In this document: piece by piece, positions 1 through 64,000 of the stretch | Layout of the letters: each line of letters opens with the position of its first letter | Position numbering within the stretch: position 1 is the stretch's first letter | Origin: a virus | DNA length: 64,000 bases | IMG/VR virus record: IMGVR_UViG_3300045988_068528 | Span: 1 to 64,000 of that record | Reading direction: 5' to 3' (one strand) | Notes under the pieces: generated by a model | What the model saw: the letters and a program-made list of their open reading frames with translations, nothing else | The model's database searches: none | Told to the model about the DNA's origin: nothing | Position numbers and translations under genes: made by a program

Positions 1-54
1 GAGCAGAGTCACCGCTTGAACCAATCTGAGCAGAGTAACCGCTTGAACCAATCT
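1..54. repeat. 27-bp tandem direct repeat, 2 copies visible, 26/27 identical; encodes the 9-aa protein repeat
   Basis: gagcagagtcaccgcttgaaccaatct / gagcagagtaaccgcttgaaccaatct. Confidence 0.8.
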
Positions 55-436
55 GTTTCTTTCTGTCTCCATTATCGTTCAACGCACCATCTGCCTTAAC
101 TTTAGATGGTGATGTTATATCTTTCAGCCACTCGACACCGATATTAATGATGTCAGCCAACTTTAACTCAGCCTTAATCTTGATACGAGAAGAGCATACC
201 TTTGTTGAATTTTCTTCTTCTTCAATCTTACCAGACTGTTCTACCTCTGCATAGCGAGAGTTAAGCATATCGTAGTAGTTCCAAACTTCCATTGGAGACT
301 TGCAAGCATGGAAGCCTCGGTTACAACACTTGATTTCTCCGTCCATTTCATACTCTTTTCCAACTTCGTACTGGAATCCACGGCATTGCATATTCTTGTC
401 GAAAGCCTTGTATGATGTAATTACTTTGTTATTCAT
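1..436 (-). CDS. hypothetical protein, truncated by the window edge; Cys/His-rich N-terminal part and C-terminal 9-aa tandem repeats (GSSG[DY]SAQI)
   Basis: ATG at 436-434 overlaps the upstream stop (ATGAATAA). The frame stays open to position 1. It is absent from the ORF track because it has no stop in the window. Confidence 0.55.
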   Translation of the reverse strand, partial: MNNKVITSYKAFDKNMQCRGFQYEVGKEYEMDGEIKCCNRGFHACKSPMEVWNYYDMLNSRYAEVEQSGKIEEEENSTKVCSSRIKIKAELKLADIINIGVEWLKDITSPSKVKADGALNDNGDRKKQIGSSGYSAQIGSSGDSA

Positions 437-590
437 ATTCTTTATCTTTATGCCCGAAGGCGGTTAATACTTTTGTGATTTCAAATTGGTCGTAAAGCGG
501 TGATTTCTTAACATGAGGTATAGAACCCAATCCGTTGTTACCTGTAACTAGTACTTCATCACCAGCAACCAAATCTTTAAGCTCTTTCAT
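429..590 (-). CDS. small hypothetical protein (53 aa)
   Basis: Hand translation gives MKELKDLVAGDEVLVTGNNG... ATGA overlaps occur at both ends, consistent with translational coupling. Confidence 0.4.
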   Translation of the reverse strand: MKELKDLVAGDEVLVTGNNGLGSIPHVKKSPLYDQFEITKVLTAFGHKDKEYE

Positions 591-1084
591 TGCTCACCTC
601 CTTCCTTTGGAAGCAAATCTTTAAAATAACACCAACGAATCATTTTTACATCATCACAAATTTCGGAGAGAAAAGAATCCCAATTACTAATCCATCTAAT
701 TGTTTCAATAGTATCAAGAAACTTTATACCTACCATATATTTCTGAACCATAGTATATCTCTTACCCTCTAGAAACTCTTCTATTATTATTTCTTCTCCG
801 ACAAGTTTAGGCTCTTCTTGCATAGGATGCCACAAGTCCTTCAAGAACTTTTCTTGCATCCACTTAACACCTAGTCCAATAGCTTCTTTGATGTCCTCTT
901 TGTCGAACATTTCCTTCTCATCTTCATTTTCGAAGGCTTCTACCATTTCACCACAGCCAAGGAATTTATCCTTATAGATTTCTTCCTTTGCAGCTTCTAT
1001 TTTCTTATCGTCTATCATATTTTTAAGTTTTATAATGACCTCCACGACCAGTATTGTGCTGGGGCTAAGAAGGTATATGGGCAT
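587..1084 (-). CDS. hypothetical protein
   Basis: 165-aa ORF in a tightly packed minus-strand operon. Confidence 0.6.
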   Translation of the reverse strand: MPIYLLSPSTILVVEVIIKLKNMIDDKKIEAAKEEIYKDKFLGCGEMVEAFENEDEKEMFDKEDIKEAIGLGVKWMQEKFLKDLWHPMQEEPKLVGEEIIIEEFLEGKRYTMVQKYMVGIKFLDTIETIRWISNWDSFLSEICDDVKMIRWCYFKDLLPKEGGEQ

Positions 1085-1131
1085 AAAGCCTTAACTTACT
1101 TTCGCTCATTCTGTGTCGTGGAAGTTATATT

Positions 1132-2103
1132 TTATTTAGATTTTTTTGTACCTAAAAGATGCTCGTTGCCTTTATAAGGAATACACTCTGCGTATATTTC
1201 GCCTCCTACTGCATGATAGAAGTCACGTTGTTCACCACTTGATGATACACGATGTTCTGTATAAGCATATTGGCACAATTCCCACCCTCTATTGTTGTAT
1301 TTCCCTATGTATTTCATCAAACACAAGTCCATAGGCTTAAACTCATACTTGGGCTTCAAATCAACTACTTCGTTCTTCTCAGCATCCCATCGTTTGCCTT
1401 CCTTTGCTAAAGCGTCAAAGAGTTGCTGTTTCTCTTCTTCTGTGGCAAGGCGAAGATAAAAAATACTTGATATACCAATTTTATGGGAGATAGCCCCATA
1501 TTGCTTAGAGAGACCTGCATAAATCTTTATATGTTTATTGGTAAACTCTTTAATGATATATGTGTTATATCCATGCACATCATGAACTATATCCCCATCC
1601 TTGAACTCAGGCTGCTTCTGGATTTCAAGTGTTTGCAGGTTTAGCTTACCACCAAATCTCTCCTCAATACATTTGATAAAAGATTTCGCCTCCTCTTCTG
1701 ATGCTAAAGTATGTAAATTGGTATCAAGAAAACCATCTTCTACCAAACTAATTGTCTTTGCATAGAAACTAGTATAGTTGTCATTTGACCATCTATCGAA
1801 GAGTATCTTTAAACCTCTGCTATTTACCAACACATCACCCCTCTTCCAAGCAAACTTCTCCCAGTTACGCATTTTCTTTGAAGGTACTAATATAGACTCT
1901 CCTTGCGTAGTGTATCTCCCGTCATTATAGAAAATCAATTCATCTCCAACGCTACTTAAAAGAGTAATACCAAGTTCATCTTTATCTTCTTTATCTCCTG
2001 TATATATATCTTCTATACTAAGTTCTCCAAAGGCATCAGCATAAAGCTTAGTTCCTTTCGGCTTGTCTTTTAGGATAGCCGCTACATTAATTTTTTCTTC
2101 CAT
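1132..2103 (-). CDS. hypothetical protein
   Basis: 323-aa ORF. The plus-strand ORFs overlapping it look like shadow ORFs. Confidence 0.65.
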   Translation of the reverse strand: MEEKINVAAILKDKPKGTKLYADAFGELSIEDIYTGDKEDKDELGITLLSSVGDELIFYNDGRYTTQGESILVPSKKMRNWEKFAWKRGDVLVNSRGLKILFDRWSNDNYTSFYAKTISLVEDGFLDTNLHTLASEEEAKSFIKCIEERFGGKLNLQTLEIQKQPEFKDGDIVHDVHGYNTYIIKEFTNKHIKIYAGLSKQYGAISHKIGISSIFYLRLATEEEKQQLFDALAKEGKRWDAEKNEVVDLKPKYEFKPMDLCLMKYIGKYNNRGWELCQYAYTEHRVSSSGEQRDFYHAVGGEIYAECIPYKGNEHLLGTKKSK

Positions 2104-2104
2104 A

Positions 2105-2290
2105 TCACTTTACTCTTTTGAATTGAACATTCTTTCCGTCTTTTCTAGTGCTTGCGCTACAGATAAAATCACCGCAAACATTCTCACAGATATTGCTACT
2201 TATCTCATCGAAAAAACAGCCATTACATTCTTCTTTCTCGGTCTCAACCACCTTTAAGATGATTTCTGACCCTATAGGTAAATCTTCCAT
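2105..2290 (-). CDS. small Cys-rich hypothetical protein
   Basis: 61-aa ORF containing CNGC and CENVCGDFIC motifs; it abuts its neighbours. Confidence 0.5.
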   Translation of the reverse strand: MEDLPIGSEIILKVVETEKEECNGCFFDEISSNICENVCGDFICSASTRKDGKNVQFKRVK

Positions 2291-2292
2291 AA

Positions 2293-2700
2293 TTAGACCT
2301 CCTCGTTATATTTGTAAACAAGCCCAACAACTAACTTAACAAGCTCATTGTTTGTCATAACTCGAACATCTGTATTACCAAGTCTCAGCTCATCAATGAT
2401 ACGTTCTGCAACCTTCTGAATGTGCCCCATCTTAGACAGAGGGAAACGCTCAATGTCGGAAGCCTTGTCAAGATGGAAGCTCTCACGAAGATAAGTGCCA
2501 CGAATAACGCCATAAATTGACGGACGTTTTGTTATTACCCATACACCTTCATCTAACTCGTGACATATACGCATACACACAGGCTCGTATCTGCCATTTA
2601 CCTTACCATACAAGGTATTTGATATGTCGTTCTCGGGAATCTTGTATTCCTGATAGCGACCTTTACTGTTCTTTGTGTAAAGTTTTGGAATCTTTTTCAT
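2293..2700 (-). CDS. hypothetical protein
   Basis: 135-aa ORF in the operon. Confidence 0.6.
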   Translation of the reverse strand: MKKIPKLYTKNSKGRYQEYKIPENDISNTLYGKVNGRYEPVCMRICHELDEGVWVITKRPSIYGVIRGTYLRESFHLDKASDIERFPLSKMGHIQKVAERIIDELRLGNTDVRVMTNNELVKLVVGLVYKYNEEV

Positions 2701-3655
2701 TTTTCTTACGTTTTAAGTTAGCTATTCTAGTTTCTCTAAGATACTCATCAGATTTCTTCAATCCGAGTTTCTTAGCTTGCTTAGTGACCTCGTAAACACT
2801 TCTGCCGAGGATCCTGGCAATTTGCTTATTCGAAGTGTTAGAATAAGCAACAGTCAAAGCCCTCGTCTGAGTCTCGTTCCAAGGTGTACCGGTATTGTCC
2901 TGCTCATTCTCCAGGAATTCGCCGTCAGCATTAAGGTTGAAGCCGTTGAGGATACAGGCATTCGCAAGGGCGTTCTCGGCTCGTTTCCAGTCGAGTACCT
3001 TCTGACCGATAATCTCGAAGCCGAGGTTGAATTTGTCCGGGCATTCGGAGAATACCTCATCGTCGACCTTGACAGGGTAGAGAATCTCCATAGCATTGCG
3101 CATGCGAGCATAAACTCCTCGAATAGTGTTCGTAAAGCGTTCTGCGATGTTGACGGCGTGGATACCGTTGTACTTATCCATCATCTCAGCAAAGCGTTCT
3201 ACCGAGCTTACAAGCATACTACTCATCAGTTCAGACATCAGGAGCATTGTGTACATTTTATGCTCTTTGACGTGATGCTTGAGGAACTGGTTATCGATGG
3301 CATAGAAGCATTTCTGTACGTCAAGCTTCAAGTCATCCTCGATGTTATCAGTCATATCCATCCAGAGTTGGGACATACCGCATTCCTTCATATAGTGCAT
3401 GAAGGCATCGATGAGTTCGTCAGAGCACTCCTTTGCTTCCGTGATTCTCTTCTTAGCCTCGAAGCGGAAGATTTTCTTGTTCTCCTTGATGAGGTTGTAT
3501 GTGTCTGTAATCTGGGTCTGAACGATTGAGGCAAAACCACCGACCATAGAATAGAAGAGCATATAGAAGCGATTCACCTGCTCTTCGGTTGGTACTTTGA
3601 CCGGAATTCTAGCCAATACCGGTCTAGAGTAATTCGGGTTCCATCCGGTCTGCAT
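2663..3655 (-). CDS. hypothetical protein with a C-terminal helix-turn-helix-like segment (possible DNA-binding or sigma region-4-like)
   Basis: 330-aa ORF. The C-terminus reads WNETQTRALTVAYSNTSNKQIARILGRSVYEVTKQAKKLG. Confidence 0.55.
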   Translation of the reverse strand: MQTGWNPNYSRPVLARIPVKVPTEEQVNRFYMLFYSMVGGFASIVQTQITDTYNLIKENKKIFRFEAKKRITEAKECSDELIDAFMHYMKECGMSQLWMDMTDNIEDDLKLDVQKCFYAIDNQFLKHHVKEHKMYTMLLMSELMSSMLVSSVERFAEMMDKYNGIHAVNIAERFTNTIRGVYARMRNAMEILYPVKVDDEVFSECPDKFNLGFEIIGQKVLDWKRAENALANACILNGFNLNADGEFLENEQDNTGTPWNETQTRALTVAYSNTSNKQIARILGRSVYEVTKQAKKLGLKKSDEYLRETRIANLKRKKNEKDSKTLHKEQ

Positions 3656-3656
3656 G

Positions 3657-3815
3657 CTACACCTCCCTCTCTACAGCCAATGCGCAACTGATACAGAAGA
3701 CCATCAGGAGCGAAAGGAAAACGTGTTCAACCATAAAGCAGATGAATCCGTAACCTGCGATGAATGCTGCGATAACGAGCAGGATCATTACTATTGTATG
3801 TTTGTATTTCTTCAT
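3657..3815 (-). CDS. small membrane protein (52 aa)
   Basis: Hand translation gives MKKYKHTIVMILLVIAAFIAGYGFICFMVEHVF..., which is hydrophobic. It is below the ORF-track size cutoff. Confidence 0.45.
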   Translation of the reverse strand: MKKYKHTIVMILLVIAAFIAGYGFICFMVEHVFLSLLMVFCISCALAVEREV

Positions 3816-3817
3816 AT

Positions 3818-4105
3818 TTACTTTGATTTAATGTTTCCGTATGCAGCCATATAGCTATCGAGCTGCTGTGTTGCGCGTACCAGTTTCTGATTGTAGCTAT
3901 CTCGCTCTGCCCTAGCCTTAGAAATGAAGACGAAGCTAACGATGAAAGATATTATTACCGTTACCACGATGAACAACCAGGGCAGCTTGTGTACTGCCTT
4001 GTTGATTGCTCTACCTATGTTTCTTAGGATAACCCAAGAATAAACTCCGATGAACACTACCGCTTGTTTTGTGGTTGCGTTCTCAATACGTTCTTTCTGT
4101 GTCAT
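3818..4105 (-). CDS. membrane protein, hypothetical
   Basis: 95-aa ORF with two hydrophobic segments. Confidence 0.55.
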   Translation of the reverse strand: MTQKERIENATTKQAVVFIGVYSWVILRNIGRAINKAVHKLPWLFIVVTVIISFIVSFVFISKARAERDSYNQKLVRATQQLDSYMAAYGNIKSK

Positions 4106-4222
4106 AATTCTAAAATTTACTTGGTTCGGTTACACCAGTTATCAGTTGATTTCCAATAACCAGCCATCCATATTTCTTTCTTTGTTGCATCAGGATGCTC
4201 GTTAAGCCAATCCTCTGCCATT

Positions 4223-4888
4223 TTACTTACGTCCGCCATCTTTGTCACGTTTTGATTCTCTTTCAAGCTTTCTGTTTAAAACCTCAAGAGGTGATTTCTT
4301 AATATCAATACCTTTCAGCCGGCAGTACTCTTCATAAGATACGGCGTTTCTCCTAGCTTCTTCGTCCGCTTTCTTCTGACGTAATACATTCTTTTGACTC
4401 TCAATCTCGACTCTCTTCTCGTACACCTTACACATGTACTTGTCGAGAGCGATGAATAACTTCTGTGGATTTAAAGTCCTGCCGACATAAATCTCACCGT
4501 ACTCACCAATGGAGAATTCATAGAAGAATCGTGTAAGCTCTCCTGGAGATACATGGTAATATTCCTGCCTGATACGCTGTGCAATCGCCTTGAACTGATA
4601 AGGTGTAGTAGCATCGAATGCACCTATAACCATAAACAGGTCAATAACCATTGTTTTGATCCACCATTCGCTTGCTCCTTCCTTGAAATACTTGTCGATT
4701 TCCACGAACGAAAGTCCGCCGTTCTTTACAGAGTCATACACCGTAGGAACGCTGCTGATTCTCTTTTGAAGAGTCGGGTATTTATTCAAGAACAAAGCGT
4801 ATTGCGCGCCAAATTCCTCGATTGCCTTTTTGTACTCATCCGGCAAGGATTGAGTTGATCTTATTGAAAGTTCGTTGCTGCTGTTCAT
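4223..4888 (-). CDS. hypothetical protein (replication-module position)
   Basis: 221-aa ORF. Confidence 0.6.
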   Translation of the reverse strand: MNSSNELSIRSTQSLPDEYKKAIEEFGAQYALFLNKYPTLQKRISSVPTVYDSVKNGGLSFVEIDKYFKEGASEWWIKTMVIDLFMVIGAFDATTPYQFKAIAQRIRQEYYHVSPGELTRFFYEFSIGEYGEIYVGRTLNPQKLFIALDKYMCKVYEKRVEIESQKNVLRQKKADEEARRNAVSYEEYCRLKGIDIKKSPLEVLNRKLERESKRDKDGGRK

Positions 4889-5243
4889 AACTATTTATGC
4901 TATTATTTTTCGGAGCGTACAACCCGGAATAGTTGTTTCCCATAGAATGCTCAACGATAACCTTTGCGTATTCTGGATTTCCATTTGACAACTGTAGAAG
5001 TTTCTTTTTAAGAGCTTCTAACCCACGAGGCTTGTAAGTCTGATGCTTTTCTTTCTTGTATGCAAGCCACATTTCAAGAGCTTCCTGGCAAGGATAAAAC
5101 TCCTCTTGCTGCCCTTCTTCCTCAAAGTCAGATAAATCTTTTCCTAACGAGAATGCAGCACCCAGACAAAAGATTTTCTGCTTTTCCAAGTCATTCGGGA
5201 ATAACTCGCCTGACTTCTGTCTAATTTCTTTAGGTAACATCAT
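4836..5243 (-). CDS. hypothetical protein
   Basis: 135-aa ORF. The start is uncertain because it overlaps the downstream gene. Confidence 0.5.
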   Translation of the reverse strand: MMLPKEIRQKSGELFPNDLEKQKIFCLGAAFSLGKDLSDFEEEGQQEEFYPCQEALEMWLAYKKEKHQTYKPRGLEALKKKLLQLSNGNPEYAKVIVEHSMGNNYSGLYAPKNNSINSYEQQQRTFNKINSILAG

Positions 5244-5246
5244 TAT

Positions 5247-5684
5247 TTATAAATATTGTTTGGAATTCTGAATATCATGTTCGATGTGCAGAAGCGCTAT
5301 ATACTCTTCAGAAGAGGGAATATAAATGCCGGCTACGTTACTAGCCCAGTTTCTGAAACGTTCGATAGCCACAGACAGCTCTTCTTTCGTAAGCTTTGCG
5401 GTTGATATTACGTATTCCCTATCTGTTCCGAGCAGATCATCGCGCTTCTGCCGCACGAACAAGTCTCTATTGACGATCCTCTTGAAGTAACAGGTCTTGA
5501 CTTCATCTAGAGTGTTGCCGGTCTGCAAGCCGAAGCAAGCGAGGATTGTATGAAGGTACTTCAACTGCTGAAGTGTCTTTGCCTTCTTTTCCACGACCTC
5601 TACCATACTCTGCTTCTCAATCAGCTTCTCTATCTTCAGTCTGAGATTCTGCACTTCAAGAGGATTCTTGGTGTTATACATCAT
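5247..5684 (-). CDS. hypothetical protein (weak resemblance to NinB/Orf-type recombination mediators)
   Basis: 145-aa ORF. The TLQQLKYLHTILACFG segment and its position next to the SSB support the weak resemblance. Confidence 0.5.
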   Translation of the reverse strand: MMYNTKNPLEVQNLRLKIEKLIEKQSMVEVVEKKAKTLQQLKYLHTILACFGLQTGNTLDEVKTCYFKRIVNRDLFVRQKRDDLLGTDREYVISTAKLTKEELSVAIERFRNWASNVAGIYIPSSEEYIALLHIEHDIQNSKQYL

Positions 5685-5737
5685 ACACTATTTCTGCGTT
5701 GAATGTATCTTTAATCAGCTTTAGCTTCCCTTCTAGG

Positions 5738-6193
5738 CTAGAATGGAAGATCATCAGATTTCCCTTGTGGCTGGGCTGGAGGCTGGACTGGTGGAAACGG
5801 ATTGCTTGGATTCGTCGGGTTAGGAGCTCCAACCATAACTGCCTGTTGTGCTGCTTGTGCTGCCTGTGCGCCAGCCTGAGGACTCATGTTGTAGCCACCC
5901 TGCATAGGAGCCTGCTGACCCGGACGAATAATATTCCAAGCCTTGATACTATTAAACCAACGGTCCTGATATTGTCTTGCATCAATATCAAACTGAACAG
6001 TGATTGTCTCACCACCCTTGATATTAAACTGTGCAATCCTGTCAGCACCGAAAACCTCGAAACAGAGATGCTTTGGATATTGCTCCTGTGTTTCGATTAC
6101 AAAAGACTGTGATTTCCATTCTCCTCGCTGCGACGTTCCAGAACGCTCCGGAAGAATGGCAATCACGACACCTGTCATTTCCATGTTAATCAA
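5738..6193 (-). CDS. single-stranded DNA-binding protein-like (resembles Bacteroidota DUF3127 OB-fold proteins)
   Basis: It has an N-terminal OB-like region, a Gln/Pro/Ala-rich linker and an acidic C-terminal tip DDLPF, which is typical of SSB tails. Confidence 0.75.
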   Translation of the reverse strand: MINMEMTGVVIAILPERSGTSQRGEWKSQSFVIETQEQYPKHLCFEVFGADRIAQFNIKGGETITVQFDIDARQYQDRWFNSIKAWNIIRPGQQAPMQGGYNMSPQAGAQAAQAAQQAVMVGAPNPTNPSNPFPPVQPPAQPQGKSDDLPF

Positions 6194-6938
6194 TTTTTGT
6201 GTTATATAAATACTGAGTTAAGCCTCTGAGTTCGCACCAATCCAAGAATTGGTCTAGGAGGTTATGAATATCCTGCTCCATCCCATCGTATCGATAGACA
6301 CGGATAGCCGGAGTGTAAGGTATAAGCGGAAGACCACGAACATCATACCCGTGTTTTTCGAGCTTATAGCCATCAAAGCAGAATAGGTCAAAATCGAAGA
6401 TGTCTGCACCGAACATATCAAGATAGAATCTCCATTGACAGGAATCGTAGTACTGACTATCAGAAGGAGCACTATACTTTGTCTTAATGTCACGGAGCTG
6501 CAATCCGTTTACCATATCAGCACATCCGGTTACTACGGCTCTGCCATAGTCTTTGTACTTGCGTATCTCATGGAATGCCTCAATGTTTTGGTAGCGGTAG
6601 TCCAGGGCAACCTTAATCTGTGAAAGGTCAAGCGTCACAGGGTATCCTTCTATATCAAAAGTTCTGCCCTCCGGCACAGGTTCCTGCTTTTCCTTACCAT
6701 AGTAAGTATACGTTCGGTAACCGGCAGAGGCTACGACACAGGGTTGACAACCAGTCTCAACGATGGCGTGAAACGCAGTTCCAACCCTAGCATACTCATT
6801 GCCCTGGAACTCACCAACAATATTATCAATAACGCTCTGCTCCGTTACCTCAAAGTTGTCATGTTCACTCTGTTCGATGTATCTTCTAAAAGACTCTATA
6901 GTTGTCACTCTGACGAGTGGCTTGCTACTTTTTCCCAT
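6186..6938 (-). CDS. PD-(D/E)XK-family nuclease (recombination exonuclease-like)
   Basis: The motif ADMVNG...LRDIKT fits D...(D/E)xK. The start was moved to MGKSSKP (ATG 6938), which overlaps the upstream gene by 14 nt. Confidence 0.6.
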   Translation of the reverse strand: MGKSSKPLVRVTTIESFRRYIEQSEHDNFEVTEQSVIDNIVGEFQGNEYARVGTAFHAIVETGCQPCVVASAGYRTYTYYGKEKQEPVPEGRTFDIEGYPVTLDLSQIKVALDYRYQNIEAFHEIRKYKDYGRAVVTGCADMVNGLQLRDIKTKYSAPSDSQYYDSCQWRFYLDMFGADIFDFDLFCFDGYKLEKHGYDVRGLPLIPYTPAIRVYRYDGMEQDIHNLLDQFLDWCELRGLTQYLYNTKID

Positions 6939-7881
6939 CGTTAGCAGGTTTAGCCTCTTCCTTCTTCTCTGTCTTCTTGGCGGCAGACTTTTTGTCCTCG
7001 GAAGGCTTAGTGAACTTGTTGCCAGCAAAGACGAATCCCTTTGCAGTGAGAGCGGTGTTGATCTCGTTAAAGAACGGCTGCTTCATAATCTGTGGGAGTT
7101 CCTTGCAATCAGCCAGGAGTTTTGCAGCAGACTCATCATCCTCGACCTTCGCAAGCTCTCCACGCAACTTGGTAATAAGCTCGTTTGCCTTGCGCTGTGC
7201 CTCAGACTTAGACTGAATAGACTGCTTCACCTTCTTGATGATGTCTGCCATAAATGTTGAAAACTCAGGAGAAGTAGCATCAGGAATCTCCGTCATCGGA
7301 ATCTGGGCGACATTCTTGCCGACGTAGTTATCATTCGGCTCGAAAGAAATCGTACGCATCGCATTAATGAGAGAGATGAATCCTACCTGGTCCGCAATAC
7401 GGAGAAGCAAATCCTTGGACTGGCCAGTACAATCTGGAGAATGCTTGACTATATCACCCTCTGTCTGCTCCTTATCGTGGCAGATGAAGATAATATCAGA
7501 ACCATTCTGACGAAGAACATTAACGAACGCTTTGAAGTCATCAGCCATACGGCCAAACTTCTTCAGTGTATTCTTTGCCAGCTTATAGTCAGTCTGTACT
7601 GCATAAGTTGAGAGATAGTCATCAAGCGTTGCTTTTGCGGTATCAACGATGATTGTCTTGTAGGAGCTCATATCATTCTGAGCGCACAAGATATCTTCCC
7701 ATCGGTTGGCTACGAGGGTATCTACTCGCTGAACACTGCGGTCATAACCTCTGTCCGTATCTACGAGCAAAGGAACCTCTGCTGTAGTTGCAACTGATGT
7801 TTTGCCTGAACCAGGCTGACCATAAAGAACAATAATAACCGGACGTTCTGGAGTAACGTCATCCTTTTTAATAATTGGCAT
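6925..7881 (-). CDS. RecA-fold ATPase, Sak4-like single-strand annealing/recombination protein
   Basis: Walker A is YGQPGSGKTS and Walker B-like is IIFICHDKE. The start was taken at MPIIKK (7881). It sits next to the nuclease and SSB genes. Confidence 0.7.
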   Translation of the reverse strand: MPIIKKDDVTPERPVIIVLYGQPGSGKTSVATTAEVPLLVDTDRGYDRSVQRVDTLVANRWEDILCAQNDMSSYKTIIVDTAKATLDDYLSTYAVQTDYKLAKNTLKKFGRMADDFKAFVNVLRQNGSDIIFICHDKEQTEGDIVKHSPDCTGQSKDLLLRIADQVGFISLINAMRTISFEPNDNYVGKNVAQIPMTEIPDATSPEFSTFMADIIKKVKQSIQSKSEAQRKANELITKLRGELAKVEDDESAAKLLADCKELPQIMKQPFFNEINTALTAKGFVFAGNKFTKPSEDKKSAAKKTEKKEEAKPANDGKK

Positions 7882-7907
7882 TTTATTTTTTTTTGTTTTA
7901 AAATTAA

Positions 7908-8042
7908 TCACTCGTACCTCCAATCCCAATGCCTGCAAACGTAGTCTCCAGAGTTACTAGCCTTTGGGTCGTCGCATAAACCTAGCAGGATGCAATCGTG
8001 GCAGCTTCTCTTATAGAATGGAGCGATTTTACTGTTTGCCAT
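7908..8042 (-). CDS. small Cys-containing hypothetical protein (44 aa)
   Basis: Hand translation gives MANSKIAPFYKRSCHDCILLGLCDD...; it fills the gap between neighbouring genes. Confidence 0.35.
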   Translation of the reverse strand: MANSKIAPFYKRSCHDCILLGLCDDPKASNSGDYVCRHWDWRYE

Positions 8043-8054
8043 AGCTTTTTGGGT

Positions 8055-8318
8055 TTAATGTACTCTATTAATGTAACAGAAGTAAGTTTCCACGTTAACC
8101 TTTTCTCCCTTAGGAGTAACCCTTTCGTAGTGTCGTGGAATCTTACCGAGCTTTCTTCCCGTACCCTCTATATAGTCCAGGAAGATAGCTCTAGCCGCCA
8201 GAGTTCTAGCTTTCTTTGTGTCGAGTTCCATCAGACAGGAATGAACCTCTCTCAGATGGACCACGGCAGCAGCTTCACCCGGCGGCATAGATGCGATGAT
8301 TTCGTTGATTCTACCCAT
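8055..8318 (-). CDS. hypothetical protein
   Basis: 87-aa ORF with an ATGA-type junction to the next gene. Confidence 0.5.
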   Translation of the reverse strand: MGRINEIIASMPPGEAAAVVHLREVHSCLMELDTKKARTLAARAIFLDYIEGTGRKLGKIPRHYERVTPKGEKVNVETYFCYINRVH

Positions 8319-9064
8319 TATACCTCCATAATAGGAATCTCGGGACAGTGCTTACGAATTTTGTCAAGCTCCGCATTGATGATCTTGTCGCGGGATTCTT
8401 CGATGATACATTCTGCATCAGCAGAGATAAGCGTCAGCAATGCCGTATTGCCTTCAACGTGAGCGATAGTCTCGATAGAGAGTTTCTCTGGCTCGGCGCC
8501 CTTGAAGATTGGAACGTTGATAACGAACGATGGAGGAAGGTTAGAGTCTACAGCCTTCTCGTAGTTGTCAGTTACAGAGCCATTATCGTTGAGTTCCTTC
8601 TTGATTGTTGTCTGAACCTTTGCTGAAAAACTCTTGAGGAGATTGACGAGTTCCATGTTCTTCTCCTTCGTCTCGAAGTAAGAACGGTTGAGACGGAAGA
8701 AGTCGCCAAGCTGTACTGGTGTCCATAACTGACCGTCGTTGATATGGAATCCCGTAAACTGTCGAGACAGCTGAATTGAGCCTACGACAGTCTGCTTAGT
8801 TCGCTCATCGTTCTCGTTTGTTACAAGAACAACGGCAAGTTTCTCTCGATCAACAAGGATATGCGTATGCTCTTTGTCAATCTGCTCTGTACCCCAACGC
8901 TTTTCAAGGAAAGCATAGATACAGGTAATGACGCCGTGCACCTGAAGGTTAATCGGCTCCTTGACAGGAAGCTTATAAGGGTTCTCATTACCAACCTCAC
9001 GGATAACAAGCTCCGCAGAAGTCTGTCCCGGAGCAAAATTTACTTGCATTTTTTCATTGTCCAT
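8318..9064 (-). CDS. hypothetical protein
   Basis: 248-aa ORF. Confidence 0.6.
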   Translation of the reverse strand: MDNEKMQVNFAPGQTSAELVIREVGNENPYKLPVKEPINLQVHGVITCIYAFLEKRWGTEQIDKEHTHILVDREKLAVVLVTNENDERTKQTVVGSIQLSRQFTGFHINDGQLWTPVQLGDFFRLNRSYFETKEKNMELVNLLKSFSAKVQTTIKKELNDNGSVTDNYEKAVDSNLPPSFVINVPIFKGAEPEKLSIETIAHVEGNTALLTLISADAECIIEESRDKIINAELDKIRKHCPEIPIMEV

Positions 9065-9106
9065 TTTATATAAAATGTCTAAAAGTTAAAACAAAGTGAA
9101 AGCAGA

Positions 9107-9556
9107 CTACATAGCCTGCTTGTCACGGATAATTGAATACATATTCTTAGGGAGTTCGTCACGTGTTGCCGGACGGGAAGAAACAAGATTGCCCTCCTTG
9201 TCATAGAAGGCTGTCATTTTAGAATCACGGTCAACGAACTTGTAAACCTTCTCGTTAACCATACTGCCCTTCTGCTTGATTTCCTTAAGGAGAGAAGAAA
9301 TCTCTTCCTTGATAGGCTTCAGCTCTGCCTTTTTCTGCTCACGGAAATCCTTGATTTCCTCCTCGATGTCTGAGGCACGTGCGGACTGAAGAGCAAACAG
9401 ATCCTTCTTCTTCATCAGCTCATCAGAGTTGAATCGCTTGACGAACTCCATCTTTTCTACGGAATCAGCGTTGTTGGCGAGGAAATCCTCACGCTCCTCC
9501 AGGTCCTCGTACTCGTGACCGAGTGTTGCTGCAATAGTTGCTTTTTCTTTTGCCAT
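9107..9556 (-). CDS. hypothetical coiled-coil protein
   Basis: 149-aa ORF rich in charged heptad-like sequence. Confidence 0.55.
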   Translation of the reverse strand: MAKEKATIAATLGHEYEDLEEREDFLANNADSVEKMEFVKRFNSDELMKKKDLFALQSARASDIEEEIKDFREQKKAELKPIKEEISSLLKEIKQKGSMVNEKVYKFVDRDSKMTAFYDKEGNLVSSRPATRDELPKNMYSIIRDKQAM

Positions 9557-9567
9557 TGTTATATGAA

Positions 9568-9777
9568 TTAATGTGTTAATACTCGGCGCCAGCGTCCACG
9601 CTTAAATTTCTTGTCCGCGTGGATTCCGAACAACTTTGGTGTTGTGACACCATCCATCATAGGAAGCACATTGCCCTTCTTCAAAATACTTTCGAAATGT
9701 GAAGAAGTGACAGGAGCGTGGCAGATGATGTTCTTCTGAACATCATACAAGTTGCAATACTTTGATACTACACCCAT
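9568..9777 (-). CDS. hypothetical protein
   Basis: 69-aa ORF. Confidence 0.45.
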   Translation of the reverse strand: MGVVSKYCNLYDVQKNIICHAPVTSSHFESILKKGNVLPMMDGVTTPKLFGIHADKKFKRGRWRRVLTH

Positions 9778-18061: not shown

Positions 18062-18538
18062 CTATTTTTTAGCGTACAATTCGTTCAATTCCTTGGTGAG
18101 CTCAGAGATCTTATCCGAAATTTCACTGATTTCCTTGTCGGTACGATTCATCACTGATGCCAGTTCTTCCGATGTTATCTTGTATTTACAGTAATTCAAC
18201 TTTGCATGTTCACATTCAAATTGTGCATTCCTCTTCTTTACAAGAAGGCTGTAAAGGTCAATTAGTTTCTGTCTCCAAGCGCATCGCTTATTGGCGGCAT
18301 CTAACACTTTCTCTGTATCGTTCCGTCTCCAGTTGGCTTCTATCAGCTCCTTCTTCAGCTTCTCGTTGCAGCGGAGGGTGTAGCAGACTTCGGTAATTAG
18401 AAAGGTCATCACAAAGTATTGCGCAAACCCCTTCCAGAATCCCATATAAGCCTCCGCTACTGTGAGGCAACACCCGAAGACAATGCAAACGACAAAGATG
18501 TCGATGCGGTCGAAAATCATTTTTAGTCTTTCTTTCAC
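18062..18538 (-). CDS. membrane-anchored coiled-coil protein, hypothetical
   Basis: 158 aa with hydrophobic N-terminal segments. Confidence 0.55.
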   Translation of the reverse strand: MKERLKMIFDRIDIFVVCIVFGCCLTVAEAYMGFWKGFAQYFVMTFLITEVCYTLRCNEKLKKELIEANWRRNDTEKVLDAANKRCAWRQKLIDLYSLLVKKRNAQFECEHAKLNYCKYKITSEELASVMNRTDKEISEISDKISELTKELNELYAKK

Positions 18539-18541
18539 ACG

Positions 18542-19657
18542 CTACAAATCGTTTTTATAATTATTGGTTACAATCCAGGAGCTCATTACAATGTTGAATA
18601 TCAGCAGGAGAACAATGATAGCCCAGTACTGCCCGTCGGTAAGCTCGATGGTAAGGTAATCAAAATCCTCGAAGTTCTTTCTGTGCCATTCCTTTTCTAC
18701 AATCGGACCGATATACTCGGCGTACTTTTCGAGATTTACAGGATTGCTCATAAACCAGTCTCTACTCTTAACGCCTACGACCGGGCTATCACACCATGAA
18801 AATGCGTTGCACCACTTGACATTCTTGTTCTTGTCAATACCGACGCACACAACAAGCTCATTCTTGTTGCCGCCCTGCCAGTATGAGCGCTGCTTTTCTA
18901 CGATTTCTTCCGGCTTGTTCGTAAAGAACATGACGAACACCCTAAACTGCTTCCGCTCGCCATAGTATCCGTTCAGCCATCTCATCGCCTTCTCCTGGTT
19001 CTTCGGAATCTTCAGTCCAAGCACAGGGTTCTGGTCATAAAGAACAATATCCGGATACTCGAACAGTCCAAGCTTTCGCGCCTGCTGATAATCAATATCC
19101 TCAAACTTGAAAATAGAACGTGAGGCTTTGACTTTGTTCTTGTACTCGTGTTCCGAGGATAGCGTGTATGAGTTTTCGATGGAGCCATCCCACGTCCATT
19201 CCTGAGCATCACCATCCTTGGTGTAGTAATGCCTGTGCATGTCGATAAACACGCTTTGGGTTCCAAGAATCTTTCTGACTGCATTAAACTCGTTGTCGGT
19301 CATGAAGAACTCTTCTTTGTTTCTGGCATCAAAATAAGTCCAGCGCTCAGGGTGATTTTCGACATACGAACAATCGTAGCTCACGGTGTGGCGATGTTTT
19401 CCGCTTCCGACAGTCCTTGTGCATGCGCGGTGTATGTACTCATTCCAGGCATCGTAATGACGGATTCTTGTAACGTAGCTTCCGAGATACTCCGTGTCAG
19501 CAGCATTGGACTGCTTGAACACGAACTCCATGAGGATGCCTATGAGGATGGATGGAACAATGAGTACTGCGTATTCCCACCAGGTGGTCTGCTTCCTGAA
19601 GAAAATCAACAGGAAAGCAGCAACCACGAATGGGATTAGGAATATGAATATTTCCAT
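18542..19657 (-). CDS. membrane protein, hypothetical (TM segments at both termini)
   Basis: 371-aa ORF. Confidence 0.6.
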   Translation of the reverse strand: MEIFIFLIPFVVAAFLLIFFRKQTTWWEYAVLIVPSILIGILMEFVFKQSNAADTEYLGSYVTRIRHYDAWNEYIHRACTRTVGSGKHRHTVSYDCSYVENHPERWTYFDARNKEEFFMTDNEFNAVRKILGTQSVFIDMHRHYYTKDGDAQEWTWDGSIENSYTLSSEHEYKNKVKASRSIFKFEDIDYQQARKLGLFEYPDIVLYDQNPVLGLKIPKNQEKAMRWLNGYYGERKQFRVFVMFFTNKPEEIVEKQRSYWQGGNKNELVVCVGIDKNKNVKWCNAFSWCDSPVVGVKSRDWFMSNPVNLEKYAEYIGPIVEKEWHRKNFEDFDYLTIELTDGQYWAIIVLLLIFNIVMSSWIVTNNYKNDL

Positions 19658-19663
19658 AAGCCG

Positions 19664-20209
19664 TTACTTCTTGAACAGGTCTACGTCGTTATCCTCTCCA
19701 AGTTGCATGATCATCTTTGTCTTGGATGAGGAGATAACCTTGTATTCGATAGGTTTTGTATCGGAGATGAACCATTTTGCCGGATATGTCTTCACGAGCG
19801 TCTCGTGCTCACGGATGATATCGAGCATTCTCTCCTGTGATGTCTGAAACTCGGAGCGCTGAATCTCTATGGACTGCATGAGGTCCTTGTATAGCGAAAC
19901 GTCGAAGTTAGGATTACTTTCCTTGATCCACTTCATAAGAGAGCCGTCTCCCTTTGAGTATCTGCCCTCGATAAGTTTCGGATAGATGGACTCGAATGCG
20001 GACTTGTACTCATCCGTAACCTGTGCCTTCTGCTGAAGAACCTTCCACATCTTGTCGTGAACGCCCTCAATCTTGCCACGCTGAGCCTCTGACTGCTGGC
20101 GAAGTGAGATTTCCTGGTTGTTGTAATGGAAATAACAACCGATAACTGAACCTGCGGCTAGTACTACTATTGCGAGTACTGATGCCAAAATAATGTTTTT
20201 TACACTCAT
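19664..20209 (-). CDS. LemA-like membrane protein (tentative)
   Basis: It has an N-terminal TM segment and a helical body, with general resemblance to the LemA family. This rests on memory only. Confidence 0.45.
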   Translation of the reverse strand: MSVKNIILASVLAIVVLAAGSVIGCYFHYNNQEISLRQQSEAQRGKIEGVHDKMWKVLQQKAQVTDEYKSAFESIYPKLIEGRYSKGDGSLMKWIKESNPNFDVSLYKDLMQSIEIQRSEFQTSQERMLDIIREHETLVKTYPAKWFISDTKPIEYKVISSSKTKMIMQLGEDNDVDLFKK

Positions 20210-20235
20210 ATTATTTAAATATTAAAAATTATCCA

Positions 20236-20796
20236 CTAGAACAGCTCTTTGATTCTTCGGAAGTCCTCGACATCCGGAACCGGGCAATCCTTCACCCACT
20301 CTATGTCCTTCACTTTCCACATAGACAGGTCGATGTCCTTAGGGAGAAGAGCCTTCATGTCTGCGAAGAGGTTGAGACGAAGAGAGCAGTCCGGATTGAA
20401 ATTCCAGTCAACACAATGATTTCTCTTCAAGTCAAGCATCTTGGCGTTGATGCCAACGAACTCCTCGATATCCACCTTTTTGTGAGGGGTCAGGCAAATT
20501 CCATCGAACTCGTAGCTGCAATCTCTGAGAATATCGAAATCGAAGAACGCAGTATAGAGGTAGAACTTCGATTTCGGAAAGCCCATGGCGTATTGCGCAG
20601 CCTCGATACCTTCAACAAGCCATGTTGTCTTCTGACTGATACCAGGCAGAAGAGGTTCTCCACCAGTGATACTAATCTCATCATAGTCCAATCTGTCAAC
20701 TACCGGAATCTTCTCGAAGTCGAACTGGTTATTGCAGCACATCGGACACTTGTTGTGACACTTTGCAGTCACCAGCAATCTTAGTTTCTTGTTCAT
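20236..20796 (-). CDS. radical SAM protein, small (186 aa), NrdG/QueE-like size class
   Basis: It carries CHNKCPMC (a CxxxCxxC motif) near the N-terminus and ITGGEPLL. Confidence 0.75.
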   Translation of the reverse strand: MNKKLRLLVTAKCHNKCPMCCNNQFDFEKIPVVDRLDYDEISITGGEPLLPGISQKTTWLVEGIEAAQYAMGFPKSKFYLYTAFFDFDILRDCSYEFDGICLTPHKKVDIEEFVGINAKMLDLKRNHCVDWNFNPDCSLRLNLFADMKALLPKDIDLSMWKVKDIEWVKDCPVPDVEDFRRIKELF

Positions 20797-21270
20797 AATC
20801 TCAATATTTTATTTATGTATATAACACCTCTATACCCATAAGAAATATGGGATAGCCAAGCGAGCCGAACCTTATTTTTTATCAACTACAATATATATAA
20901 TATACCATAGTAGTTCGTACTCCTTGTAAAGCCAGCACAAGTCTTCTGATACCCACAGAGCTTTGCTCGTTATGGTTGGCTTTCTCATTTCTGATATGGG
21001 CACCCGTCGTGAGGTGACACGTTGCGGGATTTACACAACCATAATGTAACTTACCTGACAGAGCAGTTTTATATATCGGTCGATAACTCCGAAGAGGACT
21101 GCACGGATTGAACCTCGTATGTCTTTGCTTGAAACTTTGAGATAGGGTAAAGAAAAACCCTATCCGCCGTCTGGGTCACGCTCCAAACTTTGGATAGGGT
21201 ATATCATTGTAGTTGAACTAATCAACTTCTAGATAAAACTTATTTATTTGCTAGCGCGTGACTTCTAACA
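20797..21270 (-). ncRNA. long structured 5' leader or candidate cis-regulatory RNA upstream of the radical SAM gene
   Basis: The segment is ORF-free and lies between a predicted promoter and the ATG. Evidence includes an 11-bp long-range helix (20882-20892 with 21206-21216) and a three-segment alternative pairing (21141-48 / 21157-65 / 21192-200). Confidence 0.45.
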
Positions 21271-21277
21271 AGCACTG

Positions 21278-21309
21278 CAAAGATACGACGATTATTCTTA
21301 CCCTCCAAA
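21278..21309 (-). promoter_or_regulatory. Bacteroidota-type promoter: -7 TATCTTTG (21278-21285) and -33 TTTG (21306-21309), 20-nt spacing
   Basis: Exact consensus elements on the minus strand. Confidence 0.55.
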
Positions 21310-21500
21310 TGCCTGATTTGTGTCAAAAATCCGCTCATTCAAGTAAAAAGTAAAAACAAAACTCTCGAAAGTGCTGATTTGGCTAGATGTTTCGATTAGA
21401 GTAAAAACAGGAATTTGTGCTATTCATTAAAGTACTGAATATTTACATTAACCCTTTTTAAGGAAAAAGGGCGCTTTTCGGTGTGTTTTTAGTGGTGACT

Positions 21501-21542
21501 TTAAATAAAATAGCCGCCCATCTGTAAGTGGATAAGCGGCTA
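21501..21542 (-). terminator. intrinsic terminator after the 21563-21781 gene
   Basis: Stem TAGCCGC/GCGGCTA followed on the minus strand by TTTTATTT. Confidence 0.6.
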
Positions 21543-21562
21543 TAGTGTACGACAAACTCCGA

Positions 21563-21781
21563 TTACAGATGCCCTATATCCTCCTTGGATATCCAGGTTC
21601 CGTGACTCGGCTGTTTGTCAAGGGTACAACCGGTAAGGTCCTTCACCCCAAGCTCCTTGCATAGGTCCTCGTCGTGAAAGTCAGCGTAGCACCACCACTT
21701 TGTCTCTTTGGTGGCGGTATCCTGCAATTCTAGCACGACATGAGGATAAAAATGATGTTCTGTACTTATGACTTTGTACAT
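21563..21781 (-). CDS. hypothetical protein (72 aa from ATG 21781; the longer track ORF needs a GTG start)
   Basis: The ORF track entry is 21563-21838. The internal ATG giving MYKVISTEHH is preferred. Confidence 0.5.
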   Translation of the reverse strand: MYKVISTEHHFYPHVVLELQDTATKETKWWCYADFHDEDLCKELGVKDLTGCTLDKQPSHGTWISKEDIGHL

Positions 21782-21852
21782 ATAAGTTAAATTCGTTAAT
21801 TGATGTTGAAGAAATATTGTTTTCTGAAATAAATCCACTATCTTTGCACATG

Positions 21853-22026
21853 TCTTCGGAAGACTTTAATCGAACCTTTATGGAATTGAAATAAAAATAA
21901 ACTTCCGTTGACGGTCAATTCTTCGGAATTGTGGATTTAAACGCTCATAAAGAGCAAATTTCTACTATCGTAGATGTCAGACTGTAATGGTCTGTGGTAG
22001 CCCCGGCTTAGGTCGGGGCTTTTTCG
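21853..22026 (+). ncRNA. candidate small RNA (about 170 nt) with its own promoter and intrinsic terminator
   Basis: A -7 box TATCTTTG lies at 21839-21846. There are hairpins at 21852-64, at 21916-31 (cUUCGg loop) and at 21978-94. The terminator AGCCCCG/CGGGGCT plus TTTT lies at 21999-22026. Only a 14-codon ORF is present. Confidence 0.45.
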
Positions 22027-22044
22027 TTCTACTACAGTAGAGAT

Positions 22045-22347
22045 TCACTTTAATTGCTTTTTGAGCAAATTAAATATCATATTTTCCTCTGCTTCGTCGA
22101 GGTTGTAACAGGCGTGAGGGAGGATGGTAGTTTTCTTGTTATCTCGATGCAAATAGATAATATTCGCATTCTCATGCCATGGACGTGATTTATAGCATCG
22201 CTTCACCATCTCCGAGAACGACGTGTTCTCGTTTCTTGCGAAGCTGGAATCCCAGGCGCCCAGGAGTGCAACGACCTGCTTCCAACTTAATTCGTTTAAG
22301 TTGATATTTCCATTTTCCTTCACCGTCTTTTCTAATATATTCTCCAT
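22045..22347 (-). CDS. hypothetical protein (start placed at MENILEK)
   Basis: The track ORF is 22045-22431. The shorter start leaves the repeated leader non-coding. Confidence 0.45.
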   Translation of the reverse strand: MENILEKTVKENGNINLNELSWKQVVALLGAWDSSFARNENTSFSEMVKRCYKSRPWHENANIIYLHRDNKKTTILPHACYNLDEAEENMIFNLLKKQLK

Positions 22348-22390
22348 ATTCTTTTCGCTTAGCCGTGATGCGATAGGGCTTAGATGTTTA

Positions 22391-22648
22391 TTAATTGATG
22401 TGATCGTCGATGCACTGGTCATGGATAGCATCTGCTAATGTCCAATCAGCCTTTGGATATTCTCCCCAGCCGGCTCCTTCGTTATTGTTAATATACCATA
22501 ACTCATTATCTTCTTTGACAGTTGCCACATGGTACATATTGACACCCGTGAAAAATGAATCCTGGTTATGGTCGTAACATACATCAAAGGAATTATCATC
22601 GTTTTCACGATAACGATAACCTGTTTTGATCAACTCTTCTTCTAGCAT
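22391..22648 (-). CDS. hypothetical protein
   Basis: 85-aa ORF. Confidence 0.5.
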   Translation of the reverse strand: MLEEELIKTGYRYRENDDNSFDVCYDHNQDSFFTGVNMYHVATVKEDNELWYINNNEGAGWGEYPKADWTLADAIHDQCIDDHIN

Positions 22649-22871
22649 ATTGTTTGCGCTTAACCGTGTTGCGTAGGGCTTGGTTATTAATTGCAGGAGC
22701 CGAAGCTCCCTATTTTTGGCTAATCGGGGCCGTTTTAAAAATCCCCTCCTACCCTCACGGGCAAGAGGGGACGAAACACTTTTTTAACACGCCCGTATGG
22801 CCGATAGCGCAGCCTCATTTTTATTATGAAAAATATCTTTGGCAGGGAGTATTGCTACTCCCCGGGTTTGG

Positions 22872-23240
22872 CTAGTTGCCGTTAAAGATTACCTGGAATG
22901 GAATCGCAAGTTTGTCGGTATCAAGCGGAACCTCGCATTTGATTCCGTAGATAGAATCAAGATGGCCCAGGGCATATACCTGCAAGCTCATCTTCTCCTT
23001 GAACTTCTCGATGCTGTCATACTCGCTCTCCAAAACGATGTCTGAAGGGAACTCCTCAAAGTCTTCCATCTCATCAACATAACGCTCGTTGAGCATTCGA
23101 AGCTCGTTAGCGAAATCGTCGTACGTCTTGATCTTGTACTCAGCCGCATCCTTCCAAACATCAAGAAGCTCCTGCTTGAATTTCTCCTCACACTGCTTCT
23201 TTCCTTCTTCCATCAAATTCTCTGAAATTCCTGCTAACAT
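22872..23240 (-). CDS. acidic hypothetical protein
   Basis: 122-aa ORF preceded by the cassette. Confidence 0.55.
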   Translation of the reverse strand: MLAGISENLMEEGKKQCEEKFKQELLDVWKDAAEYKIKTYDDFANELRMLNERYVDEMEDFEEFPSDIVLESEYDSIEKFKEKMSLQVYALGHLDSIYGIKCEVPLDTDKLAIPFQVIFNGN

Positions 23241-23251
23241 AATTCTATAAT

Positions 23252-23560
23252 TTATTGGTTAATACTATCTATCAGTAAATCTGTGAGCTGGGTAGCCGAA
23301 AACCAAGGTTCGAAGCGCACCTTTCTTCTAATGAGCTCCTTCTTGATGATTTCGGATACGCAAGAAACTTCCTTTTCAAGTTTTTCTGCCTTGCGCTCTG
23401 CCTGTCCCTGTTCTATCATCGCTCTGTACGTATCTTCTACATCGCAGATGCCAGAGAGCTTATCGAGTCGCTTTTTAAGTTTAACGTTCTCTCCTACCAG
23501 CTGACCTCTGCTCATATTTTCGAGTCTTTCTCTGTATGCTCGTTCTTCTTCTCTTTTCAT
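23252..23560 (-). CDS. coiled-coil hypothetical protein
   Basis: 102-aa ORF. Confidence 0.55.
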   Translation of the reverse strand: MKREEERAYRERLENMSRGQLVGENVKLKKRLDKLSGICDVEDTYRAMIEQGQAERKAEKLEKEVSCVSEIIKKELIRRKVRFEPWFSATQLTDLLIDSINQ

Positions 23561-23595
23561 TATTCCTCATATTAGTTAATAATAGCAGGAGATGG

Positions 23596-24636
23596 CTATT
23601 GGCCACCTCCAGTTTGGCTTAGTTCCTCATCGGGCTCGTCGTCGTCCTTATCATAGACTCCGAATAGCTTGAGGGTGTTGCTGTCGATTTCCGTCTTTCC
23701 GACGATGTAGCGCATCGTCATCTGAATGTTTGGCTTACCGTTGCTGGTATGGCCCATCATGACGGCAATCTGTTCCAATGGTACGCCTTTCTTGGAGAGA
23801 TTCGTGGCGAACGAACGTCTGCCGGTGTGCGAAGAGATGAAGCGGTACTTCTTTCCGGTCTCCTCCTTTCCAGCCTTGAATACCTTCGTGTTCGCATCTA
23901 TTCCGCATTCACGGCAAATGTCACGAAGAGTTCGGTTGAAGGTCATCTCGCTGATTTCGCCAGGGAGAGGCTCTGGGCCCGTGCCGCATACCAGGAACGG
24001 ACGGAGCTTCTTGTGGAGAGGAACCCTTACCTCCGTCTTGGTCTTCTGTGACACATACACCAGGAAGTGCCCGGTATCATCGATGTTCTCAGGAGTTATC
24101 CTCTGGCAGTCGCTGTAGCGCGCACCGCAGAGGCATTCCATGAGAAACATGCGCTGAACATATCTCTTTGTTTGTCCTCTTGGATTGTAATTTATGATTC
24201 TGTTTATCTCCTCATCCGAGAGATAGACGGACTGTACGGGCACGGCCTTCGTTCTGAGTATCTTTCCGAACGTCGGGCTGTTGATCTCCTTTGTAGCATC
24301 GTTCTCACGTATGACCGCCTTGATGGTGGCGCATACGGTCTTTGCGGAATTTGGAGCGTAGTTCTCCTTGATCTTCTCGAAGAGGTCACGGAGGTTGTCG
24401 TCGGTGATGTCTTCCCACAATGGCTTGTGGCCCAACAGCTCCTCGAACATTCTCACGACCTTGATGAACTTCGGATACTTCCAGATGTAAGCTCCGTAGA
24501 AGGTGTTGTGCCTCCACGCGTTGTCGTGATAGTTGGCGAACCAGCCCTGCTTGATAGCGAGCTTGTACTTCTCCTGCTGAACAGGACTCAGCAGACGCTC
24601 CCAGTCTCTAGTCTTGATTCTTATTTCTTCTGTCAT
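23596..24636 (-). CDS. second tyrosine recombinase (integrase-family)
   Basis: 346 aa. The C-terminus shows SSHTGRRSFATNL...MMGHTS...TMRYI (R, H-x-x-R, Y). Confidence 0.85.
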   Translation of the reverse strand: MTEEIRIKTRDWERLLSPVQQEKYKLAIKQGWFANYHDNAWRHNTFYGAYIWKYPKFIKVVRMFEELLGHKPLWEDITDDNLRDLFEKIKENYAPNSAKTVCATIKAVIRENDATKEINSPTFGKILRTKAVPVQSVYLSDEEINRIINYNPRGQTKRYVQRMFLMECLCGARYSDCQRITPENIDDTGHFLVYVSQKTKTEVRVPLHKKLRPFLVCGTGPEPLPGEISEMTFNRTLRDICRECGIDANTKVFKAGKEETGKKYRFISSHTGRRSFATNLSKKGVPLEQIAVMMGHTSNGKPNIQMTMRYIVGKTEIDSNTLKLFGVYDKDDDEPDEELSQTGGGQ

Positions 24637-24719
24637 AATTCTAATATTTTGGTTACTAGTGGCAAAGATACTAAAAGTTTATAATATAAACCATCATCTT
24701 TGCCGTTTTTAACGCTAAT

Positions 24720-25238
24720 TTAACCTTCCGAAGCGGTCTGTTTCTCGACTGATACGAGTTTTAGGGTAGAGCCCTTATGGTCATTCCACGCACGCATGTA
24801 GTCTTCCGCCTCATCCAATGCATCTTTATATGATTCTGCCCGGAATACGTACGGATTCTCCTTAGGAATGAAAATTCCATCATTGTAGGCAATCTTATAC
24901 TTTGCAGCATAGACACCAATATAGCCGTTCAGCTCATCGTTCAGACTAGTAGCGATGTCTGCAAGAAGGTCAACGGGTATATCGTCATCTGTAGCTTTTG
25001 CTTCCGGGAATTCAAACCCTATAGAAGTGCATCGGCTATGAATGATAGGGATAGCCGTATCGCTGCCGCCTACCTCTACTATGTTCACCTCCCTGTTGTC
25101 GTCGGCACGTACAGACCAATCGAACACCTTTCTGCTCACATTTTGCTCTCTCATTATCTCACGGATGGTGCATGCAAGTTCCATCTTTGCTGTTGAACGC
25201 AACTCATCAATCTTGTCTTTCAGTACTTTTCTATCCAT
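24720..25238 (-). CDS. hypothetical protein (start at MDRKVLKD)
   Basis: The cassette spacing supports ATG 25238. Confidence 0.55.
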   Translation of the reverse strand: MDRKVLKDKIDELRSTAKMELACTIREIMREQNVSRKVFDWSVRADDNREVNIVEVGGSDTAIPIIHSRCTSIGFEFPEAKATDDDIPVDLLADIATSLNDELNGYIGVYAAKYKIAYNDGIFIPKENPYVFRAESYKDALDEAEDYMRAWNDHKGSTLKLVSVEKQTASEG

Positions 25239-25295
25239 AATCTTAATATTTTGGTTTAACTTGATGCCCACCGTTTTCCGGCAGGCTTGTTTGGC

Positions 25296-25868
25296 TTAGT
25301 CTTTTCTTTCGATATCTAGGCCCGTAAGCACGCCTTTCATATAGGCTAATGTCTCTTCCTTGCATTCCGATAGAAACTTCTGGCATCCATCAATGATAAC
25401 GCCGTACTTACCGCTCGGATAATTCTGTAGAGAGCACGAGTGGTAATGCTTTCCGGATTTCTCCTCGATTTCTCCTGCGAGTCGCTTCCCTTCGTCGGTC
25501 TCATTTGGACGATTTTCTGGGTACTCATCGTAAAAATACTCGTGCCATAAATCTAGTAGCATATCCTTGCAATCCTCCATATCTTGCAAAATATCCGATA
25601 ATTTGTATGGCGCGCCGTTAGTACCATGTCCATCCTCGCCAATCCATTTACTGGCTTCCTCGTCAGGATCGAAGTCGCTATAATATTGATACAACTTATC
25701 CATGAAGTCAGACTTATTGCCATTCTCGAACCAAATTGTGGCGATGAAATCTTGGTCTTGTGGGGAATACTTCTCTAACTCGACGCAAACCTCACCTCTT
25801 TCGTTAGGTGTATCGTCAACATTATAACTCCAGTCTAATTCCTCAGCTAATTTTAAAAAATCATTCAT
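25296..25868 (-). CDS. strongly acidic hypothetical protein
   Basis: 190-aa ORF rich in D/E and aromatic residues. Confidence 0.6.
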   Translation of the reverse strand: MNDFLKLAEELDWSYNVDDTPNERGEVCVELEKYSPQDQDFIATIWFENGNKSDFMDKLYQYYSDFDPDEEASKWIGEDGHGTNGAPYKLSDILQDMEDCKDMLLDLWHEYFYDEYPENRPNETDEGKRLAGEIEEKSGKHYHSCSLQNYPSGKYGVIIDGCQKFLSECKEETLAYMKGVLTGLDIERKD

Positions 25869-25933
25869 ATTTTTAATTTTAATTGGTTAATACTAGGAGC
25901 GTGAAACAATAATGTTCCACGCCTTGTTCGGCT

Positions 25934-26356
25934 TTAAACCGGCAGAGACACGATATATTCCTTCTTCTTCTTTCGTGTTCTGCCCGTGACAGAATATCCG
26001 CAGATGTTTCTCAGAGAGAGAGCGGCTTCCGTCAGAAAAGGCTCGTTGACAAAGATTATCGGTTTCATCATATTATTCCGTACCATAAACTGATAGTCGA
26101 TGAAGTCGAATGGGTCGTTGGGGTCTTCCGATTTCTTCTTCCAGATGCTTATGTCCAGCATTTCAATGAAGTCTCCCTCTGGTGGATTGTCCATATCAAG
26201 GAATCTCTTCGGGAGAAGCAAAATTGTTTCCTTTGGTTCGTGTGTCAAAAAGAAATCTGAAACAACGCTACAGAATATGTTTAGATTAAACACCTTCGGC
26301 TTCAAGCCCTTTGCCTTCAAAATATCATTAACGTTAATGATTTTTGTTATTGCCAT
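25934..26356 (-). CDS. hypothetical protein
   Basis: 140-aa ORF. Confidence 0.55.
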   Translation of the reverse strand: MAITKIINVNDILKAKGLKPKVFNLNIFCSVVSDFFLTHEPKETILLLPKRFLDMDNPPEGDFIEMLDISIWKKKSEDPNDPFDFIDYQFMVRNNMMKPIIFVNEPFLTEAALSLRNICGYSVTGRTRKKKKEYIVSLPV

Positions 26357-26387
26357 AATTCAAAATTTTAATTGGTTAAACATTGTT

Positions 26388-26407
26388 CCCCGTCATTCCT
26401 GACGAGG
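26388..26407 (-). promoter_or_regulatory. cassette hairpin (example with strand-specific wobble)
   Basis: In the minus sense CCUCGUC/GACGGGG pairs with one U-G wobble. In the plus sense the same position is a C-A mismatch. Confidence 0.6.
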
Positions 26408-26414
26408 ATTTTGG

Positions 26415-27119
26415 CTAGTGTGCAAGAAATCCTACCGCCTGGCCCTTGCCGATGGACCAGCATAGTCTGTCTTCCTTCAGGCATTCTGTGCAGTTTCCGG
26501 TACATAGACGTGTTCCTTCCGGAGCAGACGTTCCGCTCTCGAAGATAGGATGCGCTTCTGGAAAACCGTGGCGGTTGTCCATATTGAGACCAAGCCATCC
26601 GCTGAATAGGATGTGCATGTTCTCGGGAATGACGTTTCCATCATCGATGTACTCGTTACATACATCGAACATTTTGGTGAACGCCAGGAACTTGGCATCC
26701 TTATGCTTGCGAGCAATCTCGCACATCTTGTCAAGATACCATTTGTTCTGTATGTCGCCACCGATGTGGAATCTGAATGCTCTAGGGAATCTGTAGTCGA
26801 GATACCCGTCAATCTCCTTGAAGTATCGTTCGGGATCCTCGTGGTAGATTGCAGAGTTGATAGCTCTCGTCTTGATAACCTCTTTATAGATGAAGTCGTT
26901 GCGAAGGTCGTAGCAGCTCTTCGCACAGATTGCACAGTTGCCGCAATCCATGACCGGGATAAGTGACAACGAAGGGATTGCTCCCAACTTTGTATTACCA
27001 TCACTGATCTTGACGTGCAAGTCGCTGACGTTCTCTACTGCATCCTCATAAGCTGCCTGTGCCTTTGAAAGACGCGTCCTCATTCCTTCCTTACCTAATG
27101 TCCAGTAATTTCTACTCAT
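26415..27119 (-). CDS. Cys-rich protein resembling the phage GP88 family (putative Fe-S or metal-binding protein)
   Basis: It shows DCGNCAICAKSCY followed by FRFHIGGD and FLAFTK, plus a C-terminal CTGNCTEC. The resemblance is from memory. Confidence 0.5.
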   Translation of the reverse strand: MSRNYWTLGKEGMRTRLSKAQAAYEDAVENVSDLHVKISDGNTKLGAIPSLSLIPVMDCGNCAICAKSCYDLRNDFIYKEVIKTRAINSAIYHEDPERYFKEIDGYLDYRFPRAFRFHIGGDIQNKWYLDKMCEIARKHKDAKFLAFTKMFDVCNEYIDDGNVIPENMHILFSGWLGLNMDNRHGFPEAHPIFESGTSAPEGTRLCTGNCTECLKEDRLCWSIGKGQAVGFLAH

Positions 27120-27249
27120 AATCCTAATTTAATTGGTTAAACTTGGGGAACAAAAAACCGGCGTGTCTCACGACAGACCGGCTTGAACCATTTAAACAAA
27201 ATCTAGTTATGATAAGGAGTCAGCCGCTGCTAACGACTGACCTGTTTGG

Positions 27250-27678
27250 CTAATCTACGTCCTTTAGGACATTCCAGTTGAAAGTCACGATAGCCTCGTT
27301 GTCATCAAGTTCAAACGAGATGATGAGTTGCTGGCCTTTCCTCTGTTCATCGATGTACTGCTTGAATCTCGGGAATAAGGATGAGTGGATCATCTCAAAT
27401 GCGTTTCCTGTAAGATTCTTTACGATTGTACTGGTGAATAAATCGATGTCTTCGCAAGTTCGCAATATCTGAGGAATACATTTTGCCGTGACGACATTTT
27501 CCTTGATGGTTGCCATCACGGGGAGTCCGGCGATGAATCCGAGATACACATTTCCATTGAATGAATAGTTCTCGTCATCAAACATATTCTCTTTCCACCA
27601 GTCAAGCATAACATTCTTGTTATCTAGAGGTGCAGGAACAAGGGAATTCACATCGATTTTCTCTTTAATCTCTTTCAT
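27250..27678 (-). CDS. hypothetical protein (start at MKEIKEK)
   Basis: The track ORF is 27250-27684. ATG 27678 fits the cassette spacing better. Confidence 0.55.
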   Translation of the reverse strand: MKEIKEKIDVNSLVPAPLDNKNVMLDWWKENMFDDENYSFNGNVYLGFIAGLPVMATIKENVVTAKCIPQILRTCEDIDLFTSTIVKNLTGNAFEMIHSSLFPRFKQYIDEQRKGQQLIISFELDDNEAIVTFNWNVLKDVD

Positions 27679-27793
27679 AATCATTCATTTTTGGTTAGAC
27701 ATAGAATCGGTTACCGAATCAGTAACCGACTTTTGGCTAGAATGGCTCCCGGCTGGCGCCTTACTATAAAAGTTCGATCGGAGAGCTTTAGCT

Positions 27794-27835
27794 CGAAGGA
27801 TTACCTCCAGTGAATGCACTGGAGGAGATCCTTCG
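27794..27835. other. strong two-tier hairpin (8 + 9 bp) in a 150-nt gap downstream of the 27896-28954 gene
   Basis: CGAAGGAT..CCTCCAGTG-aatg-CACTGGAGG..ATCCTTCG. No U-tract follows on either strand. Confidence 0.5.
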
Positions 27836-27895
27836 TTGCAGAAGCTATCGTAAAACATCTTTGCCGGGCCACCATACTACAAGCGGCGAACCTTA

Positions 27896-28954
27896 CTACT
27901 TACTGGCGATTACCTTCTCGACCTTATCCTTATGCCACTCGTTAATCTTGCCCTGGATGTCGATATCGTTCTCTATAATGAGCTGCTTGAGAACACCGAG
28001 CATTCTCCAGCCCTGCTCATCATAGAGCTTTGCTTTAGACTCAAGCTCCTTCAACGAGTTGGCCTCTGACATCTTCCGTCCGTTTTTCCAGAATCTGGCT
28101 CCGTGGAACATAATGAGGTTTCTCATCGTGTAGTAGGAACCAGAACCTTTGTAGGCATTGATGAAAGCATCTGATTGCTTGGTTTCCCATGCGAGATGCT
28201 TGCGCTTCTTGTTGAACTTGTGAACTGCATCATAGAGCTGCTTGTATGTAGGGACAGCCGCCATCTCGTTAGCAATCTCTCTGAGAGGTGTGTAGACTTT
28301 CTTTTCCAAGTCGCTGACAAAGATATCCTTGTTCTGAAGACGTACGTAAGGATTACCCTTGCAGGTGTGCTTGAAAGATTTCGTCTTCTTTCCGTCCTTG
28401 TCTTTCTTCCAGATAAGATTGTCATCCACGTACTTGCGGAGCTTGCTGATGTAGTCAGTAGCCATGTTGCTGGCAACGTCTCCGCTAAACCATCGGCTTC
28501 TAGAACCGACATTATCAAAGTCTCCGTGCTCAGACATCTTTACCTGAGCATAGAGTTCGTTCTCCAACATGCGCCACTGGTACTCGTAGCCCTTGTGCTG
28601 TAACACCTCGTTGAATGACTTGCCGTCCTTCTCCATGTCTCGCAACATGTGGAACATCTGCGACATCACCCAGCGGCGGAACAACTTCCAGTTGTTTACG
28701 TATCCACCCTCGACAATCTTCTTGCCTACCGCATCGATGGTTGCATCGTCCATGTCTACAGGAACCGCTGCACCATTCTCGATCTTGATAAGCTGGTCAT
28801 TTCCGAGAGGGAAGTACTTGCTCACGTCAACACCTGCTGCCTTCAGAGCTTCGAGACGCATCTGTGCCTTGGTCTTCTTGGTAGCTGCTGTAGCCTCTAC
28901 ATTGCTAGTTACGATGTTCAAGTTTTCTCCAGTGATTGTTACAATCTGCTTCAT
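27896..28954 (-). CDS. hypothetical protein
   Basis: 352-aa ORF. Confidence 0.65.
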   Translation of the reverse strand: MKQIVTITGENLNIVTSNVEATAATKKTKAQMRLEALKAAGVDVSKYFPLGNDQLIKIENGAAVPVDMDDATIDAVGKKIVEGGYVNNWKLFRRWVMSQMFHMLRDMEKDGKSFNEVLQHKGYEYQWRMLENELYAQVKMSEHGDFDNVGSRSRWFSGDVASNMATDYISKLRKYVDDNLIWKKDKDGKKTKSFKHTCKGNPYVRLQNKDIFVSDLEKKVYTPLREIANEMAAVPTYKQLYDAVHKFNKKRKHLAWETKQSDAFINAYKGSGSYYTMRNLIMFHGARFWKNGRKMSEANSLKELESKAKLYDEQGWRMLGVLKQLIIENDIDIQGKINEWHKDKVEKVIASK

Positions 28955-29010
28955 AAATTCTATTATTTTAATTGGTTACTAAAAATTTATTTAACTCTAG
29001 TGGATGAGGC

Positions 29011-29463
29011 TTACGCCCCACCCTTGTTTGGCTCAATCCAGTCTCTAAGGATAATCAGGTCCTTGTCGTTCTTGGAACGCCAGAACCACGTTCCCCATGA
29101 GTTATCCCACCAGAGGTTGCCTTTGAGTAGCTGAATCAGTACGTACAGCTCCAGCTTGCATCTCGCTACCTCTCGTCGCTCTCCGTACATCATATCTTCG
29201 TCTGAGAGCTCTTTCTCGGGCAAGGCCTTGAAGTAGTGCCGGCGATGTGATTCGGAGCGTTCTGACGGTACAGAATGCTTGTACGCTGCGTATCTCTGCT
29301 CGATGCCAACAAACACAACCTCGGGTGTAAGGTAAGGCGTGTCCTTCGGCTTGTCTTCCTCGGACATTACTACCTTGCCATTTACACGGCATGTTCTCTT
29401 CTGAAAGTTGATGGTGAACTTAGCACCATTCTCAACTGAATTGATGATTTCTTCGTATGTCAT
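29011..29463 (-). CDS. hypothetical protein
   Basis: 150-aa ORF. Confidence 0.6.
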   Translation of the reverse strand: MTYEEIINSVENGAKFTINFQKRTCRVNGKVVMSEEDKPKDTPYLTPEVVFVGIEQRYAAYKHSVPSERSESHRRHYFKALPEKELSDEDMMYGERREVARCKLELYVLIQLLKGNLWWDNSWGTWFWRSKNDKDLIILRDWIEPNKGGA

Positions 29464-30808
29464 ATTCTTAAAATATTGGTTAATAGTAGTGCGCTCAGAG
29501 AATCTGTTGCGTAACTATATGCTTTTGATATGTACAGTATTATAGTCCTGAGACTCCTGGATATAATCCAGTGATTCTCAGGATGCTGAATACTGTATTT
29601 ACAATCGATTCTCCTTGCGCACCATTCGGCTCGCAATAACCTAGTCTGGCTCAACCTGACACGTTGCATTGCTTTAAGCTTTCGATTAAGGGCATGTCAT
29701 TGTTATGAAGCCAACATCCAGGAAGCGAATGCTTCCCCATCCTTGGCTTCAGAATCAATGAAACGCTAGATGAACTCTCAGAACTTGCCAGACATCGCTG
29801 CAATGCGCATGACTTATCTCATGTATTATGTTGCATGGATATATGTTCGTGATTCGACCCCGTGTTTGGATACGGCCGTCGGTACAGATATGTATCGACG
29901 GCGGTATTCCACTCACGTGGTATTAAACCTCATACTCTTGATAAGTCGTGATGCAATTCACTTTGGTTGTGGCAGGTACACTTATAGGTCTGTTGCCTAC
30001 CTCTATCTTGACGATTGAGGGATCTTGCAATACGCGAGATTGCTGGTATCACCAGCCATATCGCGTTGATACAGAGATCGCGACATAAAGAATCCCTCCT
30101 CGTGTACCTCGTTTGGCAATAACGTTGTCTTCATCTGAGAACGTGACACGTAGCTGTAGCAGCTTGATCTGAGGGATGTTAACCCGCCGGATGACGCTGT
30201 GGATTCACAGCATTAGCCGGCGAGCACAACATCACTCGTAAATTAACTCCCCTCTGAAGACTACCCTCGTGCTCGGGTAGTTCCCTGACCGATGGCTCGG
30301 CACAATACTTTATGTTTCTGATTTGACACAGGATTCGCCAGAATTCAGGATCCGGGTCACCGCTCATAGTTATGACGGTTACCAGGATCCGGACTTCTGG
30401 TTAAGAGACCTGTTGCGTAAACATTGCCATCCGTCAGGGATTGGTGGTGTGCGCCACCGGTGGAAGTAATACGGACTGGCACATTTCTGTACTTCATTGA
30501 TGAGCTACGCCTTGTGCGTCATACGAAGGGCCCGAGGTGTCTCAAGTTGTAAACTTGGATAACTTGGTCCCTTCAGATGATGTTATAGAGGCGTCGCCTG
30601 AATCTGTCCGTCCTTCTCCTACGTCCGTGTGCTCGGTTACAGAGTCTGCCGGTCAGAAGATACTGCGCATAGCTATATCAGTTCGATAGTATCCTGGTCG
30701 AGAGGATCGCAGGACCATCTCTGATTCAGAGATAGGTCCGCGATCTTCGAGACCGGATGTTTAAAACATTCTTCTTCATCCCGGCAGTTCCTTGCGCTAG
30801 GTGCTAAT
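29464..30808. ncRNA. 1.3-kb ORF-free, GC-enriched, hairpin-dense region adjacent to the RT gene; candidate large structured RNA or cDNA template. Strand unresolved; G-T positions mostly favour the plus strand.
   Basis: More than 20 local stem-loops were identified by hand. Examples are 29533-29597, 29710-29750, 29875-29902, 30019-30100, 30185-30222, 30328-30400, 30440-30461 and 30691-30758. Only two short, implausible ORFs are present. Confidence 0.5.
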
Positions 30809-32074
30809 CTATAGAGTATTCACCAATGTGTTGTACGCTGCCCTGCTCGTTCGCAAGGCATTCTGAGCACAACCTATCGATAGATATCCCTTGATTTCGC
30901 TCTCTGTCTTACTCCTGTTGGCTTTCACGTTTCTGCCACGACCTCGGTCTATGCAACCTACAGCCTGAGTCTTCACGTATCCGAGACCACCAACCTTACT
31001 CTTGCCTGTCTTGACCGCACGGATGCAGTCCATAACGAATGCGTTGAGCTTGTCGATGTCCTCTTTCACGTTTATGACCGGAAGAACCTGAGTAGCCCAG
31101 GAATAATCGCAGTACCCCTTGTAGAGATATCTGTTTACTGCATTGATGGCTTTCGTCATCGTGGTGTCACGCTTCTTTATCGTCCTTTTCTCAATCTCCT
31201 TTTGAAAGGTCTTGATACGTGTGGACGACAGGGAGATATTGTGACCCTTGATGGAATATCCCAAGAACTTGAACCAGTGATTAGCGTCAAGATACTCAAC
31301 CTTCTTCGGATTGAGCGTCATCTGCATCATCTCCAGCTCGCTCTTCATGATATCCATGGCTTTCTCATAGTCTTCACCAACAAACAGCGTATCATCGGAA
31401 TAGCGGACGTAATATCCGTTAAGCCTAGATAGCTTGTCGTCAAGATGATAGAGAATGACATCAGCCAGCCACGCAGCAACAGAGCATCCCTGCTTGAGGG
31501 ACTGATACTTCTCGCAGAGGTTGTTGTCCTCATCAAAATAGATATCCGTGTGATAGTAGTCACGAATGACGTCTATCAGCGCAGACTTTCCGTACTTCTC
31601 CTCTACCTTGTCAAATGCCCAGTCGATGAACCGAATAGGCACAGAATCAAAGTACTTAGAGAAGTCACCTTTCCACCCGATGATTTTTCCCTCTGCCGAG
31701 TATATTATCCGAGACACTTCCTGCACCACACAACCGCAGCCGATACCTTTCTGGTACGACGTGCAGCGTGGATGCACCATCTCTGGCATCAGCTCGAACA
31801 GGAGGTCGTTGGCGATGCTCAAGAGGATTCTGTCCACAGCCTCATTCACATAGACTGTACGGAAATCTCCGTTGTCTTTAGGAATCTTGGCTGTATGAGG
31901 CGGCATTATCTTGTAATTGCCGCTCTTGATTCTCTGATACATAGCCAGACGAGCCTTTGGCTCTGTCAGCTGATACATTACTGCTTTGTTCATGTCCTTG
32001 AACAAGCCTTTTTCAATGGCATACTGCCATCTGGCTTTCTCGAAGAACATCTCTAGGATTCTGTCTTCATTCAT
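30809..32074 (-). CDS. reverse transcriptase (RNA-directed DNA polymerase), 421 aa
   Basis: RT motifs are present: FRTVYVNEAVDRIL (motifs 1-2), GDFSKYFDSV (motif A), LKQGCSVAAWLADV (motif B-like), YVRYSDDTLFVG (YxDD) and FKFLGYSI. Confidence 0.9.
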   Translation of the reverse strand: MNEDRILEMFFEKARWQYAIEKGLFKDMNKAVMYQLTEPKARLAMYQRIKSGNYKIMPPHTAKIPKDNGDFRTVYVNEAVDRILLSIANDLLFELMPEMVHPRCTSYQKGIGCGCVVQEVSRIIYSAEGKIIGWKGDFSKYFDSVPIRFIDWAFDKVEEKYGKSALIDVIRDYYHTDIYFDEDNNLCEKYQSLKQGCSVAAWLADVILYHLDDKLSRLNGYYVRYSDDTLFVGEDYEKAMDIMKSELEMMQMTLNPKKVEYLDANHWFKFLGYSIKGHNISLSSTRIKTFQKEIEKRTIKKRDTTMTKAINAVNRYLYKGYCDYSWATQVLPVINVKEDIDKLNAFVMDCIRAVKTGKSKVGGLGYVKTQAVGCIDRGRGRNVKANRSKTESEIKGYLSIGCAQNALRTSRAAYNTLVNTL

Positions 32075-32106
32075 AATTCTTATGTTTTGGTTATTGTGCG
32101 CAGTCC

Positions 32107-32286
32107 TTAGCTGCGCTTTTTAGGCAATGTTATTTCATCGCAGGGAAAACACTGGTCTATAGGCCACCAGAACTCGTTATCAATCCCTGCGAATCCTCTT
32201 TCCTCTGAAACGTGAGTCACAACGTGTTCCTTTGATTGAGAATGTATGTCACAGTACACTCTCGTTCCTACCTCATTTTTTTTCAT
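32107..32286 (-). CDS. small hypothetical protein (59 aa)
   Basis: Hand translation gives MKKNEVGTRVYCDIHSQSKEH... It is flanked by cassettes and is just under the track cutoff. Confidence 0.45.
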   Translation of the reverse strand: MKKNEVGTRVYCDIHSQSKEHVVTHVSEERGFAGIDNEFWWPIDQCFPCDEITLPKKRS

Positions 32287-32334
32287 ATCTATAATGTTTT
32301 GGTTATTGGTAGGGAGATTACTCTCCCCGTTTGG

Positions 32335-32562
32335 CTAGTCGATGTGCTGATAAGTCTCGCCGTAATCTTTCTCGTAATCTGCGTAGAACTGCTGGTCAGA
32401 TTCAACTTGCACCTGTTCTCCTATAAAATCGTCTGAGTCGAGAACGATTTCGCAGTTATTGTAGGCATCGTTCACTGCACTCACTGCCTCAGCCTCACTC
32501 TCGGCATCAACGCTCACTACCTTGTTTAAAGTCTCTGTGACTGATACGTAATATCTCTTCAT
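32335..32562 (-). CDS. acidic small hypothetical protein (start at MKRYYVS)
   Basis: The cassette AGAATTATG context lies at 32562. Confidence 0.55.
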   Translation of the reverse strand: MKRYYVSVTETLNKVVSVDAESEAEAVSAVNDAYNNCEIVLDSDDFIGEQVQVESDQQFYADYEKDYGETYQHID

Positions 32563-32590
32563 AATTCTTGTAATTTTGGTTAATATTGTT

Positions 32591-32633
32591 CCGTGTCGGG
32601 TCTCGAACCCGATGTGCGCCTGGTCGCTCACGG
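32591..32633 (-). other. tRNA-like acceptor/T-arm minihelix occupying the hairpin slot of one cassette
   Basis: The minus sense reads CCGTG-(16 nt)-TCGGG-TTCGAGA-CCCGA-CACGG. Confidence 0.45.
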
Positions 32634-32643
32634 ATGATAGATG

Positions 32644-33051
32644 TTAGAGTCTCTTGAGAGCAGCTTCGATGTCTGCGACTTTTTTGTCCTCAATCTTCGA
32701 TATTTCTTGTAATATCTCGTCCAAGTGAGTAACAAAACTAAGTGCATCTACTACGCGGCCAACCTTCACATTAAGGTCACCAGCATGTATGTCGCATATA
32801 CCAAACTCTTGCAACAAATAGTAAATGGTGCCACTCTTTCGCGCAAGAAGAGTGCGTTTAACACAACTTATTTGCACGGTAATAACGCTGAAGGTAATAC
32901 CACAGCGAGGGATGAATATTTCTGTCATGTCAAGCTCAATGAGCTTATCGCATATAGCTTTCGCCAGTTCCTCGCACTTTTTTTTCAGTTCTTGAGACTT
33001 GTGTGCGTAATCGTCACGTCCAAGTACTTTCCACATTTCTTTTTTCTCCAT
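32644..33051 (-). CDS. hypothetical protein (start at MEKKEMW)
   Basis: Cassette context. Confidence 0.55.
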   Translation of the reverse strand: MEKKEMWKVLGRDDYAHKSQELKKKCEELAKAICDKLIELDMTEIFIPRCGITFSVITVQISCVKRTLLARKSGTIYYLLQEFGICDIHAGDLNVKVGRVVDALSFVTHLDEILQEISKIEDKKVADIEAALKRL

Positions 33052-33104
33052 AATTCTTAATAATTTATTGGTTAATAATGCCAGAGGGATTGCTCCCTCC
33101 GTTT

Positions 33105-33362
33105 TTAGGCTAATGCGTTCAATGCTCTGTGTGCGTTGTATGCGACAGGATTGTTGTATTTTGCCCTCTCCCACTTTTTGCGCTCACAAACTTTCAGGCA
33201 ATACTCATGTGCTATATTCTCTGATAGTGCATCGAACGTGTTGTGTGTAATATCTGATGGCTTACCGAAATAAACTCTGTAACCATCCCTGTAGCATACT
33301 ATACGTCTGCCAAGCCTGTAGATTGTTCTACTGCCTTTCTCTACAAATGTAATTCTTTCCAT
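33105..33362 (-). CDS. hypothetical protein (start at MERITFV)
   Basis: Cassette context. Confidence 0.55.
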   Translation of the reverse strand: MERITFVEKGSRTIYRLGRRIVCYRDGYRVYFGKPSDITHNTFDALSENIAHEYCLKVCERKKWERAKYNNPVAYNAHRALNALA

Positions 33363-33409
33363 AATTCTCTGTATTTGGTTATTGGTAGGTAGCCAACTGG
33401 CTACCAATT

Positions 33410-33742
33410 TTAGGCTTCGCTCCATGCTTTCCACGCTTCATTCGTGTTCTTGGTGATTGCCTCGTTCCAAAGCTTCTCCATGTTGTAGAAAATTTCCTGA
33501 AATGCTTTAGGGGTATCCTTCGGATCAATCTTCTTGCCGAAATACGGGCGTCCACATCTTCGTTCGTCGTGCTCCCAGATGCACCGTATCATTCCCGTCT
33601 CCGTTGGAGTGCATCCGAGGAATGTTCCCATTGTACCGCATGTCTTTTCTCTAAGCCACTTCGGATAAGGAACGTAGATTGTCCACGCATCCACGCAGTC
33701 ACGGAACTTCTTTCTTGTGTCGTGATAAAGTTTCAATTTCAT
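33410..33742 (-). CDS. hypothetical protein (start at MKLKLYH)
   Basis: Cassette context. The longer track ORF overlaps the upstream gene. Confidence 0.55.
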   Translation of the reverse strand: MKLKLYHDTRKKFRDCVDAWTIYVPYPKWLREKTCGTMGTFLGCTPTETGMIRCIWEHDERRCGRPYFGKKIDPKDTPKAFQEIFYNMEKLWNEAITKNTNEAWKAWSEA

Positions 33743-33791
33743 AATTCTTTGTAATTTGGTTAATGGAAGAGGAGCATGCAAGCTCCCCTTG

Positions 33792-34646
33792 TTAGGCTGC
33801 ATCTTTCGGCTGTAAGCCGTGTTCTTTGATAACCTCTTCGATGAGGCCATCAGCATCTTCGAAGTACTCTCCCCAGCAGGAATCAATCTCCTCCCAGTCG
33901 TAGGAGTCAGAAGTGTCTCCGTCGTCGTACATTTTAGTGTAATGACGCTTCTTTTCAAGGACAAATCCTTTTACGTCACCCCACATCCATATACCAATAT
34001 CCTTGACTTCGCTCTCAAACAGCTCGATGGCACGATTCTTCCAGTTCTTGGTATTCGTATCCACCATCTTCTTGAAGCGCTCTTTGTCACAATAGGCAAC
34101 ACCTTCTACGTAGTCTCCCTGGCAGTATCCTGTGGAAGACCACTCGTATATCACGATTTCGTAAGCTATGTCATCAAGCAGCCAGATCAAGTCCTCGTTG
34201 TTCATAGGCTCAATCATCTCTGCTCTCATGTCATAGTTCTTGATTTCGTCAGGAGTGAACTCTACCGAAGTCTTGTACGCCTCTCTGCTGTAGTAATAAT
34301 CAAGTTCCCATACATGAGAGCTTCTATCATACGATAATTTAGCAGAGCGGTGCTTGTTGCTCTTCAGATATTTTACAAGACGATTCTGCGGAACATACTT
34401 GTATACAAGCTCACGGAGAGCATCCTGCAAGCTGTGGTCGTTTGTGTCGTATTTTCTATCATATATTTCATCCCAGTTGCAGCCGTTACTTAATCTTCCA
34501 CTACCACAACTGGTATACTCCCAAAGATACACACCTGCCAAATCCCATGCAGAGCAAGGCGATTCAGCATCCTCATCCTGGTAAATGGTGATTCTGTAAT
34601 CACCGATTTCCTTCTTTGCAAATTCGTAACTCATATCTAATATCAT
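33792..34646 (-). CDS. acidic hypothetical protein
   Basis: 284-aa ORF. Confidence 0.6.
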   Translation of the reverse strand: MILDMSYEFAKKEIGDYRITIYQDEDAESPCSAWDLAGVYLWEYTSCGSGRLSNGCNWDEIYDRKYDTNDHSLQDALRELVYKYVPQNRLVKYLKSNKHRSAKLSYDRSSHVWELDYYYSREAYKTSVEFTPDEIKNYDMRAEMIEPMNNEDLIWLLDDIAYEIVIYEWSSTGYCQGDYVEGVAYCDKERFKKMVDTNTKNWKNRAIELFESEVKDIGIWMWGDVKGFVLEKKRHYTKMYDDGDTSDSYDWEEIDSCWGEYFEDADGLIEEVIKEHGLQPKDAA

Positions 34647-34689
34647 TTAAATGGTTTAACATTGAATATCCCCATGCTAGGGGATATTT

Positions 34690-35259
34690 TTAGGCTAATG
34701 TTTCCTCAAGAAGAGAATCATACTCTTCCTCTGTAACACCAAGATCGTCAGCGCTCATCACCTGTTTAAGCATCCAAGGATAAACTTTCTGCTTTCCCTC
34801 GCGCTCGGCAATATACTCGTCTATTGCGCACACGATATCAAGGTCTGATGATATATCGACATCACATCTATCTGGCACATCTGAGAATCCTCTCGTAACT
34901 GGAAACTCAAATGAGAATCCCTCTGCAATATCAGGCATAGGAATATCGGAATCAGGATTCTGTTTCCATGCGTTGAAAACCGAGGCATATTCTTTCTGCC
35001 ACTTGCAATACTCTTCGTAATCGTATGCGTGAGCCGTCACGTGACCATTCTCCTCGCTGATTGTCAATTCTACAGCATAAGGGAAATCGGTTGAATAATA
35101 CGGCTTACAGAAAGCGCGACTTGAATACATACACTTGAATGTGTCAATCCAATCACACACTTTGCAATCTATATCGGTCTTGTCCTCTATAGAATCTGCA
35201 TACTCATTAATCTCCTTGACTGTAAGCTTGTACTGAATCTTGTAAAATAGCTTTTCCAT
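34690..35259 (-). CDS. acidic hypothetical protein
   Basis: 189-aa ORF. Confidence 0.6.
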   Translation of the reverse strand: MEKLFYKIQYKLTVKEINEYADSIEDKTDIDCKVCDWIDTFKCMYSSRAFCKPYYSTDFPYAVELTISEENGHVTAHAYDYEEYCKWQKEYASVFNAWKQNPDSDIPMPDIAEGFSFEFPVTRGFSDVPDRCDVDISSDLDIVCAIDEYIAEREGKQKVYPWMLKQVMSADDLGVTEEEYDSLLEETLA

Positions 35260-35311
35260 AATTCATCTGTTTAATGGTTCATAATGGTTCCCCACATTAT
35301 CGTGGGGAGTT

Positions 35312-35551
35312 TTAGGCAGAAACAACGAAACTCCAATAGGTTTTGTAGAAATACTTGTACGCTTCAAGCTCGTCCGTCTCTGGAACTTCTGATATTTCAA
35401 GCTTTCCGGTGTCCTTGCGTAAGTCGGCAACGGAAAATAAACCGTCGTGCGTCCACTTGATAAGATCCACACGTCTTGCTGAATTCTCTACAGACTCGAC
35501 GATTTCACACTTCAGCAAATCGTCATTCAAAATTTTCTCTAAGTCACTCAT
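35312..35551 (-). CDS. small hypothetical protein (start at MSDLEKI)
   Basis: Cassette context. Confidence 0.55.
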   Translation of the reverse strand: MSDLEKILNDDLLKCEIVESVENSARRVDLIKWTHDGLFSVADLRKDTGKLEISEVPETDELEAYKYFYKTYWSFVVSA

Positions 35552-35614
35552 AATTCTGTAATCTTTGGTTAATAGAAATCCCAATTCCTGCTACAGAATT
35601 GGGAAATGTTTGGC

Positions 35615-35839
35615 TTAGAGCTTGTCGATATTCCAGTGTTCTATCTGAAACTCGTAGTCTCGATTGCTCGTACACTGCGACTGCATAATATCTCTCAGCT
35701 GTCTTACCTGCTCGTTAGTCGCTCCTTTCCAATGCGCCGCCCAACAGCATTTTTCTACAGAACTTCCTACAAATACCACCTCCATACTATTTGAGGAGTG
35801 CCAGCTGTCACATTTGTATAAAATATAGATTTCTTTCAT
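35615..35839 (-). CDS. small hypothetical protein
   Basis: 74-aa ORF. Confidence 0.5.
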   Translation of the reverse strand: MKEIYILYKCDSWHSSNSMEVVFVGSSVEKCCWAAHWKGATNEQVRQLRDIMQSQCTSNRDYEFQIEHWNIDKL

Positions 35840-35847
35840 AAGGCGAA

Positions 35848-36003
35848 TTAATTATAATTACACATTATTTCTGTCTCACTGATAATTTCAGCACAATGCT
35901 TGCAGCGATGGCACATTATGTAGCCTTTTGCCTGTAATTTGCTGAACTTCGGGTATGGGCATTTCTCACCCATACCGGCTCTCGTAATCTCAATTTTAAT
36001 CAT
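35848..36003 (-). CDS. small zinc-ribbon-like protein (start at MIKIEIT)
   Basis: It has CPYP...CHRCKHC cysteine pairs and the cassette context. Confidence 0.5.
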   Translation of the reverse strand: MIKIEITRAGMGEKCPYPKFSKLQAKGYIMCHRCKHCAEIISETEIMCNYN

Positions 36004-36061
36004 ATTCAATCTGTATTGGTTAATAGAAATCCCCACCCGTGAGAGTGAAGATTGGTTTGGC

Positions 36062-36265
36062 TTAATACAGAAGAGCTCTGAAACAAAGCTTGTCGCTTAT
36101 TACACCATCTTTCTGTAGCCCGTCCTTCCAGTCATTGAAAGTCATGTTCAAGTCAAGGTTGAACTTTGTCTTCTTGCCAGTGTAGTCGATACCACACTCG
36201 TCGCAAAACTGCCAGAATGCTTCACGAAGCTGCTTCTGGTTTGTGATCTGATATTTATTCGCCAT
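36062..36265 (-). CDS. small hypothetical protein
   Basis: 67-aa ORF. Confidence 0.55.
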   Translation of the reverse strand: MANKYQITNQKQLREAFWQFCDECGIDYTGKKTKFNLDLNMTFNDWKDGLQKDGVISDKLCFRALLY

Positions 36266-36299
36266 AATTCAAATAATTTATCTTGGTTAAACAATAGAA

Positions 36300-36323
36300 G
36301 GCACGCTCAGACATGGGCGCACC
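36300..36323 (-). promoter_or_regulatory. cassette hairpin (example with two strand-specific wobbles)
   Basis: In the minus sense GGUGCGC/GCGUGCC pairs with two G-U wobbles. In the plus sense these are two C-A/A-C mismatches. Confidence 0.6.
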
Positions 36324-36337
36324 TTTTTAGGCAAATA

Positions 36338-36595
36338 CTACTCTTCTTCATCTTCATCCTCTTCCTCTTCTTCGTCTTCGTCAAGACAATAATAGCTGTC
36401 AATCTCATCTGTGCCGGAGTAGCCTTCATCTTTACACTGCTCGTAACTGCGTAGTCCTGTCTTGGCATAAATAATGTCTGTCATCGTTTCCTCGTTCAAG
36501 CCATTTATATACGAGACAAGTCTAACCTCGTCCTCTGTGGCGATATTGTTGTCAACAATGAAATCCCACAGCATAGCCTCAATACTTTCTTTCAT
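36338..36595 (-). CDS. small protein with a poly-acidic C-terminal tail
   Basis: 85-aa ORF ending DEDEEEEEDEDEEE. Confidence 0.55.
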   Translation of the reverse strand: MKESIEAMLWDFIVDNNIATEDEVRLVSYINGLNEETMTDIIYAKTGLRSYEQCKDEGYSGTDEIDSYYCLDEDEEEEEDEDEEE

Positions 36596-36653
36596 ATCCT
36601 TTGAATATTTAGTTAATAATAGCTCCCACGTGTCTCCACGCAGGATTTTTGGC

Positions 36654-37058
36654 TTAATAGAGATACTTGTCTGTGTTCACTCCAAGGATATAGGCGAGTT
36701 CAAGCATCTTCTTTGCTATATTCTTGAACCAGTCTCCCACAAAATTGTGGTCATGGCATTTCCATAACTTTCCAATCTGCTCGATGTCGTAATCCGCAAA
36801 CGCTATGTTTACGGTACTACACAACCCTTGGAGCCAGTCTGTAAGCAGACTAAGACGTGATAATCTACGCTTGTCGTTCTTTACCATCTCCTCGTGGAAC
36901 ATCTTGAATGCGAACTCGATTTTCATCTTGTCGCTCAAGACGCTGACATCTACGTCGTTGGAGTGGATGGAATCCAATATATATGAATACCATTTCATAT
37001 TCTGCTCACTCATCTCGGCAGCTGTTCTGATAGCTGCAATTTCCTGTTTTTCGTTCAT
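36654..37058 (-). CDS. hypothetical protein (start at MNEKQEI)
   Basis: Cassette AGAATTATG context. Confidence 0.55.
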   Translation of the reverse strand: MNEKQEIAAIRTAAEMSEQNMKWYSYILDSIHSNDVDVSVLSDKMKIEFAFKMFHEEMVKNDKRRLSRLSLLTDWLQGLCSTVNIAFADYDIEQIGKLWKCHDHNFVGDWFKNIAKKMLELAYILGVNTDKYLY

Positions 37059-37118
37059 AATTCTCATTTTTATGGTTCAACATGGTTTCTGCGCAGATAG
37101 GCTGCACAGAATGTTTGG

Positions 37119-37295
37119 CTAGAATTTGCGAGGGCGCATATAGGCACGCTCGATCTCCTGAGCTTTTCTGTCCACTCGTGCCGTACGTCTGAAATACTCG
37201 CTCTTGTCGAGTTTCTTTCTCGCACACTCCTCGCTGATAACCGCCTTGTGACTCGCTACGAGCCTTGCAAGGAATCTTCTGTCTCCGTCTGTCAT
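37119..37295 (-). CDS. small basic hypothetical protein (58 aa)
   Basis: Hand translation gives MTDGDRRFLARLVASHKAVISEECARKKL... It is flanked by cassettes and is below the track cutoff. Confidence 0.45.
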   Translation of the reverse strand: MTDGDRRFLARLVASHKAVISEECARKKLDKSEYFRRTARVDRKAQEIERAYMRPRKF

Positions 37296-37340
37296 AATTC
37301 TGATTTTGATTTGGTTAATAATTGGAGGCGTAGCAAATAA

Positions 37341-37505
37341 CTACGCCGGGTCTGGTCTAAAGCTGTACGTAAGAAGCCACTCGCAATTTAAGGCACTGTG
37401 GAAATCCCTTGCGGCTCTCTCTCCCCATCCTCGTGGTTTGTATGCGTCTTCTTTCAAATACTTCTCTACAAGCTTCTCTAGCTGAGTCTTTTCTTCTGCT
37501 GTCAT
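37341..37505 (-). CDS. small hypothetical protein (start at MTAEEKT)
   Basis: Cassette context. Confidence 0.5.
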   Translation of the reverse strand: MTAEEKTQLEKLVEKYLKEDAYKPRGWGERAARDFHSALNCEWLLTYSFRPDPA

Positions 37506-37562
37506 AATATATTCTGTTTTGGTTAATAGCAGGCAGCACATTATCGTACTGCCCAGTTCTGG

Positions 37563-37832
37563 CTAGAGATTGTACAGCGGGCTTTCGGAAGCATACAGAA
37601 TCGTAGGACCGGTGAGGATGGAGAATGCACAAGGGTCGAAACTTTCGATTTTCTTCATGCTCTCGATATGCTTCTGAATTTCTGCTCGTATGGATGACAG
37701 ACTCAATCTGCCATCAACTGGCAAGATAGAATCCATACCAGTCATTTCCACGATACTGAAATCATCTGTAAATCTCATGTTCACAAGGTCAAACTTGTTA
37801 ATCTTGTGATAAAATTGTACCCATTTACTCAT
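37563..37832 (-). CDS. small hypothetical protein
   Basis: 89-aa ORF. Confidence 0.55.
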   Translation of the reverse strand: MSKWVQFYHKINKFDLVNMRFTDDFSIVEMTGMDSILPVDGRLSLSSIRAEIQKHIESMKKIESFDPCAFSILTGPTILYASESPLYNL

Positions 37833-37881
37833 AATTCTACATTTTTGGTTTATAGGAGAGGGAGAAATAACTCCCTCAAAT

Positions 37882-38157
37882 TCAGGCTGTGTGCTCCTTG
37901 ATGAAATCCGTGAGATCTGCTAACTCGGAATCAATTTCCTCACGGCTATCTACGCAGGACAGATTTAGATAAAGGGCATCATCGACGGAAACATTTGTAT
38001 ACACGGAAATATATTCTCCTTTTTTGCCCACGCTTATCTCGAAGATCAGCTTCTCGTTACCAAACAAGTCACGCTGCATCTCCTGCAATCTAGGCAGGAC
38101 CACCTTGCGCAGATAGTCTCTGCACTCTTCCCATTTAGGGTACTCTAATTTCTTCAT
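37882..38157 (-). CDS. small hypothetical protein (start at MKKLEYP)
   Basis: Cassette context. Confidence 0.55.
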   Translation of the reverse strand: MKKLEYPKWEECRDYLRKVVLPRLQEMQRDLFGNEKLIFEISVGKKGEYISVYTNVSVDDALYLNLSCVDSREEIDSELADLTDFIKEHTA

Positions 38158-38206
38158 AATCTTAAAATATTGGTGAATAGTATGCGTGACAATCGCCACG
38201 CACATT

Positions 38207-38383
38207 TTAGCCCATGCACAGCACCGCTATCTCCGAGAAACTTTTGGAGATAGCCTCCTTGCTACGATAATCTCTGTAGCCTCTAGTATTGTTGTTGTGC
38301 CACTGGCGTGCAGCAATTTTAATTTTCTCCATCTCGTGGAGCAATGCACGTTCGAAGTTCTTTTGTGATTTTCTGTCTTGCAT
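38207..38383 (-). CDS. small hypothetical protein (start at MQDRKSQ)
   Basis: Cassette context. Confidence 0.5.
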   Translation of the reverse strand: MQDRKSQKNFERALLHEMEKIKIAARQWHNNNTRGYRDYRSKEAISKSFSEIAVLCMG

Positions 38384-38445
38384 AATTCTTCCGTTTAAAT
38401 GGTTTAACATAGTATGCCCAGGAAAATGCCTGAGCACATTTTTGG

Positions 38446-38775
38446 CTACTCGTACTTGTTGAGCATGAAAATCATAATAACACCATCGCCATTCTGGAGA
38501 GTCTGGCACTTGTTCTCGTCATTCATTATGCTTTCGCATATTCTCTCAAAGAACGGATATGGGTCTCCGTCAATACTCTTGTAATACCATGCCATGTACG
38601 TACCAGGGATGAGAGGATAAGAATCCTCAGGATCTCCGCCGAATACGTCACACGCCTGTGTATCAATCAGAACACGACGTACAGAGAAATTGCCCTCAAC
38701 TTCCTGTGCGTCCATTCCACGCAAGAGGTCGATAACCTCATTCTTGCTCAAATCTTGCTTTAATATTCTATCCAT
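38446..38775 (-). CDS. hypothetical protein
   Basis: 109-aa ORF. Confidence 0.55.
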   Translation of the reverse strand: MDRILKQDLSKNEVIDLLRGMDAQEVEGNFSVRRVLIDTQACDVFGGDPEDSYPLIPGTYMAWYYKSIDGDPYPFFERICESIMNDENKCQTLQNGDGVIMIFMLNKYE

Positions 38776-38837
38776 ATTTCTCTAATAATTTGGTTAATAC
38801 TAGATACCGCCCGAATATCTCCAAGCGGTAGTTTTGG

Positions 38838-39047
38838 CTAGTCACAGATATCCTCTATCTGCTGATGGATGGCATCTATCATTATGCAGATAATAAATAG
38901 ACCGCACATTTCAAGAACCGCAGAATATAAAACGGCTTGAAAATCTCCAAGCACAAATCCTACGATGGCAATGAAACCACATACGAAACTTGTAACTAAT
39001 ACGAGCGCAGCAGATAGCACGCCCTTTCTTACGATATACTTTTCCAT
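38838..39047 (-). CDS. small membrane protein
   Basis: 69 aa with two hydrophobic helices. Confidence 0.55.
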   Translation of the reverse strand: MEKYIVRKGVLSAALVLVTSFVCGFIAIVGFVLGDFQAVLYSAVLEMCGLFIICIMIDAIHQQIEDICD

Positions 39048-39149
39048 AATTCTCTTGTTTAACTGGTTATATTATCGTACTGCCTGGATTCCTCCAAGCA
39101 GAATTTAGGTAAATGTTTCCAAGCACAATTATCGTACTTTCCAAATCTC

Positions 39150-39383
39150 TCACGCTCCAGGCAGTACGAAACTTTCCAAGCGGAGCGTGGATCGCCACAG
39201 CTCACGGAAATACCACTTGCCCTTTTTCGTACTGCTCCAAATATTCACAAGCAGAATTCCGTAAAGAATTCCAAGCAGAATTACGATAATATTCGTACTT
39301 GCCAAGCAGATGAATATTGGCGATGTCTGAATAAATCCAAGCACAATTATCGTACTTGAATAAATAATCTGTCTTGCTTTCAT
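39150..39383 (-). CDS. small membrane protein (start at MKARQII)
   Basis: It has the cassette context and internal IIVLG-type repeats. Confidence 0.5.
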   Translation of the reverse strand: MKARQIIYSSTIIVLGFIQTSPIFICLASTNIIVILLGILYGILLVNIWSSTKKGKWYFRELWRSTLRLESFVLPGA

Positions 39384-39448
39384 ATCTATATTTAATTGGT
39401 AATTGTTCCGTAGCCACACACGACAATTATCGTACTGGCTACGGATTT

Positions 39449-39577
39449 TTAGGCTAGAAACAGAGCTAGAGTATTATTGCGCCACGAGATAAACTCCACA
39501 CGATTGTATATGGTCTGTCTGTCTGCAATAATTCTCTCCATCATTCTCTGTCCTCTGCAATCGAAATTCTGTATCAT
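39449..39577 (-). CDS. small hypothetical protein (42 aa)
   Basis: Hand translation gives MIQNFDCRGQRMMERIIADRQ... The stop lies inside a GCCTAAAA motif and a cassette lies upstream. Confidence 0.4.
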   Translation of the reverse strand: MIQNFDCRGQRMMERIIADRQTIYNRVEFISWRNNTLALFLA

Positions 39578-40440
39578 AATCTATATGTTTAAATGGTTTG
39601 TAATTGTAGGGCGGAGATTTCTCGCCGCCCCGTTAGCCAGGATGTGCATCTTTGCACCACGTTTTATCTTTATCGTCTTAACTACGTGGCTCACACCCTA
39701 CAGATTTTATGCTTCTGCCAGCAGCTTGTTTATTTCTGAGGAGATAAATCTCGCACGGATGACAAGCAACCGCTTTCAGAAAGTGTGTTTTATATTCGCC
39801 AGCCCACACTTTAAAAACTCTGGGCGAATATGATGTGCAGGAAAATCCCTACAACGGAAACCACTCCACGTGCCATCCAACACGTAGCCTTTCAGGATAT
39901 CTCGTATCCCTTAACCCGCAGCCAACGGGATAGAATATGAATTATGATTTCTTTCTAATTTCTCCCGGTACGCCTTATAATCACACTGCGCCCGTATCGC
40001 ACAACTTTCGTTCTGTCTCCATTCGTACCCTTGCCGTCGGTTAGCCTTCAATCCTCGCAAGGTCGTTTGACCGCCTCGCTCCTGTGCCTGTGCTCCCTGT
40101 GTCCGCTCCTGTGATACGCTCCACAGAAATCTCAGTCTCTTATATTCTGTTTCACGTATCACGGAGAGACACCGCTCGCCGCCGGTAGTTGGTACGTCTG
40201 AGGATGACCGCCCCAGTTGTGCCGCCTAAAAAATATTTCGTATGTTTCGCTAGATTTTCCGCTTGAAAATCTAACAGACAAGTTACGTTTTCAATTTTAG
40301 CCACAATTAAAAATTGTGTTTATCCTACATACCACGAAAAGGTATTGAAAAATAATGTAGGGAAAATTTATATTGAAACAATTCTGAAAAATAAATCTAA
40401 AAAAAATATTCTAGAAAAAATCTTTCTAGAATATAGGCAC

Positions 40441-40473
40441 GAAAAAATAAGGTAGTGGAAAAATCCCACTACC
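40441..40473 (-). terminator. intrinsic terminator after the 40484-41041 gene
   Basis: Stem GGTAGTGG/CCACTACC followed on the minus strand by TTATTTTTTC. Confidence 0.65.
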
Positions 40474-40483
40474 TTATTTATTG

Positions 40484-41041
40484 TTACTTTGTTGCTGCTT
40501 TCTTTGCTTTTTCACGGTCTGCTCTCATTTTTGCGACCATTTTTTCAAACTCACTATCAGAAAGTACACTAGTATCTGCATTTTCGAGTCTTGCTTTAGC
40601 TGCTGCTTTCGCTGCCTTTTTCTCGCTTGCTGCCTTTCTAGCTGCATTTTTTCCGCTTATATAGGTAGCATACAAATTGTTAAGGAAACTAAGTAAACGT
40701 GTTTCTGTATCAGTACAAATATCTGAAATTTCTTGTAATTTGTGATTTTTTGCAACCCATACAAGGAAATCGAAATCCTCCTTAAGCTCTGCAAACTCCT
40801 TAATTGCTCTTTGCAGAATATTAGTCTGAATATCTCCTAAATTAGTGCGCAAAAGATACTCATTTTCTGTTCTCTTATAAGCTGCTACTGCTGCTGCCTT
40901 TTTGGCTGCTGCAATTGCTAACTCACTATCTGTAACTGCTAACTGATTGTTTACGTGTTCCTCTTTAATTGCAGAAACGCCCAAAACATCATTTGCGAAA
41001 TTGGAAATAATTGCACTTTCAATCTGTTCATTTGTCTTCAT
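40484..41041 (-). CDS. Ala/Lys-rich hypothetical protein in its own transcription unit (start at MKTNEQI)
   Basis: The track ORF is 190 aa. AKKAA-type repeats occur at both the centre and the C-terminus. Confidence 0.55.
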   Translation of the reverse strand: MKTNEQIESAIISNFANDVLGVSAIKEEHVNNQLAVTDSELAIAAAKKAAAVAAYKRTENEYLLRTNLGDIQTNILQRAIKEFAELKEDFDFLVWVAKNHKLQEISDICTDTETRLLSFLNNLYATYISGKNAARKAASEKKAAKAAAKARLENADTSVLSDSEFEKMVAKMRADREKAKKAATK

Positions 41042-41169
41042 AATAACTCCTAGCACTTATTTAAACCCCTTGCAATCGGGCATTAATATGAATTGTTTCA
41101 ATGTGTCGTACGGGGTCGCACCGCACACCTACACTTAGGTGTCCTTTTGCTATTCTTCAATAGCTGCTG

Positions 41170-41177
41170 CAAAGGTA
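41170..41177 (-). promoter_or_regulatory. -7 box TACCTTTG (leftward)
   Basis: The plus strand reads CAAAGGTA. Confidence 0.45.
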
Positions 41178-41306
41178 CAAACAATCTTTTAAACTCTTGT
41201 AAATAATTCCGAAAATATTTGTTAGTTTATGCTTTTTTAACTCTTTTGTAACTTACTAGTATTTATGTACGTTTGCGCTTTATAGTCTTCTAATATGGGA
41301 TATAGC

Positions 41307-41341
41307 TAAAAAGCCCTTTATTTGCCGTTTAAGGGCTTTTT
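41307..41341. terminator. bidirectional intrinsic terminator
   Basis: AAAAAGCCCTT-(12 nt)-AAGGGCTTTTT. Confidence 0.6.
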
Positions 41342-41442
41342 AATAGTGTTCCTTACTATTAATAAGGTATGCAGATTAAACCCTCTTAAATCTCAAATTT
41401 GACTATATATCATCAAAAACAAAAAAAATGTAATACGTATTA

Positions 41443-41466
41443 CAAAGGTATAGTCTTTTATCTTTG
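41443..41466. promoter_or_regulatory. back-to-back divergent -7 boxes: TACCTTTG (minus, 41443-50) and TATCTTTG (plus, 41459-66)
   Basis: Both are exact TAnnTTTG matches. Confidence 0.45.
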
Positions 41467-41499
41467 CACTTTATATTCTTCTATTGTACGTATTGAAAA

Positions 41500-41730
41500 T
41501 GCAACCAGTTAGAAAATAGTTAGAATAATATATAACAAAATATATGCTTTATAACATATCGAAAATGGTAATTACATACAACAAATAATATGTTATATAG
41601 CATTTATAAGGTAATAACATATAACAAAAAGGGGGTAAATTCTAGAAAATAGCTAAATTCTCATAACTACCTAATAATCAGCTATTTAGATAGTGTAATT
41701 TTACACTATAGTGCTTTTATGTTAGTTTAT
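41500..41730. repeat. iteron-like and palindromic repeats in an AT-rich region (possible ori or operator cluster)
   Basis: ATAACATAT occurs at 41572, 41613 (inverted) and 41641. TATAACAAAA occurs twice. The palindrome TAGTGTAA-tt-TTACACTA lies near 41703-41720. AAATAGCT/AGCTATTT form an inverted pair. Confidence 0.5.
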
Positions 41731-42209
41731 GCTAGTAAAATAAGGGTGAAATAATATGTAAAGGTATGGAAATAAAATGCAAGCTAAATGGCTGATTATT
41801 AGAGGGTTACAAGAATTTTGGGATATTATAAACCAACATTTTTAAATGTAAAGAAAATATACTCATTTTGATAGTTTATACTATATAAACCAATGCAATT
41901 TGTAATAACTTTTCATGAAGCACCCCCGCACCCCCTTTGCAGCCCATAAATCCAGCGGGTAGTCACCTCTTCTAAAAATTTTTTCTTCCGATTTTTCGAC
42001 CTTCTTGTAAATTAAACTTACTTCGCCTTTAGAAAGTATATTTATGCATATTCATGCACTCACCTATTTTTAACATTTGGCAACATTAACTCCCATATTG
42101 GTGAGCAAAACCATAAATGTATATCTATTATTCATTAAATGTATACTCAAAATGTATATTTATACCCTTTATTTACTAGTGTTTTAGCGTATATTCAGGA
42201 TATTATCTG

Positions 42210-42217
42210 TATCTTTG
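42210..42217 (+). promoter_or_regulatory. -7 box TATCTTTG upstream of the primase operon
   Basis: Exact TAnnTTTG match about 128 nt before ATG 42345. Confidence 0.5.
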
Positions 42218-42344
42218 TACTGTCCTATTTTTAATGGTGACAAGTTGTAAGGACGAGCTGACACGTGTTATCCGTCAGAAATCCCCTGTTTATCGGGGTA
42301 AATCCTACACAATAACGCAAAATTAATATTATTATTGTACACAG

Positions 42345-43907
42345 ATGGAAAATGGTATTGCTATAGACACTTTACACAGTCAGCTTCTCGACCTCACGAG
42401 GGACGGAGAGTACGGTTTCGACGGACTCCGGTGCCAGGACTGGGGCAAGGCTAACTCCGAGAAGTTCAACAGCCTGAAGTCTCAGTTCGTCAGGTCGATG
42501 AGGATGCTGGCGAAGAAAGCTCCGGTGAAGTACTACGGAGGTTCGTACTACATGTTCAACGGAAAGATATACGAGGCTGTTCCGAAGGTGGTCCTTGAGC
42601 AGGCCTACCAGCTTCTGCTTCTCGACCTCGCACTTGCTCCTATGCTCGGTCAGAGTACCGTGATGAACAAGTCGTTCATGGAGGTAATAGAGTGCTACAA
42701 CATACTTAGGCCTTCCTTCGACATAGTTGCCTTCTCCAACGGAGTGGTTGACTTCGGAAGCGGATTGCAGAATCCGAACGTGATGCCGTTCTCTCCGGAG
42801 TACCATGTCACCTACTACCATCCCTATGACTTCAACCCGAAGGCGAAGTGTGACAGGTGGCTGAACTTCATACACGAGGTTCTTCCTGACAGGACATCGA
42901 GGATGATCCTACAGATGTTCCTCGGACTGGGACTGATACAGAGAGGTACGGCGTACAATCCGTACGAGGGAAAGGAGTCGTCGAAGGTTGAACTCTGCCT
43001 TCTCCTTATAGGTACGGGAGCCAACGGAAAGAGTGTCATTTTCGACGTTGCCTGCAACATATTCGGCAAGGATAGGATAAGCAAGATGGACTACGCCGAC
43101 CTCACTGCCGACGGAGACGAGGGAATGAGGGGAAGGTATCCTATCAGGAACGCCATCTTCAACTGGTCTTCCGATTCTGATCCGAAGAAGTTCGGAAAGA
43201 AGAATACGGGTATGTTCAAGAGACTCGTGAGCGGCGAGCCTGTCCCGATGAGAAAGCTCGGAAAGGATATCCTTGAGGGAAACTCAATCCCCTACCTCAT
43301 CTTCAACCTCAACGAGCTTCCGTTCCCAGATGATGCATCGCTCGGATTCATCAGGCGCTTGCAGTACGTGAGCTTCGACGTGACAATCTCCAAGGAGAGG
43401 CAGGACCCGGAGCTTGCCAGCAAGATCATCCGTGAGGAGCTGAGCGGAGTGTTCAACTGGATATTCCGTGGTGCGATGGAGCTGAGGAAGAGGAAGTACC
43501 GGTTCCCTGCGGCTGAGGGAAGCAGGAGACAGCTGCTCATCTCCCTTCTCGGAAGCAATCCTGTCTATGCCTGGATAAGGGCGTACGGAATGAGGTACAG
43601 CCCCGAGGCGAGGGGCGAGATTTCGGAGTGGCTCCTTGCGAAAGACCTTTATGAGAGGTTCGTGGAGTTCTGCAAGGCCAACGATGTCGAGGATAGGGAA
43701 ATCCCTACCATCCAGAAGTTCGGAAGGGACATGAGCGAGAAGTACCGGTTCTTCAAGAAGAGGTCGCAGGGCGGAATGACCTATCAGGTGTACGGCGCGC
43801 AGATGATTGACCTGAAGCAGGAGCTTCTCATCAATGACGTGAAGAATAAATTGCGTGGTGAGGAGGACATCAAGCAGCCGGAGAGCTTCATTCAGCCTGA
43901 TGATTAA
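42345..43907 (+). CDS. DNA primase/helicase, P4/D5-family NTPase
   Basis: 520 aa. Walker A is LLIGTGANGKSV, and the layout is typical of phage/plasmid primase C-terminal domain proteins. Confidence 0.8.
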   Translation: MENGIAIDTLHSQLLDLTRDGEYGFDGLRCQDWGKANSEKFNSLKSQFVRSMRMLAKKAPVKYYGGSYYMFNGKIYEAVPKVVLEQAYQLLLLDLALAPMLGQSTVMNKSFMEVIECYNILRPSFDIVAFSNGVVDFGSGLQNPNVMPFSPEYHVTYYHPYDFNPKAKCDRWLNFIHEVLPDRTSRMILQMFLGLGLIQRGTAYNPYEGKESSKVELCLLLIGTGANGKSVIFDVACNIFGKDRISKMDYADLTADGDEGMRGRYPIRNAIFNWSSDSDPKKFGKKNTGMFKRLVSGEPVPMRKLGKDILEGNSIPYLIFNLNELPFPDDASLGFIRRLQYVSFDVTISKERQDPELASKIIREELSGVFNWIFRGAMELRKRKYRFPAAEGSRRQLLISLLGSNPVYAWIRAYGMRYSPEARGEISEWLLAKDLYERFVEFCKANDVEDREIPTIQKFGRDMSEKYRFFKKRSQGGMTYQVYGAQMIDLKQELLINDVKNKLRGEEDIKQPESFIQPDD

Positions 43908-43927
43908 CGGTTATAAAACAGATTTCT

Positions 43928-44134
43928 ATGATAGACAAGGAATATATCAAGGAGATTGTCTCCCGTATCACGAAGAAGAAGGCTGACGGGAATATTGTTC
44001 CGGCCACCGCTTCGATGAGCGAGATTATGACTGCTGTACGCGAGGATGCTCTGGAATGCATGAGGACCATGTGCAACGAGAGGGAGATTGCGGTAAACAG
44101 GACGTTGAACAGTGTTTCATTTAAATGTTTGTAG
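43928..44134 (+). CDS. hypothetical protein
   Basis: 68-aa ORF. Confidence 0.5.
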   Translation: MIDKEYIKEIVSRITKKKADGNIVPATASMSEIMTAVREDALECMRTMCNEREIAVNRTLNSVSFKCL

Positions 44135-44137
44135 CTT

Positions 44138-44539
44138 ATGGGAGAAGAACGTAATTTTGAGTTTTTTATAGGCGACTGTCAGCTTCCTGCTGTTGTTTCG
44201 CCAGAGCCAACAATATGGCTGCTACCTGCGGACTCCAACGAAGAGGAGGTACCTGACTCTATTAAGAAGTATGTAGATAAGGCTGCTGAATCAGGCGATA
44301 GGATGTCTTCTTGCAGGTATGGAAATATCAGTGGTGAGTTCACCCTTGATGTTGAATGCAGTGAAGGCTCAGACGAACTGCTGCTCGAAATCCTCTACGG
44401 AGACAGAATCAGGAAAACCATTGAACGCCTTAATTATGAATGGCTGAAGAAGATGTGGAAGGCTTCCGATGACGATTTTCGAGTATTCTGGTTTGAACAG
44501 ATACGCAAAAAGTTTGAGGAGCACGAGGATCAAAATTGA
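44138..44539 (+). CDS. hypothetical protein
   Basis: 133-aa ORF. Confidence 0.55.
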   Translation: MGEERNFEFFIGDCQLPAVVSPEPTIWLLPADSNEEEVPDSIKKYVDKAAESGDRMSSCRYGNISGEFTLDVECSEGSDELLLEILYGDRIRKTIERLNYEWLKKMWKASDDDFRVFWFEQIRKKFEEHEDQN

Positions 44540-44544
44540 TTTAG

Positions 44545-44772
44545 GTGACAGATATGAGAAGACATCACAATCCGAACAAGATTCCGCCGTTCAAGCCGGA
44601 CCCGGAGCATTGGACCAGGAAGGTTCATTCATGGAAGGCGAAGGTCGCCTACGAGACTGAGGATGATGCTTGGGAGTTTCTGAATCAGATTCCGAGGTTG
44701 AAGGCACTTGGTTGGCATCCTTACTTATGCAAGGTTTGCTCAAAGTGGCATATTGGTAGGTTACATAATTAA
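44545..44772 (+). CDS. hypothetical protein with a C-terminal CxxC
   Basis: 75-aa ORF. Confidence 0.5.
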   Translation: MTDMRRHHNPNKIPPFKPDPEHWTRKVHSWKAKVAYETEDDAWEFLNQIPRLKALGWHPYLCKVCSKWHIGRLHN

Positions 44773-44777
44773 CGATT

Positions 44778-45164
44778 ATGAAAAAAGAAAATAGACTTAA
44801 AATATATCGCAAATACGATGGTCATTGTGCTTATTGCGGCAAGAGTATAGAGTATAAGGATATGCAGGTTGACCATTTTGTTCCGAAGAATCGAGGTTGT
44901 TACTCTCGGTGGAGCGACAAGGAGGGAAAGTTTGTCGTATCCCATGGCGATGATTGCATGGAGAACTATATGCCATCTTGCAGGTCTTGCAATCTTCGTA
45001 AGCGTGATATGAGTTTGGAACAATTTCGCTCAGAGATTACAAGACAAGCGAAAGGCCTGCTTAATGGCAAAGCTTCTTTTCAGGTAAAGATGTCGCTAGC
45101 TTATGGTTTAATTGAAGAGCACTTTGATAGACCTATTGAGTTCTATTTCGAGAAATTTAAATAG
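44778..45164 (+). CDS. HNH endonuclease
   Basis: It shows CAYCG...VDHFVPK...CRSCNLRK. Confidence 0.85.
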   Translation: MKKENRLKIYRKYDGHCAYCGKSIEYKDMQVDHFVPKNRGCYSRWSDKEGKFVVSHGDDCMENYMPSCRSCNLRKRDMSLEQFRSEITRQAKGLLNGKASFQVKMSLAYGLIEEHFDRPIEFYFEKFK

Positions 45165-45172
45165 TTGAGAAT

Positions 45173-45334
45173 ATGAGCATTCAAGCACAAAACGATTTAA
45201 TAATAGGTATCGCTTCCAGCAACCTATATGAGGGATGCCGTAAAAACGGAATTTCGAAGGAAGTCGTTTCCGATGTTTTAAAAGGAATGATTGAAAATCC
45301 TGTTTGCAATACAGAATGTTGGTTAAATAAATAG
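45173..45334 (+). CDS. small hypothetical protein (53 aa)
   Basis: Hand translation gives MSIQAQNDLIIGIASSN... It is bounded by two copies of the ATAGTTGAGA(A)TATG junction. Confidence 0.45.
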   Translation: MSIQAQNDLIIGIASSNLYEGCRKNGISKEVVSDVLKGMIENPVCNTECWLNK

Positions 45335-45341
45335 TTGAGAT

Positions 45342-45803
45342 ATGGAGATTAGAGTTAATATTTTAGGAAAGGTTGCTTACAATGGAAATGAAAGTAGGTC
45401 GGATTTCGAAAAAGCCGAACTATATCCATTTGGAGATGGTGTCTATGCAGTAATGGACGGAGAAAATTTTGTTGAGCTAAGAGTTGTATCTGGCAAAAAG
45501 CACAGCGAAGAAAAAGGTGATTATTACGAATGCATAGATAGGTGCTGGGCGAACGGGAAAATCTCACAAACTGTAACCGTTATAGAGCACGAAGAAAGGT
45601 TGAAGGATTATATAGACAAACGTTTCGAGGAGCTACAATTAGCAATCGAAAATACAAAGAGTAGTGCAGATAGCATAAATGATGCAGTATGCACTATAAA
45701 GAGTTCTATTGAGAAGATAGAGAAAGATGGTGTTGGTAGTGGAAAAGGTATCAGCGAAAAAACATTATTGTCTGCTATCGAGATTGTATCAAAACAGAAA
45801 TAG
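45342..45803 (+). CDS. hypothetical protein
   Basis: 153-aa ORF. Confidence 0.55.
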   Translation: MEIRVNILGKVAYNGNESRSDFEKAELYPFGDGVYAVMDGENFVELRVVSGKKHSEEKGDYYECIDRCWANGKISQTVTVIEHEERLKDYIDKRFEELQLAIENTKSSADSINDAVCTIKSSIEKIEKDGVGSGKGISEKTLLSAIEIVSKQK

Positions 45804-45811
45804 TTGAGAAT

Positions 45812-46207
45812 ATGAAGAAGAAAGGATATTACGAATACGAAAACGGAATCTACCCTTTGAAACTTTGGGTACACATCGGTAAAGACTTGAAAGAGCTGAT
45901 AGATTCATGTTTTGACAAGTGCAAGGCTCCCGATATTGATTACGGCGGCGTTACGTATTCCGATGCTGTCAGAAAGAGCGACAGAAGGCGCGGCGTTCTT
46001 GTATCGTTTCCGTGTCAGAAGGTTATGTCGATGAACTATTGCTGCCACGAAGCCTCTCACGTCTGCGATGCCATCGAGGAATATACTGACTTGGAACACG
46101 GCGGCGAGCCTTCTGCCTACTTGATGGGTTGGATTGCTTCTTGCATCAACAATGCTCGTTTGGGTATTGGAGATTTTATTGAGATTGAGAATGATGAAAC
46201 TAATTAG
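45812..46207 (+). CDS. hypothetical protein with an HExxH motif (possible small zinc metallopeptidase)
   Basis: CCHEASHVCD. Confidence 0.45.
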   Translation: MKKKGYYEYENGIYPLKLWVHIGKDLKELIDSCFDKCKAPDIDYGGVTYSDAVRKSDRRRGVLVSFPCQKVMSMNYCCHEASHVCDAIEEYTDLEHGGEPSAYLMGWIASCINNARLGIGDFIEIENDETN

Positions 46208-46316
46208 CAAAGAAGAAGTGAAGAAAAACCATAAGGACATTCTTGGTTTGGATTTGTTGTTTGCGGAGAATTTTCCTCCATATAGTAGATTTTTGGAAAA
46301 ATGTTTAAATACTTAA
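46191..46316 (+). CDS. small hypothetical protein (41 aa)
   Basis: An internal ATG of track ORF 46134-46316 follows a TTGAGAATG junction. Confidence 0.35.
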   Translation: MMKLISKEEVKKNHKDILGLDLLFAENFPPYSRFLEKCLNT

Positions 46317-46372
46317 AATACATCATGTACGTCGGCATCTGTGGCTACGTGCATACAAAAGGAGAATAGCTT

Positions 46373-46702
46373 ATGATTAAAATAGAAGATATTAAGGTTG
46401 GGTCTGTCTTGCAGATTACAAAGGGTAATTTGATTAAGATTGCAGGCCCGGTGTTTGCTGATAAAATAGATCCATCAGGCTCTATTGATAGGATTCAACA
46501 TATCAAAGTTATAGATATAGCTATAACGGATAAAAAATGCGAAATCGTAGCATTCTTTAAACCCGATTTAGCAGCAGCTTGTGTGGATATAGTTGATTTG
46601 GCGATGTATTCTATTTTCTCGGATTTTAAAGAAACACCAATCAAAAAAAAGAATCCGAGAAGAGTGATACCGACCGCTTCAAGGAAATCACAGACAAGAT
46701 GA
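46373..46702 (+). CDS. hypothetical protein
   Basis: 109-aa ORF. Confidence 0.55.
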   Translation: MIKIEDIKVGSVLQITKGNLIKIAGPVFADKIDPSGSIDRIQHIKVIDIAITDKKCEIVAFFKPDLAAACVDIVDLAMYSIFSDFKETPIKKKNPRRVIPTASRKSQTR

Positions 46703-46945
46703 GTGATACCTATAAGCGCAAAAATCACGACTATGGGAATGCTTTTTTCCGAAATGTATGATGAGCTTGGTATCAACTACGGCTACGGAAAGATACGAGA
46801 GAAAGTGAATCGTATCAAGACGTTGAAGGATAATGAAGCGCAAGTTGCTAATGAGCCATTGGAAGATGCTCTTCTTGACTGCGCTAACTATTGTCTCTTG
46901 ACATTGATGGAATATCAAAAACGTAAGGAACATGGAGCAGACTAA
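46699..46945 (+). pseudogene. gene resembling DUF1599/MazG-like nucleotide-modification-associated proteins, split by a 1-nt frame change at a T6 run (46743-46748)
   Basis: ATG 46699 is coupled to the upstream stop by an ATGA overlap. That frame reads MSDTYKRKNHDYGNAFF and then stops. The next frame continues SEMYDELGINYGYGKIREKVNRIK... Confidence 0.5.
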
Positions 46946-47201
46946 ATACACTTGTAAGGATTGCGTATTGTTGAATGACGAAGATTCTGAGTTCCCATAT
47001 TGCTTGGGCAAAGACTTATATACAGACGCAAATCCTGACGATGATGCTTGCGGAGACATTATTCCGCTAGTATATACTTGCAAGGATTGTTTCTTCTTCA
47101 AGGATGGGGTTTGTAATAACCCTAATGAGATTAGGGTTACTTCTGAGGAGAATCCATCTTGCATAGGTTTCGAGTATAAGGAAATAAAAGTTGAACTTTA
47201 A
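46932..47201 (+). CDS. Cys-rich hypothetical protein (two YTCKDC repeats)
   Basis: 89-aa ORF. Confidence 0.55.
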   Translation: MEQTKYTCKDCVLLNDEDSEFPYCLGKDLYTDANPDDDACGDIIPLVYTCKDCFFFKDGVCNNPNEIRVTSEENPSCIGFEYKEIKVEL

Positions 47202-47213
47202 AATATTGTTATC

Positions 47214-47768
47214 ATGGCATTACCATTTGGAAAGACTATCAAGACAAGACACTTCACCGTGCTGAAGTTCAGCAAGAGCTTGTCTAAGAAAGAAGTTGCT
47301 TCACTCAGAGAGGATATTCCTGCTGAGATCAAGAAGCATTTACAGAGAGGTTCGCTGCCTTTCATTAAGATTGCGAACATTGCCGGCACATGGGGAATCG
47401 AATACTCTATCGGTACATCAATGTACGCTGCGCTCGATGAATGTGTTCCTGTGGCTGTAGGAGACCATTATGAGTTCTCCAAGGATGATGGAAACATCAT
47501 CGAGGCATTTGCCCAGCTTATGTATGTGGATACATCGTTGCCTGGCGATGCAGAATACACGGCAGGTAAGCTGAAGCTCCGTGACGAGTACCTTACCCGT
47601 GAGTCTGCGAGGATGAACGCTGCTGCCGACAAGGGTAAGACAGAAGAGCAGCTTCGCAAGGAGAGCGATGAGGCCGTACAGGAAGTCATCGACCGAGACA
47701 AGCACGCCGAGACTATTCTTGAGATGGCAGAACAGATTAAGAAGGAAGGAGGCAAGGATGAGCGATAA
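47214..47768 (+). CDS. hypothetical protein
   Basis: 184-aa ORF. Confidence 0.6.
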   Translation: MALPFGKTIKTRHFTVLKFSKSLSKKEVASLREDIPAEIKKHLQRGSLPFIKIANIAGTWGIEYSIGTSMYAALDECVPVAVGDHYEFSKDDGNIIEAFAQLMYVDTSLPGDAEYTAGKLKLRDEYLTRESARMNAAADKGKTEEQLRKESDEAVQEVIDRDKHAETILEMAEQIKKEGGKDER

Positions 47769-47946
47769 ATTGCTTGAGGTCGTTCAAGACCATACTTCCC
47801 TGGTACAGGCGCTCCAGTTTATTTTGGAGGCCGCAGAGACGAAGAAACTGCCATCATACGGCGTTCTTCCTACGTTTAATGACGATATGCTTGAAGATCA
47901 GGTGCAAATTGCACTTGAACTCATCACCGGAGAGAAGTATCCCTGA
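47758..47946 (+). CDS. small hypothetical protein (start at MSDKLLE)
   Basis: In-frame ATG of track ORF 47668-47946. Confidence 0.5.
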   Translation: MSDKLLEVVQDHTSLVQALQFILEAAETKKLPSYGVLPTFNDDMLEDQVQIALELITGEKYP

Positions 47947-47986
47947 TTGAGTTTATATTTTTCTTCTACTTTCATAATATAAAAGT

Positions 47987-48018
47987 GAGGGGTGGTATCT
48001 GTGAAGACACCACCCCTC
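47987..48018. terminator. strong hairpin between convergent operons (probable bidirectional terminator)
   Basis: GAGGGGTGGT-(12 nt)-ACCACCCCTC. Confidence 0.6.
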
Positions 48019-48137
48019 GTAACCAATTAAACAGAATTACGAACAGCAGAACGAATCTGTGAACGTATATCTGTCTGCAAAGGTACTTGGTTTTGCAGAA
48101 ATTCTAGTAAAACAAAGTTACTTTAACACGAATTTAA

Positions 48138-48686
48138 CTATTTCTTCTTCTTTTGGAATGTCGCCTGACCATTTTTGAAGATAATGCAGTCCTCACAGCA
48201 TCGTGGCATAGACAGAGGAATGTAGTAATGGACCACATTGTTTTCTGTATCAATCTCGTCCTGCTTAATCTTAGAATAGTCTGCTATCATGGCTGTCGTC
48301 TTTTGCCACTCTGGAGAGCCGAATTTCTGCTTTCGCTGAGCTATAACGAGGTTTCTCAGAATCTCTTCCTTTGAGGTAGCCTTAATAAGCTCCTCCTGTG
48401 TAAGTTCGTCGCTATTCTCGTTCTTCGCTTTCTTTCCCTGCACCTCTGCGATTCTCTTCTGAACGGACTCCTGAGCTTCGAGCTTGTTCATCTCGTTTTC
48501 GAGGAATGATTTCTCCCACACACCTATTCCTTCTCCTTGGAATGCAATGGCCCAGCTGTCACGAACAGACATACCCGAACCACGGAGGCTGGCGTAGATG
48601 TAATAGCGAGGGTCTTTCATCTTGAGAGCCTTCGCCTTCTTGTACGTATCGACGGATAACGTGTATCCTTTTGTTTCTTCAATCAT
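48138..48686 (-). CDS. hypothetical protein (possible small terminase subunit or head-associated protein; start at MIEETKG)
   Basis: It is the last gene of the terminase-portal-MuF operon. There is no strong motif. Confidence 0.5.
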   Translation of the reverse strand: MIEETKGYTLSVDTYKKAKALKMKDPRYYIYASLRGSGMSVRDSWAIAFQGEGIGVWEKSFLENEMNKLEAQESVQKRIAEVQGKKAKNENSDELTQEELIKATSKEEILRNLVIAQRKQKFGSPEWQKTTAMIADYSKIKQDEIDTENNVVHYYIPLSMPRCCEDCIIFKNGQATFQKKKK

Positions 48687-48690
48687 AGTC

Positions 48691-49467
48691 TTATTTCTTT
48701 TTATTATTCTTGAACGCAAATATTGTTACACATTGACAATTAGGGTGATACGGAGGGTATGGGTCTTTGAAAGAATGAAGGCCTGCGTCAGCTTCGCTTT
48801 GGCAAAGCTCGCAGTAATAGCTACTTCCTCTCTTGACGTAGAACCCGATAGCTTTGTTCTCCTGCCCATACTCTTGCTCTGCCTGTCCCCACGCCAAAGC
48901 AATCACCTGAGAAGCATTTCTTACGATGTTCTGATAGGCGTTCTTGTAGTAGCCTTTTCCGTAAGAAGGAACATCGATGTTGATATCCTTTCTCTTCGCT
49001 TTGGTGATGACTGATGTGTGATATGGGTCCTTGTAGCCGGTTCGGATGGAAGATAGGAGCTGCTGGTCAGAATATCCCATCAAGGTTCCTGCCTTGATCA
49101 TCCTCACAATATCTTCCGCAAAGTTTCCGAGATAGACAGCGTTTCTTTCGGATGTCGTCTTTCCGTAGATGTCGCTGACGAGAAATGATTCTATGTTATC
49201 GCTGTCAATCCCGAGAATCTTGCATGAAGCCTTGGAGTAGGCAGAGATATAGCTGTTGATGCTCTCCTCAGCCTCAGCGGTAACATTCTTGGCGTAAGAG
49301 AGCAGGGCTGACTCGTTTTCGAGCCTGCCCGCACCTCTGTATCGCTTACTTGCGGTAATTACCTTCTGCGTCGATTTCCAGAGAATATCTGCAATATGAT
49401 CCTCGCAGTTTCGGATTGCCTGTAAGCGCTTCCTGCTGTAATCGACAGAACGTTTTAACTCATCCAT
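48691..49467 (-). CDS. phage head morphogenesis protein, SPP1 gp7 / Mu F-like
   Basis: The C-terminal PPYHPNCQC motif and its position after the portal gene support the call. Confidence 0.7.
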   Translation of the reverse strand: MDELKRSVDYSRKRLQAIRNCEDHIADILWKSTQKVITASKRYRGAGRLENESALLSYAKNVTAEAEESINSYISAYSKASCKILGIDSDNIESFLVSDIYGKTTSERNAVYLGNFAEDIVRMIKAGTLMGYSDQQLLSSIRTGYKDPYHTSVITKAKRKDINIDVPSYGKGYYKNAYQNIVRNASQVIALAWGQAEQEYGQENKAIGFYVKRGSSYYCELCQSEADAGLHSFKDPYPPYHPNCQCVTIFAFKNNKKK

Positions 49468-49471
49468 AGGC

Positions 49472-51178
49472 TTACTCCTTTATGGTCTTCCAGTTGTTAC
49501 GGCCCGGCCAGTTGCCGTTCTCATCCCAGTCTGTCCCGCTTTTGTTCGGTCTGCCAGCGCCACGACCAGTACGTACGTTTCCGCTGCCTCCATTCTGAAT
49601 CTTCGCCGTTGCCTTCTGCTCCTCGATAGCATTCTGGGTTTCGTTATCCGCACGTTGCATATCCATGAGGAGGTCTTGCTGGTCTTCCTCCTTCTTCTCA
49701 CGCATGATACGCTCATACTCGGCAGTCTTAGGGAAGTCAGGGCAGCGTTCTGAAGCCGTCTGCTTAGAGAGGAATCCGTTCTGAACCGCAGTGGCAATAT
49801 TTGTAATTTGTTCTGTTTTATTACTATGAACATACGGACTTATCCATGCGTTGATTGGAAGCCCAGACATTGTAGCGACGCAGTTTTCATCAGTACCGAT
49901 GCCGAACTGACAGATGCGGAGAATCTTATCCAGGAATGGCTGTAACTCCTGTGCATCATTCATTGCAACCTCCAGTGCAGGAGAATAGAGAAGCTTGATG
50001 GCTACACCTGGGAGGTCACCGGACTTCAACTCAGGCGGCTTCACGGTGAACGACAGCTCATAGATGAGGTCATACGACTTGTTGAGCTGTGTAGCGAAGG
50101 CATCAGAGGCATCCGTGCCATTCAAGAATTCAGCTTTGCCGTTAGTGTCCGTAATCATAATTGTCTTCGCAGAGCCGGTCATATCGTCGCCGGTTATAGA
50201 AATATCCTCACCATCGCCAGTGAGCGTAAGGATTGGGAAAGCGTACGCCTTGTTGTTCTCGCAGAGATATGAGAATGCTTCCTCATAGTCCTCGATGTTC
50301 TTCTGAACCATAAACCAGCAAGGTCCGTCGTTACGTGCGTAGGCTACCGGCACGAACTGGAAGCCGTGGTCCTTCTCTTCGATGAGGGTGTAGTCATCAA
50401 TTCCGAAAATCCTTGCAATCTTCGTCATTACCTCTTTCACCTTTCCTGACTTGACAGCCTTCTTGAAGCGGTAGAACTTCCGGTTATCCCAAGCCTCGAC
50501 ATATTCGGTCTTCTCGTTGCCCTCATCGTCGTAGTCGTAGTACTTCCTGGCAAAGCACAAAAGGTCGCCAGTGAGTGAATCGACGTGTGGGTACAGGATA
50601 TCTCCACGATCATAAGAGAGTGTTCGTGTGCAGAATTTCTTCTTTTCATCGAAGAAACCGACGATTGCACATTCTGCAACCTTCAGATATGCACTTACAG
50701 CTTCAAAGAAGCGAATCTCCATATCGTGCATAAGCCAGCCCTTCTTGAATACATCGAGGGTCTTCTGATTCTCCTCTACCTTCTTCTCGTTCTCGTAGTC
50801 ATCACCATCAGCAAGCTCGAACTGAACATCGTTGCCAGTCAAGTGCAGCAGATGCTTCGTGTGGATGAGCTGCTGGAATGCAAAGGCTGTGCGCTGAATC
50901 TTCTGGCAGTACCACCTGTTATTCTCAGGGTTCAACTTCCAGATGTCCGGGTATTCCTTCTCATCCATAATCCTATGGGCAGATGGGTAATACTCACGCA
51001 GGAAGTCTGCCTGCGTCTTGATGCGGCGATACATGGTGTCGTCTGGCATCGTTCCGTCGTAATAGTCAGGAACAACGTCGCTTACAGCTGAGTGCTTCAT
51101 GTACCCCGCAGGAGTAAGCTCGTAGAATGGTTTCCTTACGAGCAGCTCCCTTACATTATTTACCTTGATAGCCTCCAT
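49472..51178 (-). CDS. portal protein
   Basis: 568 aa, located between the large terminase and the MuF-like gene, with an acidic/basic C-terminal tail. Confidence 0.7.
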   Translation of the reverse strand: MEAIKVNNVRELLVRKPFYELTPAGYMKHSAVSDVVPDYYDGTMPDDTMYRRIKTQADFLREYYPSAHRIMDEKEYPDIWKLNPENNRWYCQKIQRTAFAFQQLIHTKHLLHLTGNDVQFELADGDDYENEKKVEENQKTLDVFKKGWLMHDMEIRFFEAVSAYLKVAECAIVGFFDEKKKFCTRTLSYDRGDILYPHVDSLTGDLLCFARKYYDYDDEGNEKTEYVEAWDNRKFYRFKKAVKSGKVKEVMTKIARIFGIDDYTLIEEKDHGFQFVPVAYARNDGPCWFMVQKNIEDYEEAFSYLCENNKAYAFPILTLTGDGEDISITGDDMTGSAKTIMITDTNGKAEFLNGTDASDAFATQLNKSYDLIYELSFTVKPPELKSGDLPGVAIKLLYSPALEVAMNDAQELQPFLDKILRICQFGIGTDENCVATMSGLPINAWISPYVHSNKTEQITNIATAVQNGFLSKQTASERCPDFPKTAEYERIMREKKEEDQQDLLMDMQRADNETQNAIEEQKATAKIQNGGSGNVRTGRGAGRPNKSGTDWDENGNWPGRNNWKTIKE

Positions 51179-53910
51179 AATCCTTTTACCTTTTTATTTT
51201 TCTTTTTTGTTAAACTGAATATCATTACGTAGAACCAAGACTCAAAGAAGTCAGGTGAGTGCCCGACATACTTCTTGGCCTTCTTTTTAGGCATAAGTTT
51301 GAATCCCCTATCATCTCCGTCTTCGTCACGTCGGAGCATCTTTCGCTCCTTTTGGAGAATTTGTCTTAGGGGAACTTTATCGAATCCGTCACCCGAATAC
51401 TTTCGTTCCAACAGCTGCGAGTCGATGGATATTTTCTTCTCTTTCACCATCTTGTAGAATAACCAAGCGCATTGAGACTTTAAGTCCTTGTATAAGTACT
51501 TGATTCCTTCCTCTTCTTGGTGATTGGCAGGAATAGGAGCCGCCTGGTTGTTGAATGGAACCGCTTCTTTGAAGAATCCCTTGAAGTACTGCCCTATACC
51601 CTGCATGTCGTATGTGAAGTTACATTCCTCAACACCCCACTCGCGCAATCTTGTCTGGACAACAGAAACGAGCGTCTTGGAGTCGATTCTTGACACGATG
51701 AGGTCTTTGCAATGGTTTCCTTCCCAAAGCCACATCACGAAGTTATCGCCGCCGGTGAAAGCAATATCGGCAGAAGCTCTGCGTTTTCCATCTCCTATCT
51801 GTTCTGCATTGTCGTAGATTTCATCAAGGTCTTCCATCTTGATCATGTCATCGCCGGCAGCCTTCCAGTTCCAGTTGGCTTCCAGGTCTCGCATACGCTG
51901 TTCCTCGTCCTGTTGGGCAAGGTTGGCGAGATATGAGACATCGGTAGAGATAAGCTTAATGTTCTCTGATACGTCAGCGCGAACGAATGTTGCCGACTTG
52001 ATGAACATTTCGAGCTTTGTGTATCCAAGTTCATCGTAGCTGTCCTTCCAGAGGCTATCGATGATGCCCTTGCACTGTTCGTATACCTCTTCTCTTGTGT
52101 TACCCCAGTAGATTGAGTCCGGAGTATCACCATCCATGAAGCAGTAACGGATAACTCCATCTCGCTCCGGTATAATGTATCCATTCTCGTCAACCCACCA
52201 GTCGATGAACTTTCTCACCCAAGATTCCGGGTCCGGGTTACAGGTAATCCAGAAGCGGTTTCGGATATGTGCTGCGTTTCGGTTGTTGGTCAAGAGGTAC
52301 TTGAACTTCTTGTATGGGCACTGAGTACCCTCATCGATGCAGACATAGGCATATTGGCGACCCTGGAATCGTGTTTTGAAGTCCTGATAGGCTCCAGCAT
52401 AGTACGAGAATTTGAGCCATCCTCCGTTATCGAAGTTCCAGGTCATGTCATTTTGTGACTTATTGTAAGTTCCAAATTGGGAGAACAATTTATAAGAGTC
52501 TGTCACCAAGGACTGCAAGTCATCTTTTTCGTTACGAAGAATTGTTGCATGAAAGTCCGGGCTCTTGATATCCTTCAGAACTTCCATAAGGGAAGAGAAG
52601 GACTTGGAATTGTGAGTGACTATGAAGTCTTCCACCATAAACAGAGAATTTGTATTGTTCACTGCAATACAGCAGCACTCCTTCTCTCCTACATATTCAA
52701 AATCAACAATCCTTCTTCCCAGTTCGCTTACGCCGCCATTGTACTCGGTACAAAGCGCCTTCTTACGTGGAAGACGAAATAAGCGTTCTGACTGATTAAT
52801 TCTGATGTAAATATCATAATAATCGCTTGCCTCAATACGCTCTCCATTCTTGGTATAGTGGTTCTCGTACTTATTTATAGTGGCAAGGCCTCCAAGGCTG
52901 TTTACTAAAAACTTAACGTCTTTAGCAAGCTGCTCACTGACTGTCGCAAACGTACAATGTCCACGCTTATCCACAGTACCATCGGTATCCATAAGTCCTT
53001 GAAGGATAGCCCACCTTGTCTCTATAGAGCCAAACTTATAGAAATCGGGAACAGACTTATTGAAAGCGTCGCAGCCGTAGAGCTTTAAACCCTCAAGATC
53101 ATTACGTAATCTCTCATCCTTGATTCTGTAATCACAAGCTATACTGCCTTGTTCTTGTGCATAGTTAGTCATATCGATGCCAGCACTCTCAAACTCTCTC
53201 ACGATATCTTCGTCTGCGCTACAGAGCATGGCATCATAACTTCCATTCTTTATATTTGCGGTTATACATCCATCTCCAAGTATGGCGCCAATAACATAAG
53301 GTGAGCTCGTTGGTTTGTAATGACGATTTCCCCAAGAGCGAGTAAACTTTACAGGCTCACACAAAGGTATGAGCAACTTGCTATTTTTAATCTCGCCAGT
53401 CTTCAGCTTTGCGAGGTGGTCAACAACCATCTGGGTGGTCCATACCCTATAATCATCATTGATAGATAACCCGTTAATGATTCTCTTCTTACTTCTATAA
53501 CAAGTCTTACGTACATTCCAGAGGTGGTCGTATGATGCAATAACTTCAGACCCATCGACAAACTTTAGTTTGTAAGCAGGAAGTTTGCCGTGGTCTTTAC
53601 GATATACGACACGCTGCATTCCACCATCAGTTCCACTGATGATGTCTCCTGCCTTTAAATCCCCGATGCGCCTATAGCCAAATGGTGTAACTACCTTTGT
53701 ATCAACGAGAAGTGGACCGCCTCGCGAGCCGCCAACTATCTTAATATCAGCGTCTATAGACAGCATGCGCTCCTGTCCGCCACGCTGAGCTATAATCTTC
53801 AGCTTGTCGGGATGCTTCTTGTCGGTGTCTCGTAGAGACTGAATATACTCTTGCGTATATACAGGTTCTCCGTTATCCAATTTTAATCCTGAAAATACGT
53901 CTTTTTGCAT
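51160..53910 (-). CDS. terL: terminase large subunit interrupted by an intein
   Basis: The exteins read VGGSRGG / SKSFSS (split P-loop). Other terminase features are YVCIDEG (Walker B), CNPD and the nuclease C-terminal region. Confidence 0.85.
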   Translation of the reverse strand: MQKDVFSGLKLDNGEPVYTQEYIQSLRDTDKKHPDKLKIIAQRGGQERMLSIDADIKIVGGSRGGPLLVDTKVVTPFGYRRIGDLKAGDIISGTDGGMQRVVYRKDHGKLPAYKLKFVDGSEVIASYDHLWNVRKTCYRSKKRIINGLSINDDYRVWTTQMVVDHLAKLKTGEIKNSKLLIPLCEPVKFTRSWGNRHYKPTSSPYVIGAILGDGCITANIKNGSYDAMLCSADEDIVREFESAGIDMTNYAQEQGSIACDYRIKDERLRNDLEGLKLYGCDAFNKSVPDFYKFGSIETRWAILQGLMDTDGTVDKRGHCTFATVSEQLAKDVKFLVNSLGGLATINKYENHYTKNGERIEASDYYDIYIRINQSERLFRLPRKKALCTEYNGGVSELGRRIVDFEYVGEKECCCIAVNNTNSLFMVEDFIVTHNSKSFSSLMEVLKDIKSPDFHATILRNEKDDLQSLVTDSYKLFSQFGTYNKSQNDMTWNFDNGGWLKFSYYAGAYQDFKTRFQGRQYAYVCIDEGTQCPYKKFKYLLTNNRNAAHIRNRFWITCNPDPESWVRKFIDWWVDENGYIIPERDGVIRYCFMDGDTPDSIYWGNTREEVYEQCKGIIDSLWKDSYDELGYTKLEMFIKSATFVRADVSENIKLISTDVSYLANLAQQDEEQRMRDLEANWNWKAAGDDMIKMEDLDEIYDNAEQIGDGKRRASADIAFTGGDNFVMWLWEGNHCKDLIVSRIDSKTLVSVVQTRLREWGVEECNFTYDMQGIGQYFKGFFKEAVPFNNQAAPIPANHQEEEGIKYLYKDLKSQCAWLFYKMVKEKKISIDSQLLERKYSGDGFDKVPLRQILQKERKMLRRDEDGDDRGFKLMPKKKAKKYVGHSPDFFESWFYVMIFSLTKKKNKKVKGLWRLSR
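52609..53715 (-). mobile_element. intein (369 aa) with a LAGLIDADG homing-endonuclease domain inserted in the terminase P-loop
   Basis: It begins PLLVDTKVVTP, ends FIVTHN followed by +1 Ser, and carries the LAGLIDADG motifs VIGAILGDGC and ILQGLMDTDGTV. Confidence 0.75.
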
Positions 53911-53930
53911 AAATATTCATTTTAATACTG

Positions 53931-53978
53931 CAAATATACAATTTTTCTTTGATAATTGCATATTTATTCATATATTTG
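53931..53978. promoter_or_regulatory. divergent late promoters: TATATTTG on the minus strand (53931-38, toward terL) and TATATTTG on the plus strand (53971-78, toward the scaffold/capsid operon)
   Basis: Two exact TAnnTTTG boxes lie back to back. Confidence 0.55.
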
Positions 53979-54055
53979 CAAAATAAAAGGTATATTTATA
54001 CGTTTTCGAGGTGGAGGGACCACTTTCGGGATAACATTTTAAATCAACAAACAAC

Positions 54056-54751
54056 ATGACAAGAGAGGAACTCTTAGCATTAGTGAACAAGGAGGTTGAT
54101 ACCACCAAGTTCAAAGAACTTAGCCAAAAGACCATCAATGAGGAACTTGATGATGTTTTGGAAGATTTCGGTGATGACGAGGAAGCAAATTCCAAGTTGG
54201 TTACCAAGTTAGCAAACCGTCTGAAGCGTATCAACGGCAACTTGCACAAGAATATCTCTGACGAGGTAAAGAAGAGCAAGGAGGAGGCTGAACGCAAGAA
54301 GAAGGAAGAGGAAGAGGAGCGCAAGCGTAAGGAGGCTGACAAGAATGACGATCCTGACGACAAATACAACGAGCTTCTCAAAGAAATCAAAGCCCTCAAG
54401 GAAGCTAACGCAGAAAGAGACAAGAAGGCTGCAAGGAAGGCAACCATCGAGTCTGTAAAGGCAGGTTTGAAGGATAAGTTCGACAAGGCAAACCTTGAAT
54501 TGAACGACTTTTTCCTCGATACTGCACTCTCTAAGCTGGAGATACCAGACGATGCAGATGTTGTCGAATTGGTGTCAAAGGCTGAAAATATCTATACTGC
54601 CGACTACAAGCGTGCTAACGGTGGAAATGCTGTACCACGAAAGGGTTCTAGTGCTTCTTCTGGTGAGGAAAAGAAACTCGACGAGCATGAATGGGACGAC
54701 ATTAAGGATATTTGCAAGGACAGAGCTACAAAGGCGACTGTCAAGAAATAA
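54056..54751 (+). CDS. capsid scaffolding protein (putative)
   Basis: 231 aa, highly charged K/E coiled coil, immediately upstream of the capsid genes. Confidence 0.6.
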   Translation: MTREELLALVNKEVDTTKFKELSQKTINEELDDVLEDFGDDEEANSKLVTKLANRLKRINGNLHKNISDEVKKSKEEAERKKKEEEEERKRKEADKNDDPDDKYNELLKEIKALKEANAERDKKAARKATIESVKAGLKDKFDKANLELNDFFLDTALSKLEIPDDADVVELVSKAENIYTADYKRANGGNAVPRKGSSASSGEEKKLDEHEWDDIKDICKDRATKATVKK

Positions 54752-54784
54752 TTCAGGATAACATTTAATTAAGGTAAAAAGATT

Positions 54785-55546
54785 ATGCAGTACAGCAATT
54801 ATTACGACCAGATGAACGCACAGGGTGCGGTATTCAATGGAGCGGTGCTCTTGCAGGCATCGGCTGAGATTGGCGGTCAGAAGCATGTGTACTTCAATCT
54901 TAAAGGTGCTGTTAAGGAAGCTTTCAGGTACCCTCCTATCGGTGGTATCATTGCTAATCCGTTCCCTGGCCCTGCTAAGATCTATGCAGGCGACCTCGTT
55001 GAGCATAGCCTTGGCTTTGCAGACAACAAGGGTGGCACTATTAAGATTCTGAAGTCTTACGCAGTTGCTAAGGCAACAAGTGCCGCTGACACAGACATCT
55101 ACATCGTTCGTGACGGCTACCATCACATCCCATTTATTGGCGATAAAATCATGGTAGGCCAGAAGGATTTCAAGACAAAGGGAACTGGTGTTTCTGTCAC
55201 AGCTGTTGAGGCGACAACCGATTCCACAGCAGGTGATGTTTGGAAACTTACACTGTCTGCCGCTTTGGGTGCATTGACAGTTGGTCAGGTGCTCGTCGAG
55301 GCTGCTGCGGTAGGTTCTACACTCCCTGTAGTGACAAATCCTAACTGTTTTGCTCCTCACGACTACGACATGCCGTTCTACACTCTTCCTGGTAGCGATG
55401 AGTTCGAGAAGCCTCGCCTGATGTTTACACCATGCTTACTTGGACCGGATGCGATTTTCATCAAGGACAGAATGAGCCCTCTTCCACCTGCTGTGGAGGC
55501 TATGAATATCAGTCGTTACCCAGAGTTATTCTACACGAACTACTAA
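54785..55546 (+). CDS. structural protein, hypothetical (capsid-associated by position)
   Basis: 253-aa ORF between the scaffold and major capsid genes. Confidence 0.5.
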   Translation: MQYSNYYDQMNAQGAVFNGAVLLQASAEIGGQKHVYFNLKGAVKEAFRYPPIGGIIANPFPGPAKIYAGDLVEHSLGFADNKGGTIKILKSYAVAKATSAADTDIYIVRDGYHHIPFIGDKIMVGQKDFKTKGTGVSVTAVEATTDSTAGDVWKLTLSAALGALTVGQVLVEAAAVGSTLPVVTNPNCFAPHDYDMPFYTLPGSDEFEKPRLMFTPCLLGPDAIFIKDRMSPLPPAVEAMNISRYPELFYTNY

Positions 55547-55575
55547 TTGTTTAACTATTAGATTGTATTTAGGAT

Positions 55576-56751
55576 ATGCCAAAGTTTAATATTGAAAATT
55601 CGAGGATGGCGAAGTTCTTCTCTAGTAAGGACAACACCAAATACCTCCAGAAGTTTCTTGATGAAAAGGACATCTTTCACGTAAACTACGGCTGGTGGAA
55701 GACACAGGGACGTATTGCTGCGGACCTGACACCGACCAACAGAAAGGGTGTTGCGACATTCACTGTCGAGGCAAAGAAACTTCGTGCCGCTACATTGGCT
55801 AACATGCGTGCTCCTTTGGCTGGTTCTTTCCAGAAGGATAAGGGTGGCTTGCAGGTTTACTCTGCAACAATTCCAGACTTTATCACAGACGGTATCTACC
55901 AGAATGCAGAGGAACGTGAGTATTTGATGAACCAGTTTGAAGAGTTCGGTAATGACCGTGATGTCGTTATGGAATGGACTGATCAGGTTCAGGAGTTGAT
56001 GGACTCCGTTGATACCACTATGAACTTCATGACAGCGAAGCTTGCTTCTACCGGTAAGCTTGACTACACCGGTATCGGTCGCGGTATTCAGGCTCCAATC
56101 CACAAGACAAATATGCCTGCCGATAACTTCAAGAATGGCGGTAAGGTTGCTTGGGCTGATGAGACCTGTGATATTCTTGAACAGATGCGAGTTCTTGAAG
56201 AGAGCTGGCGTAAAACATTCAATCGTAAGGGTCAGCCTCTCGTTTGGCAGATGACCGTCAACACCTTCTTCAATGTGTTCTTGAAGAACAAGCAGATTAA
56301 GGAGTTGTGGATCAACTGGTGTAAAGCTCACTATGTAGCTTACGTTGAGGATTATGGTGTGAACCAGGATATGTTCCTGAAGGCATTCGGTGACATCCAG
56401 GGTCTTTCTCCTATCGAGCTTGTAGAAGAGGAAGAAACTACTATTCTCTTCGATGGTACACAGAAGACAGAACAGGCTTGGTCAGACAACATCGTTGTTC
56501 TTCGTCCTCGTGGTAACGCTTTTGAGTTCGAGCACAAGGAGATCAAGGATAAGAAGATGTTCGAGAAGTGGGGTAACAAACTTGTTGACAAGGTGTTCGC
56601 AACAACCAACGACGGTCTTGGTTTGCTTGCCAACACAACAATCGCCAACGGTGATTACCTGGAGTGGCATACAGACTTGATGTTTGCTGCTGTTCCAGCT
56701 ATGCTCGACTTCCCTTACCGTTGGATTATCGACATCACCAAGAAGGGTTAA
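55576..56751 (+). CDS. major capsid protein (lambda gpE-like family by resemblance)
   Basis: 391 aa. Position and sequence character support the call; the minus-strand ORFs overlapping it are shadow ORFs. Confidence 0.7.
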   Translation: MPKFNIENSRMAKFFSSKDNTKYLQKFLDEKDIFHVNYGWWKTQGRIAADLTPTNRKGVATFTVEAKKLRAATLANMRAPLAGSFQKDKGGLQVYSATIPDFITDGIYQNAEEREYLMNQFEEFGNDRDVVMEWTDQVQELMDSVDTTMNFMTAKLASTGKLDYTGIGRGIQAPIHKTNMPADNFKNGGKVAWADETCDILEQMRVLEESWRKTFNRKGQPLVWQMTVNTFFNVFLKNKQIKELWINWCKAHYVAYVEDYGVNQDMFLKAFGDIQGLSPIELVEEEETTILFDGTQKTEQAWSDNIVVLRPRGNAFEFEHKEIKDKKMFEKWGNKLVDKVFATTNDGLGLLANTTIANGDYLEWHTDLMFAAVPAMLDFPYRWIIDITKKG

Positions 56752-56773
56752 TTCTTTAACGTAACTAGATTGT

Positions 56774-57208
56774 ATGACTATGGATTCGGAGATGAACATT
56801 TACACTGTGAACGACTACCTTATTAATAAGGTGAAGTTCGAGATGCCGATGAAGGCTCTGCTGGGCATCATGCACGACAGGGAGCTTGAAAACGGCATCG
56901 ACCTCAAAGCCTGCGACAAGGACAAGGTGAGACTTGCCTATGCCGATATGCTGAAATGGTTTGTTCTTGGTCCGAGCAAGGTGAACAACACCTCCGATTC
57001 CGATAACGGATGGACTCATTCGGGAGGTGGCTACGACATGTCGGACAACGACAGGAGCGAGATGAAGGCAGAGGCTAACGCTATATATGCGGAGCTGGAG
57101 CCTGATTCGATGCTCAAGAAGAAGTCCACCTTCCGGGTGACCTCCCACGGAGTAAAGAGGGCGAATTATTCTCCTTGGGGAGAACCTCTCCCTCACATCA
57201 TCAAATAA
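56774..57208 (+). CDS. head-tail connector region protein, hypothetical
   Basis: 144-aa ORF. Confidence 0.5.
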   Translation: MTMDSEMNIYTVNDYLINKVKFEMPMKALLGIMHDRELENGIDLKACDKDKVRLAYADMLKWFVLGPSKVNNTSDSDNGWTHSGGGYDMSDNDRSEMKAEANAIYAELEPDSMLKKKSTFRVTSHGVKRANYSPWGEPLPHIIK

Positions 57209-57213
57209 GGCGT

Positions 57214-57591
57214 ATGGAAAAGGAAAACATCAGAAACCCAAGATACCCTCACATCATCAAGATCGTGAGGAAGGTCGTCGGAAAAGCCGACCCTGATGAC
57301 CCGTTCGCCGATGATGATGCTCCAGTTGGTGAGGACAAGGAAATCATTCTCTACTATGGCGAAGGCCGCAGCTACACCGATACCACAACAGAGGGAGACA
57401 AGAACGTCGACCAGAACAAGAGGAAGGCATCGATTCCTGTCAGATATGACGAATGGGATGCCGGCAGATGTCCTCTTGACGGTGACACCATCTACTCCAC
57501 TGTCGGAAACAACACCGAGATAGGTATGGTAAAGGACTGCGAGCCGGATAATAACAGGACGGTCGTTTACTGGAATCTCACTAGGGTTTAG
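57214..57591 (+). CDS. head-tail connector region protein, hypothetical (start at MEKENIR)
   Basis: The first ATG after the previous stop. Confidence 0.5.
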   Translation: MEKENIRNPRYPHIIKIVRKVVGKADPDDPFADDDAPVGEDKEIILYYGEGRSYTDTTTEGDKNVDQNKRKASIPVRYDEWDAGRCPLDGDTIYSTVGNNTEIGMVKDCEPDNNRTVVYWNLTRV

Positions 57592-57594
57592 GTT

Positions 57595-58167
57595 ATGGCA
57601 AAATACTTTAGCGGAAAGCGTCTTTCTCTTGGAGCGCAGTTCGAGCATCAGATTAAGCCAAGGGTTGAAAAGCTGGCGTATGACAAGATGCTTGCGATTA
57701 TGCAGGAACTTGCTCACAGAACCGTCAACTATTTCAAAGAGAACAGGAAGTTCTACAACATCACCGGTAACGCCTATACCTCGTTCTATGCAGCAGTGTA
57801 TTACAAAGGAAAGCTCATTTACATGGTGCGTGCCTCGAAGGGTGAAAAAGCACCAACGAGAGTAACCCTGGCGGAAGGAGAGAGATACAATCTCCCGTTC
57901 TACTACGACGGAGGAGAGAACAAAGGCTACACCGGTTCAGTCGGTGGCGGTCACCAGTGGGGTCCAAACCTTATCTACGGACGTATTGGAAAGGTGAAAT
58001 CTACCGGGAAAGACTGGGCACTCGTTGCGATATGTCCTGTTGAATATGCAGTATTCGATAATGAGAACCGCATTTTCGAGACAGTTTACAACACATACGA
58101 GTCTCTTCCAGATATGTTCGATGCCTGCGTAGTGTACGCCAATAGTTCAACTTTTAACAAACTGTAA
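57595..58167 (+). CDS. head-tail joining or tail completion protein, hypothetical
   Basis: 190-aa ORF. Confidence 0.5.
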   Translation: MAKYFSGKRLSLGAQFEHQIKPRVEKLAYDKMLAIMQELAHRTVNYFKENRKFYNITGNAYTSFYAAVYYKGKLIYMVRASKGEKAPTRVTLAEGERYNLPFYYDGGENKGYTGSVGGGHQWGPNLIYGRIGKVKSTGKDWALVAICPVEYAVFDNENRIFETVYNTYESLPDMFDACVVYANSSTFNKL

Positions 58168-58170
58168 GCT

Positions 58171-58578
58171 ATGGTAGATATCAAGCAGATATATTTCGAC
58201 ATAGGAAACGCCGTAAAGGGTATATGCGACAAGGTGTATCCCAGGAATCGTCCTAAGGCTGTGGATACCAAAATAGGTAGCTACATCGTCGTAAGTGCTC
58301 CGTACACAATCAGGAACAACGAGATGAACTACGATGGCTCCTACAACTACTATACTACCACTATCCAGATAGAGGTGTATGTAAGAGATAAGGCCTCCTC
58401 GGCGAATCCGAATGGTTTCAGTCCTGCGGAAATGGATAAGAAAGTCAAGGCAGTCCTCGAAAGATTCCCGATTTCTACAGACAACATCATCGTTACCAGG
58501 CCGAACGTTGCTATCCAGGCTGACGACGGCGCAGGTTTTTCCGTGACAATCATACAGGGAAGGTTACGTACTAGATAA
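58171..58578 (+). CDS. tail-associated protein, hypothetical
   Basis: 135-aa ORF. Confidence 0.5.
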   Translation: MVDIKQIYFDIGNAVKGICDKVYPRNRPKAVDTKIGSYIVVSAPYTIRNNEMNYDGSYNYYTTTIQIEVYVRDKASSANPNGFSPAEMDKKVKAVLERFPISTDNIIVTRPNVAIQADDGAGFSVTIIQGRLRTR

Positions 58579-58613
58579 GTATTCAGGTATAACAATTTAA
58601 AATATTTTAGATT

Positions 58614-59219
58614 ATGGCTATGACAACTATTGACAAGATGAAGGACATTTTCAATGGTCCTAAGACTCTGCTCTACTCAAAGGCTATTACCGATTTGAGC
58701 AAGGCTACAGTTGACATCACCCCAGAGGTCGAGCTTCCGGTTACCGTTGACTCGCTGAAGGCGACTATGGATGACCCAACCATCAACCACTACAAGGTTA
58801 TCGGTCTTGCTGGTGACTGGGCAACTACCGCAGAGCTCGGCGACTTCAATGTAGAGTTCGTTGTTCCTTCAAAGGCAAAGGACTTGCTGACAATTATGTT
58901 CGGCGAGGATGCTATCACAGAGCTGACAAAGGTTACTCTGAAGGGTACAGGTGACGCTACCCTCGACGCTACTACCGGCTTTACAGGTATCGCTGTTGAG
59001 CCTAAGAAGTTCAAGATCAAGGGCACTATCGTTATCGTTGACGACGAGAAGGAGAACCTCATGGTTATTACCAACATCGCTCTCTACGCTACATTGCAGT
59101 GGGATAACTCCGGTACTGAACCAGTTGCGTTTAAGTTCTCAGGTTCTATCGAGGGTGCAGGTAAGCGTAGCATCGCTTGGCTTACTAAGGCTCCTGCTAC
59201 TGGTGACCTCGGCGGTTAA
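58614..59219 (+). CDS. major tail (tube) protein, putative
   Basis: 201 aa, beta-rich, located directly upstream of the chaperone and tape-measure genes. Confidence 0.6.
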   Translation: MAMTTIDKMKDIFNGPKTLLYSKAITDLSKATVDITPEVELPVTVDSLKATMDDPTINHYKVIGLAGDWATTAELGDFNVEFVVPSKAKDLLTIMFGEDAITELTKVTLKGTGDATLDATTGFTGIAVEPKKFKIKGTIVIVDDEKENLMVITNIALYATLQWDNSGTEPVAFKFSGSIEGAGKRSIAWLTKAPATGDLGG

Positions 59220-59323
59220 TCAAGTAAAGGCTTCTTTAGGTAATTAGATTCAGGATAACAAACCGTAGGGCGGCAGGCTAATCAACAGCCGTGCCGCCCT
59301 TCTTCATTTAATAGCATACAATC

Positions 59324-59782
59324 ATGGCAGAAGAAAAGAAAATAGAGCAGCCTTCAGTGGACTTGCAGGAGTTGCTTGACAGCGTGCTGCACGACGAGCC
59401 TACCGAGTTCGTGTTCCGTGGAAAGAAGCACAAGATCGGCTGGCTTCGCAAGGGAACCATGAGCAGGTGTTCCCACATCAGGTCAAAGGAGAAGAACGAA
59501 TGGAAGCGCAACGTCAAGATTTGTGTCTGCATTCTCCTCAACAACATCTGGAAGATTCGATTCCTGTATTGGATCTACTGGCGCTGGCTCTACTACATCA
59601 AGGATGTGGATATAGCCGATGTGCTGAGAGTCCTCGATGTTTCTAAAAAAAAAATTCCATCGAACGCATTCTCACTGGCTACCATATTAGCGACCGGGAT
59701 GACGGACGTGATGATGACGATGACGAGGAGCGAAGCAAAAGCTATCCAAGCAGAACCAGCTGGGGAGCAGCCTTCTCACTAG
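59324..59782 (+). CDS. tail assembly chaperone (G-like, zero-frame product)
   Basis: 152-aa ORF immediately upstream of the tape measure gene. Confidence 0.65.
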   Translation: MAEEKKIEQPSVDLQELLDSVLHDEPTEFVFRGKKHKIGWLRKGTMSRCSHIRSKEKNEWKRNVKICVCILLNNIWKIRFLYWIYWRWLYYIKDVDIADVLRVLDVSKKKIPSNAFSLATILATGMTDVMMTMTRSEAKAIQAEPAGEQPSH

Positions 59783-60051
59783 CGGAGAAGTTCGGTTTCC
59801 TCTTTCAGCGCAAGTACTTCATTGCAGCCTACGACTACTGGTGGGGCTATTCATCAGCGCAGATTGATCTCATGGTTGCAGACCAGCCTCTTGTCGTCTA
59901 TCCAAAGACCAAGAAGGAAGGCGGTCCGAAGAAGCATACCAAGAAGGAGATGGATGACCTCTACGACAGATGGATGGAAAAGAAAAAGAATGAGGGAAGC
60001 CTCATCGGCAAGAAGATTAGTCTTGCAGATTACTTAAACAATAAACTCTAA
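59324..60051 (+). CDS. tail assembly chaperone, -1 frameshift fusion product (GT-like)
   Basis: The -1 frame encodes ...AEKFGFLFQRKYFIAAYDYWWGYSSAQIDLMVADQPL...KISLADYLNNKL with no start codon of its own. Confidence 0.55.
59645..59654 (+). promoter_or_regulatory. A10 slippery run for a programmed -1 ribosomal frameshift
   Basis: The zero frame reads S-K-K-K-I. The -1 frame stays open from here to the TAA at 60049-60051. Confidence 0.6.
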
Positions 60052-60069
60052 TTTTAAAAATATTCAGGA

Positions 60070-64000: not shown

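Follow-up and report, generated by a model that had tools for sequence, protein, structure and literature searches.

The window analysed here, a stretch of 64,000 nt, derives from an IMG/VR virus record of 88,821 bp that carries direct terminal repeats. It contains a gene-free gap of 766 nt (20797-21562) between a 91-aa ORF (21838-21563) and the gene for a 186-aa CX3CX2C protein (20796-20236); the genes and features described below all lie on the minus strand. The 91-aa ORF is followed by its own intrinsic terminator (21510..21543), a 13-bp stem and then TTTATTT, which forms the upstream edge of a 735-nt conserved unit and the point at which homology with relatives of the locus begins. At the other end of the gap an A/U-rich linker (20797..20824) leads up to the start codon, and conservation with other copies stops near 20815. 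The 186-aa protein, the cargo of the unit, is a homologue of crAss001 gp56, annotated ‘HxsC-like radical SAM’; it has no Pfam match and matches phrog_31524, a PHROG for which no function is known. The radical-SAM-like gene is followed by membrane-protein genes, and no terminators were found between the downstream genes within the window.

The gap contains a Bacteroidota-type promoter (21278..21309), with a -33 box TTTG at 21309-21306 and a -7 box TATCTTTG at 21285-21278 separated by a 20 nt spacer. This promoter had been proposed, with the same strand and spacing, in a sequence-only reading of the window, and its boxes (TTTG and TAnnTTTG) survive in relatives while the spacer and the upstream DNA diverge. 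The pattern TTTG-N18-20-TAnnTTTG is found in 59 of 81 unique upstream sequences, the spacer being N20 in 56 of those. On the basis of the promoter consensus, a transcript start is predicted near 21273.

The DNA between this promoter and the radical-SAM start is non-coding, as the same reading had held. Each of the six frames of the gap contains 12–14 stops, with UAA, UAG and UGA all represented, so that recoding cannot rescue an ORF; a hidden gene with stop-codon reassignment was rejected for this reason. The three longest open stretches of the gap have no Pfam or PHROG match, and the open stretches of relatives fall in differing frames which are not kept between types. A small protein-coding gene with homologues, which would have argued against a leader RNA, was looked for in the region and none was found.

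The transcribed strand also matches no known RNA family. ARAGORN detected no tRNA or tmRNA in the gap, and Rfam 15 at the gathering threshold returned only tRNAs over the whole window. With the E-value limit raised to 10, the region 20600-21700 gave two chance matches, both on the opposite strand; the minus-strand leader, for which an Rfam search had been suggested, is thus without a match in Rfam 15, riboswitches, GOLLD, ROOL, HEARO, isrK/seqA and C4 included, as are the related leaders of types B, C, D and E and the variant leaders described below. Nothing on the core sequence or the element was found in the literature searched, nor did searches for Segatella RNA maps yield anything, and the words ‘phage’ and ‘prophage’ are both absent from the main text of a preprint describing an S. 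copri RNA atlas. Folding, also suggested earlier as a check, indicates that the predicted 477-nt RNA (-127.6 kcal/mol) is more stable than shuffled versions of itself (z = -3.36).

Segatella (Prevotella) copri is among the most abundant human gut bacteria, and to our knowledge almost nothing is known of gene regulation by its phages. Relatives of the locus were collected in three ways: a protein-guided scan identified 57 viral loci with a radical-SAM homologue, a 28-mer taken from the hairpin identified 45 loci, and a degenerate pattern of the core identified 101 viral loci and four genomes. The resulting comparison set of about 130 related loci comes mostly from one large gut-virome metagenome collection, and the independent evidence within it consists of five types plus sub-variants. 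These types, A (the window), B, C, D and E, were defined by clustering 500 nt around the core; they share a near-invariant core of ~60 nt and little other sequence, while the architecture is common to all. The core is also present in the chromosome of Segatella copri HDE04, where a match lies at about 1,496,104-1,496,233 of NZ_CP152346.1, and in three Prevotella/Bacteroidales assemblies, and the host is therefore taken to be Segatella/Prevotella. In the genus of S. copri HDE04 only 2 of the 151 species-representative genomes searched contain matches, making this essentially a virome element. Judged from its sequence, the gap holds a portable RNA cassette that is conserved among gut phages of Segatella (Prevotella), consisting of a promoter, a predicted two-state terminator switch and a knotted RNA.

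The first part of the cassette, the 5' unit (21149..21273), corresponds to a predicted short RNA of ~125 nt. It begins with helix P1 (21271-21265 with 21254-21248), the loop of which contains a segment termed seg0 (GUCACGC, 21262-21256), and continues with hairpin P2 (21227-21211), in which AGUUGA (21227-21222) pairs with UCAACU (21216-21211). These are followed by a terminator-like hairpin, T (21157..21200), and by a U-tract (21156-21149) with which the unit ends. The lower stem of T is formed by seg1, ACCCUAUCC (21200-21192), and seg2, GGAUAGGGU (21165-21157); its upper stem is GUUUGG/CCAGAC and its loop is AGCGUGAC (21182-21175), within which GCGUGAC (21181-21175) is complementary to seg0. 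The part beyond the U-tract (21127..21148) holds seg3, ACCCUAUCU plus CAAAGUUU, which duplicates the 5' strand of T and can pair with seg2, and then CAAGC (21131-21127). The duplication corresponds to an 18-nt direct repeat, UACCCUAUC(-/U)CAAAGUUU, whose copies lie at 21201-21184 and 21149-21132, with seg2 situated between them.

Comparison with diverged relatives confirms three proposals made from the window alone: the direct repeat flanking its own complement recurs with compensatory changes, seg2 is able to pair with either copy, and the local hairpin AGTTGA/TCAACT (P2) likewise recurs with compensatory changes. All five types have the promoter followed by one or two small hairpins, and in the part before T, P1 and P2 included, it is the architecture that is kept between types and not the sequence. 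Both hairpins show compensatory variants: P1 changes from UUGUUAG/CUAGCAA to UUAUCAG/CUGAUAA, for example, and P2 from AGUUGA/UCAACU to AAGUGA/UCACUU and AGUGGC/GCCACU. Hairpin T, with a free energy of -19 to -25 kcal/mol, is followed by a U-tract or U-rich run in five of five types, and together the two are predicted to act as an intrinsic terminator releasing an RNA of ~125 nt.

The loop of T has a conserved partner of its own. In the relatives seg0 is a segment of 6–8 nt located 10–20 nt from the predicted 5' end, and its complementarity to the apical loop of T is kept in twelve distinct sequence versions, among them GUAACGC/GCGUUAC, GUAGCGC/GCGCUAC, UGUGACG/CGUCACA, GUAGCGG/CCGCUAC, GUUGCAG/CUGCAAC and AGGGAAG/CUUCCCU. 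Shuffling gives p values of 0 to 0.08 per sequence, and the cognate loop is the best partner in 11 of the 12. Within type A, the changes A21259G and U21178C co-occur and compensate one another. In an alignment restricted to type-A-like 5' units, the seg0–loop helix is 96% paired, with both sides changed in three of its seven pairs, and the 5' structure as a whole has 90.4% paired cells, compared to 85.4% in shuffles (none of 500 reaching the observed value) and 34–46% when the partners are slid. The complementarity between seg2 and seg3 extends over 6–13 nt in every type, in type-specific sequences. A cross-type control with non-cognate partners is clear for seg0–loop and weak for seg2:seg3 and for PK3, a pairing of the 3' domain described below, because the variants of the latter two share a common core.

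Two mutually exclusive folds result from these segments. The predicted short RNA folds as P1, P2 and T, at -35.6 kcal/mol for the window sequence. Addition of seg3 and a few further bases changes the minimum-energy fold in types A, B, C and E and in most variants, giving a read-through fold that excludes T and consists of helix P0 (CAAGC at 21131-21127 with GCUUG of the 5' end at 21273-21269), the seg0–loop helix, P2 and a seg2:seg3 hairpin. The energy of this fold is 4–6 kcal/mol below that of the best T-containing fold, obtained with seg3 blocked, in types A, B and C. The variants L106, L137, L150 and L012 retain T even when the read-through RNA is folded to minimum energy, indicating that the two states are close in energy. 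The comparative pairing and the two folds together support and extend the earlier suggestion of mutually exclusive helices in a structured, promoter-driven leader.

Several properties are those expected of an attenuator. Downstream of a promoter, the transcribed strand carries a G+C-containing hairpin with a U-tract immediately after it, and conserved alternative pairings that exclude it (seg2:seg3 and seg0–loop) show compensatory changes. A textbook attenuator would nevertheless be built differently: here seg3 does not exist until the termination point has been passed, and the target of seg0 is the loop, not a strand of the stem. T could also be simply a leaky terminator. The pairing segments are type-specific and not sequence-conserved, so that RNA–RNA recognition or folding kinetics would seem a likelier trigger of the switch than a small ligand.

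One form that such recognition might take is type-specific RNA autoregulation or immunity of the P4 CI or IsrK kind, whereby the short RNA would accumulate, pair with nascent transcripts and enforce or relieve their termination. The loop of T or seg2 would then pair with seg0, seg1 or seg3, in transcripts of the same phage or of an incoming phage of the same type. As in P4, a phage leader here carries a segment between two same-strand direct repeats complementary to it, and IsrK provides a precedent for a short terminated isoform acting on its own read-through isoform (PMC4825925). The pairing segments vary by phage type yet stay complementary, as specificity determinants would. These are temperate phages, and an integrase adjoins the cassette in three types: in types C and E the cassette starts 0.4–0.6 kb from a divergent tyrosine integrase and stands at the front of a small-gene operon, and in type D the integrase is downstream on the other strand. 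Against this, seg1 and seg2 pair with each other in the short RNA, leaving the loop alone free to act; no processing signals are known, and neither in Rfam searches nor in sequence does the element resemble isrK/seqA or C4 RNAs. A trans-acting role of this kind is considered unlikely.

Read-through of T would lead into the 3' domain, a multi-pseudoknot RNA of ~300 nt (20825..21123) which includes the conserved core GACAUACGAGG...CCGAUAUAUAAAAC. It contains about 12 covarying helices, H1 and H2 among them, and three pseudoknot candidates. PK1, the first of these, joins 21102-21098 to 21067-21063. Helices H3 (21059-21050 with 20941-20931) and H4 (21044-21036 with 20978-20970) enclose H5/H6 (21028-21003) and the GNRA-capped hairpin H8 (20994-20985). 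The loop of H10 (20959-20945), UGGGUA, pairs with GCCCA to form the candidate PK2 (21002-20995 with 20957-20950), the type B version of which is UGCG/CGCA. H11/H12 (20926-20857) comprises H11, of 13–17 bp, and within it hairpin H12 and an A-rich internal loop that is conserved. The last helix, H13 (20851-20835), is a CCCAUA/UAUGGG hairpin 39 nt before the ATG at 20796; a hairpin of this kind had been placed about 40 nt before the ATG in the sequence-only reading, and it recurs in diverged relatives, where compensatory changes are seen. Finally, PK3 would connect the loop of H6 to the 3' tail (21016-21012 with 20829-25).

The fold of this domain is supported by covariation. RNAalifold, applied to 17 representatives, returned 33 pairs, of which 17 show compensatory changes. 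With PK1 included, the paired cells amount to 95.5% (shuffles: 81.8%) and the covariation score to 0.417 (shuffles: 0.167); neither observed value was reached in any of 500 shuffles, and controls with slid partners are 32–49% paired. H4, H8, H10/PK2 and H11 were added by structure-guided inspection, since some helices are misaligned or undercounted by MAFFT. Helices H11–H13 retain the same architecture with unrelated sequences; in six representatives their folding z-scores range from -2 to -4.3. PK3 is represented by seven sequence versions: CACCU/AGGUG in the window and AUCCAUU/AAUGGAU, AACCAC/GUGGUU, AGCCAC/GUGGCU, CCAGUC/GACUGG, CCAACC/GGUUGG and AACCAU/AUGGUU elsewhere. The combined shuffle p for these is about 4e-4, a rough figure as the variants are not fully independent. 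PK3 would explain why conservation ends about 20–30 nt before the start codon. The repeat pairing and both hairpins are accordingly conserved in homologues, and it was a lack of such conservation that had been named as evidence against a structured leader.

Two candidate pairings were discarded. An 11-bp perfect long-range complement (21216-21206 with 20892-20882) is present, as had been noted, and was thought to close a domain of roughly 330 nt. It is confined to type A, and even there substitutions without compensation weaken it (21206 U>C in 18 of 41 copies, 20889 G>A in 3 of 41); the closure is not conserved, the family uses other helices, and the 11-bp helix was rejected as its domain closure. 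A core hairpin, ACG-A-GGU/AUC-CGU, was dropped on inspection by eye, a C>A change in types B and D being uncompensated.

A role of the cassette at the level of DNA was also considered. The 41 unique type-A copies are 95–99% identical from the -7 box to about 20815, and identity collapses abruptly in the flanks. The non-coding block is mosaic within the Segatella phage group, the module being 98% identical in contigs whose radical-SAM proteins are 72–74% identical. Since module boundaries coincide with mosaic junctions, one class of which falls at the second repeat copy, and since the cassette is near integrases in some phages, the region might be a recombination hotspot, an att-like site, a replication origin or a degenerate mobile element. 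The repeats would in that case serve for protein binding or recombination. About 20 helices and loop–loop pairings, however, show strand-specific compensatory changes, G-U pairs among them, which are explained by RNA and not by duplex DNA, and a conserved promoter stands exactly at the 5' boundary. A DNA-level element is thus hardly credible.

What follows the cassette differs from phage to phage. Here it is the radical-SAM-like gene; elsewhere the next gene encodes a protein of 117 aa or of 231 aa, a 301-aa HTH regulator, or a 67-aa membrane protein accompanied by a lipoprotein. The link to the radical-SAM gene implied in the earlier reading is consequently regarded as incidental, the same cassette preceding at least five unrelated genes. 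The gene likewise occurs without the leader: in crAss001 and Kehishuvirus tikkala the radical-SAM-like homologue abuts the preceding gene, with neither leader nor gap, and in a DNA comparison with 50,697 phage records the radical-SAM gene alone matched and the leader did not. A partner protein common to all cassette-bearing phages was also sought and rejected, the three candidates found downstream elsewhere (the 301-aa regulator, the 117-aa protein and a basic 92-aa protein) all being missing from this genome.

These observations bear most directly on a metabolite riboswitch of the radical-SAM gene, responding for example to SAM, preQ1-family compounds or cobalamin. Such a switch would fit with the position of a large, conserved, pseudoknotted domain before an enzyme gene and with the mutually exclusive helices. 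The unrelated genes that follow the cassette share no single pathway or transport function, which makes a radical-SAM riboswitch unlikely, and the same gene manages without any leader in crAss001 and tikkala. In addition, Rfam searches with the limit relaxed to E = 10 yield no matching family, the conserved domain comes after the terminator and has a 3' end that leaves the start region free, and no sequence-conserved aptamer precedes T, the switching part conserving pairing and not sequence. A riboswitch of this sort is therefore regarded as very improbable. It had been one of the possibilities offered for the leader; two others, an attenuator and an independent large RNA, each fit a part of the cassette.

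The two parts of the cassette are also exchangeable. In type A the promoter and 5' unit are found before three other long, strongly folded leaders, the L007, L012 and L017 classes, as well as before the 3' domain described above. None of these leaders matches R1, a covariance model of the core of the family, the E-values of which are rough; they belong to other classes and were rejected as versions of the same RNA. The presence of one 5' unit before different RNA classes indicates that the 5' switch and the large RNA are exchangeable modules.

This separability gives some weight to a different arrangement, in which the cassette would hold two independent non-coding RNA genes: a trans-acting small RNA of ~125 nt and a separate RNA of ~300 nt freed by read-through and processing. 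The larger RNA would have a trans function of its own, such as binding a host or phage protein, and the downstream gene would merely be the next one along. The evolutionary separability of the 5' unit and 3' domain, the lack of relationship among the downstream genes and the defined 3' end of the 3' domain at PK3, 20–45 nt before the next gene, are all in keeping with this. On the other side, neither a terminator nor a second promoter was found at either end of the 3' domain, so that it must be co-transcribed with the following gene, and the seg3 and P0 pairings link the 5' unit structurally to the read-through RNA. Two separate RNA genes are accordingly a real possibility, though one held with little confidence.

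The explanation preferred here, to which about an even chance of being correct is given, is that the cassette is a leader acting in cis, with conditional termination at T determining how much short RNA is made relative to a long leader-plus-mRNA. In this model a host-type promoter of temperate Segatella/Prevotella phages would start the RNA near 21273. The first ~125 nt would form two small hairpins and the strong hairpin T which, with its U-tract, would cause intrinsic termination and release of the short RNA. In the alternative fold, the 5'-proximal seg0 would pair with the loop of T. Once polymerase has passed the U-tract, seg3 could capture the 3' strand of T while the 5' end pairs after seg3 to form P0, producing a closed domain from which T is excluded. 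Read-through would then continue into the ~300-nt domain, with its three long-range or pseudoknot pairings, and on into the following gene. The 3' domain may function as a cis-acting part of the long transcript, influencing elongation in the manner of put RNA, stability or protein binding; this is the weakest step of the mechanism. As no terminators lie between the downstream genes in the window, put-like anti-termination by the 3' domain would be without an obvious target here.

A bolder combination of these ideas, also thought improbable, is that of an RNA-only decision device. The short RNA would carry a type-specific ‘kissing code’ that acts on nascent leaders of the same type, in a manner similar to P4 but independently evolved, and the 3' domain would represent a new class of cis-acting RNA that reprogrammes RNA polymerase or recruits a host factor for any cargo. 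The code would consist of the loop of T with seg0, and of seg2 with seg1 and seg3, and could serve in either immunity or autoregulation.

Under the preferred model of a cis-acting leader, the cassette constitutes a concrete and testable RNA switch, the parts of which are defined to the nucleotide and for which natural compensatory variants exist. Its portability and unrelated cargo suggest that it may be a general module for the control of expression, and possibly a useful engineering part for Bacteroidota. For annotation, it implies that the radical-SAM gene should not be treated as a specific regulated target. Its 3' domain represents a new family of ~300-nt pseudoknotted RNA, one more among the few large RNAs of bacteria and phages without a known function.

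In this last respect the 3' domain resembles GOLLD (RF01998), ROOL (RF03087) and further large ornate RNAs of phages and prophages, which are also large, pseudoknotted and phage-borne, have folds supported by covariation and are of no known biochemical function. It differs from these in matching none of them, in its smaller size (~300 nt), in its constant position in a leader behind a promoter-proximal terminator, and in its restriction so far to Segatella/Prevotella phages. With classical attenuators and riboswitch platforms the 5' unit shares terminator strands that have conserved alternative partners, and two exclusive folds of similar energy. It differs from these systems in that one partner, seg3, is transcribed only once the termination point has been passed, the other, seg0, targets the loop and not the stem, no conserved aptamer lies upstream of the terminator, and the pairing sequences are type-specific.

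The putL and putR sites of phage HK022 are cis-acting structured RNAs located in an early leader near the promoter, with no dedicated protein gene adjacent. A put RNA has a length of ~70 nt, consists of two adjacent stem-loops just downstream of an early promoter and makes RNA polymerase resistant to terminators; those that it suppresses come after it. The present leader is similar in being a structured RNA near its promoter with no dedicated protein encoded beside it. It has two stem-loops before T, P1 and P2, the sequences of which are not conserved between types. Its large domain comes after the terminator, extends over ~300 nt with three pseudoknot candidates, and has no downstream terminators in the window on which to act.

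The closest described logic appears to be that of P4 immunity, with IsrK close to it, although the resemblance is one of layout and not of membership. In P4, the CI RNA pairs with seqA upstream and seqC downstream, which leads to premature termination (PMC4825925). The Gifsy-1 IsrK locus has been described as a structural homologue of the P4 SeqA RNA, and its short terminated isoform acts on the read-through isoform (PMC4825925). The cassette described here departs from both: its upstream repeat and central segment themselves form the intrinsic terminator, its leader has an additional loop–seg0 pairing and a 300-nt knotted domain after it, its host is a member of the Bacteroidota and not of the Enterobacteria, and the likeness rests on layout with no sequence or Rfam similarity. 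What it shares with them is a central segment complementary to one upstream and one downstream same-strand repeat, in the order seg1, seg2, seg3, and a choice between premature termination and read-through that would, as predicted here, yield short and long isoforms from a single promoter.

In many relatives, the cassette serves as the leader of a gene whose 301-aa product carries an HTH at its N-terminus (MARITRNKAAEILG...); among these relatives are the related loci L004 (L004:2082-2987), L170 and L092. The gene is missing from the window's phage genome, and the cassette there consequently adjoins the radical-SAM-like gene directly. The latter (window 20236-20796, minus strand) encodes a 186-aa protein carrying the motifs CHNKCPMC (CX3CX2C) and GGEPLL. 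It has no match in Pfam, its sole match being PHROG 31524, a family of unknown function. Downstream of it lies the gene for a LemA-like protein of 181 aa (window 19664-20209, minus strand), which matches PHROG 1383. The label of that family, 'virion structural protein', fits oddly with a gene that adjoins membrane-protein genes and int/attP.

The promoter of the cassette is itself accompanied by direct repeats, which lie upstream of and overlap the -33 box (TTTG, 21309-21306, minus strand) within window 21300-21409 (plus-strand coordinates). One pair, ACCCTCCAAATGCCTGATTTG and ACTCTCGAAAGTGCTGATTTG, is separated by 61 nt, while the two copies of AGTAAAAACA are 51 nt apart; these repeats are possible operator or UP-like elements.

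The type-A promoter, that of the window's cassette type, also heads three further long, folded leaders that contain no ORF, in the related loci L007 (1830-2200), L012 (1895-2215) and L017 (430-1000). Their predicted folding is strong, at about -140 to -158 kcal/mol across 470-570 nt, and in L007 and L012 the leader is preceded by the 5' switch of the cassette as well as by the shared promoter. None of the three matches Rfam or R1, the covariance model of the cassette family's core, and they look like additional undescribed classes of structured RNA.

Two more gaps without ORFs of at least 75 aa occur in the genome of the window's phage (contig G000:C1, 35585-36337, 753 nt, and 41057-42344, 1,288 nt). 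Within its tRNA array, ARAGORN calls a tRNA at window 11522-11593 (minus strand) and leaves its anticodon undetermined, with two bases ('tc'); this tRNA is not among the Rfam matches at the gathering threshold.

The window's phage is temperate and of another type than the crAss-like phages, yet the 186-aa gene is common to both (crAss001 gp56), with approximately 72% nucleotide identity. In Kehishuvirus tikkala (L001:4280-5614), the annotation of the flavin-dependent thymidylate synthase is split in two by a small ORF, an arrangement that could reflect an intron or insertion, whereas in crAss001 the enzyme is encoded by a single gene.

What the first reader, a model, noticed from the sequence alone, without database searches (positions are those of the whole stretch)
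22840..39640. About 32 copies of a three-part intergenic cassette bracketing nearly every gene of the 17-kb early array
Almost every gene junction in this minus-strand region has the same architecture. In mRNA sense it runs as follows:
- the stop codon is embedded in or followed by GCC(A/T)AAA(A);
- then comes a hairpin of 5-10 bp whose sequence differs at every site;
- then (A/T)TTAACCA(A/T)A;
- then 6-12 nt;
- then AGAATT-ATG.

Hairpin sequences are not conserved, but pairing is. In five hairpins (26388-407, 36300-23, 37087-111, 38416-35 and 39080-101) the imperfect positions are G-U wobbles only in the coding-sense strand and C-A mismatches on the other strand. Two loops are GNRA tetraloops in the coding sense: GTAA near 32317 and GCAA near 33090. 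Selection therefore acts on a folded coding-sense RNA, or on coding-sense single-stranded DNA.

None of the junctions contains the host-type TAnnTTTG promoter box, which is found elsewhere in this phage. The hairpins are preceded by an A-tract rather than followed by a U-tract, so they are not ordinary terminators in the mRNA sense.

Some cassettes share loop sequence, which suggests cassette duplication. ATTATCGTACT occurs at 37540, 39071, 39128, 39346 and 39426.

Possible roles:
- a phage-specific promoter or processing signal, giving one transcript unit per gene;
- stoperator-like repressor sites oriented with transcription;
- RNA stability or translation modules;
- recombination boundaries for shuffling small accessory-gene cassettes, since a tyrosine recombinase gene lies inside the array.
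Basis: seen in the sequence. Interest (0 to 1): 0.82.

Follow-up and report, generated by a model that had tools for sequence, protein, structure and literature searches.

The report
Hairpin-and-leader cassettes between gut-phage genes
Nearly every gene in a 17-kb block of small accessory genes of a temperate Bacteroidales gut phage is separated from the next by the same module (a stop-codon motif, an RNA hairpin of variable sequence, and a conserved TTAACCAA leader ending in AGAATT-ATG); the module is shared by dozens of related gut phages, most likely lets each gene of one long transcript be translated without a Shine-Dalgarno site, and marks the points where genes are swapped between phages.

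Summary
I count 32 cassettes between 22.9 and 39.6 kb, all on the minus strand, plus one orphan unit at 22.7 kb.

- **Spread:** the same cassette recurs 8-19 times per locus, on one strand only, in dozens of 50-90 kb human-gut viral contigs. LoVEphage, the nearest named relative, lacks it.
- **Hairpins:** each junction has a different stem. Mismatches favour G:T over A:C in the coding sense, GNRA and UUCG loops occur, and only 3.7% are followed by a T-tract. They are therefore transcribed, non-terminating RNA hairpins.
- **Leader:** the box-to-ATG segment is G-poor and 21-25 nt long. It carries A at -3, -6 and -12 to -14, the known positive determinants of Shine-Dalgarno-independent initiation in Bacteroidia.
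- **Promoters:** no junction has a host promoter except the integrase junction, where the host -7 box lies just upstream, so the TTAACCAA box is probably at the mRNA 5' end. No RNA polymerase or sigma domain was found in the window.
- **Gene exchange:** breakpoints of homology with relatives cluster at the cassettes.

Best reading (confidence about 0.5): an RNA-level intercistronic hairpin-plus-leader module that also serves as a recombination boundary. This is analogous to T4 PeSLs and mycobacteriophage SAS/ESAS, but not a member of either. A phage-specific promoter is not excluded.

The parts
22646..39787 (-). Whole minus-strand accessory-gene array with its conserved leader: 33 genes, mostly 42-190 aa ORFans, plus the UG27 reverse-transcriptase system and a tyrosine integrase.
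39574..39787 (-). Conserved structured non-coding leader immediately upstream of cassette 1; it includes the first hairpin and box.
   Evidence: 93-95% identical in about 10 relatives and 78-79% in two more, while flanking genes are about 85%. Alifold predicts 48 pairs, 10 with compensatory change, and many sense-strand G-U pairs.
39575..39630 (-). Cassette 1: hairpin 39630-39609, box ACAAACCATT at 39601, ATG at 39577. No GCCWAAA and no upstream ORF.
39381..39454 (-). Cassette: GCCTAAAAA, a 10-bp hairpin, degenerate box ACCAATTAAA, ATG at 39383.
39045..39101 (-). Cassette: hairpin 39101-39080 (GGAA loop), box TATAACCAGT, AGAATT-ATG at 39047.
38773..38838 (-). Cassette: TAGCCAAAA, hairpin 38830-38805, ATTAACCAAA, ATG at 38775.
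38381..38446 (-). Cassette: TAGCCAAAAA, hairpin, TTAAACCATT, AGAATT-ATG at 38383.
38155..38211 (-). Cassette with variant box: GGCTAAAA, hairpin ATGTGCGTG/CACGCAT, TATTCACCAAT, AAGATT-ATG at 38157.
37830..37887 (-). Cassette: GCCTGAA, hairpin 37877-37858, ATAAACCAAA, AGAATT-ATG at 37832.
37503..37563 (-). Cassette: TAGCCAGAA, hairpin 37553-37532, ATTAACCAAA, ATG at 37505.
37293..37347 (-). Cassette: hairpin 37347-37327 overlapping the stop codon, ATTAACCAAA, AGAATT-ATG at 37295.
37056..37119 (-). Cassette: TAGCCAAAC, hairpin 37111-37087, TTGAACCATA, AGAATT-ATG at 37058.
36593..36653 (-). Cassette: TAAGCCAAAAA, hairpin 36645-36624 (GAGA loop), ATTAACTAAA, ATG at 36595.
36263..36332 (-). Cassette: GCCTAAAAA, hairpin 36325-36298, TTTAACCAAG, GAATT-ATG at 36265.
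36001..36061 (-). Cassette: TAAGCCAAAC, hairpin 36053-36028, ATTAACCAAT, ATG at 36003.
35549..35614 (-). Cassette: TAAGCCAAAC, hairpin 35604-35579, ATTAACCAAA, AGAATT-ATG at 35551. With the 74-aa ORF 35839-35615 it forms a 291-bp unit (35556-35846) absent from three relatives.
35257..35317 (-). Cassette: GCCTAAAA, hairpin 35308-35289, ATGAACCATT, GAATT-ATG at 35259.
34632..34695 (-). Cassette: AGCCTAAAAA, hairpin 34688-34665, TTAAACCATT, ATG at 34634.
33740..33797 (-). Cassette: GCCTAAC, hairpin 33790-33767, ATTAACCAAA, AGAATT-ATG at 33742.
33360..33415 (-). Cassette: GCCTAAAA, hairpin 33405-33388, AATAACCAAA, AGAATT-ATG at 33362.
33049..33110 (-). Cassette: AGCCTAAAAA, hairpin 33099-33084 (GCAA loop), ATTAACCAAT, AGAATT-ATG at 33051.
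32560..32640 (-). Cassette: compound stem-loop (inner stem 32612-32596), ATTAACCAAA, AGAATT-ATG at 32562. No GCCWAAA.
32284..32335 (-). Cassette: TAGCCAAAC, hairpin 32327-32312 (GTAA loop), AATAACCAAA, ATG at 32286.
32072..32125 (-). Cassette before the UG27 RT gene: GCCTAAAAA, hairpin 32116-32098 with the upstream stop codon in its loop, AATAACCAAA, AGAATT-ATG at 32074.
29461..29493 (-). Box-only junction after the UG27 non-coding region: ATTAACCAAT, AAGAAT-ATG at 29463. No convincing hairpin.
28952..29032 (-). Cassette: GCCAAAC, hairpin 29023-29002 (GTAA loop), long spacer, AGTAACCAAT, ATG at 28954.
27682..27737 (-). Cassette: TAGCCAAAA, hairpin 27729-27707, TCTAACCAAA, ATG at 27684.
27117..27183 (-). 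Junction whose hairpin is a canonical terminator (stem about 27183-27158 followed by T6), then TTTAACCAAT and AGGATT-ATG at 27119.
   Evidence: conserved in 12 orthologous junctions.
26354..26415 (-). Cassette: TAGCCAAAA, hairpin 26408-26387 (GGAA loop), TTTAACCAAT, GAATT-ATG at 26356.
25866..25936 (-). Cassette: AGCCGAAC variant, hairpin 25922-25899, ATTAACCAAT, ATG at 25868.
25236..25295 (-). Cassette: TAAGCCAAAC, 8-bp hairpin, TTAAACCAAA, AAGATT-ATG at 25238.
24634..24705 (-). Integrase junction: the hairpin contains a host-type -7 promoter box TATCTTTG (24670-24663), followed 7 nt later by AGTAACCAAA and AGAATT-ATG at 24636.
   Evidence: orthologues in L008, L009, L017, L024, L043 and L056 keep the same arrangement.
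23558..23618 (-). Cassette: TAAGCCAAAC, hairpin 23610-23588, ATTAACTAAT, ATG at 23560.
23238..23272 (-). Box-only junction: ATTAACCAAT with the upstream gene's stop codon inside the spacer, AGAATT-ATG at 23240. No hairpin.
22844..22874 (-). 3' end of the last full gene: TAGCCAAAC plus hairpin 22863-22844 (GCAA loop), with no box after it.
22737..22771 (-). Canonical terminator (G+C-rich hairpin followed by T5) closing the main array.
22646..22723 (-). Orphan unit with no upstream ORF: TTAGCCAAAAA, hairpin GGGAGC-TTCG-GCTCC, TAATAACCAAG, a 31-nt second leader, ATG at 22648.

Best explanation
The cassette is an RNA-level intercistronic expression module of a long operon transcribed by the host polymerase, in a temperate Bacteroidales siphophage related to LoVEphage.

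**Shown.**
- The hairpins are selected in the coding-sense strand.
- They lack the T-tract that this same phage uses at real terminators.
- The box-to-ATG segment is G-poor and fairly open in predicted folds, 21-25 nt long, and has A at -3, -6 and -12 to -14 with T at -1.
- Cassettes coincide with breakpoints of gene gain, loss and permutation.

**Inferred.**
1. Transcription starts upstream of the conserved structured leader and runs through the junctions.
2. Each stable hairpin does not terminate. It blocks 3'-to-5' decay of the upstream cistron and keeps the next initiation region free of pairing with upstream coding RNA.
3. The TTAACCAA(A/T)...AGAATT segment is a self-contained leader for Bacteroidia ribosomes, which ignore Shine-Dalgarno sequences. 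It has the length of a normal Bacteroides 5' UTR, so every small gene is initiated independently.
4. Endonucleolytic cutting between hairpin and box, giving monocistronic mRNAs with a 3' hairpin and a leader of about 23 nt, is possible but untested.
5. Because the same 30-40 nt recur at every junction and in every related phage, they serve as short homology for recombination. [ORF + cassette] units can then be inserted without polar effects.

**Unexplained.** This model does not account for the strict TTAACC core or for the (T)AGCC(A/T)AAA stop motif. Either may bind a factor.
For: - Dozens of the fetched loci hold 8-19 cassettes on one strand only.
- **Sense-strand structure.** G:T against A:C is 17:2 in the window, 175:15 raw in the family and 38:16 de-replicated, p=0.004. 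In orthologous junctions G-U cells outnumber A-C cells 753 to 92. Coding-sense folds are 1.66 kcal/mol more stable (p=2e-15). Of 135 tetraloops, 59 are GNRA and 21 UNCG.
- **Non-terminating.** TTTT follows only 17 of 465 stems. Canonical hairpin-plus-T terminators do occur elsewhere in this phage at about 40,445-40,479, 27,158-27,183 and 22,737-22,771.
- **Initiation signature.** Logo anchored on the ATG: A-3 0.82, A-4 0.79, A-6 0.75, T-1 0.92, A-12 to -14 0.70-0.85, G at or below 0.1 from -16 to -6. This matches the experimentally defined positive determinants in Flavobacterium johnsoniae (A-3, A-6, A-12, A-13; PMC6847099). Non-array genes of the window show the same signature more weakly, without TTAACC.
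- **Leader length.** The box starts 21-25 nt before the ATG. The most common 5' UTR in B. thetaiotaomicron is 23 nt (PMC7366714).
- **Integrase junction.** The host -7 box TAnnTTTG lies 7-9 nt before AACC in the window and six relatives. By inference from promoter geometry, the box is the 5' end of that mRNA.
- **Openness.** Predicted unpaired probability from -25 to +5 is 0.60, against 0.505 for non-array genes and 0.44 for coding sequence.
- **No alternative polymerase.** No RNA polymerase or sigma Pfam domain is found in the window. No host promoter lies at any other junction.
- **Upstream transcription.** A conserved structured leader with sense-strand G-U pairs lies directly before cassette 1.
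- **Modularity.** 126 of 208 homology end points lie within -60 to +30 of a box, against 17% expected. Units are absent or permuted between relatives. A clean 291-bp [ORF + cassette] indel is seen.
Against: - There are no RNA data, so read-through, stability and translation effects are all inferred.
- The invariant AACCA and strong TTAACC conservation exceed what general A-richness requires. This points to a sequence-specific reader that the model does not name.
- Two canonical terminators lie directly upstream of boxes (27,141 and 22,745). Unless they are leaky or antiterminated, the downstream genes would need a promoter.
- No host-type promoter with an exact TAnnTTTG was found for the array itself between 41,177 and 39,600.
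- Orthologous hairpins are too similar for real covariation: 8 of 434 pairs show double changes.
- The wobble asymmetry falls to 2.4:1 after de-replication.
- The exact box-plus-AGAATTATG pattern is not clearly a general start signal in Bacteroidota genomes: 24 of 57 chance hits sit at plausible gene starts, against 18 of 63 in other phyla.
Confidence: 0.5

Rival explanations
1. Terminator-promoter unit of the PeSL type. The hairpin ends or pauses the upstream transcript, and TTAACCAA is the core of a phage-specific promoter. It would be read either by host RNA polymerase redirected by an unrecognised phage factor or by an unrecognised phage polymerase. Transcription would start a few nucleotides downstream, giving one short-leader mRNA per gene.
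For: - The box is strictly conserved, strand-specific and placed at a semi-fixed distance before every gene.
- Boxes follow two canonical terminators, at 27,141 and in the orphan unit after 22,745.
- The orphan unit has no upstream ORF, so the cassette can stand alone.
- No exact host promoter was found just upstream of the array.
- The architecture and the link to gene shuffling parallel T4 PeSLs (PMC2839356, PMC4122927).
Against: - The junctions contain no TTTG...TAnnTTTG host promoter.
- No RNA polymerase or sigma domain is present in 64 kb of a temperate siphophage.
- A start downstream of the box would give leaders under 12 nt. Only 3.7% of B. thetaiotaomicron 5' UTRs are shorter than 10 nt. 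It would also place the A-12 to -14 determinants outside the mRNA.
- The integrase junction puts a host promoter immediately upstream of the box, which would make a second promoter redundant.
- T-tracts are almost absent after the hairpins (3.7%), the opposite of what insulated transcription units would favour.
- Box-to-ATG spacing varies from 20 to 27 nt.
Confidence: 0.22
2. RNA-processing signal. A host or phage endoribonuclease recognises the single-stranded (T)AGCCWAAA and/or AUUAACCAA next to the hairpin and cuts the polycistronic RNA into monocistronic mRNAs bounded by protective hairpins. This would be functionally like the T7 early RNase III sites or RNase Y cleavage guided by a downstream hairpin. 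It is a variant of the best explanation in which cleavage is obligatory.
For: - Two conserved single-stranded motifs flank a structure whose sequence is free.
- Both share CCAAA.
- Hairpins are present both at the first cassette, which has no upstream gene, and after the last gene, which has no box. That is what is expected if every mature mRNA is bounded by hairpins.
- Cleavage before the box would give a leader of the normal Bacteroides length.
Against: - No nuclease gene was recognised in the array.
- Stems of 5-12 bp are too short for RNase III (established knowledge of RNase III substrates).
- GCCWAAA is missing from more than half of the family junctions.
- Nothing is known of RNase E, G or Y specificity in Bacteroides.
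Confidence: 0.15
3. Stoperator-like DNA sites. The asymmetric box binds the prophage repressor or another DNA-binding protein and blocks elongating polymerase through the array in lysogens, as in cluster A mycobacteriophages.
For: - About 30 asymmetric sites lie in short intergenic gaps, all oriented with transcription, in a temperate phage that has an S24/HTH repressor module.
Against: - No box-like sequence (up to 1 mismatch) lies at the host-type promoters of the immunity region (14.3-16.7 kb) or at the minus-strand 41,177/41,450 promoters that face the array. The only near matches in the 41.1-42.3 kb hub are two plus-strand TAAACCAA at 41,829 and 41,886.
- The sites are confined to one array rather than spread over the genome.
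- The box is tied to the ATG and to an RNA hairpin that shows coding-sense wobble asymmetry.
Confidence: 0.06
4. Site-specific recombination sites (integron-like attC or similar). They would fold as single-stranded DNA and be used by the tyrosine recombinase encoded in the array to capture gene cassettes.
For: - The array is made of same-orientation small ORFs, each followed by an imperfect palindrome.
- The strand asymmetry is equally compatible with one DNA strand.
- A tyrosine recombinase lies in the array.
- Units of ORF plus 3' cassette are gained and lost.
Against: - The conserved flanks GCCWAAA and TTAACCAA are not complementary, and the stems are made of non-conserved sequence. This is the reverse of attC.
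- The integrase scores 20 bits on the integron-integrase model against a cut-off of 265. It is itself a cassette gene in the same orientation.
- The box is tied to the ATG and to the translation signature.
- UUCG and GNRA loops point to RNA.
- The one clean indel has junctions at AATTATG and TAA, not at a defined crossover core.
Confidence: 0.04

Closest known systems
PeSL (promoter-early stem-loop) cassettes of T4-type phages (Arbiol, Comeau & Krisch 2010, PMC2839356; Comeau et al. 2014, PMC4122927)
   Same: - Short composite stem-loop-plus-expression-signal motifs bracket small ORFan genes in hyperplastic regions.
- Indels and replacements between related phages have their end points in the motif.
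- The result is modular shuffling of accessory genes.
   Different: - A PeSL contains a host sigma-70 early promoter. Here no host-type promoter (TTTG...TAnnTTTG) is present.
- The conserved part here looks like a translation leader.
- The host is Bacteroidales and the phage is a temperate siphophage.
- Circular PeSL-bounded intermediates were not and could not be tested.
Start-Associated Sequences and extended SAS of cluster K mycobacteriophages (Pope et al. 2011, PMC3203893)
   Same: - An asymmetric conserved sequence lies just upstream of ATG starts.
- It has one orientation and is restricted to the non-structural half of the genome.
- It is often preceded by an inverted repeat.
- The stop codon of the upstream gene sometimes lies inside the motif.
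- A role in translation initiation was proposed and its function is unknown.
   Different: - SAS (GGGATAGGAGCCC) contains a Shine-Dalgarno core 3-7 bp from the start. Here the box has no such core and lies 11-15 nt from the ATG.
- ESAS arms are conserved in sequence and do not support RNA pairing. Here the arms are variable and pairing is preserved with coding-sense wobble.
- There is no sequence similarity.
Stoperators of cluster A mycobacteriophages (L5), as contrasted with SAS in PMC3203893
   Same: - About 30 asymmetric 10-13 bp sites lie in short intergenic gaps of a temperate phage.
- They are oriented with transcription.
   Different: - Stoperators resemble the repressor operator at the early promoter and are spread genome-wide. 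Here there is no copy at the promoters and all copies lie in one array.
- The sites here are linked to an RNA hairpin and to the start codon.
Intercistronic stabiliser hairpins (REP/BIME elements in E. coli operons; T7 early RNase III sites); from established knowledge, not tested here
   Same: - Stable, non-terminating stem-loops lie between cistrons of a polycistronic RNA.
- They set segmental mRNA stability or define processed ends.
   Different: - REP elements are conserved in sequence and are not tied to the next start codon.
- T7 sites are long RNase III substrates.
- Here the stems are short and unique in sequence, and they are fused to a conserved leader.
Shine-Dalgarno-independent ('Kozak-like') initiation regions of Bacteroidia (Baez et al. 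2019, PMC6847099)
   Same: - A at -3, -6 and -12/-13 with an A-run from -14 to -11.
- Low G content and low structure, with an ATG start.
- The 21-25 nt leader length is close to the Bacteroides mode (PMC7366714).
   Different: - Host initiation regions show only statistical preferences.
- Here a near-invariant TTAACCAA plus AGAATT is repeated about 32 times, and it is used internally in an operon.
Integron attC sites
   Same: - Same-orientation promoterless ORFs are each followed by an imperfect palindrome.
- The stop codon is often inside the first conserved motif.
   Different: - There are no complementary R''/R' core sites and no IntI-type integrase.
- The conserved parts lie outside the stem.

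Membership tests
PeSL (T4-type promoter-early stem-loop) | Lies between small, phylogenetically variable ORFs in a hyperplastic region. | tested here: met
   31 non-RT, non-integrase array proteins give only 4 Pfam and 2 PHROG family hits. Homologues are present in only 1 to 45 of the related loci.
PeSL (T4-type promoter-early stem-loop) | Contains a host-RNA-polymerase early promoter next to the stem-loop. | tested here: not met
   No TAnnTTTG lies at any junction except the integrase one, and only 12 of 520 family junctions have one.
PeSL (T4-type promoter-early stem-loop) | Indel and replacement end points between related phages fall in the motif. | tested here: met
   126 of 208 end points lie within -60 to +30 of a box, against 17% expected.
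PeSL (T4-type promoter-early stem-loop) | Motif-bounded circular excision products. | not testable with these tools
   Needs PCR on infected cells.
SAS/ESAS (cluster K mycobacteriophages) | 13-bp consensus GGGATAGGAGCCC with a Shine-Dalgarno core, 3-7 bp before the start codon. | tested here: not met
   The box is (A/T)TTAACCAA(A/T); its last base lies 11-15 nt before the ATG, and there is no GGAG.
SAS/ESAS (cluster K mycobacteriophages) | One orientation, non-structural genes only, strong ATG preference. | tested here: met
   33 minus-strand against 4 plus-strand hits in the array. All 32 cassette genes start with ATG.
SAS/ESAS (cluster K mycobacteriophages) | ESAS: 17-bp inverted repeats of conserved sequence that do not support RNA pairing. 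| tested here: not met
   Stems differ at every junction and keep pairing, with G:T above A:C.
Stoperators (cluster A mycobacteriophages) | The same site also forms the operator at the early lytic promoter. | tested here: not met
   No match with up to 1 mismatch lies at the immunity-region promoters (14.3-16.7 kb) or at the minus-strand 41,177/41,450 promoters. The only near matches in the 41.1-42.3 kb hub are two plus-strand TAAACCAA at 41,829 and 41,886.
Stoperators (cluster A mycobacteriophages) | Bound by the phage repressor. | not testable with these tools
   Needs EMSA or ChIP.
Integron attC / gene cassettes | Conserved complementary core sites (RYYYAAC ... GTTRRRY) form the base of the stem. 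| tested here: not met
   GCCWAAA and TTAACCAA are direct, not inverted. Both contain CCAAA and both lie outside the stems.
Integron attC / gene cassettes | IntI-type integrase. | tested here: not met
   TIGR02249 scores 20.2 bits against a cut-off of 265.
Intrinsic (Rho-independent) terminators | G+C-rich hairpin followed at once by a U-tract. | tested here: not met
   17 of 465 have TTTT within 9 nt 3' of the stem. Window exceptions are 27,141 and the terminator at 22,737-22,771.
N4-type hairpin promoters | A virion RNA polymerase plus a 5-7 bp hairpin with a 3-nt loop of conserved sequence. | tested here: not met
   No RNA polymerase domain was found. Loops are 3-10 nt, only 21 of 465 are 3 nt, and sequences are unique.
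Bacteroidia Shine-Dalgarno-independent initiation region | A at -3, -6 and -12/-13, low structure, ATG start, leader of about 23 nt. | tested here: met
   Logo compared with PMC6847099; openness; leader length against PMC7366714. That it actually works as an initiation region is not tested.

The most novel reading that the evidence does not exclude
The TTAACCAA box, with its adjacent hairpin and the (T)AGCCWAAA motif, is the recognition site of a dedicated and so far unrecognised phage-directed expression system in Bacteroidales. This could be a new promoter class read through an unknown sigma-like or polymerase-redirecting factor. Alternatively it could be a sequence-specific endoribonuclease or translational regulator that controls about 30 accessory genes at once. 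The same element would also act as a portable 'plug' that lets abundant human-gut phages insert foreign genes without polar effects.
Probability: 0.25. Interest if true: 0.8.

Novelty: new variant of a known kind. Interest (0 to 1): 0.56.

Why it matters
- **Little is known here.** Gene-expression signals of Bacteroidales phages are almost unknown, and their hosts do not use Shine-Dalgarno sequences.
- **A natural portable module.** This is a compact, naturally repeated module that apparently drives independent expression of about 30 consecutive small genes. It is an experimentally tractable model for operon-internal initiation in Bacteroidia and a candidate part for Bacteroides synthetic biology.
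- **Better annotation.** The cassette is a precise landmark for start and stop calling of tiny ORFs, many under 90 aa, in a large group of UG27-carrying human-gut phages.
- **Gene turnover.** It marks the seams along which these phages exchange accessory, probably defence or counter-defence, genes. That makes turnover in an abundant gut virus lineage directly mappable.
- **Possible regulator.** If the box has a specific reader, it would be a new regulator.

Tried and rejected
- **Close relatives in GenBank phages.** Megablast of 10 kb of the array against the GenBank phage collection found nothing. LoVEphage was found only through the portal protein (43-44% identity), and its genome lacks the box.
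- **Rfam.** At gathering thresholds the window gives only tRNAs. Nothing matches the junctions.
- **Host from prophages.** Scanning 185,579 species genomes with the box-ATG pattern gave mostly single chance hits. Only one 18-kb contig, binned as 'Firmicutes CAG:103', has 8 cassettes, so the host is not resolved this way. The test of whether the pattern marks gene starts in Bacteroidota was inconclusive.
- **Antisense terminators.** On the plus strand the hairpins are followed by TTTWGGC. This reading is rejected because stem mismatches and loops favour the coding strand.
- **Antisense promoters.** TAnnTTTG appears on the plus strand at only 4 junction-related sites, as a by-product of CAAAnnTA.
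- **Orthologue covariation.** Orthologous junctions are too similar: 8 of 434 pairs show double changes.
- **The 185-aa upstream protein.** It has no Pfam, NCBIfam, PADLOC or PDB match.
- **E. coli-type scan.** The promoter and terminator scan is uninformative for this host.
- **Literature.** A search for the motif string returned only primers.
- **Not attempted.** I built no covariance model, because the stems share no sequence and the flanks are captured by a plain pattern.

Full report
**What the window is.** It is a temperate tailed phage or prophage.
- It has a large terminase with an intein, an SPP1-type portal, a major capsid protein, a D5-type primase, two tyrosine integrases, an S24/HTH repressor module and five tRNAs.
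- Its portal is 43-44% identical to that of Bacteroides LoVEphage and of the temperate phages BI-TP1 and PV4-TP1.
- Canonical Bacteroides promoters (TAnnTTTG, some with a -33 TTTG) lie at the main intergenic hubs.
- The host is therefore almost certainly a member of the Bacteroidales.
- There is no close DNA match in the GenBank phage collection.

**The observation.**
- Between 23.2 and 39.6 kb, 32 consecutive minus-strand junctions carry the module.
- TTAACCAWW occurs 13 times on that strand in the array and once elsewhere. The whole-window expectation is 2.45, and no shuffle reached 14.
- The 45 nt before each box fold to -14.3 kcal/mol on average, against -7.4 for random 45-mers of the array (p=4e-16).
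Four of the five hairpin coordinates were recovered by the stem finder and the fifth (38,416-35) by MFE folding. The two GNRA loops and the five copies of ATTATCGTACT are all correct. The 11-mer copies belong to a 22-nt dispersed repeat in 39,090-39,440.

**Corrections to the observation.**
- GCCWAAA is the least constant element.
- Two junctions have no convincing hairpin (29,484 and 23,263).
- One junction hairpin is a true terminator (27,141).
- The integrase junction does carry a host promoter box.

**Anatomy from 400-600 family copies.** Most are 50-90 kb human-gut viral genomes, and dozens of the fetched loci hold 8-19 cassettes on one strand only. Pooled logos give the following order:
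1. (T)AGCC(A/T)AAA. When present, it contains the upstream stop codon in one of three registers (TAG-CC, TAA-GCC, GCC-TAA) in 81% of cases.
2. A stem of 5-12 bp with a loop of 3-10 nt, 0-3 nt after the A-run.
3. 2-8 nt, then (A/T)TTAACCAA(A/T).
4. A G-poor A/T spacer.
5. AGAATT-ATG.

The box starts 20-27 nt (mode 21) before the ATG.

**On which molecule the hairpins act.** A strand-blind stem finder counts transition-type mismatches.
- In the window: 17 G:T against 2 A:C in the coding sense.
- In 339 family hairpins: 175 against 15.
- After collapsing to 83 dissimilar hairpin types: 38 against 16 (p=0.004).
- Orthologous junctions change mostly to G-U (753 cells) rather than A-C (92).
- Coding-sense folds are more stable by 1.66 kcal/mol.
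- 59 of 135 tetraloops are GNRA and 21 are UNCG. In the de-replicated set, 5 of 10 tetraloops are of these types in the coding sense and none in the antisense.

This supports a folded coding-sense RNA. One DNA strand cannot be formally excluded. Only 3.7% of stems are followed by TTTT, although this phage uses canonical hairpin-plus-T terminators elsewhere. The junction hairpins therefore look selected not to terminate.

**What the conserved leader looks like.**
- Anchored on the ATG, the cassettes show A-3 0.82, A-6 0.75, A-12 to -14 0.70-0.85 and T-1 0.92, with almost no G.
- In Flavobacterium johnsoniae, ribosome profiling and reporter mutagenesis identified exactly A-3, A-6, A-12 and A-13 (an A-run from -14 to -11) as positive determinants in Bacteroidia, whose ribosomes ignore Shine-Dalgarno sequences (PMC6847099).
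- In the modal spacing, the CAAA end of the box supplies the -14 to -12 adenines.
- The most common 5' UTR length in B. thetaiotaomicron is 23 nt, and only 3.7% are under 10 nt (PMC7366714). The box-to-ATG segment is 21-25 nt.
- Non-array genes of the window show the same signature weakly (RRATT-ATG, A at -11 to -14) but not TTAACC.
- Predicted openness of the initiation region is somewhat higher at array junctions (0.60 against 0.505).

**Promoter or not.**
- No junction has the host promoter motif except the integrase junction. There TATCTTTG lies 7 nt before TAACCAAA, and six relatives keep a 7-9 nt spacing. By promoter geometry, that mRNA should begin at about the box.
- Pfam finds no RNA polymerase or sigma domain in any window protein.
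- Directly upstream of cassette 1 lies a non-coding element that is 93-95% identical in about 10 relatives. It has a conserved multi-stem structure, 10 compensatory pairs (from one diverged clade) and many sense-strand G-U pairs. Transcription therefore probably enters cassette 1 from upstream.
- Against this, boxes follow two canonical terminators (27,141 and the orphan unit after 22,745).
- I also found no exact host promoter for the array. Weak candidates such as TATTTTTT near 40,245 parallel a TACATTTG in relative L100.
- I therefore keep a phage-specific promoter as the main rival, at about 0.2.

**Modularity.**
- Homology with relatives breaks at the cassettes: 126 of 208 unique end points lie within -60 to +30 of a box, against 17% expected. 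Some concentration at gene borders is expected in any mosaic phage, and alignments naturally extend through shared motifs.
- Gene content differs unit by unit. Individual array proteins have homologues in 1 to 45 loci, and the order is permuted in L108.
- One clean case: window 35,556-35,846, a 74-aa ORF followed by GCCAAAC, hairpin, box and AGAATT, is absent from L077, L043 and L008. There the two flanking genes abut as TAATCTATAATTATG.
- In that case the unit gained or lost is [ORF + its 3' cassette]. This is what would be needed to insert a gene without silencing the next one.
- The first cassette has a hairpin and box but no upstream ORF. The last gene has GCCAAAC and a hairpin but no box.

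**Rejected readings.**
- Integron-like sites: the conserved flanks are direct rather than complementary and lie outside the stems, and the integrase is not IntI (20 bits against a cut-off of 265).
- Stoperators: there is no box at the promoters of the immunity region, and the sites are confined to one array.
- N4-type hairpin promoters: there is no virion polymerase, and the loops are heterogeneous.
- Antisense terminators or promoters: the strand asymmetry points the other way, and plus-strand TAnnTTTG occurs at only four sites.

**Comparison with known systems.** In function and evolution the cassettes work most like T4 PeSLs (PMC2839356, PMC4122927) and resemble cluster K SAS/ESAS (PMC3203893). 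They fail defining features of each: no host promoter, no Shine-Dalgarno-type SAS consensus, and non-conserved arms that do pair. I found no description of this motif in the searchable literature. The paper that catalogued UG27-carrying gut viruses describes the RT, its two partner proteins and an ncRNA (PMC9226505); the passages I read, which were only those mentioning UG27, do not mention these junctions. I class the finding as a new variant of a known kind of phage intergenic regulatory cassette, adapted to a host without Shine-Dalgarno recognition.

**Limits.**
- Everything about transcription, processing and translation is inferred from sequence.
- The strict TTAACC core and the stop-codon motif remain unexplained.
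- 'Early' timing is unverified.

Noticed in passing
window 27896-32074 (-): A complete UG27 reverse-transcriptase system sits inside the array, and each protein gene has its own cassette. It comprises the RT (30809-32074; PADLOC RT_UG27, E=3e-226), a 1.1-kb ORF-poor stretch (29670-30808) that corresponds to the reported UG27 ncRNA region, RTas346 (29011-29463) and RTas337 (27896-28954). The system is known from Mestre et al. 2022 (PMC9226505). The RT is the most conserved array gene: 45 loci, median 97% identity.
   Followed up: partly
window 40288-40361 (-): Candidate HDV-like self-cleaving ribozyme. RF02682 scores 38.3 bits (gathering score 44), E=6e-6 in 251 nt, covering the full model 1-74. 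It lies between the terminator of the upstream 185-aa gene and the G+C-rich leader of the array. It was not found in six relatives.
   Followed up: partly
window 39574-39787 (-); e.g. L100 4974-5190: Non-coding element that is more conserved (93-95%) than the neighbouring genes. It has a multi-stem consensus structure and compensatory changes in one diverged clade. It could be a cis-acting leader, for example an antitermination or regulatory RNA for the array. No Rfam match.
   Followed up: partly
window 40484-41041 (-), promoter 41177, terminator 40445-40479: Syntenic, fast-evolving protein of 173-185 aa with a Lys/Ala-rich tail, its own host-type promoter and a canonical terminator, always just upstream of the array leader. 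It is 28% identical to the L100 counterpart. It has no family or structure match.
   Followed up: partly
window 2100-14300 (-): Six or seven genes have GGAGG-type Shine-Dalgarno boxes 6-10 nt before the ATG (for example before the ATGs at 2290, 3655, 8318, 9777, 10894 and 14281), although Bacteroidia ribosomes are reported to ignore such sequences.
   Followed up: no
window 39090-39440: A 22-nt dispersed repeat (coding sense AAGTACGATAATTGTGCTTGGA) occurs five times within and around a doubtful 77-aa hydrophobic ORF. It looks like amplified fragments of one junction hairpin.
   Followed up: partly
window 22646-22690 and 22345-22385 (-): A second repeated leader, AAGCCCTA(T)CGCA(A/T)CACGG(T/C)TAAGCG...AATATG, lies before the two genes that follow the array (ATGs at 22648 and 22347).
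   Followed up: no
window 51160-53910 (-): The large terminase is interrupted by an intein with LAGLIDADG and Hom_end homing-endonuclease domains.
   Followed up: no
window 11522-11593 (-): One of the five phage tRNA genes is called by ARAGORN with an undetermined, two-base 'tc' anticodon.
   Followed up: no
window 40405-40430 (-): Perfect palindrome TCTAGAAAGATTTTTTCTAGA just after the terminator of the upstream gene; it could be an operator-like site.
   Followed up: no

Follow-up and report, generated by a model that had tools for sequence, protein, structure and literature searches.

A complete UG27 reverse transcriptase locus of a phage with a tandem array of eight covarying, pseudoknotted modules

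The stretch of viral DNA analysed here (the window; 64,000 nucleotides, positions 1 to 64,000 of IMG/VR record IMGVR_UViG_3300045988_068528) carries a complete UG27 system, a standard copy of a system that has been published. All of its parts lie on the minus strand: the gene for a 421-aa reverse transcriptase (RT) of the UG27 class (30809..32074), a non-coding region of 1345 nt (29464..30808), and the genes for the UG27 accessory proteins RTas346 (29011..29463; 150 aa) and RTas337 (27896..28954; 352 aa). Elsewhere the window encodes a portal protein, TerL, a major head protein, a primase and integrases. The carrier is probably a temperate tailed phage of Segatella/Prevotella, a judgement which forms part of the overall reading given below.

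The RT matches the PADLOC profile RT_UG27 over its full length (model positions 2–420 of 420; E 3.2e-226, 749 bits), and also Pfam RVT_1 (E 2.6e-17). The runner-up families among the PADLOC profiles are UG26 (E 2.4e-32), Drt9 (E 1.7e-28) and UG17 (E 4.6e-25), followed at a distance by Drt2 (E 5.7e-12) and the best retron models (~1e-11); with scores this far below the UG27 match, the enzyme falls outside UG28, UG17 and UG2. The motifs first read from this ORF, GDFSKYFDSV, YVRYSDD, FLGY and QGCSVAAW, are all present, and the catalytic Asp and the YxDD box are invariant among 21 diverse homologues. The original prediction placed the RT closest to the enzymes of diversity-generating retroelements (DGRs) and retrons; this does not hold, as the protein is a full-length UG27 enzyme of the UG/Abi family. 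The same prediction was correct in finding the DGR signature (I/L)GxxxSQ missing: the position reads LKQGCSVAAW, with QG kept across the family. Profile placement thus assigns the RT to a class whose published putative ncRNA occupies this same intergenic region, and the layout, which had been thought to match no known system, is that of the UG27 system published in 2022, predicted intergenic ncRNA included.

Near-identical RTs (96–99% amino acid identity) occur in 80 IMG/VR phage contigs, and one 90% protein cluster of the UG27 RT alone holds 6,526 sequences. Used as a single-protein query, the 50%-identity representative P0133 retrieved no locus from viral contigs. A Segatella copri chromosome encodes an RT 98% identical to that of the window, and the cultured Bacteroides phage BS-TP1 encodes one that is 67% identical; together with the phage genes of the window, these relatives agree with the residence of UG27 in phages of Bacteroidetes/Firmicutes hosts. 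Among 72 relatives, variation in the RT gene is 0.0115, 0.004 and 0.087 at the three codon positions. Nearly all of it thus falls at third positions, indicating that the enzyme is under purifying selection.

Both accessory proteins are identified by their PADLOC profiles: RTas346 at E 1.3e-60 (positions 3–147 of 147) and RTas337, which is mostly helical, at E 7.2e-111. RTas346 is found on the same strand in 78 of 92 divergent loci and RTas337 in 75 of the 92, and in two loci (L093 and L130) RTas346 is fused onto the C-terminus of the RT. Pfam, PHROGs and PDB profile searches gave nothing significant for either protein. The AlphaFold2 model of RTas346 is good (pLDDT 87, pTM 0.85), and a Foldseek search with it against PDB and BFVD matched only its own homologue; the model of RTas337 is of low confidence (pLDDT 57) and too poor for a fold search.

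The region between the RT and RTas346 was described as free of credible ORFs, and its longest ORF is indeed no more than 82 aa. In the 72 relatives it varies equally in all three phases (0.102, 0.104 and 0.107), showing no 3-nt periodicity. A higher GC content than the flanks was also claimed; the region (0.471) exceeds the window mean (0.436) only, being level with the RT gene (0.471) and below the next gene (0.494). The claims made for its structure fare better. The consensus structure has 24 hairpin loops with 700 of 1345 columns paired, in agreement with the more than 20 stem-loops first counted, and the four helices named individually all exist: 29875–29902 (12 bp), 30328–30400 (25 bp), 30019–30100, and 30691–30758 (27–28 bp). 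Eight segments of ~165 nt fold at z = -2.8 to -8.6 relative to dinucleotide shuffles while flanking coding tiles average -1.5, so that hairpin density is well above chance. The helices are conserved among homologues with dense compensatory pairs, and the RNAalifold covariation term for the region is ~256. A catalytically intact phage RT therefore does lie beside a structured, conserved, covarying non-coding region, at the point where UG27 systems have one, after the RT and ahead of the first accessory gene.

It could be supposed that the region is a remnant, namely a decayed protein gene, a DGR template repeat, a retron msr/msd or what is left of a group II intron, and the second-tier similarities of the RT are indeed to group II intron and retron enzymes. 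This is hardly credible. A decayed gene is refuted by the absence of codon periodicity and by the density of compensatory pairs. A low-stringency blastn search of the region against the 64-kb window matched only its own hairpin arms, so that within the window there is neither a second copy nor a DGR variable repeat, and the RT has no DGR motif. The RT scores 101.8 bits with TIGR04416, for which the cut-off is 300. Rfam models at gathering thresholds found two unrelated tRNAs and no intron family over the whole window; at E up to 5 over 29300–30950 they gave microRNA-model noise only, with no intron, retron or other family, and no family matched 29464–30808. The earlier exclusion of DGRs, retrons and group II introns is thus supported.

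The region resolves into eight tandem modules, M1 to M8, which are structurally homologous, are arranged head-to-tail and measure ~165–180 nt each. Two models were used to detect them, one built from M8 orthologues only (R1) and one generic to the modules (R2). With filters off, R2 gives eight non-overlapping minus-strand matches which tile 29470–30812, and the array begins at the RT stop codon and stops 6 nt short of the start codon of RTas346. Three elements recur in each module: a closing helix, a long hairpin of variable sequence, and a small hairpin whose 6-nt loop is conserved and forms a pseudoknot with a segment 120–150 nt downstream. The closing helix is two-tiered, with a conserved G-U beside an AA/GA internal loop; in the apical long hairpin the sequence drifts freely, and the pairing is kept.

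In RT-sense order, M1 (30645..30808) has the hexaloop AGCGCA (30798–30793), the pseudoknot GCGCA (30797–30793) with UGCGC (30669–30665), and a long hairpin at ~30692–30757; its R2 match (30627–30812; 37 bits, E 7e-8) lies outside the training set, and it folds at z = -4.4. M2 (30459..30644) has the hexaloop AGCACA (30633–30628), whose GCACA pairs with UGUGC (30483–30479), and a GNRA tetraloop (GAAA, 30487–30484) which reads GAAA, GAGA or GGAA in 70 of 72 relatives; R2 matches 30469–30613 at E 0.0018. M3 (30281..30458; R2 match 30267–30467, E 1.2e-4; z = -7.0) has the hexaloop CGCACA (30453–30448), the pseudoknot GCACA with UGUGC (30304–30300), and a 21-bp variable hairpin (30338–30400) with compensatory change in 11 of its 21 pairs. 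M4 (30123..30280) carries an 8-nt loop, GAGCACGA (30274–30267), and a pseudoknot of GCACG (30272–30268) with CGUGU (30150–30146) that contains one G-U on the RT-sense strand; R2 matches 30134–30253 at E 1.7e-4, and z is -5.5 in the sense and -2.9 in the antisense direction.

The second half of the array follows the same plan. M5 (29963..30122) has the loop AUUGCC and pairs UUGCC (30119–30115) with GGCAA (29997–29993); it is matched by R1 (29957–30132, E 7e-6) and by R2 (87.6 bits). In M6 (29809..29962; R2 match 29809–29945, E 0.0014; z = -5.6) UUGCA of the hexaloop AUUGCA (29957–29952) pairs with UGCAA (29835–29831), and 14 of the 26 pairs of its variable hairpin (29857–29921) are compensatory. 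M7 (29644..29808; R2 match 29650–29787, E 0.015) repeats this hexaloop (29804–29799) and pseudoknot (UUGCA with UGCAA, 29668–29664). The matches of M2, M4, M6 and M7 to the generic model are weak, with E from 1.7e-4 to 0.015. M8 (29469..29643), the most widely conserved module, has the hexaloop AUUGCG (29637–29632), the pseudoknot UUGCG with CGCAA (29511–29507) and a closing helix GUGCGC/GCGCAC which includes the conserved G-U; it scores 197 bits with R1 and 154 bits with R2, and nhmmer finds it in loci whose RT is only ~67% identical.

The structure is borne out by covariation. For M8, 86 matches show pairing in 88% of cells, against 57% after shuffling; 25 of the 26 pairs have changes in both partners, and the covariation score is 0.563, against 0.144 for shuffled and at most 0.08 for slid controls. 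The pseudoknot, assessed on an alignment which had not been fitted to it, is paired in 85.7% of cases (67.9% when shuffled) with a covariation of 0.347 against 0.168, a value reached by none of 500 shuffles. It covaries among the eight paralogous modules as well as between the window and BS-TP1.

Copy number varies across the family from 3 to 8, in whole units. Many close relatives lack M7 as one clean unit; L020, L030, L070 and L080, for example, are without RT-sense positions 999–1161 exactly. BS-TP1 has the same eight-module tiling as the window. Some relatives have an extra module downstream of RTas337; none was found there in this window. The modules are also tied to the system in position and direction: in 51 sources, 130 of 131 module matches are RT-sense, the single exception being a palindromic echo. 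Where RTas346 or the array is relocated, the modules remain RT-sense and adjoin system genes, as in L151, L157 and L165, where they lie beside RTas346 and upstream of the RT. By far most of the divergent loci, down to ~55% RT identity, retain the array along with the RT, RTas346 and RTas337.

These observations bear on the suggestion that the hairpins act at the level of DNA, as a cruciform or single-stranded element of a replication origin, packaging site or recombination hotspot with the RT as an incidental neighbour. Helices that are largely Watson-Crick, and hence strand-symmetric, and repeated units of varying copy number would both suit such an element. The long-range covarying pseudoknot, the conserved G-U pairs and the GNRA loop, on the other hand, are features of RNA; the units are highly diverged paralogues, unlike iterons, whose sequence is conserved; and linkage and co-orientation with the UG27 genes are strict across several phage families. 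A DNA-level role is accordingly very improbable.

If the array acts as RNA, its strand has to be considered. The original prediction noted a plus-strand preference of G-T positions and proposed a convergent plus-strand RNA, antisense to the RT, or else a plus-sense cDNA. Locally the preference is real for some hairpins of this sequence: the hairpin at 29875–29902 has an energy of -20.2 on the plus strand and -15.2 in RT sense, and that at 30691–30758 of -45.3 and -39.2, respectively. Across the family it disappears. In family-depth alignments, built without any structure model, G-U outnumbers A-C by ~2–3:1 on the RT-sense strand (22:10 and 78:42 for pairs common to both strands; 68:24 and 122:42 for the union of pairs), and the consensus energy is -27.2 in the sense against -22.8 in the antisense direction. 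The conserved G-U of the closing helix is present in 49 of 71 modules, none of which has A-C there, and a pseudoknot column has 21 G-U to 1 A-C; the conserved GNRA loop and the co-orientation of the modules with the RT likewise speak for this strand.

The 72-sequence strain-level alignment gives 369 G-U to 282 A-C on common pairs, and A-C, corresponding to a plus-strand G-U, leads slightly when the union of pairs is counted. The three strain-level tests of strand, based on common pairs, on wobble positions inside helices and on the extension of helix ends, are each ambiguous. Family-depth alignments were therefore needed, and the single-sequence reading was misled. Most helices are nearly pure Watson-Crick (~94%), and hence either strand, or both an RNA and its cDNA, could fold. 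A constraint that would hold the long hairpins to Watson-Crick pairs for this purpose, as in a retron msd, finds no support either way, since G-U and A-C rates do not differ between these hairpins and the helices of the scaffold. Bordered directly by the RT stop codon and the start codon of RTas346, the array has no room for signals of its own, and it is embedded in a long one-directional gene block. No Bacteroidetes -33/-7 promoter motif was found near the array on either strand, and a scan with sigma-70 promoter and terminator models, which are unsuited to Bacteroidales, gave the same counts as shuffled sequence. Taken together, the family-level counts favour an RNA of the RT-sense (minus) strand, and a functional plus-strand molecule, whether RNA or cDNA, appears improbable.

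The UG27 system is already known. Mestre et al. (Nucleic Acids Res 2022, PMC9226505) report it in 1,447 dereplicated genomes, with a putative structured ncRNA in the intergenic region in human-gut phages; the main text goes no further than three long stem-loops in an ncRNA termed putative and conserved. The locus shares with the published UG27 (UG/Abi, Class 2) its RT, both accessory genes, gene order, non-coding region and residence in gut Bacteroidales phages, and differs from it in nothing of kind. What is added here is the eight-module array, its pseudoknot, the copy number of 3 to 8 and the evidence for the RT-sense strand. The modular architecture may already be contained in Supplementary Fig. 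S6 of Mestre et al. or in a September 2026 preprint (10.64898/2026.09.22.753630). Term counts for the latter are UG27 74, ncRNA 53, cDNA 24, DRT2 18, pseudoknot 12, Bacteroides 8, template 7, cryo-EM 4 and tandem 3, with zero for rolling circle, tandem repeat, protein-primed and anti-defense. That preprint apart, the literature found gives no function or product for UG27.

Characterised relatives provide looser analogies. The RTs of DRT2 (UG2), DRT9 (UG28) and DRT10 (UG17) bind an adjacent structured ncRNA, of which a short stretch is reverse-transcribed: a gene is assembled de novo by DRT2, and poly-dA is the product of DRT9. DRT10, whose RT and ncRNA yield cDNA of templated repeats, adds these repeats much as telomerase does, and its authors suggest that such synthesis may be general to UG systems. 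DRT9 and DRT10 are the next-nearest RT families of known mechanism and, like UG27, have a multi-stem-loop ncRNA adjoining the RT; their cDNA is protein-primed and consists of templated homopolymer or tandem repeats. Their ncRNAs are single-copy (that of DRT9 upstream of the RT) and bacterial defence has been demonstrated, whereas here eight tandem copies lie downstream of a phage-encoded RT, with no SLATT or other known effector. DRT2 is likewise a Class 2 UG RT with an essential structured ncRNA, though RT similarity is weak (E 6e-12); its ncRNA is single-copy, upstream of the RT and copied by rolling circle into a concatemeric ‘neo’ gene. The tandem repetition of UG27 lies in the genome itself and not in cDNA alone. 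Known DRT ncRNAs occur in one copy and for the most part precede the RT, so the analogy with UG27 is a loose one.

A likeness to retrons is also apparent, in that a closing helix surrounds a long hairpin of kept pairing and variable sequence beside an RT. Retron msDNA is branched, being primed from the 2'-OH of a conserved G in the msr. The present RT is not of the retron clade, and the array differs in its eight units, its position downstream of the RT and the additional pseudoknot.

Whether the RNA is a template bears on a further alternative, in which it is never reverse-transcribed and serves as a protein-binding scaffold or sponge (for RTas346, RTas337 or host factors) or as a translational regulatory spacer, the RT using another substrate. 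No poly-U or A-B-A' template-like tract was identified in the array; telomerase-like A-B-A' candidates in junction loops were dropped, such short repeats being expected by chance in 25–30 nt. Eight repeated hairpin loops of conserved sequence resemble reiterated protein-binding sites, the modules adjoin RTas346 rather than follow the RT in the three loci noted above, and Class 1 UG RTs synthesise DNA without an RNA template. Set against this are the retention of array, RT and both accessory genes together in most divergent loci and the behaviour of the nearest characterised RTs (Drt9, UG17 and Drt2), all of which use an adjacent ncRNA as template or scaffold. A non-template role is therefore possible, if rather unlikely.

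The reading preferred here, to which we give a probability of about 60%, is that of a complete UG27 system of a temperate Segatella/Prevotella phage in which an RT-sense modular RNA serves the RT. The 1345-nt region would most likely be transcribed in the sense of the RT, probably on the RT's own transcript, which would fold into eight consecutive modules of ~170 nt. At the 5' end of each, a mini-hairpin would present its 6-nt loop to a single-stranded stretch close to the 3' end of the same module, forming the predicted pseudoknot. By analogy with DRT2, DRT9 and DRT10, each module might offer the RT a docking site or a template, and from the same comparison we infer that the RT binds the array and synthesises cDNA. 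The modules may act as one multi-site scaffold or be processed into eight separate RNAs. RTas346, sometimes RT-fused, and RTas337 would then act with the resulting RNA–protein or cDNA complex, early in infection or on prophage induction. Mestre et al. saw no enrichment of UG27 in defence islands, which leaves counter-defence, superinfection exclusion or replication as candidate roles.

A more specific and speculative version holds that the UG27 RNA is a genomic, copy-number-variable array of eight pseudoknotted RT-cofactor modules, giving either a multi-RT particle built on one transcript or, after processing, eight different RT–RNA complexes which each make their own DNA during infection. Its closest formal parallel is a polycistronic array. 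We consider this doubtful; if true, it would be a use of an RT without a described counterpart among retrons, DGRs and DRTs.

UG27 RTs are among the most abundant of human-gut phages, and their characterised relatives have each revealed an unprecedented form of DNA synthesis. The map of the RNA given here offers targets for mutation, in the form of eight modules, their pseudoknots, a likely strand and natural copy-number variants, and the same architecture is present in the cultured pair BS-TP1 and Bacteroides salyersiae BG8 and in a prophage of a complete Segatella copri genome.

A 421-aa reverse transcriptase (RT) is encoded on the minus strand at 30809..32074; it matches Pfam RVT_1 and carries the motifs quoted in the original prediction. 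In a profile search, PADLOC RT_UG27 covers this protein from end to end (E 3.2e-226); the runner-up PADLOC families are UG26 (2e-32), Drt9/UG28 (2e-28), UG17 (5e-25) and Drt2 (6e-12). The enzyme had been thought closest to DGR/retron-type RTs, an assignment that must be abandoned, since the PADLOC retron models score only about 1e-11 against it. A group II intron type is likewise rejected, the NCBIfam equivalog giving 102 bits where its cut-off is 300. As had been noted, the RT lacks the DGR motif, and no second copy of the adjacent intergenic region that could act as a DGR variable repeat is found in the 64-kb window. Among solved structures, the sequence comes nearest to group II intron RTs (1e-28), entry 9ioa (1e-25) and Drt2 (4e-13), and a search of the PDB for a UG27 RT structure returned nothing closer. 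Variation by codon position among 72 distinct relatives is 0.0115/0.004/0.087; the RT is an active-looking, strongly conserved enzyme.

Downstream of the RT and its intergenic gap lie genes for two UG27 accessory proteins, PADLOC RTas346 (29011-29463, minus strand, E 1.3e-60) and then RTas337 (27896-28954, minus strand, E 7e-111). The layout is indeed unlike that of retrons, DGRs or group II introns. It does correspond to a known system: the presence of RT_UG27, RTas346, RTas337 and the published intergenic ncRNA makes this locus a textbook member of the UG27 system. [quoted passage not shown] 2022, PMC9226505). The same source describes defence-island enrichment as absent, and proposes an addiction or anti-defence role. 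A phage RT adjoining a large structured non-coding region has thus been known since 2022.

The window derives from a tailed phage encoding a portal, large terminase, major head protein, primase, Sak4-like annealase and two tyrosine integrases (16689-17867, plus strand; 23596-24636, minus strand). The RT is found at 96-99% amino acid identity in 80 IMG/VR contigs, and a 98%-identical RT resides in the complete chromosome of Segatella copri HDD04 (NZ_CP152484.1, about 918.8-925.1 kb; locus L173). Given the two integrases and this chromosomal copy, the phage is a temperate Segatella/Prevotella phage. Genomes of Bacteroides, Alistipes, Prevotella, Muribaculaceae and Butyricimonas carry RTs of 64-70% identity. 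The RT of the cultured Bacteroides phage BS-TP1 (L081, PQ571274.1 79351-80613), which infects Bacteroides salyersiae BG8, is 67% identical and annotated as “tail protein”; behind it come a 1349-nt gap without annotation and an RTas346 homologue. Two minus-strand tRNA genes match Rfam tRNA, at 11318-11397 (44.9 bits) and 12765-12836 (64.3 bits). The large-terminase ORF (51160-53910, minus strand) is unusually long at 916 aa; terminase profiles cover two separate halves, about 53-441 and 435-700, and the N-terminal part gives weaker helicase and primase-like matches, so that the ORF may be a fusion or contain an inserted element.

The gap that separates the RT stop codon from the following minus-strand gene (29011..29463) spans 1345 nt, and its longest ORF on either strand is 82 aa. 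Variation by phase among the 72 relatives is equal (0.102/0.104/0.107), unlike that of the RT gene, which rules out a coding or decayed gene and bears out the claim that the region lacks a credible ORF. The GC content had been described as higher than that of the flanks; at 0.471 it equals that of the RT gene, lies below that of the next gene (0.494), and exceeds only the window mean (0.436). Eight segments of ~165 nt have folding z-scores of -2.8 to -8.6 against dinucleotide shuffles, compared with a mean of -1.5 for flanking coding tiles, and four helices named in the original prediction fold as described there. Two coding control tiles, 31817-31984 in the 5′ part of the RT gene and 27896-28063 at the 3′ end of the RTas337 gene, reach -4.8 and -4.3 in the RT sense, as low as some of the segments in the gap, and may contain structured elements within coding sequence. 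Close relatives whose RTs are 96-99% identical share only about 80-85% nucleotide identity across the intergenic region, and this divergence makes covariation visible. RNAalifold gives a very large covariation term for 72 sequences, and many helices show compensatory changes, for example 11/21 pairs in 30338-30400 and 14/26 in 29857-29921. A search of the region against the Rfam covariance models matched no family.

The structure of this region (29464-30808) is that of a tandem array. A listing of hairpin loops reveals a small hairpin with a nearly invariant 6-nt loop, repeated at intervals of about 165 nt with the loop sequences AGCGCA, AGCACA, CGCACA, AUUGCA, AUUGCA and AUUGCG, together with two variants. 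Strict matches to this loop-hairpin number six in the RT sense, against 0.86 expected from the window density, and one on the other strand. A covariance model built from orthologues of the last unit alone (R1) also matches 29957-30132 (E 7e-6) and 30653-30776 in the window, and yields two or three hits in each locus of the divergent phages. When rebuilt from these diverse matches and run without filters, the model (R2) gives eight non-overlapping minus-strand matches which tile 29470-30812 (E 1e-34 to 0.015), and no further match elsewhere in the 64-kb window. These are modules M1, next to the RT, to M8, next to RTas346; M1 lay outside the R2 training set and is matched at E 7e-8. The BS-TP1 gap is likewise tiled by eight units, and 130 of 131 R2 matches from 51 sources are in the RT sense. 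Across 86 matches, 88.3% of cells are paired versus 57.2% after shuffling, 25 of 26 pairs are altered on both sides, and the covariation score is 0.563 versus 0.144, a value reached in 0/500 shuffles; sliding the partner by 1-3 columns reduces it to 0.04-0.08.

Each module also contains a pseudoknot, in which the 6-nt loop can pair with a complementary, single-stranded stretch lying 120-150 nt downstream of it. The loop and partner sequences are GCGCA/UGCGC in M1, GCACA/UGUGC in M2 and M3, GCACG/CGUGU in M4, UUGCC/GGCAA in M5, UUGCA/UGCAA in M6 and M7, and UUGCG/CGCAA in M8. BS-TP1 likewise has eight loop-partner pairs, whose sequences differ from these in a compensating way, as in the AACGUA/UACGU pair of the last unit. 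In the 131-match alignment, whose model is blind to pseudoknot pairing, 85.7% of pseudoknot cells are paired versus 67.9% when shuffled, and covariation is 0.347 versus 0.168, with 0/500 shuffles reaching 0.347 and slid controls at or below 0.09.

Wobble pairs bear on which strand folds. The original prediction favoured a plus-strand RNA, antisense to the RT, or a plus-sense cDNA, because of G-T positions in its helices; this preference holds for some hairpins of the window sequence, but at family depth G-U exceeds A-C on the RT-sense strand. In the strain-level alignment, pairs predicted on both strands include 369 G-U and 282 A-C, the interior and helix-end tests are split, and the union of pairs puts A-C slightly ahead; this balance is read as recent polymorphism, with both transition intermediates still segregating. 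In family-depth alignments made with MAFFT alone, without a structure model, G-U:A-C ratios are 22:10 and 78:42 for common pairs and 68:24 and 122:42 for the union of pairs, and the consensus energy is -27.2 in the RT sense versus -22.8 antisense. One closing-helix position is G-U in 49/71 modules and A-C in none, its variants being mostly Watson-Crick; one pseudoknot column has 21 G-U versus 1 A-C; and one tetraloop stays GNRA in 70/72 relatives. The array extends from the RT stop codon to 6 nt before the RTas346 start, within a long one-directional gene block, and no Bacteroidetes-type promoter is found at the array on either strand. We put the probability that the array is read in the RT sense at roughly 80-85%.

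Copy number varies by whole units, and exactly M7 is missing in many close relatives. Between the RT and RTas346 there are three units in L097, four in L090, five in L106, six (fully tiled) in L105, about seven in L107, L109 and L126, and eight in L098, L121, BS-TP1 and the window; some loci carry one or two more 3′ of RTas337. Among the close relatives L001-L080, the intergenic region is 788 to 1998 nt long, and most have an extra insertion of ~270 nt with a ~93-aa ORF between M8 and the RTas346 homologue (e.g. L153:6454-6735), which the window lacks. In L151, L157, L164 and L165 (e.g. L151:1844-2684) the homologues of RTas346 and RTas337 are found upstream of the RT, preceded by one to three modules, with another module 3′ of the RT. 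Splitting and rearrangement of the array are therefore possible with its orientation kept.

RTas346 accompanies the RT in 78/92 divergent loci and RTas337 in 75/92, always on the same strand, and no further conserved neighbour was found across these 92 loci. The neighbouring early genes for a DpnD/PcfM-like protein (32335-32631, minus strand, E 6e-18) and a GP88-family protein (26415-27119, minus strand, E 1e-16) are not kept with the system in divergent loci. RTas346 and RTas337 are two obligatory partner proteins of the RT, one of them sometimes fused to it: in L093 (3980-5647, 555 aa) and L130 (3998-5590, 530 aa) the RTas346 homologue forms the C-terminus of a single ORF with the RT, which argues that the two proteins physically cooperate. 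In both fusion loci the whole array lies 3′ of RTas337 rather than between RT and RTas346. The predicted fold of RTas346 is confident (pLDDT 87); its own homologue is the sole match in BFVD, and the PDB gives none. No good-quality model was obtained for RTas337, and profile searches against PDB and Pfam gave no significant hit for either of the two. An in-frame stop codon is present in homologues of RTas346 or RTas337 at L123:5454-5930, L097:6305-7276 and L121:5553-6743, which could reflect stop-codon reassignment, a pseudogene or an assembly error; reassignment was screened for in UG27-carrying genomes in the methods of Mestre et al. (2022, PMC9226505).

The eight-unit array, its pseudoknot, copy-number variation and strand, and the fusions go beyond the main text of that study. 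The detail of the array may already stand in a preprint of September 2026 on the mining of ncRNAs with a genome language model (10.64898/2026.09.22.753630), which mentions UG27 74 times and, by term counts, ncRNA 53, cDNA 24, pseudoknot 12 and tandem 3 times.

The RT is thus accompanied by eight pseudoknotted RNA modules, arrayed in its own orientation. In characterised Class 2 UG systems, the RT is described as binding an adjacent structured ncRNA and copying a short part of it repeatedly; the product is a concatemeric gene in DRT2, poly-dA in DRT9 and telomerase-like tandem repeats in DRT10. According to a suggestion of the DRT10 authors, repeat addition could be a general property of those UG systems for which no template has yet been identified. 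By analogy with these three systems, the array would be co-transcribed with the RT, each module would dock an RT, perhaps joined by RTas346, and would supply a template from part of its sequence, the array serving either as one multivalent scaffold or as the precursor of eight separate RNAs. The benefit to the phage may be counter-defence, the exclusion of other phages or a role in replication; UG27 is abundant, and a cultured phage-host pair makes the system testable.
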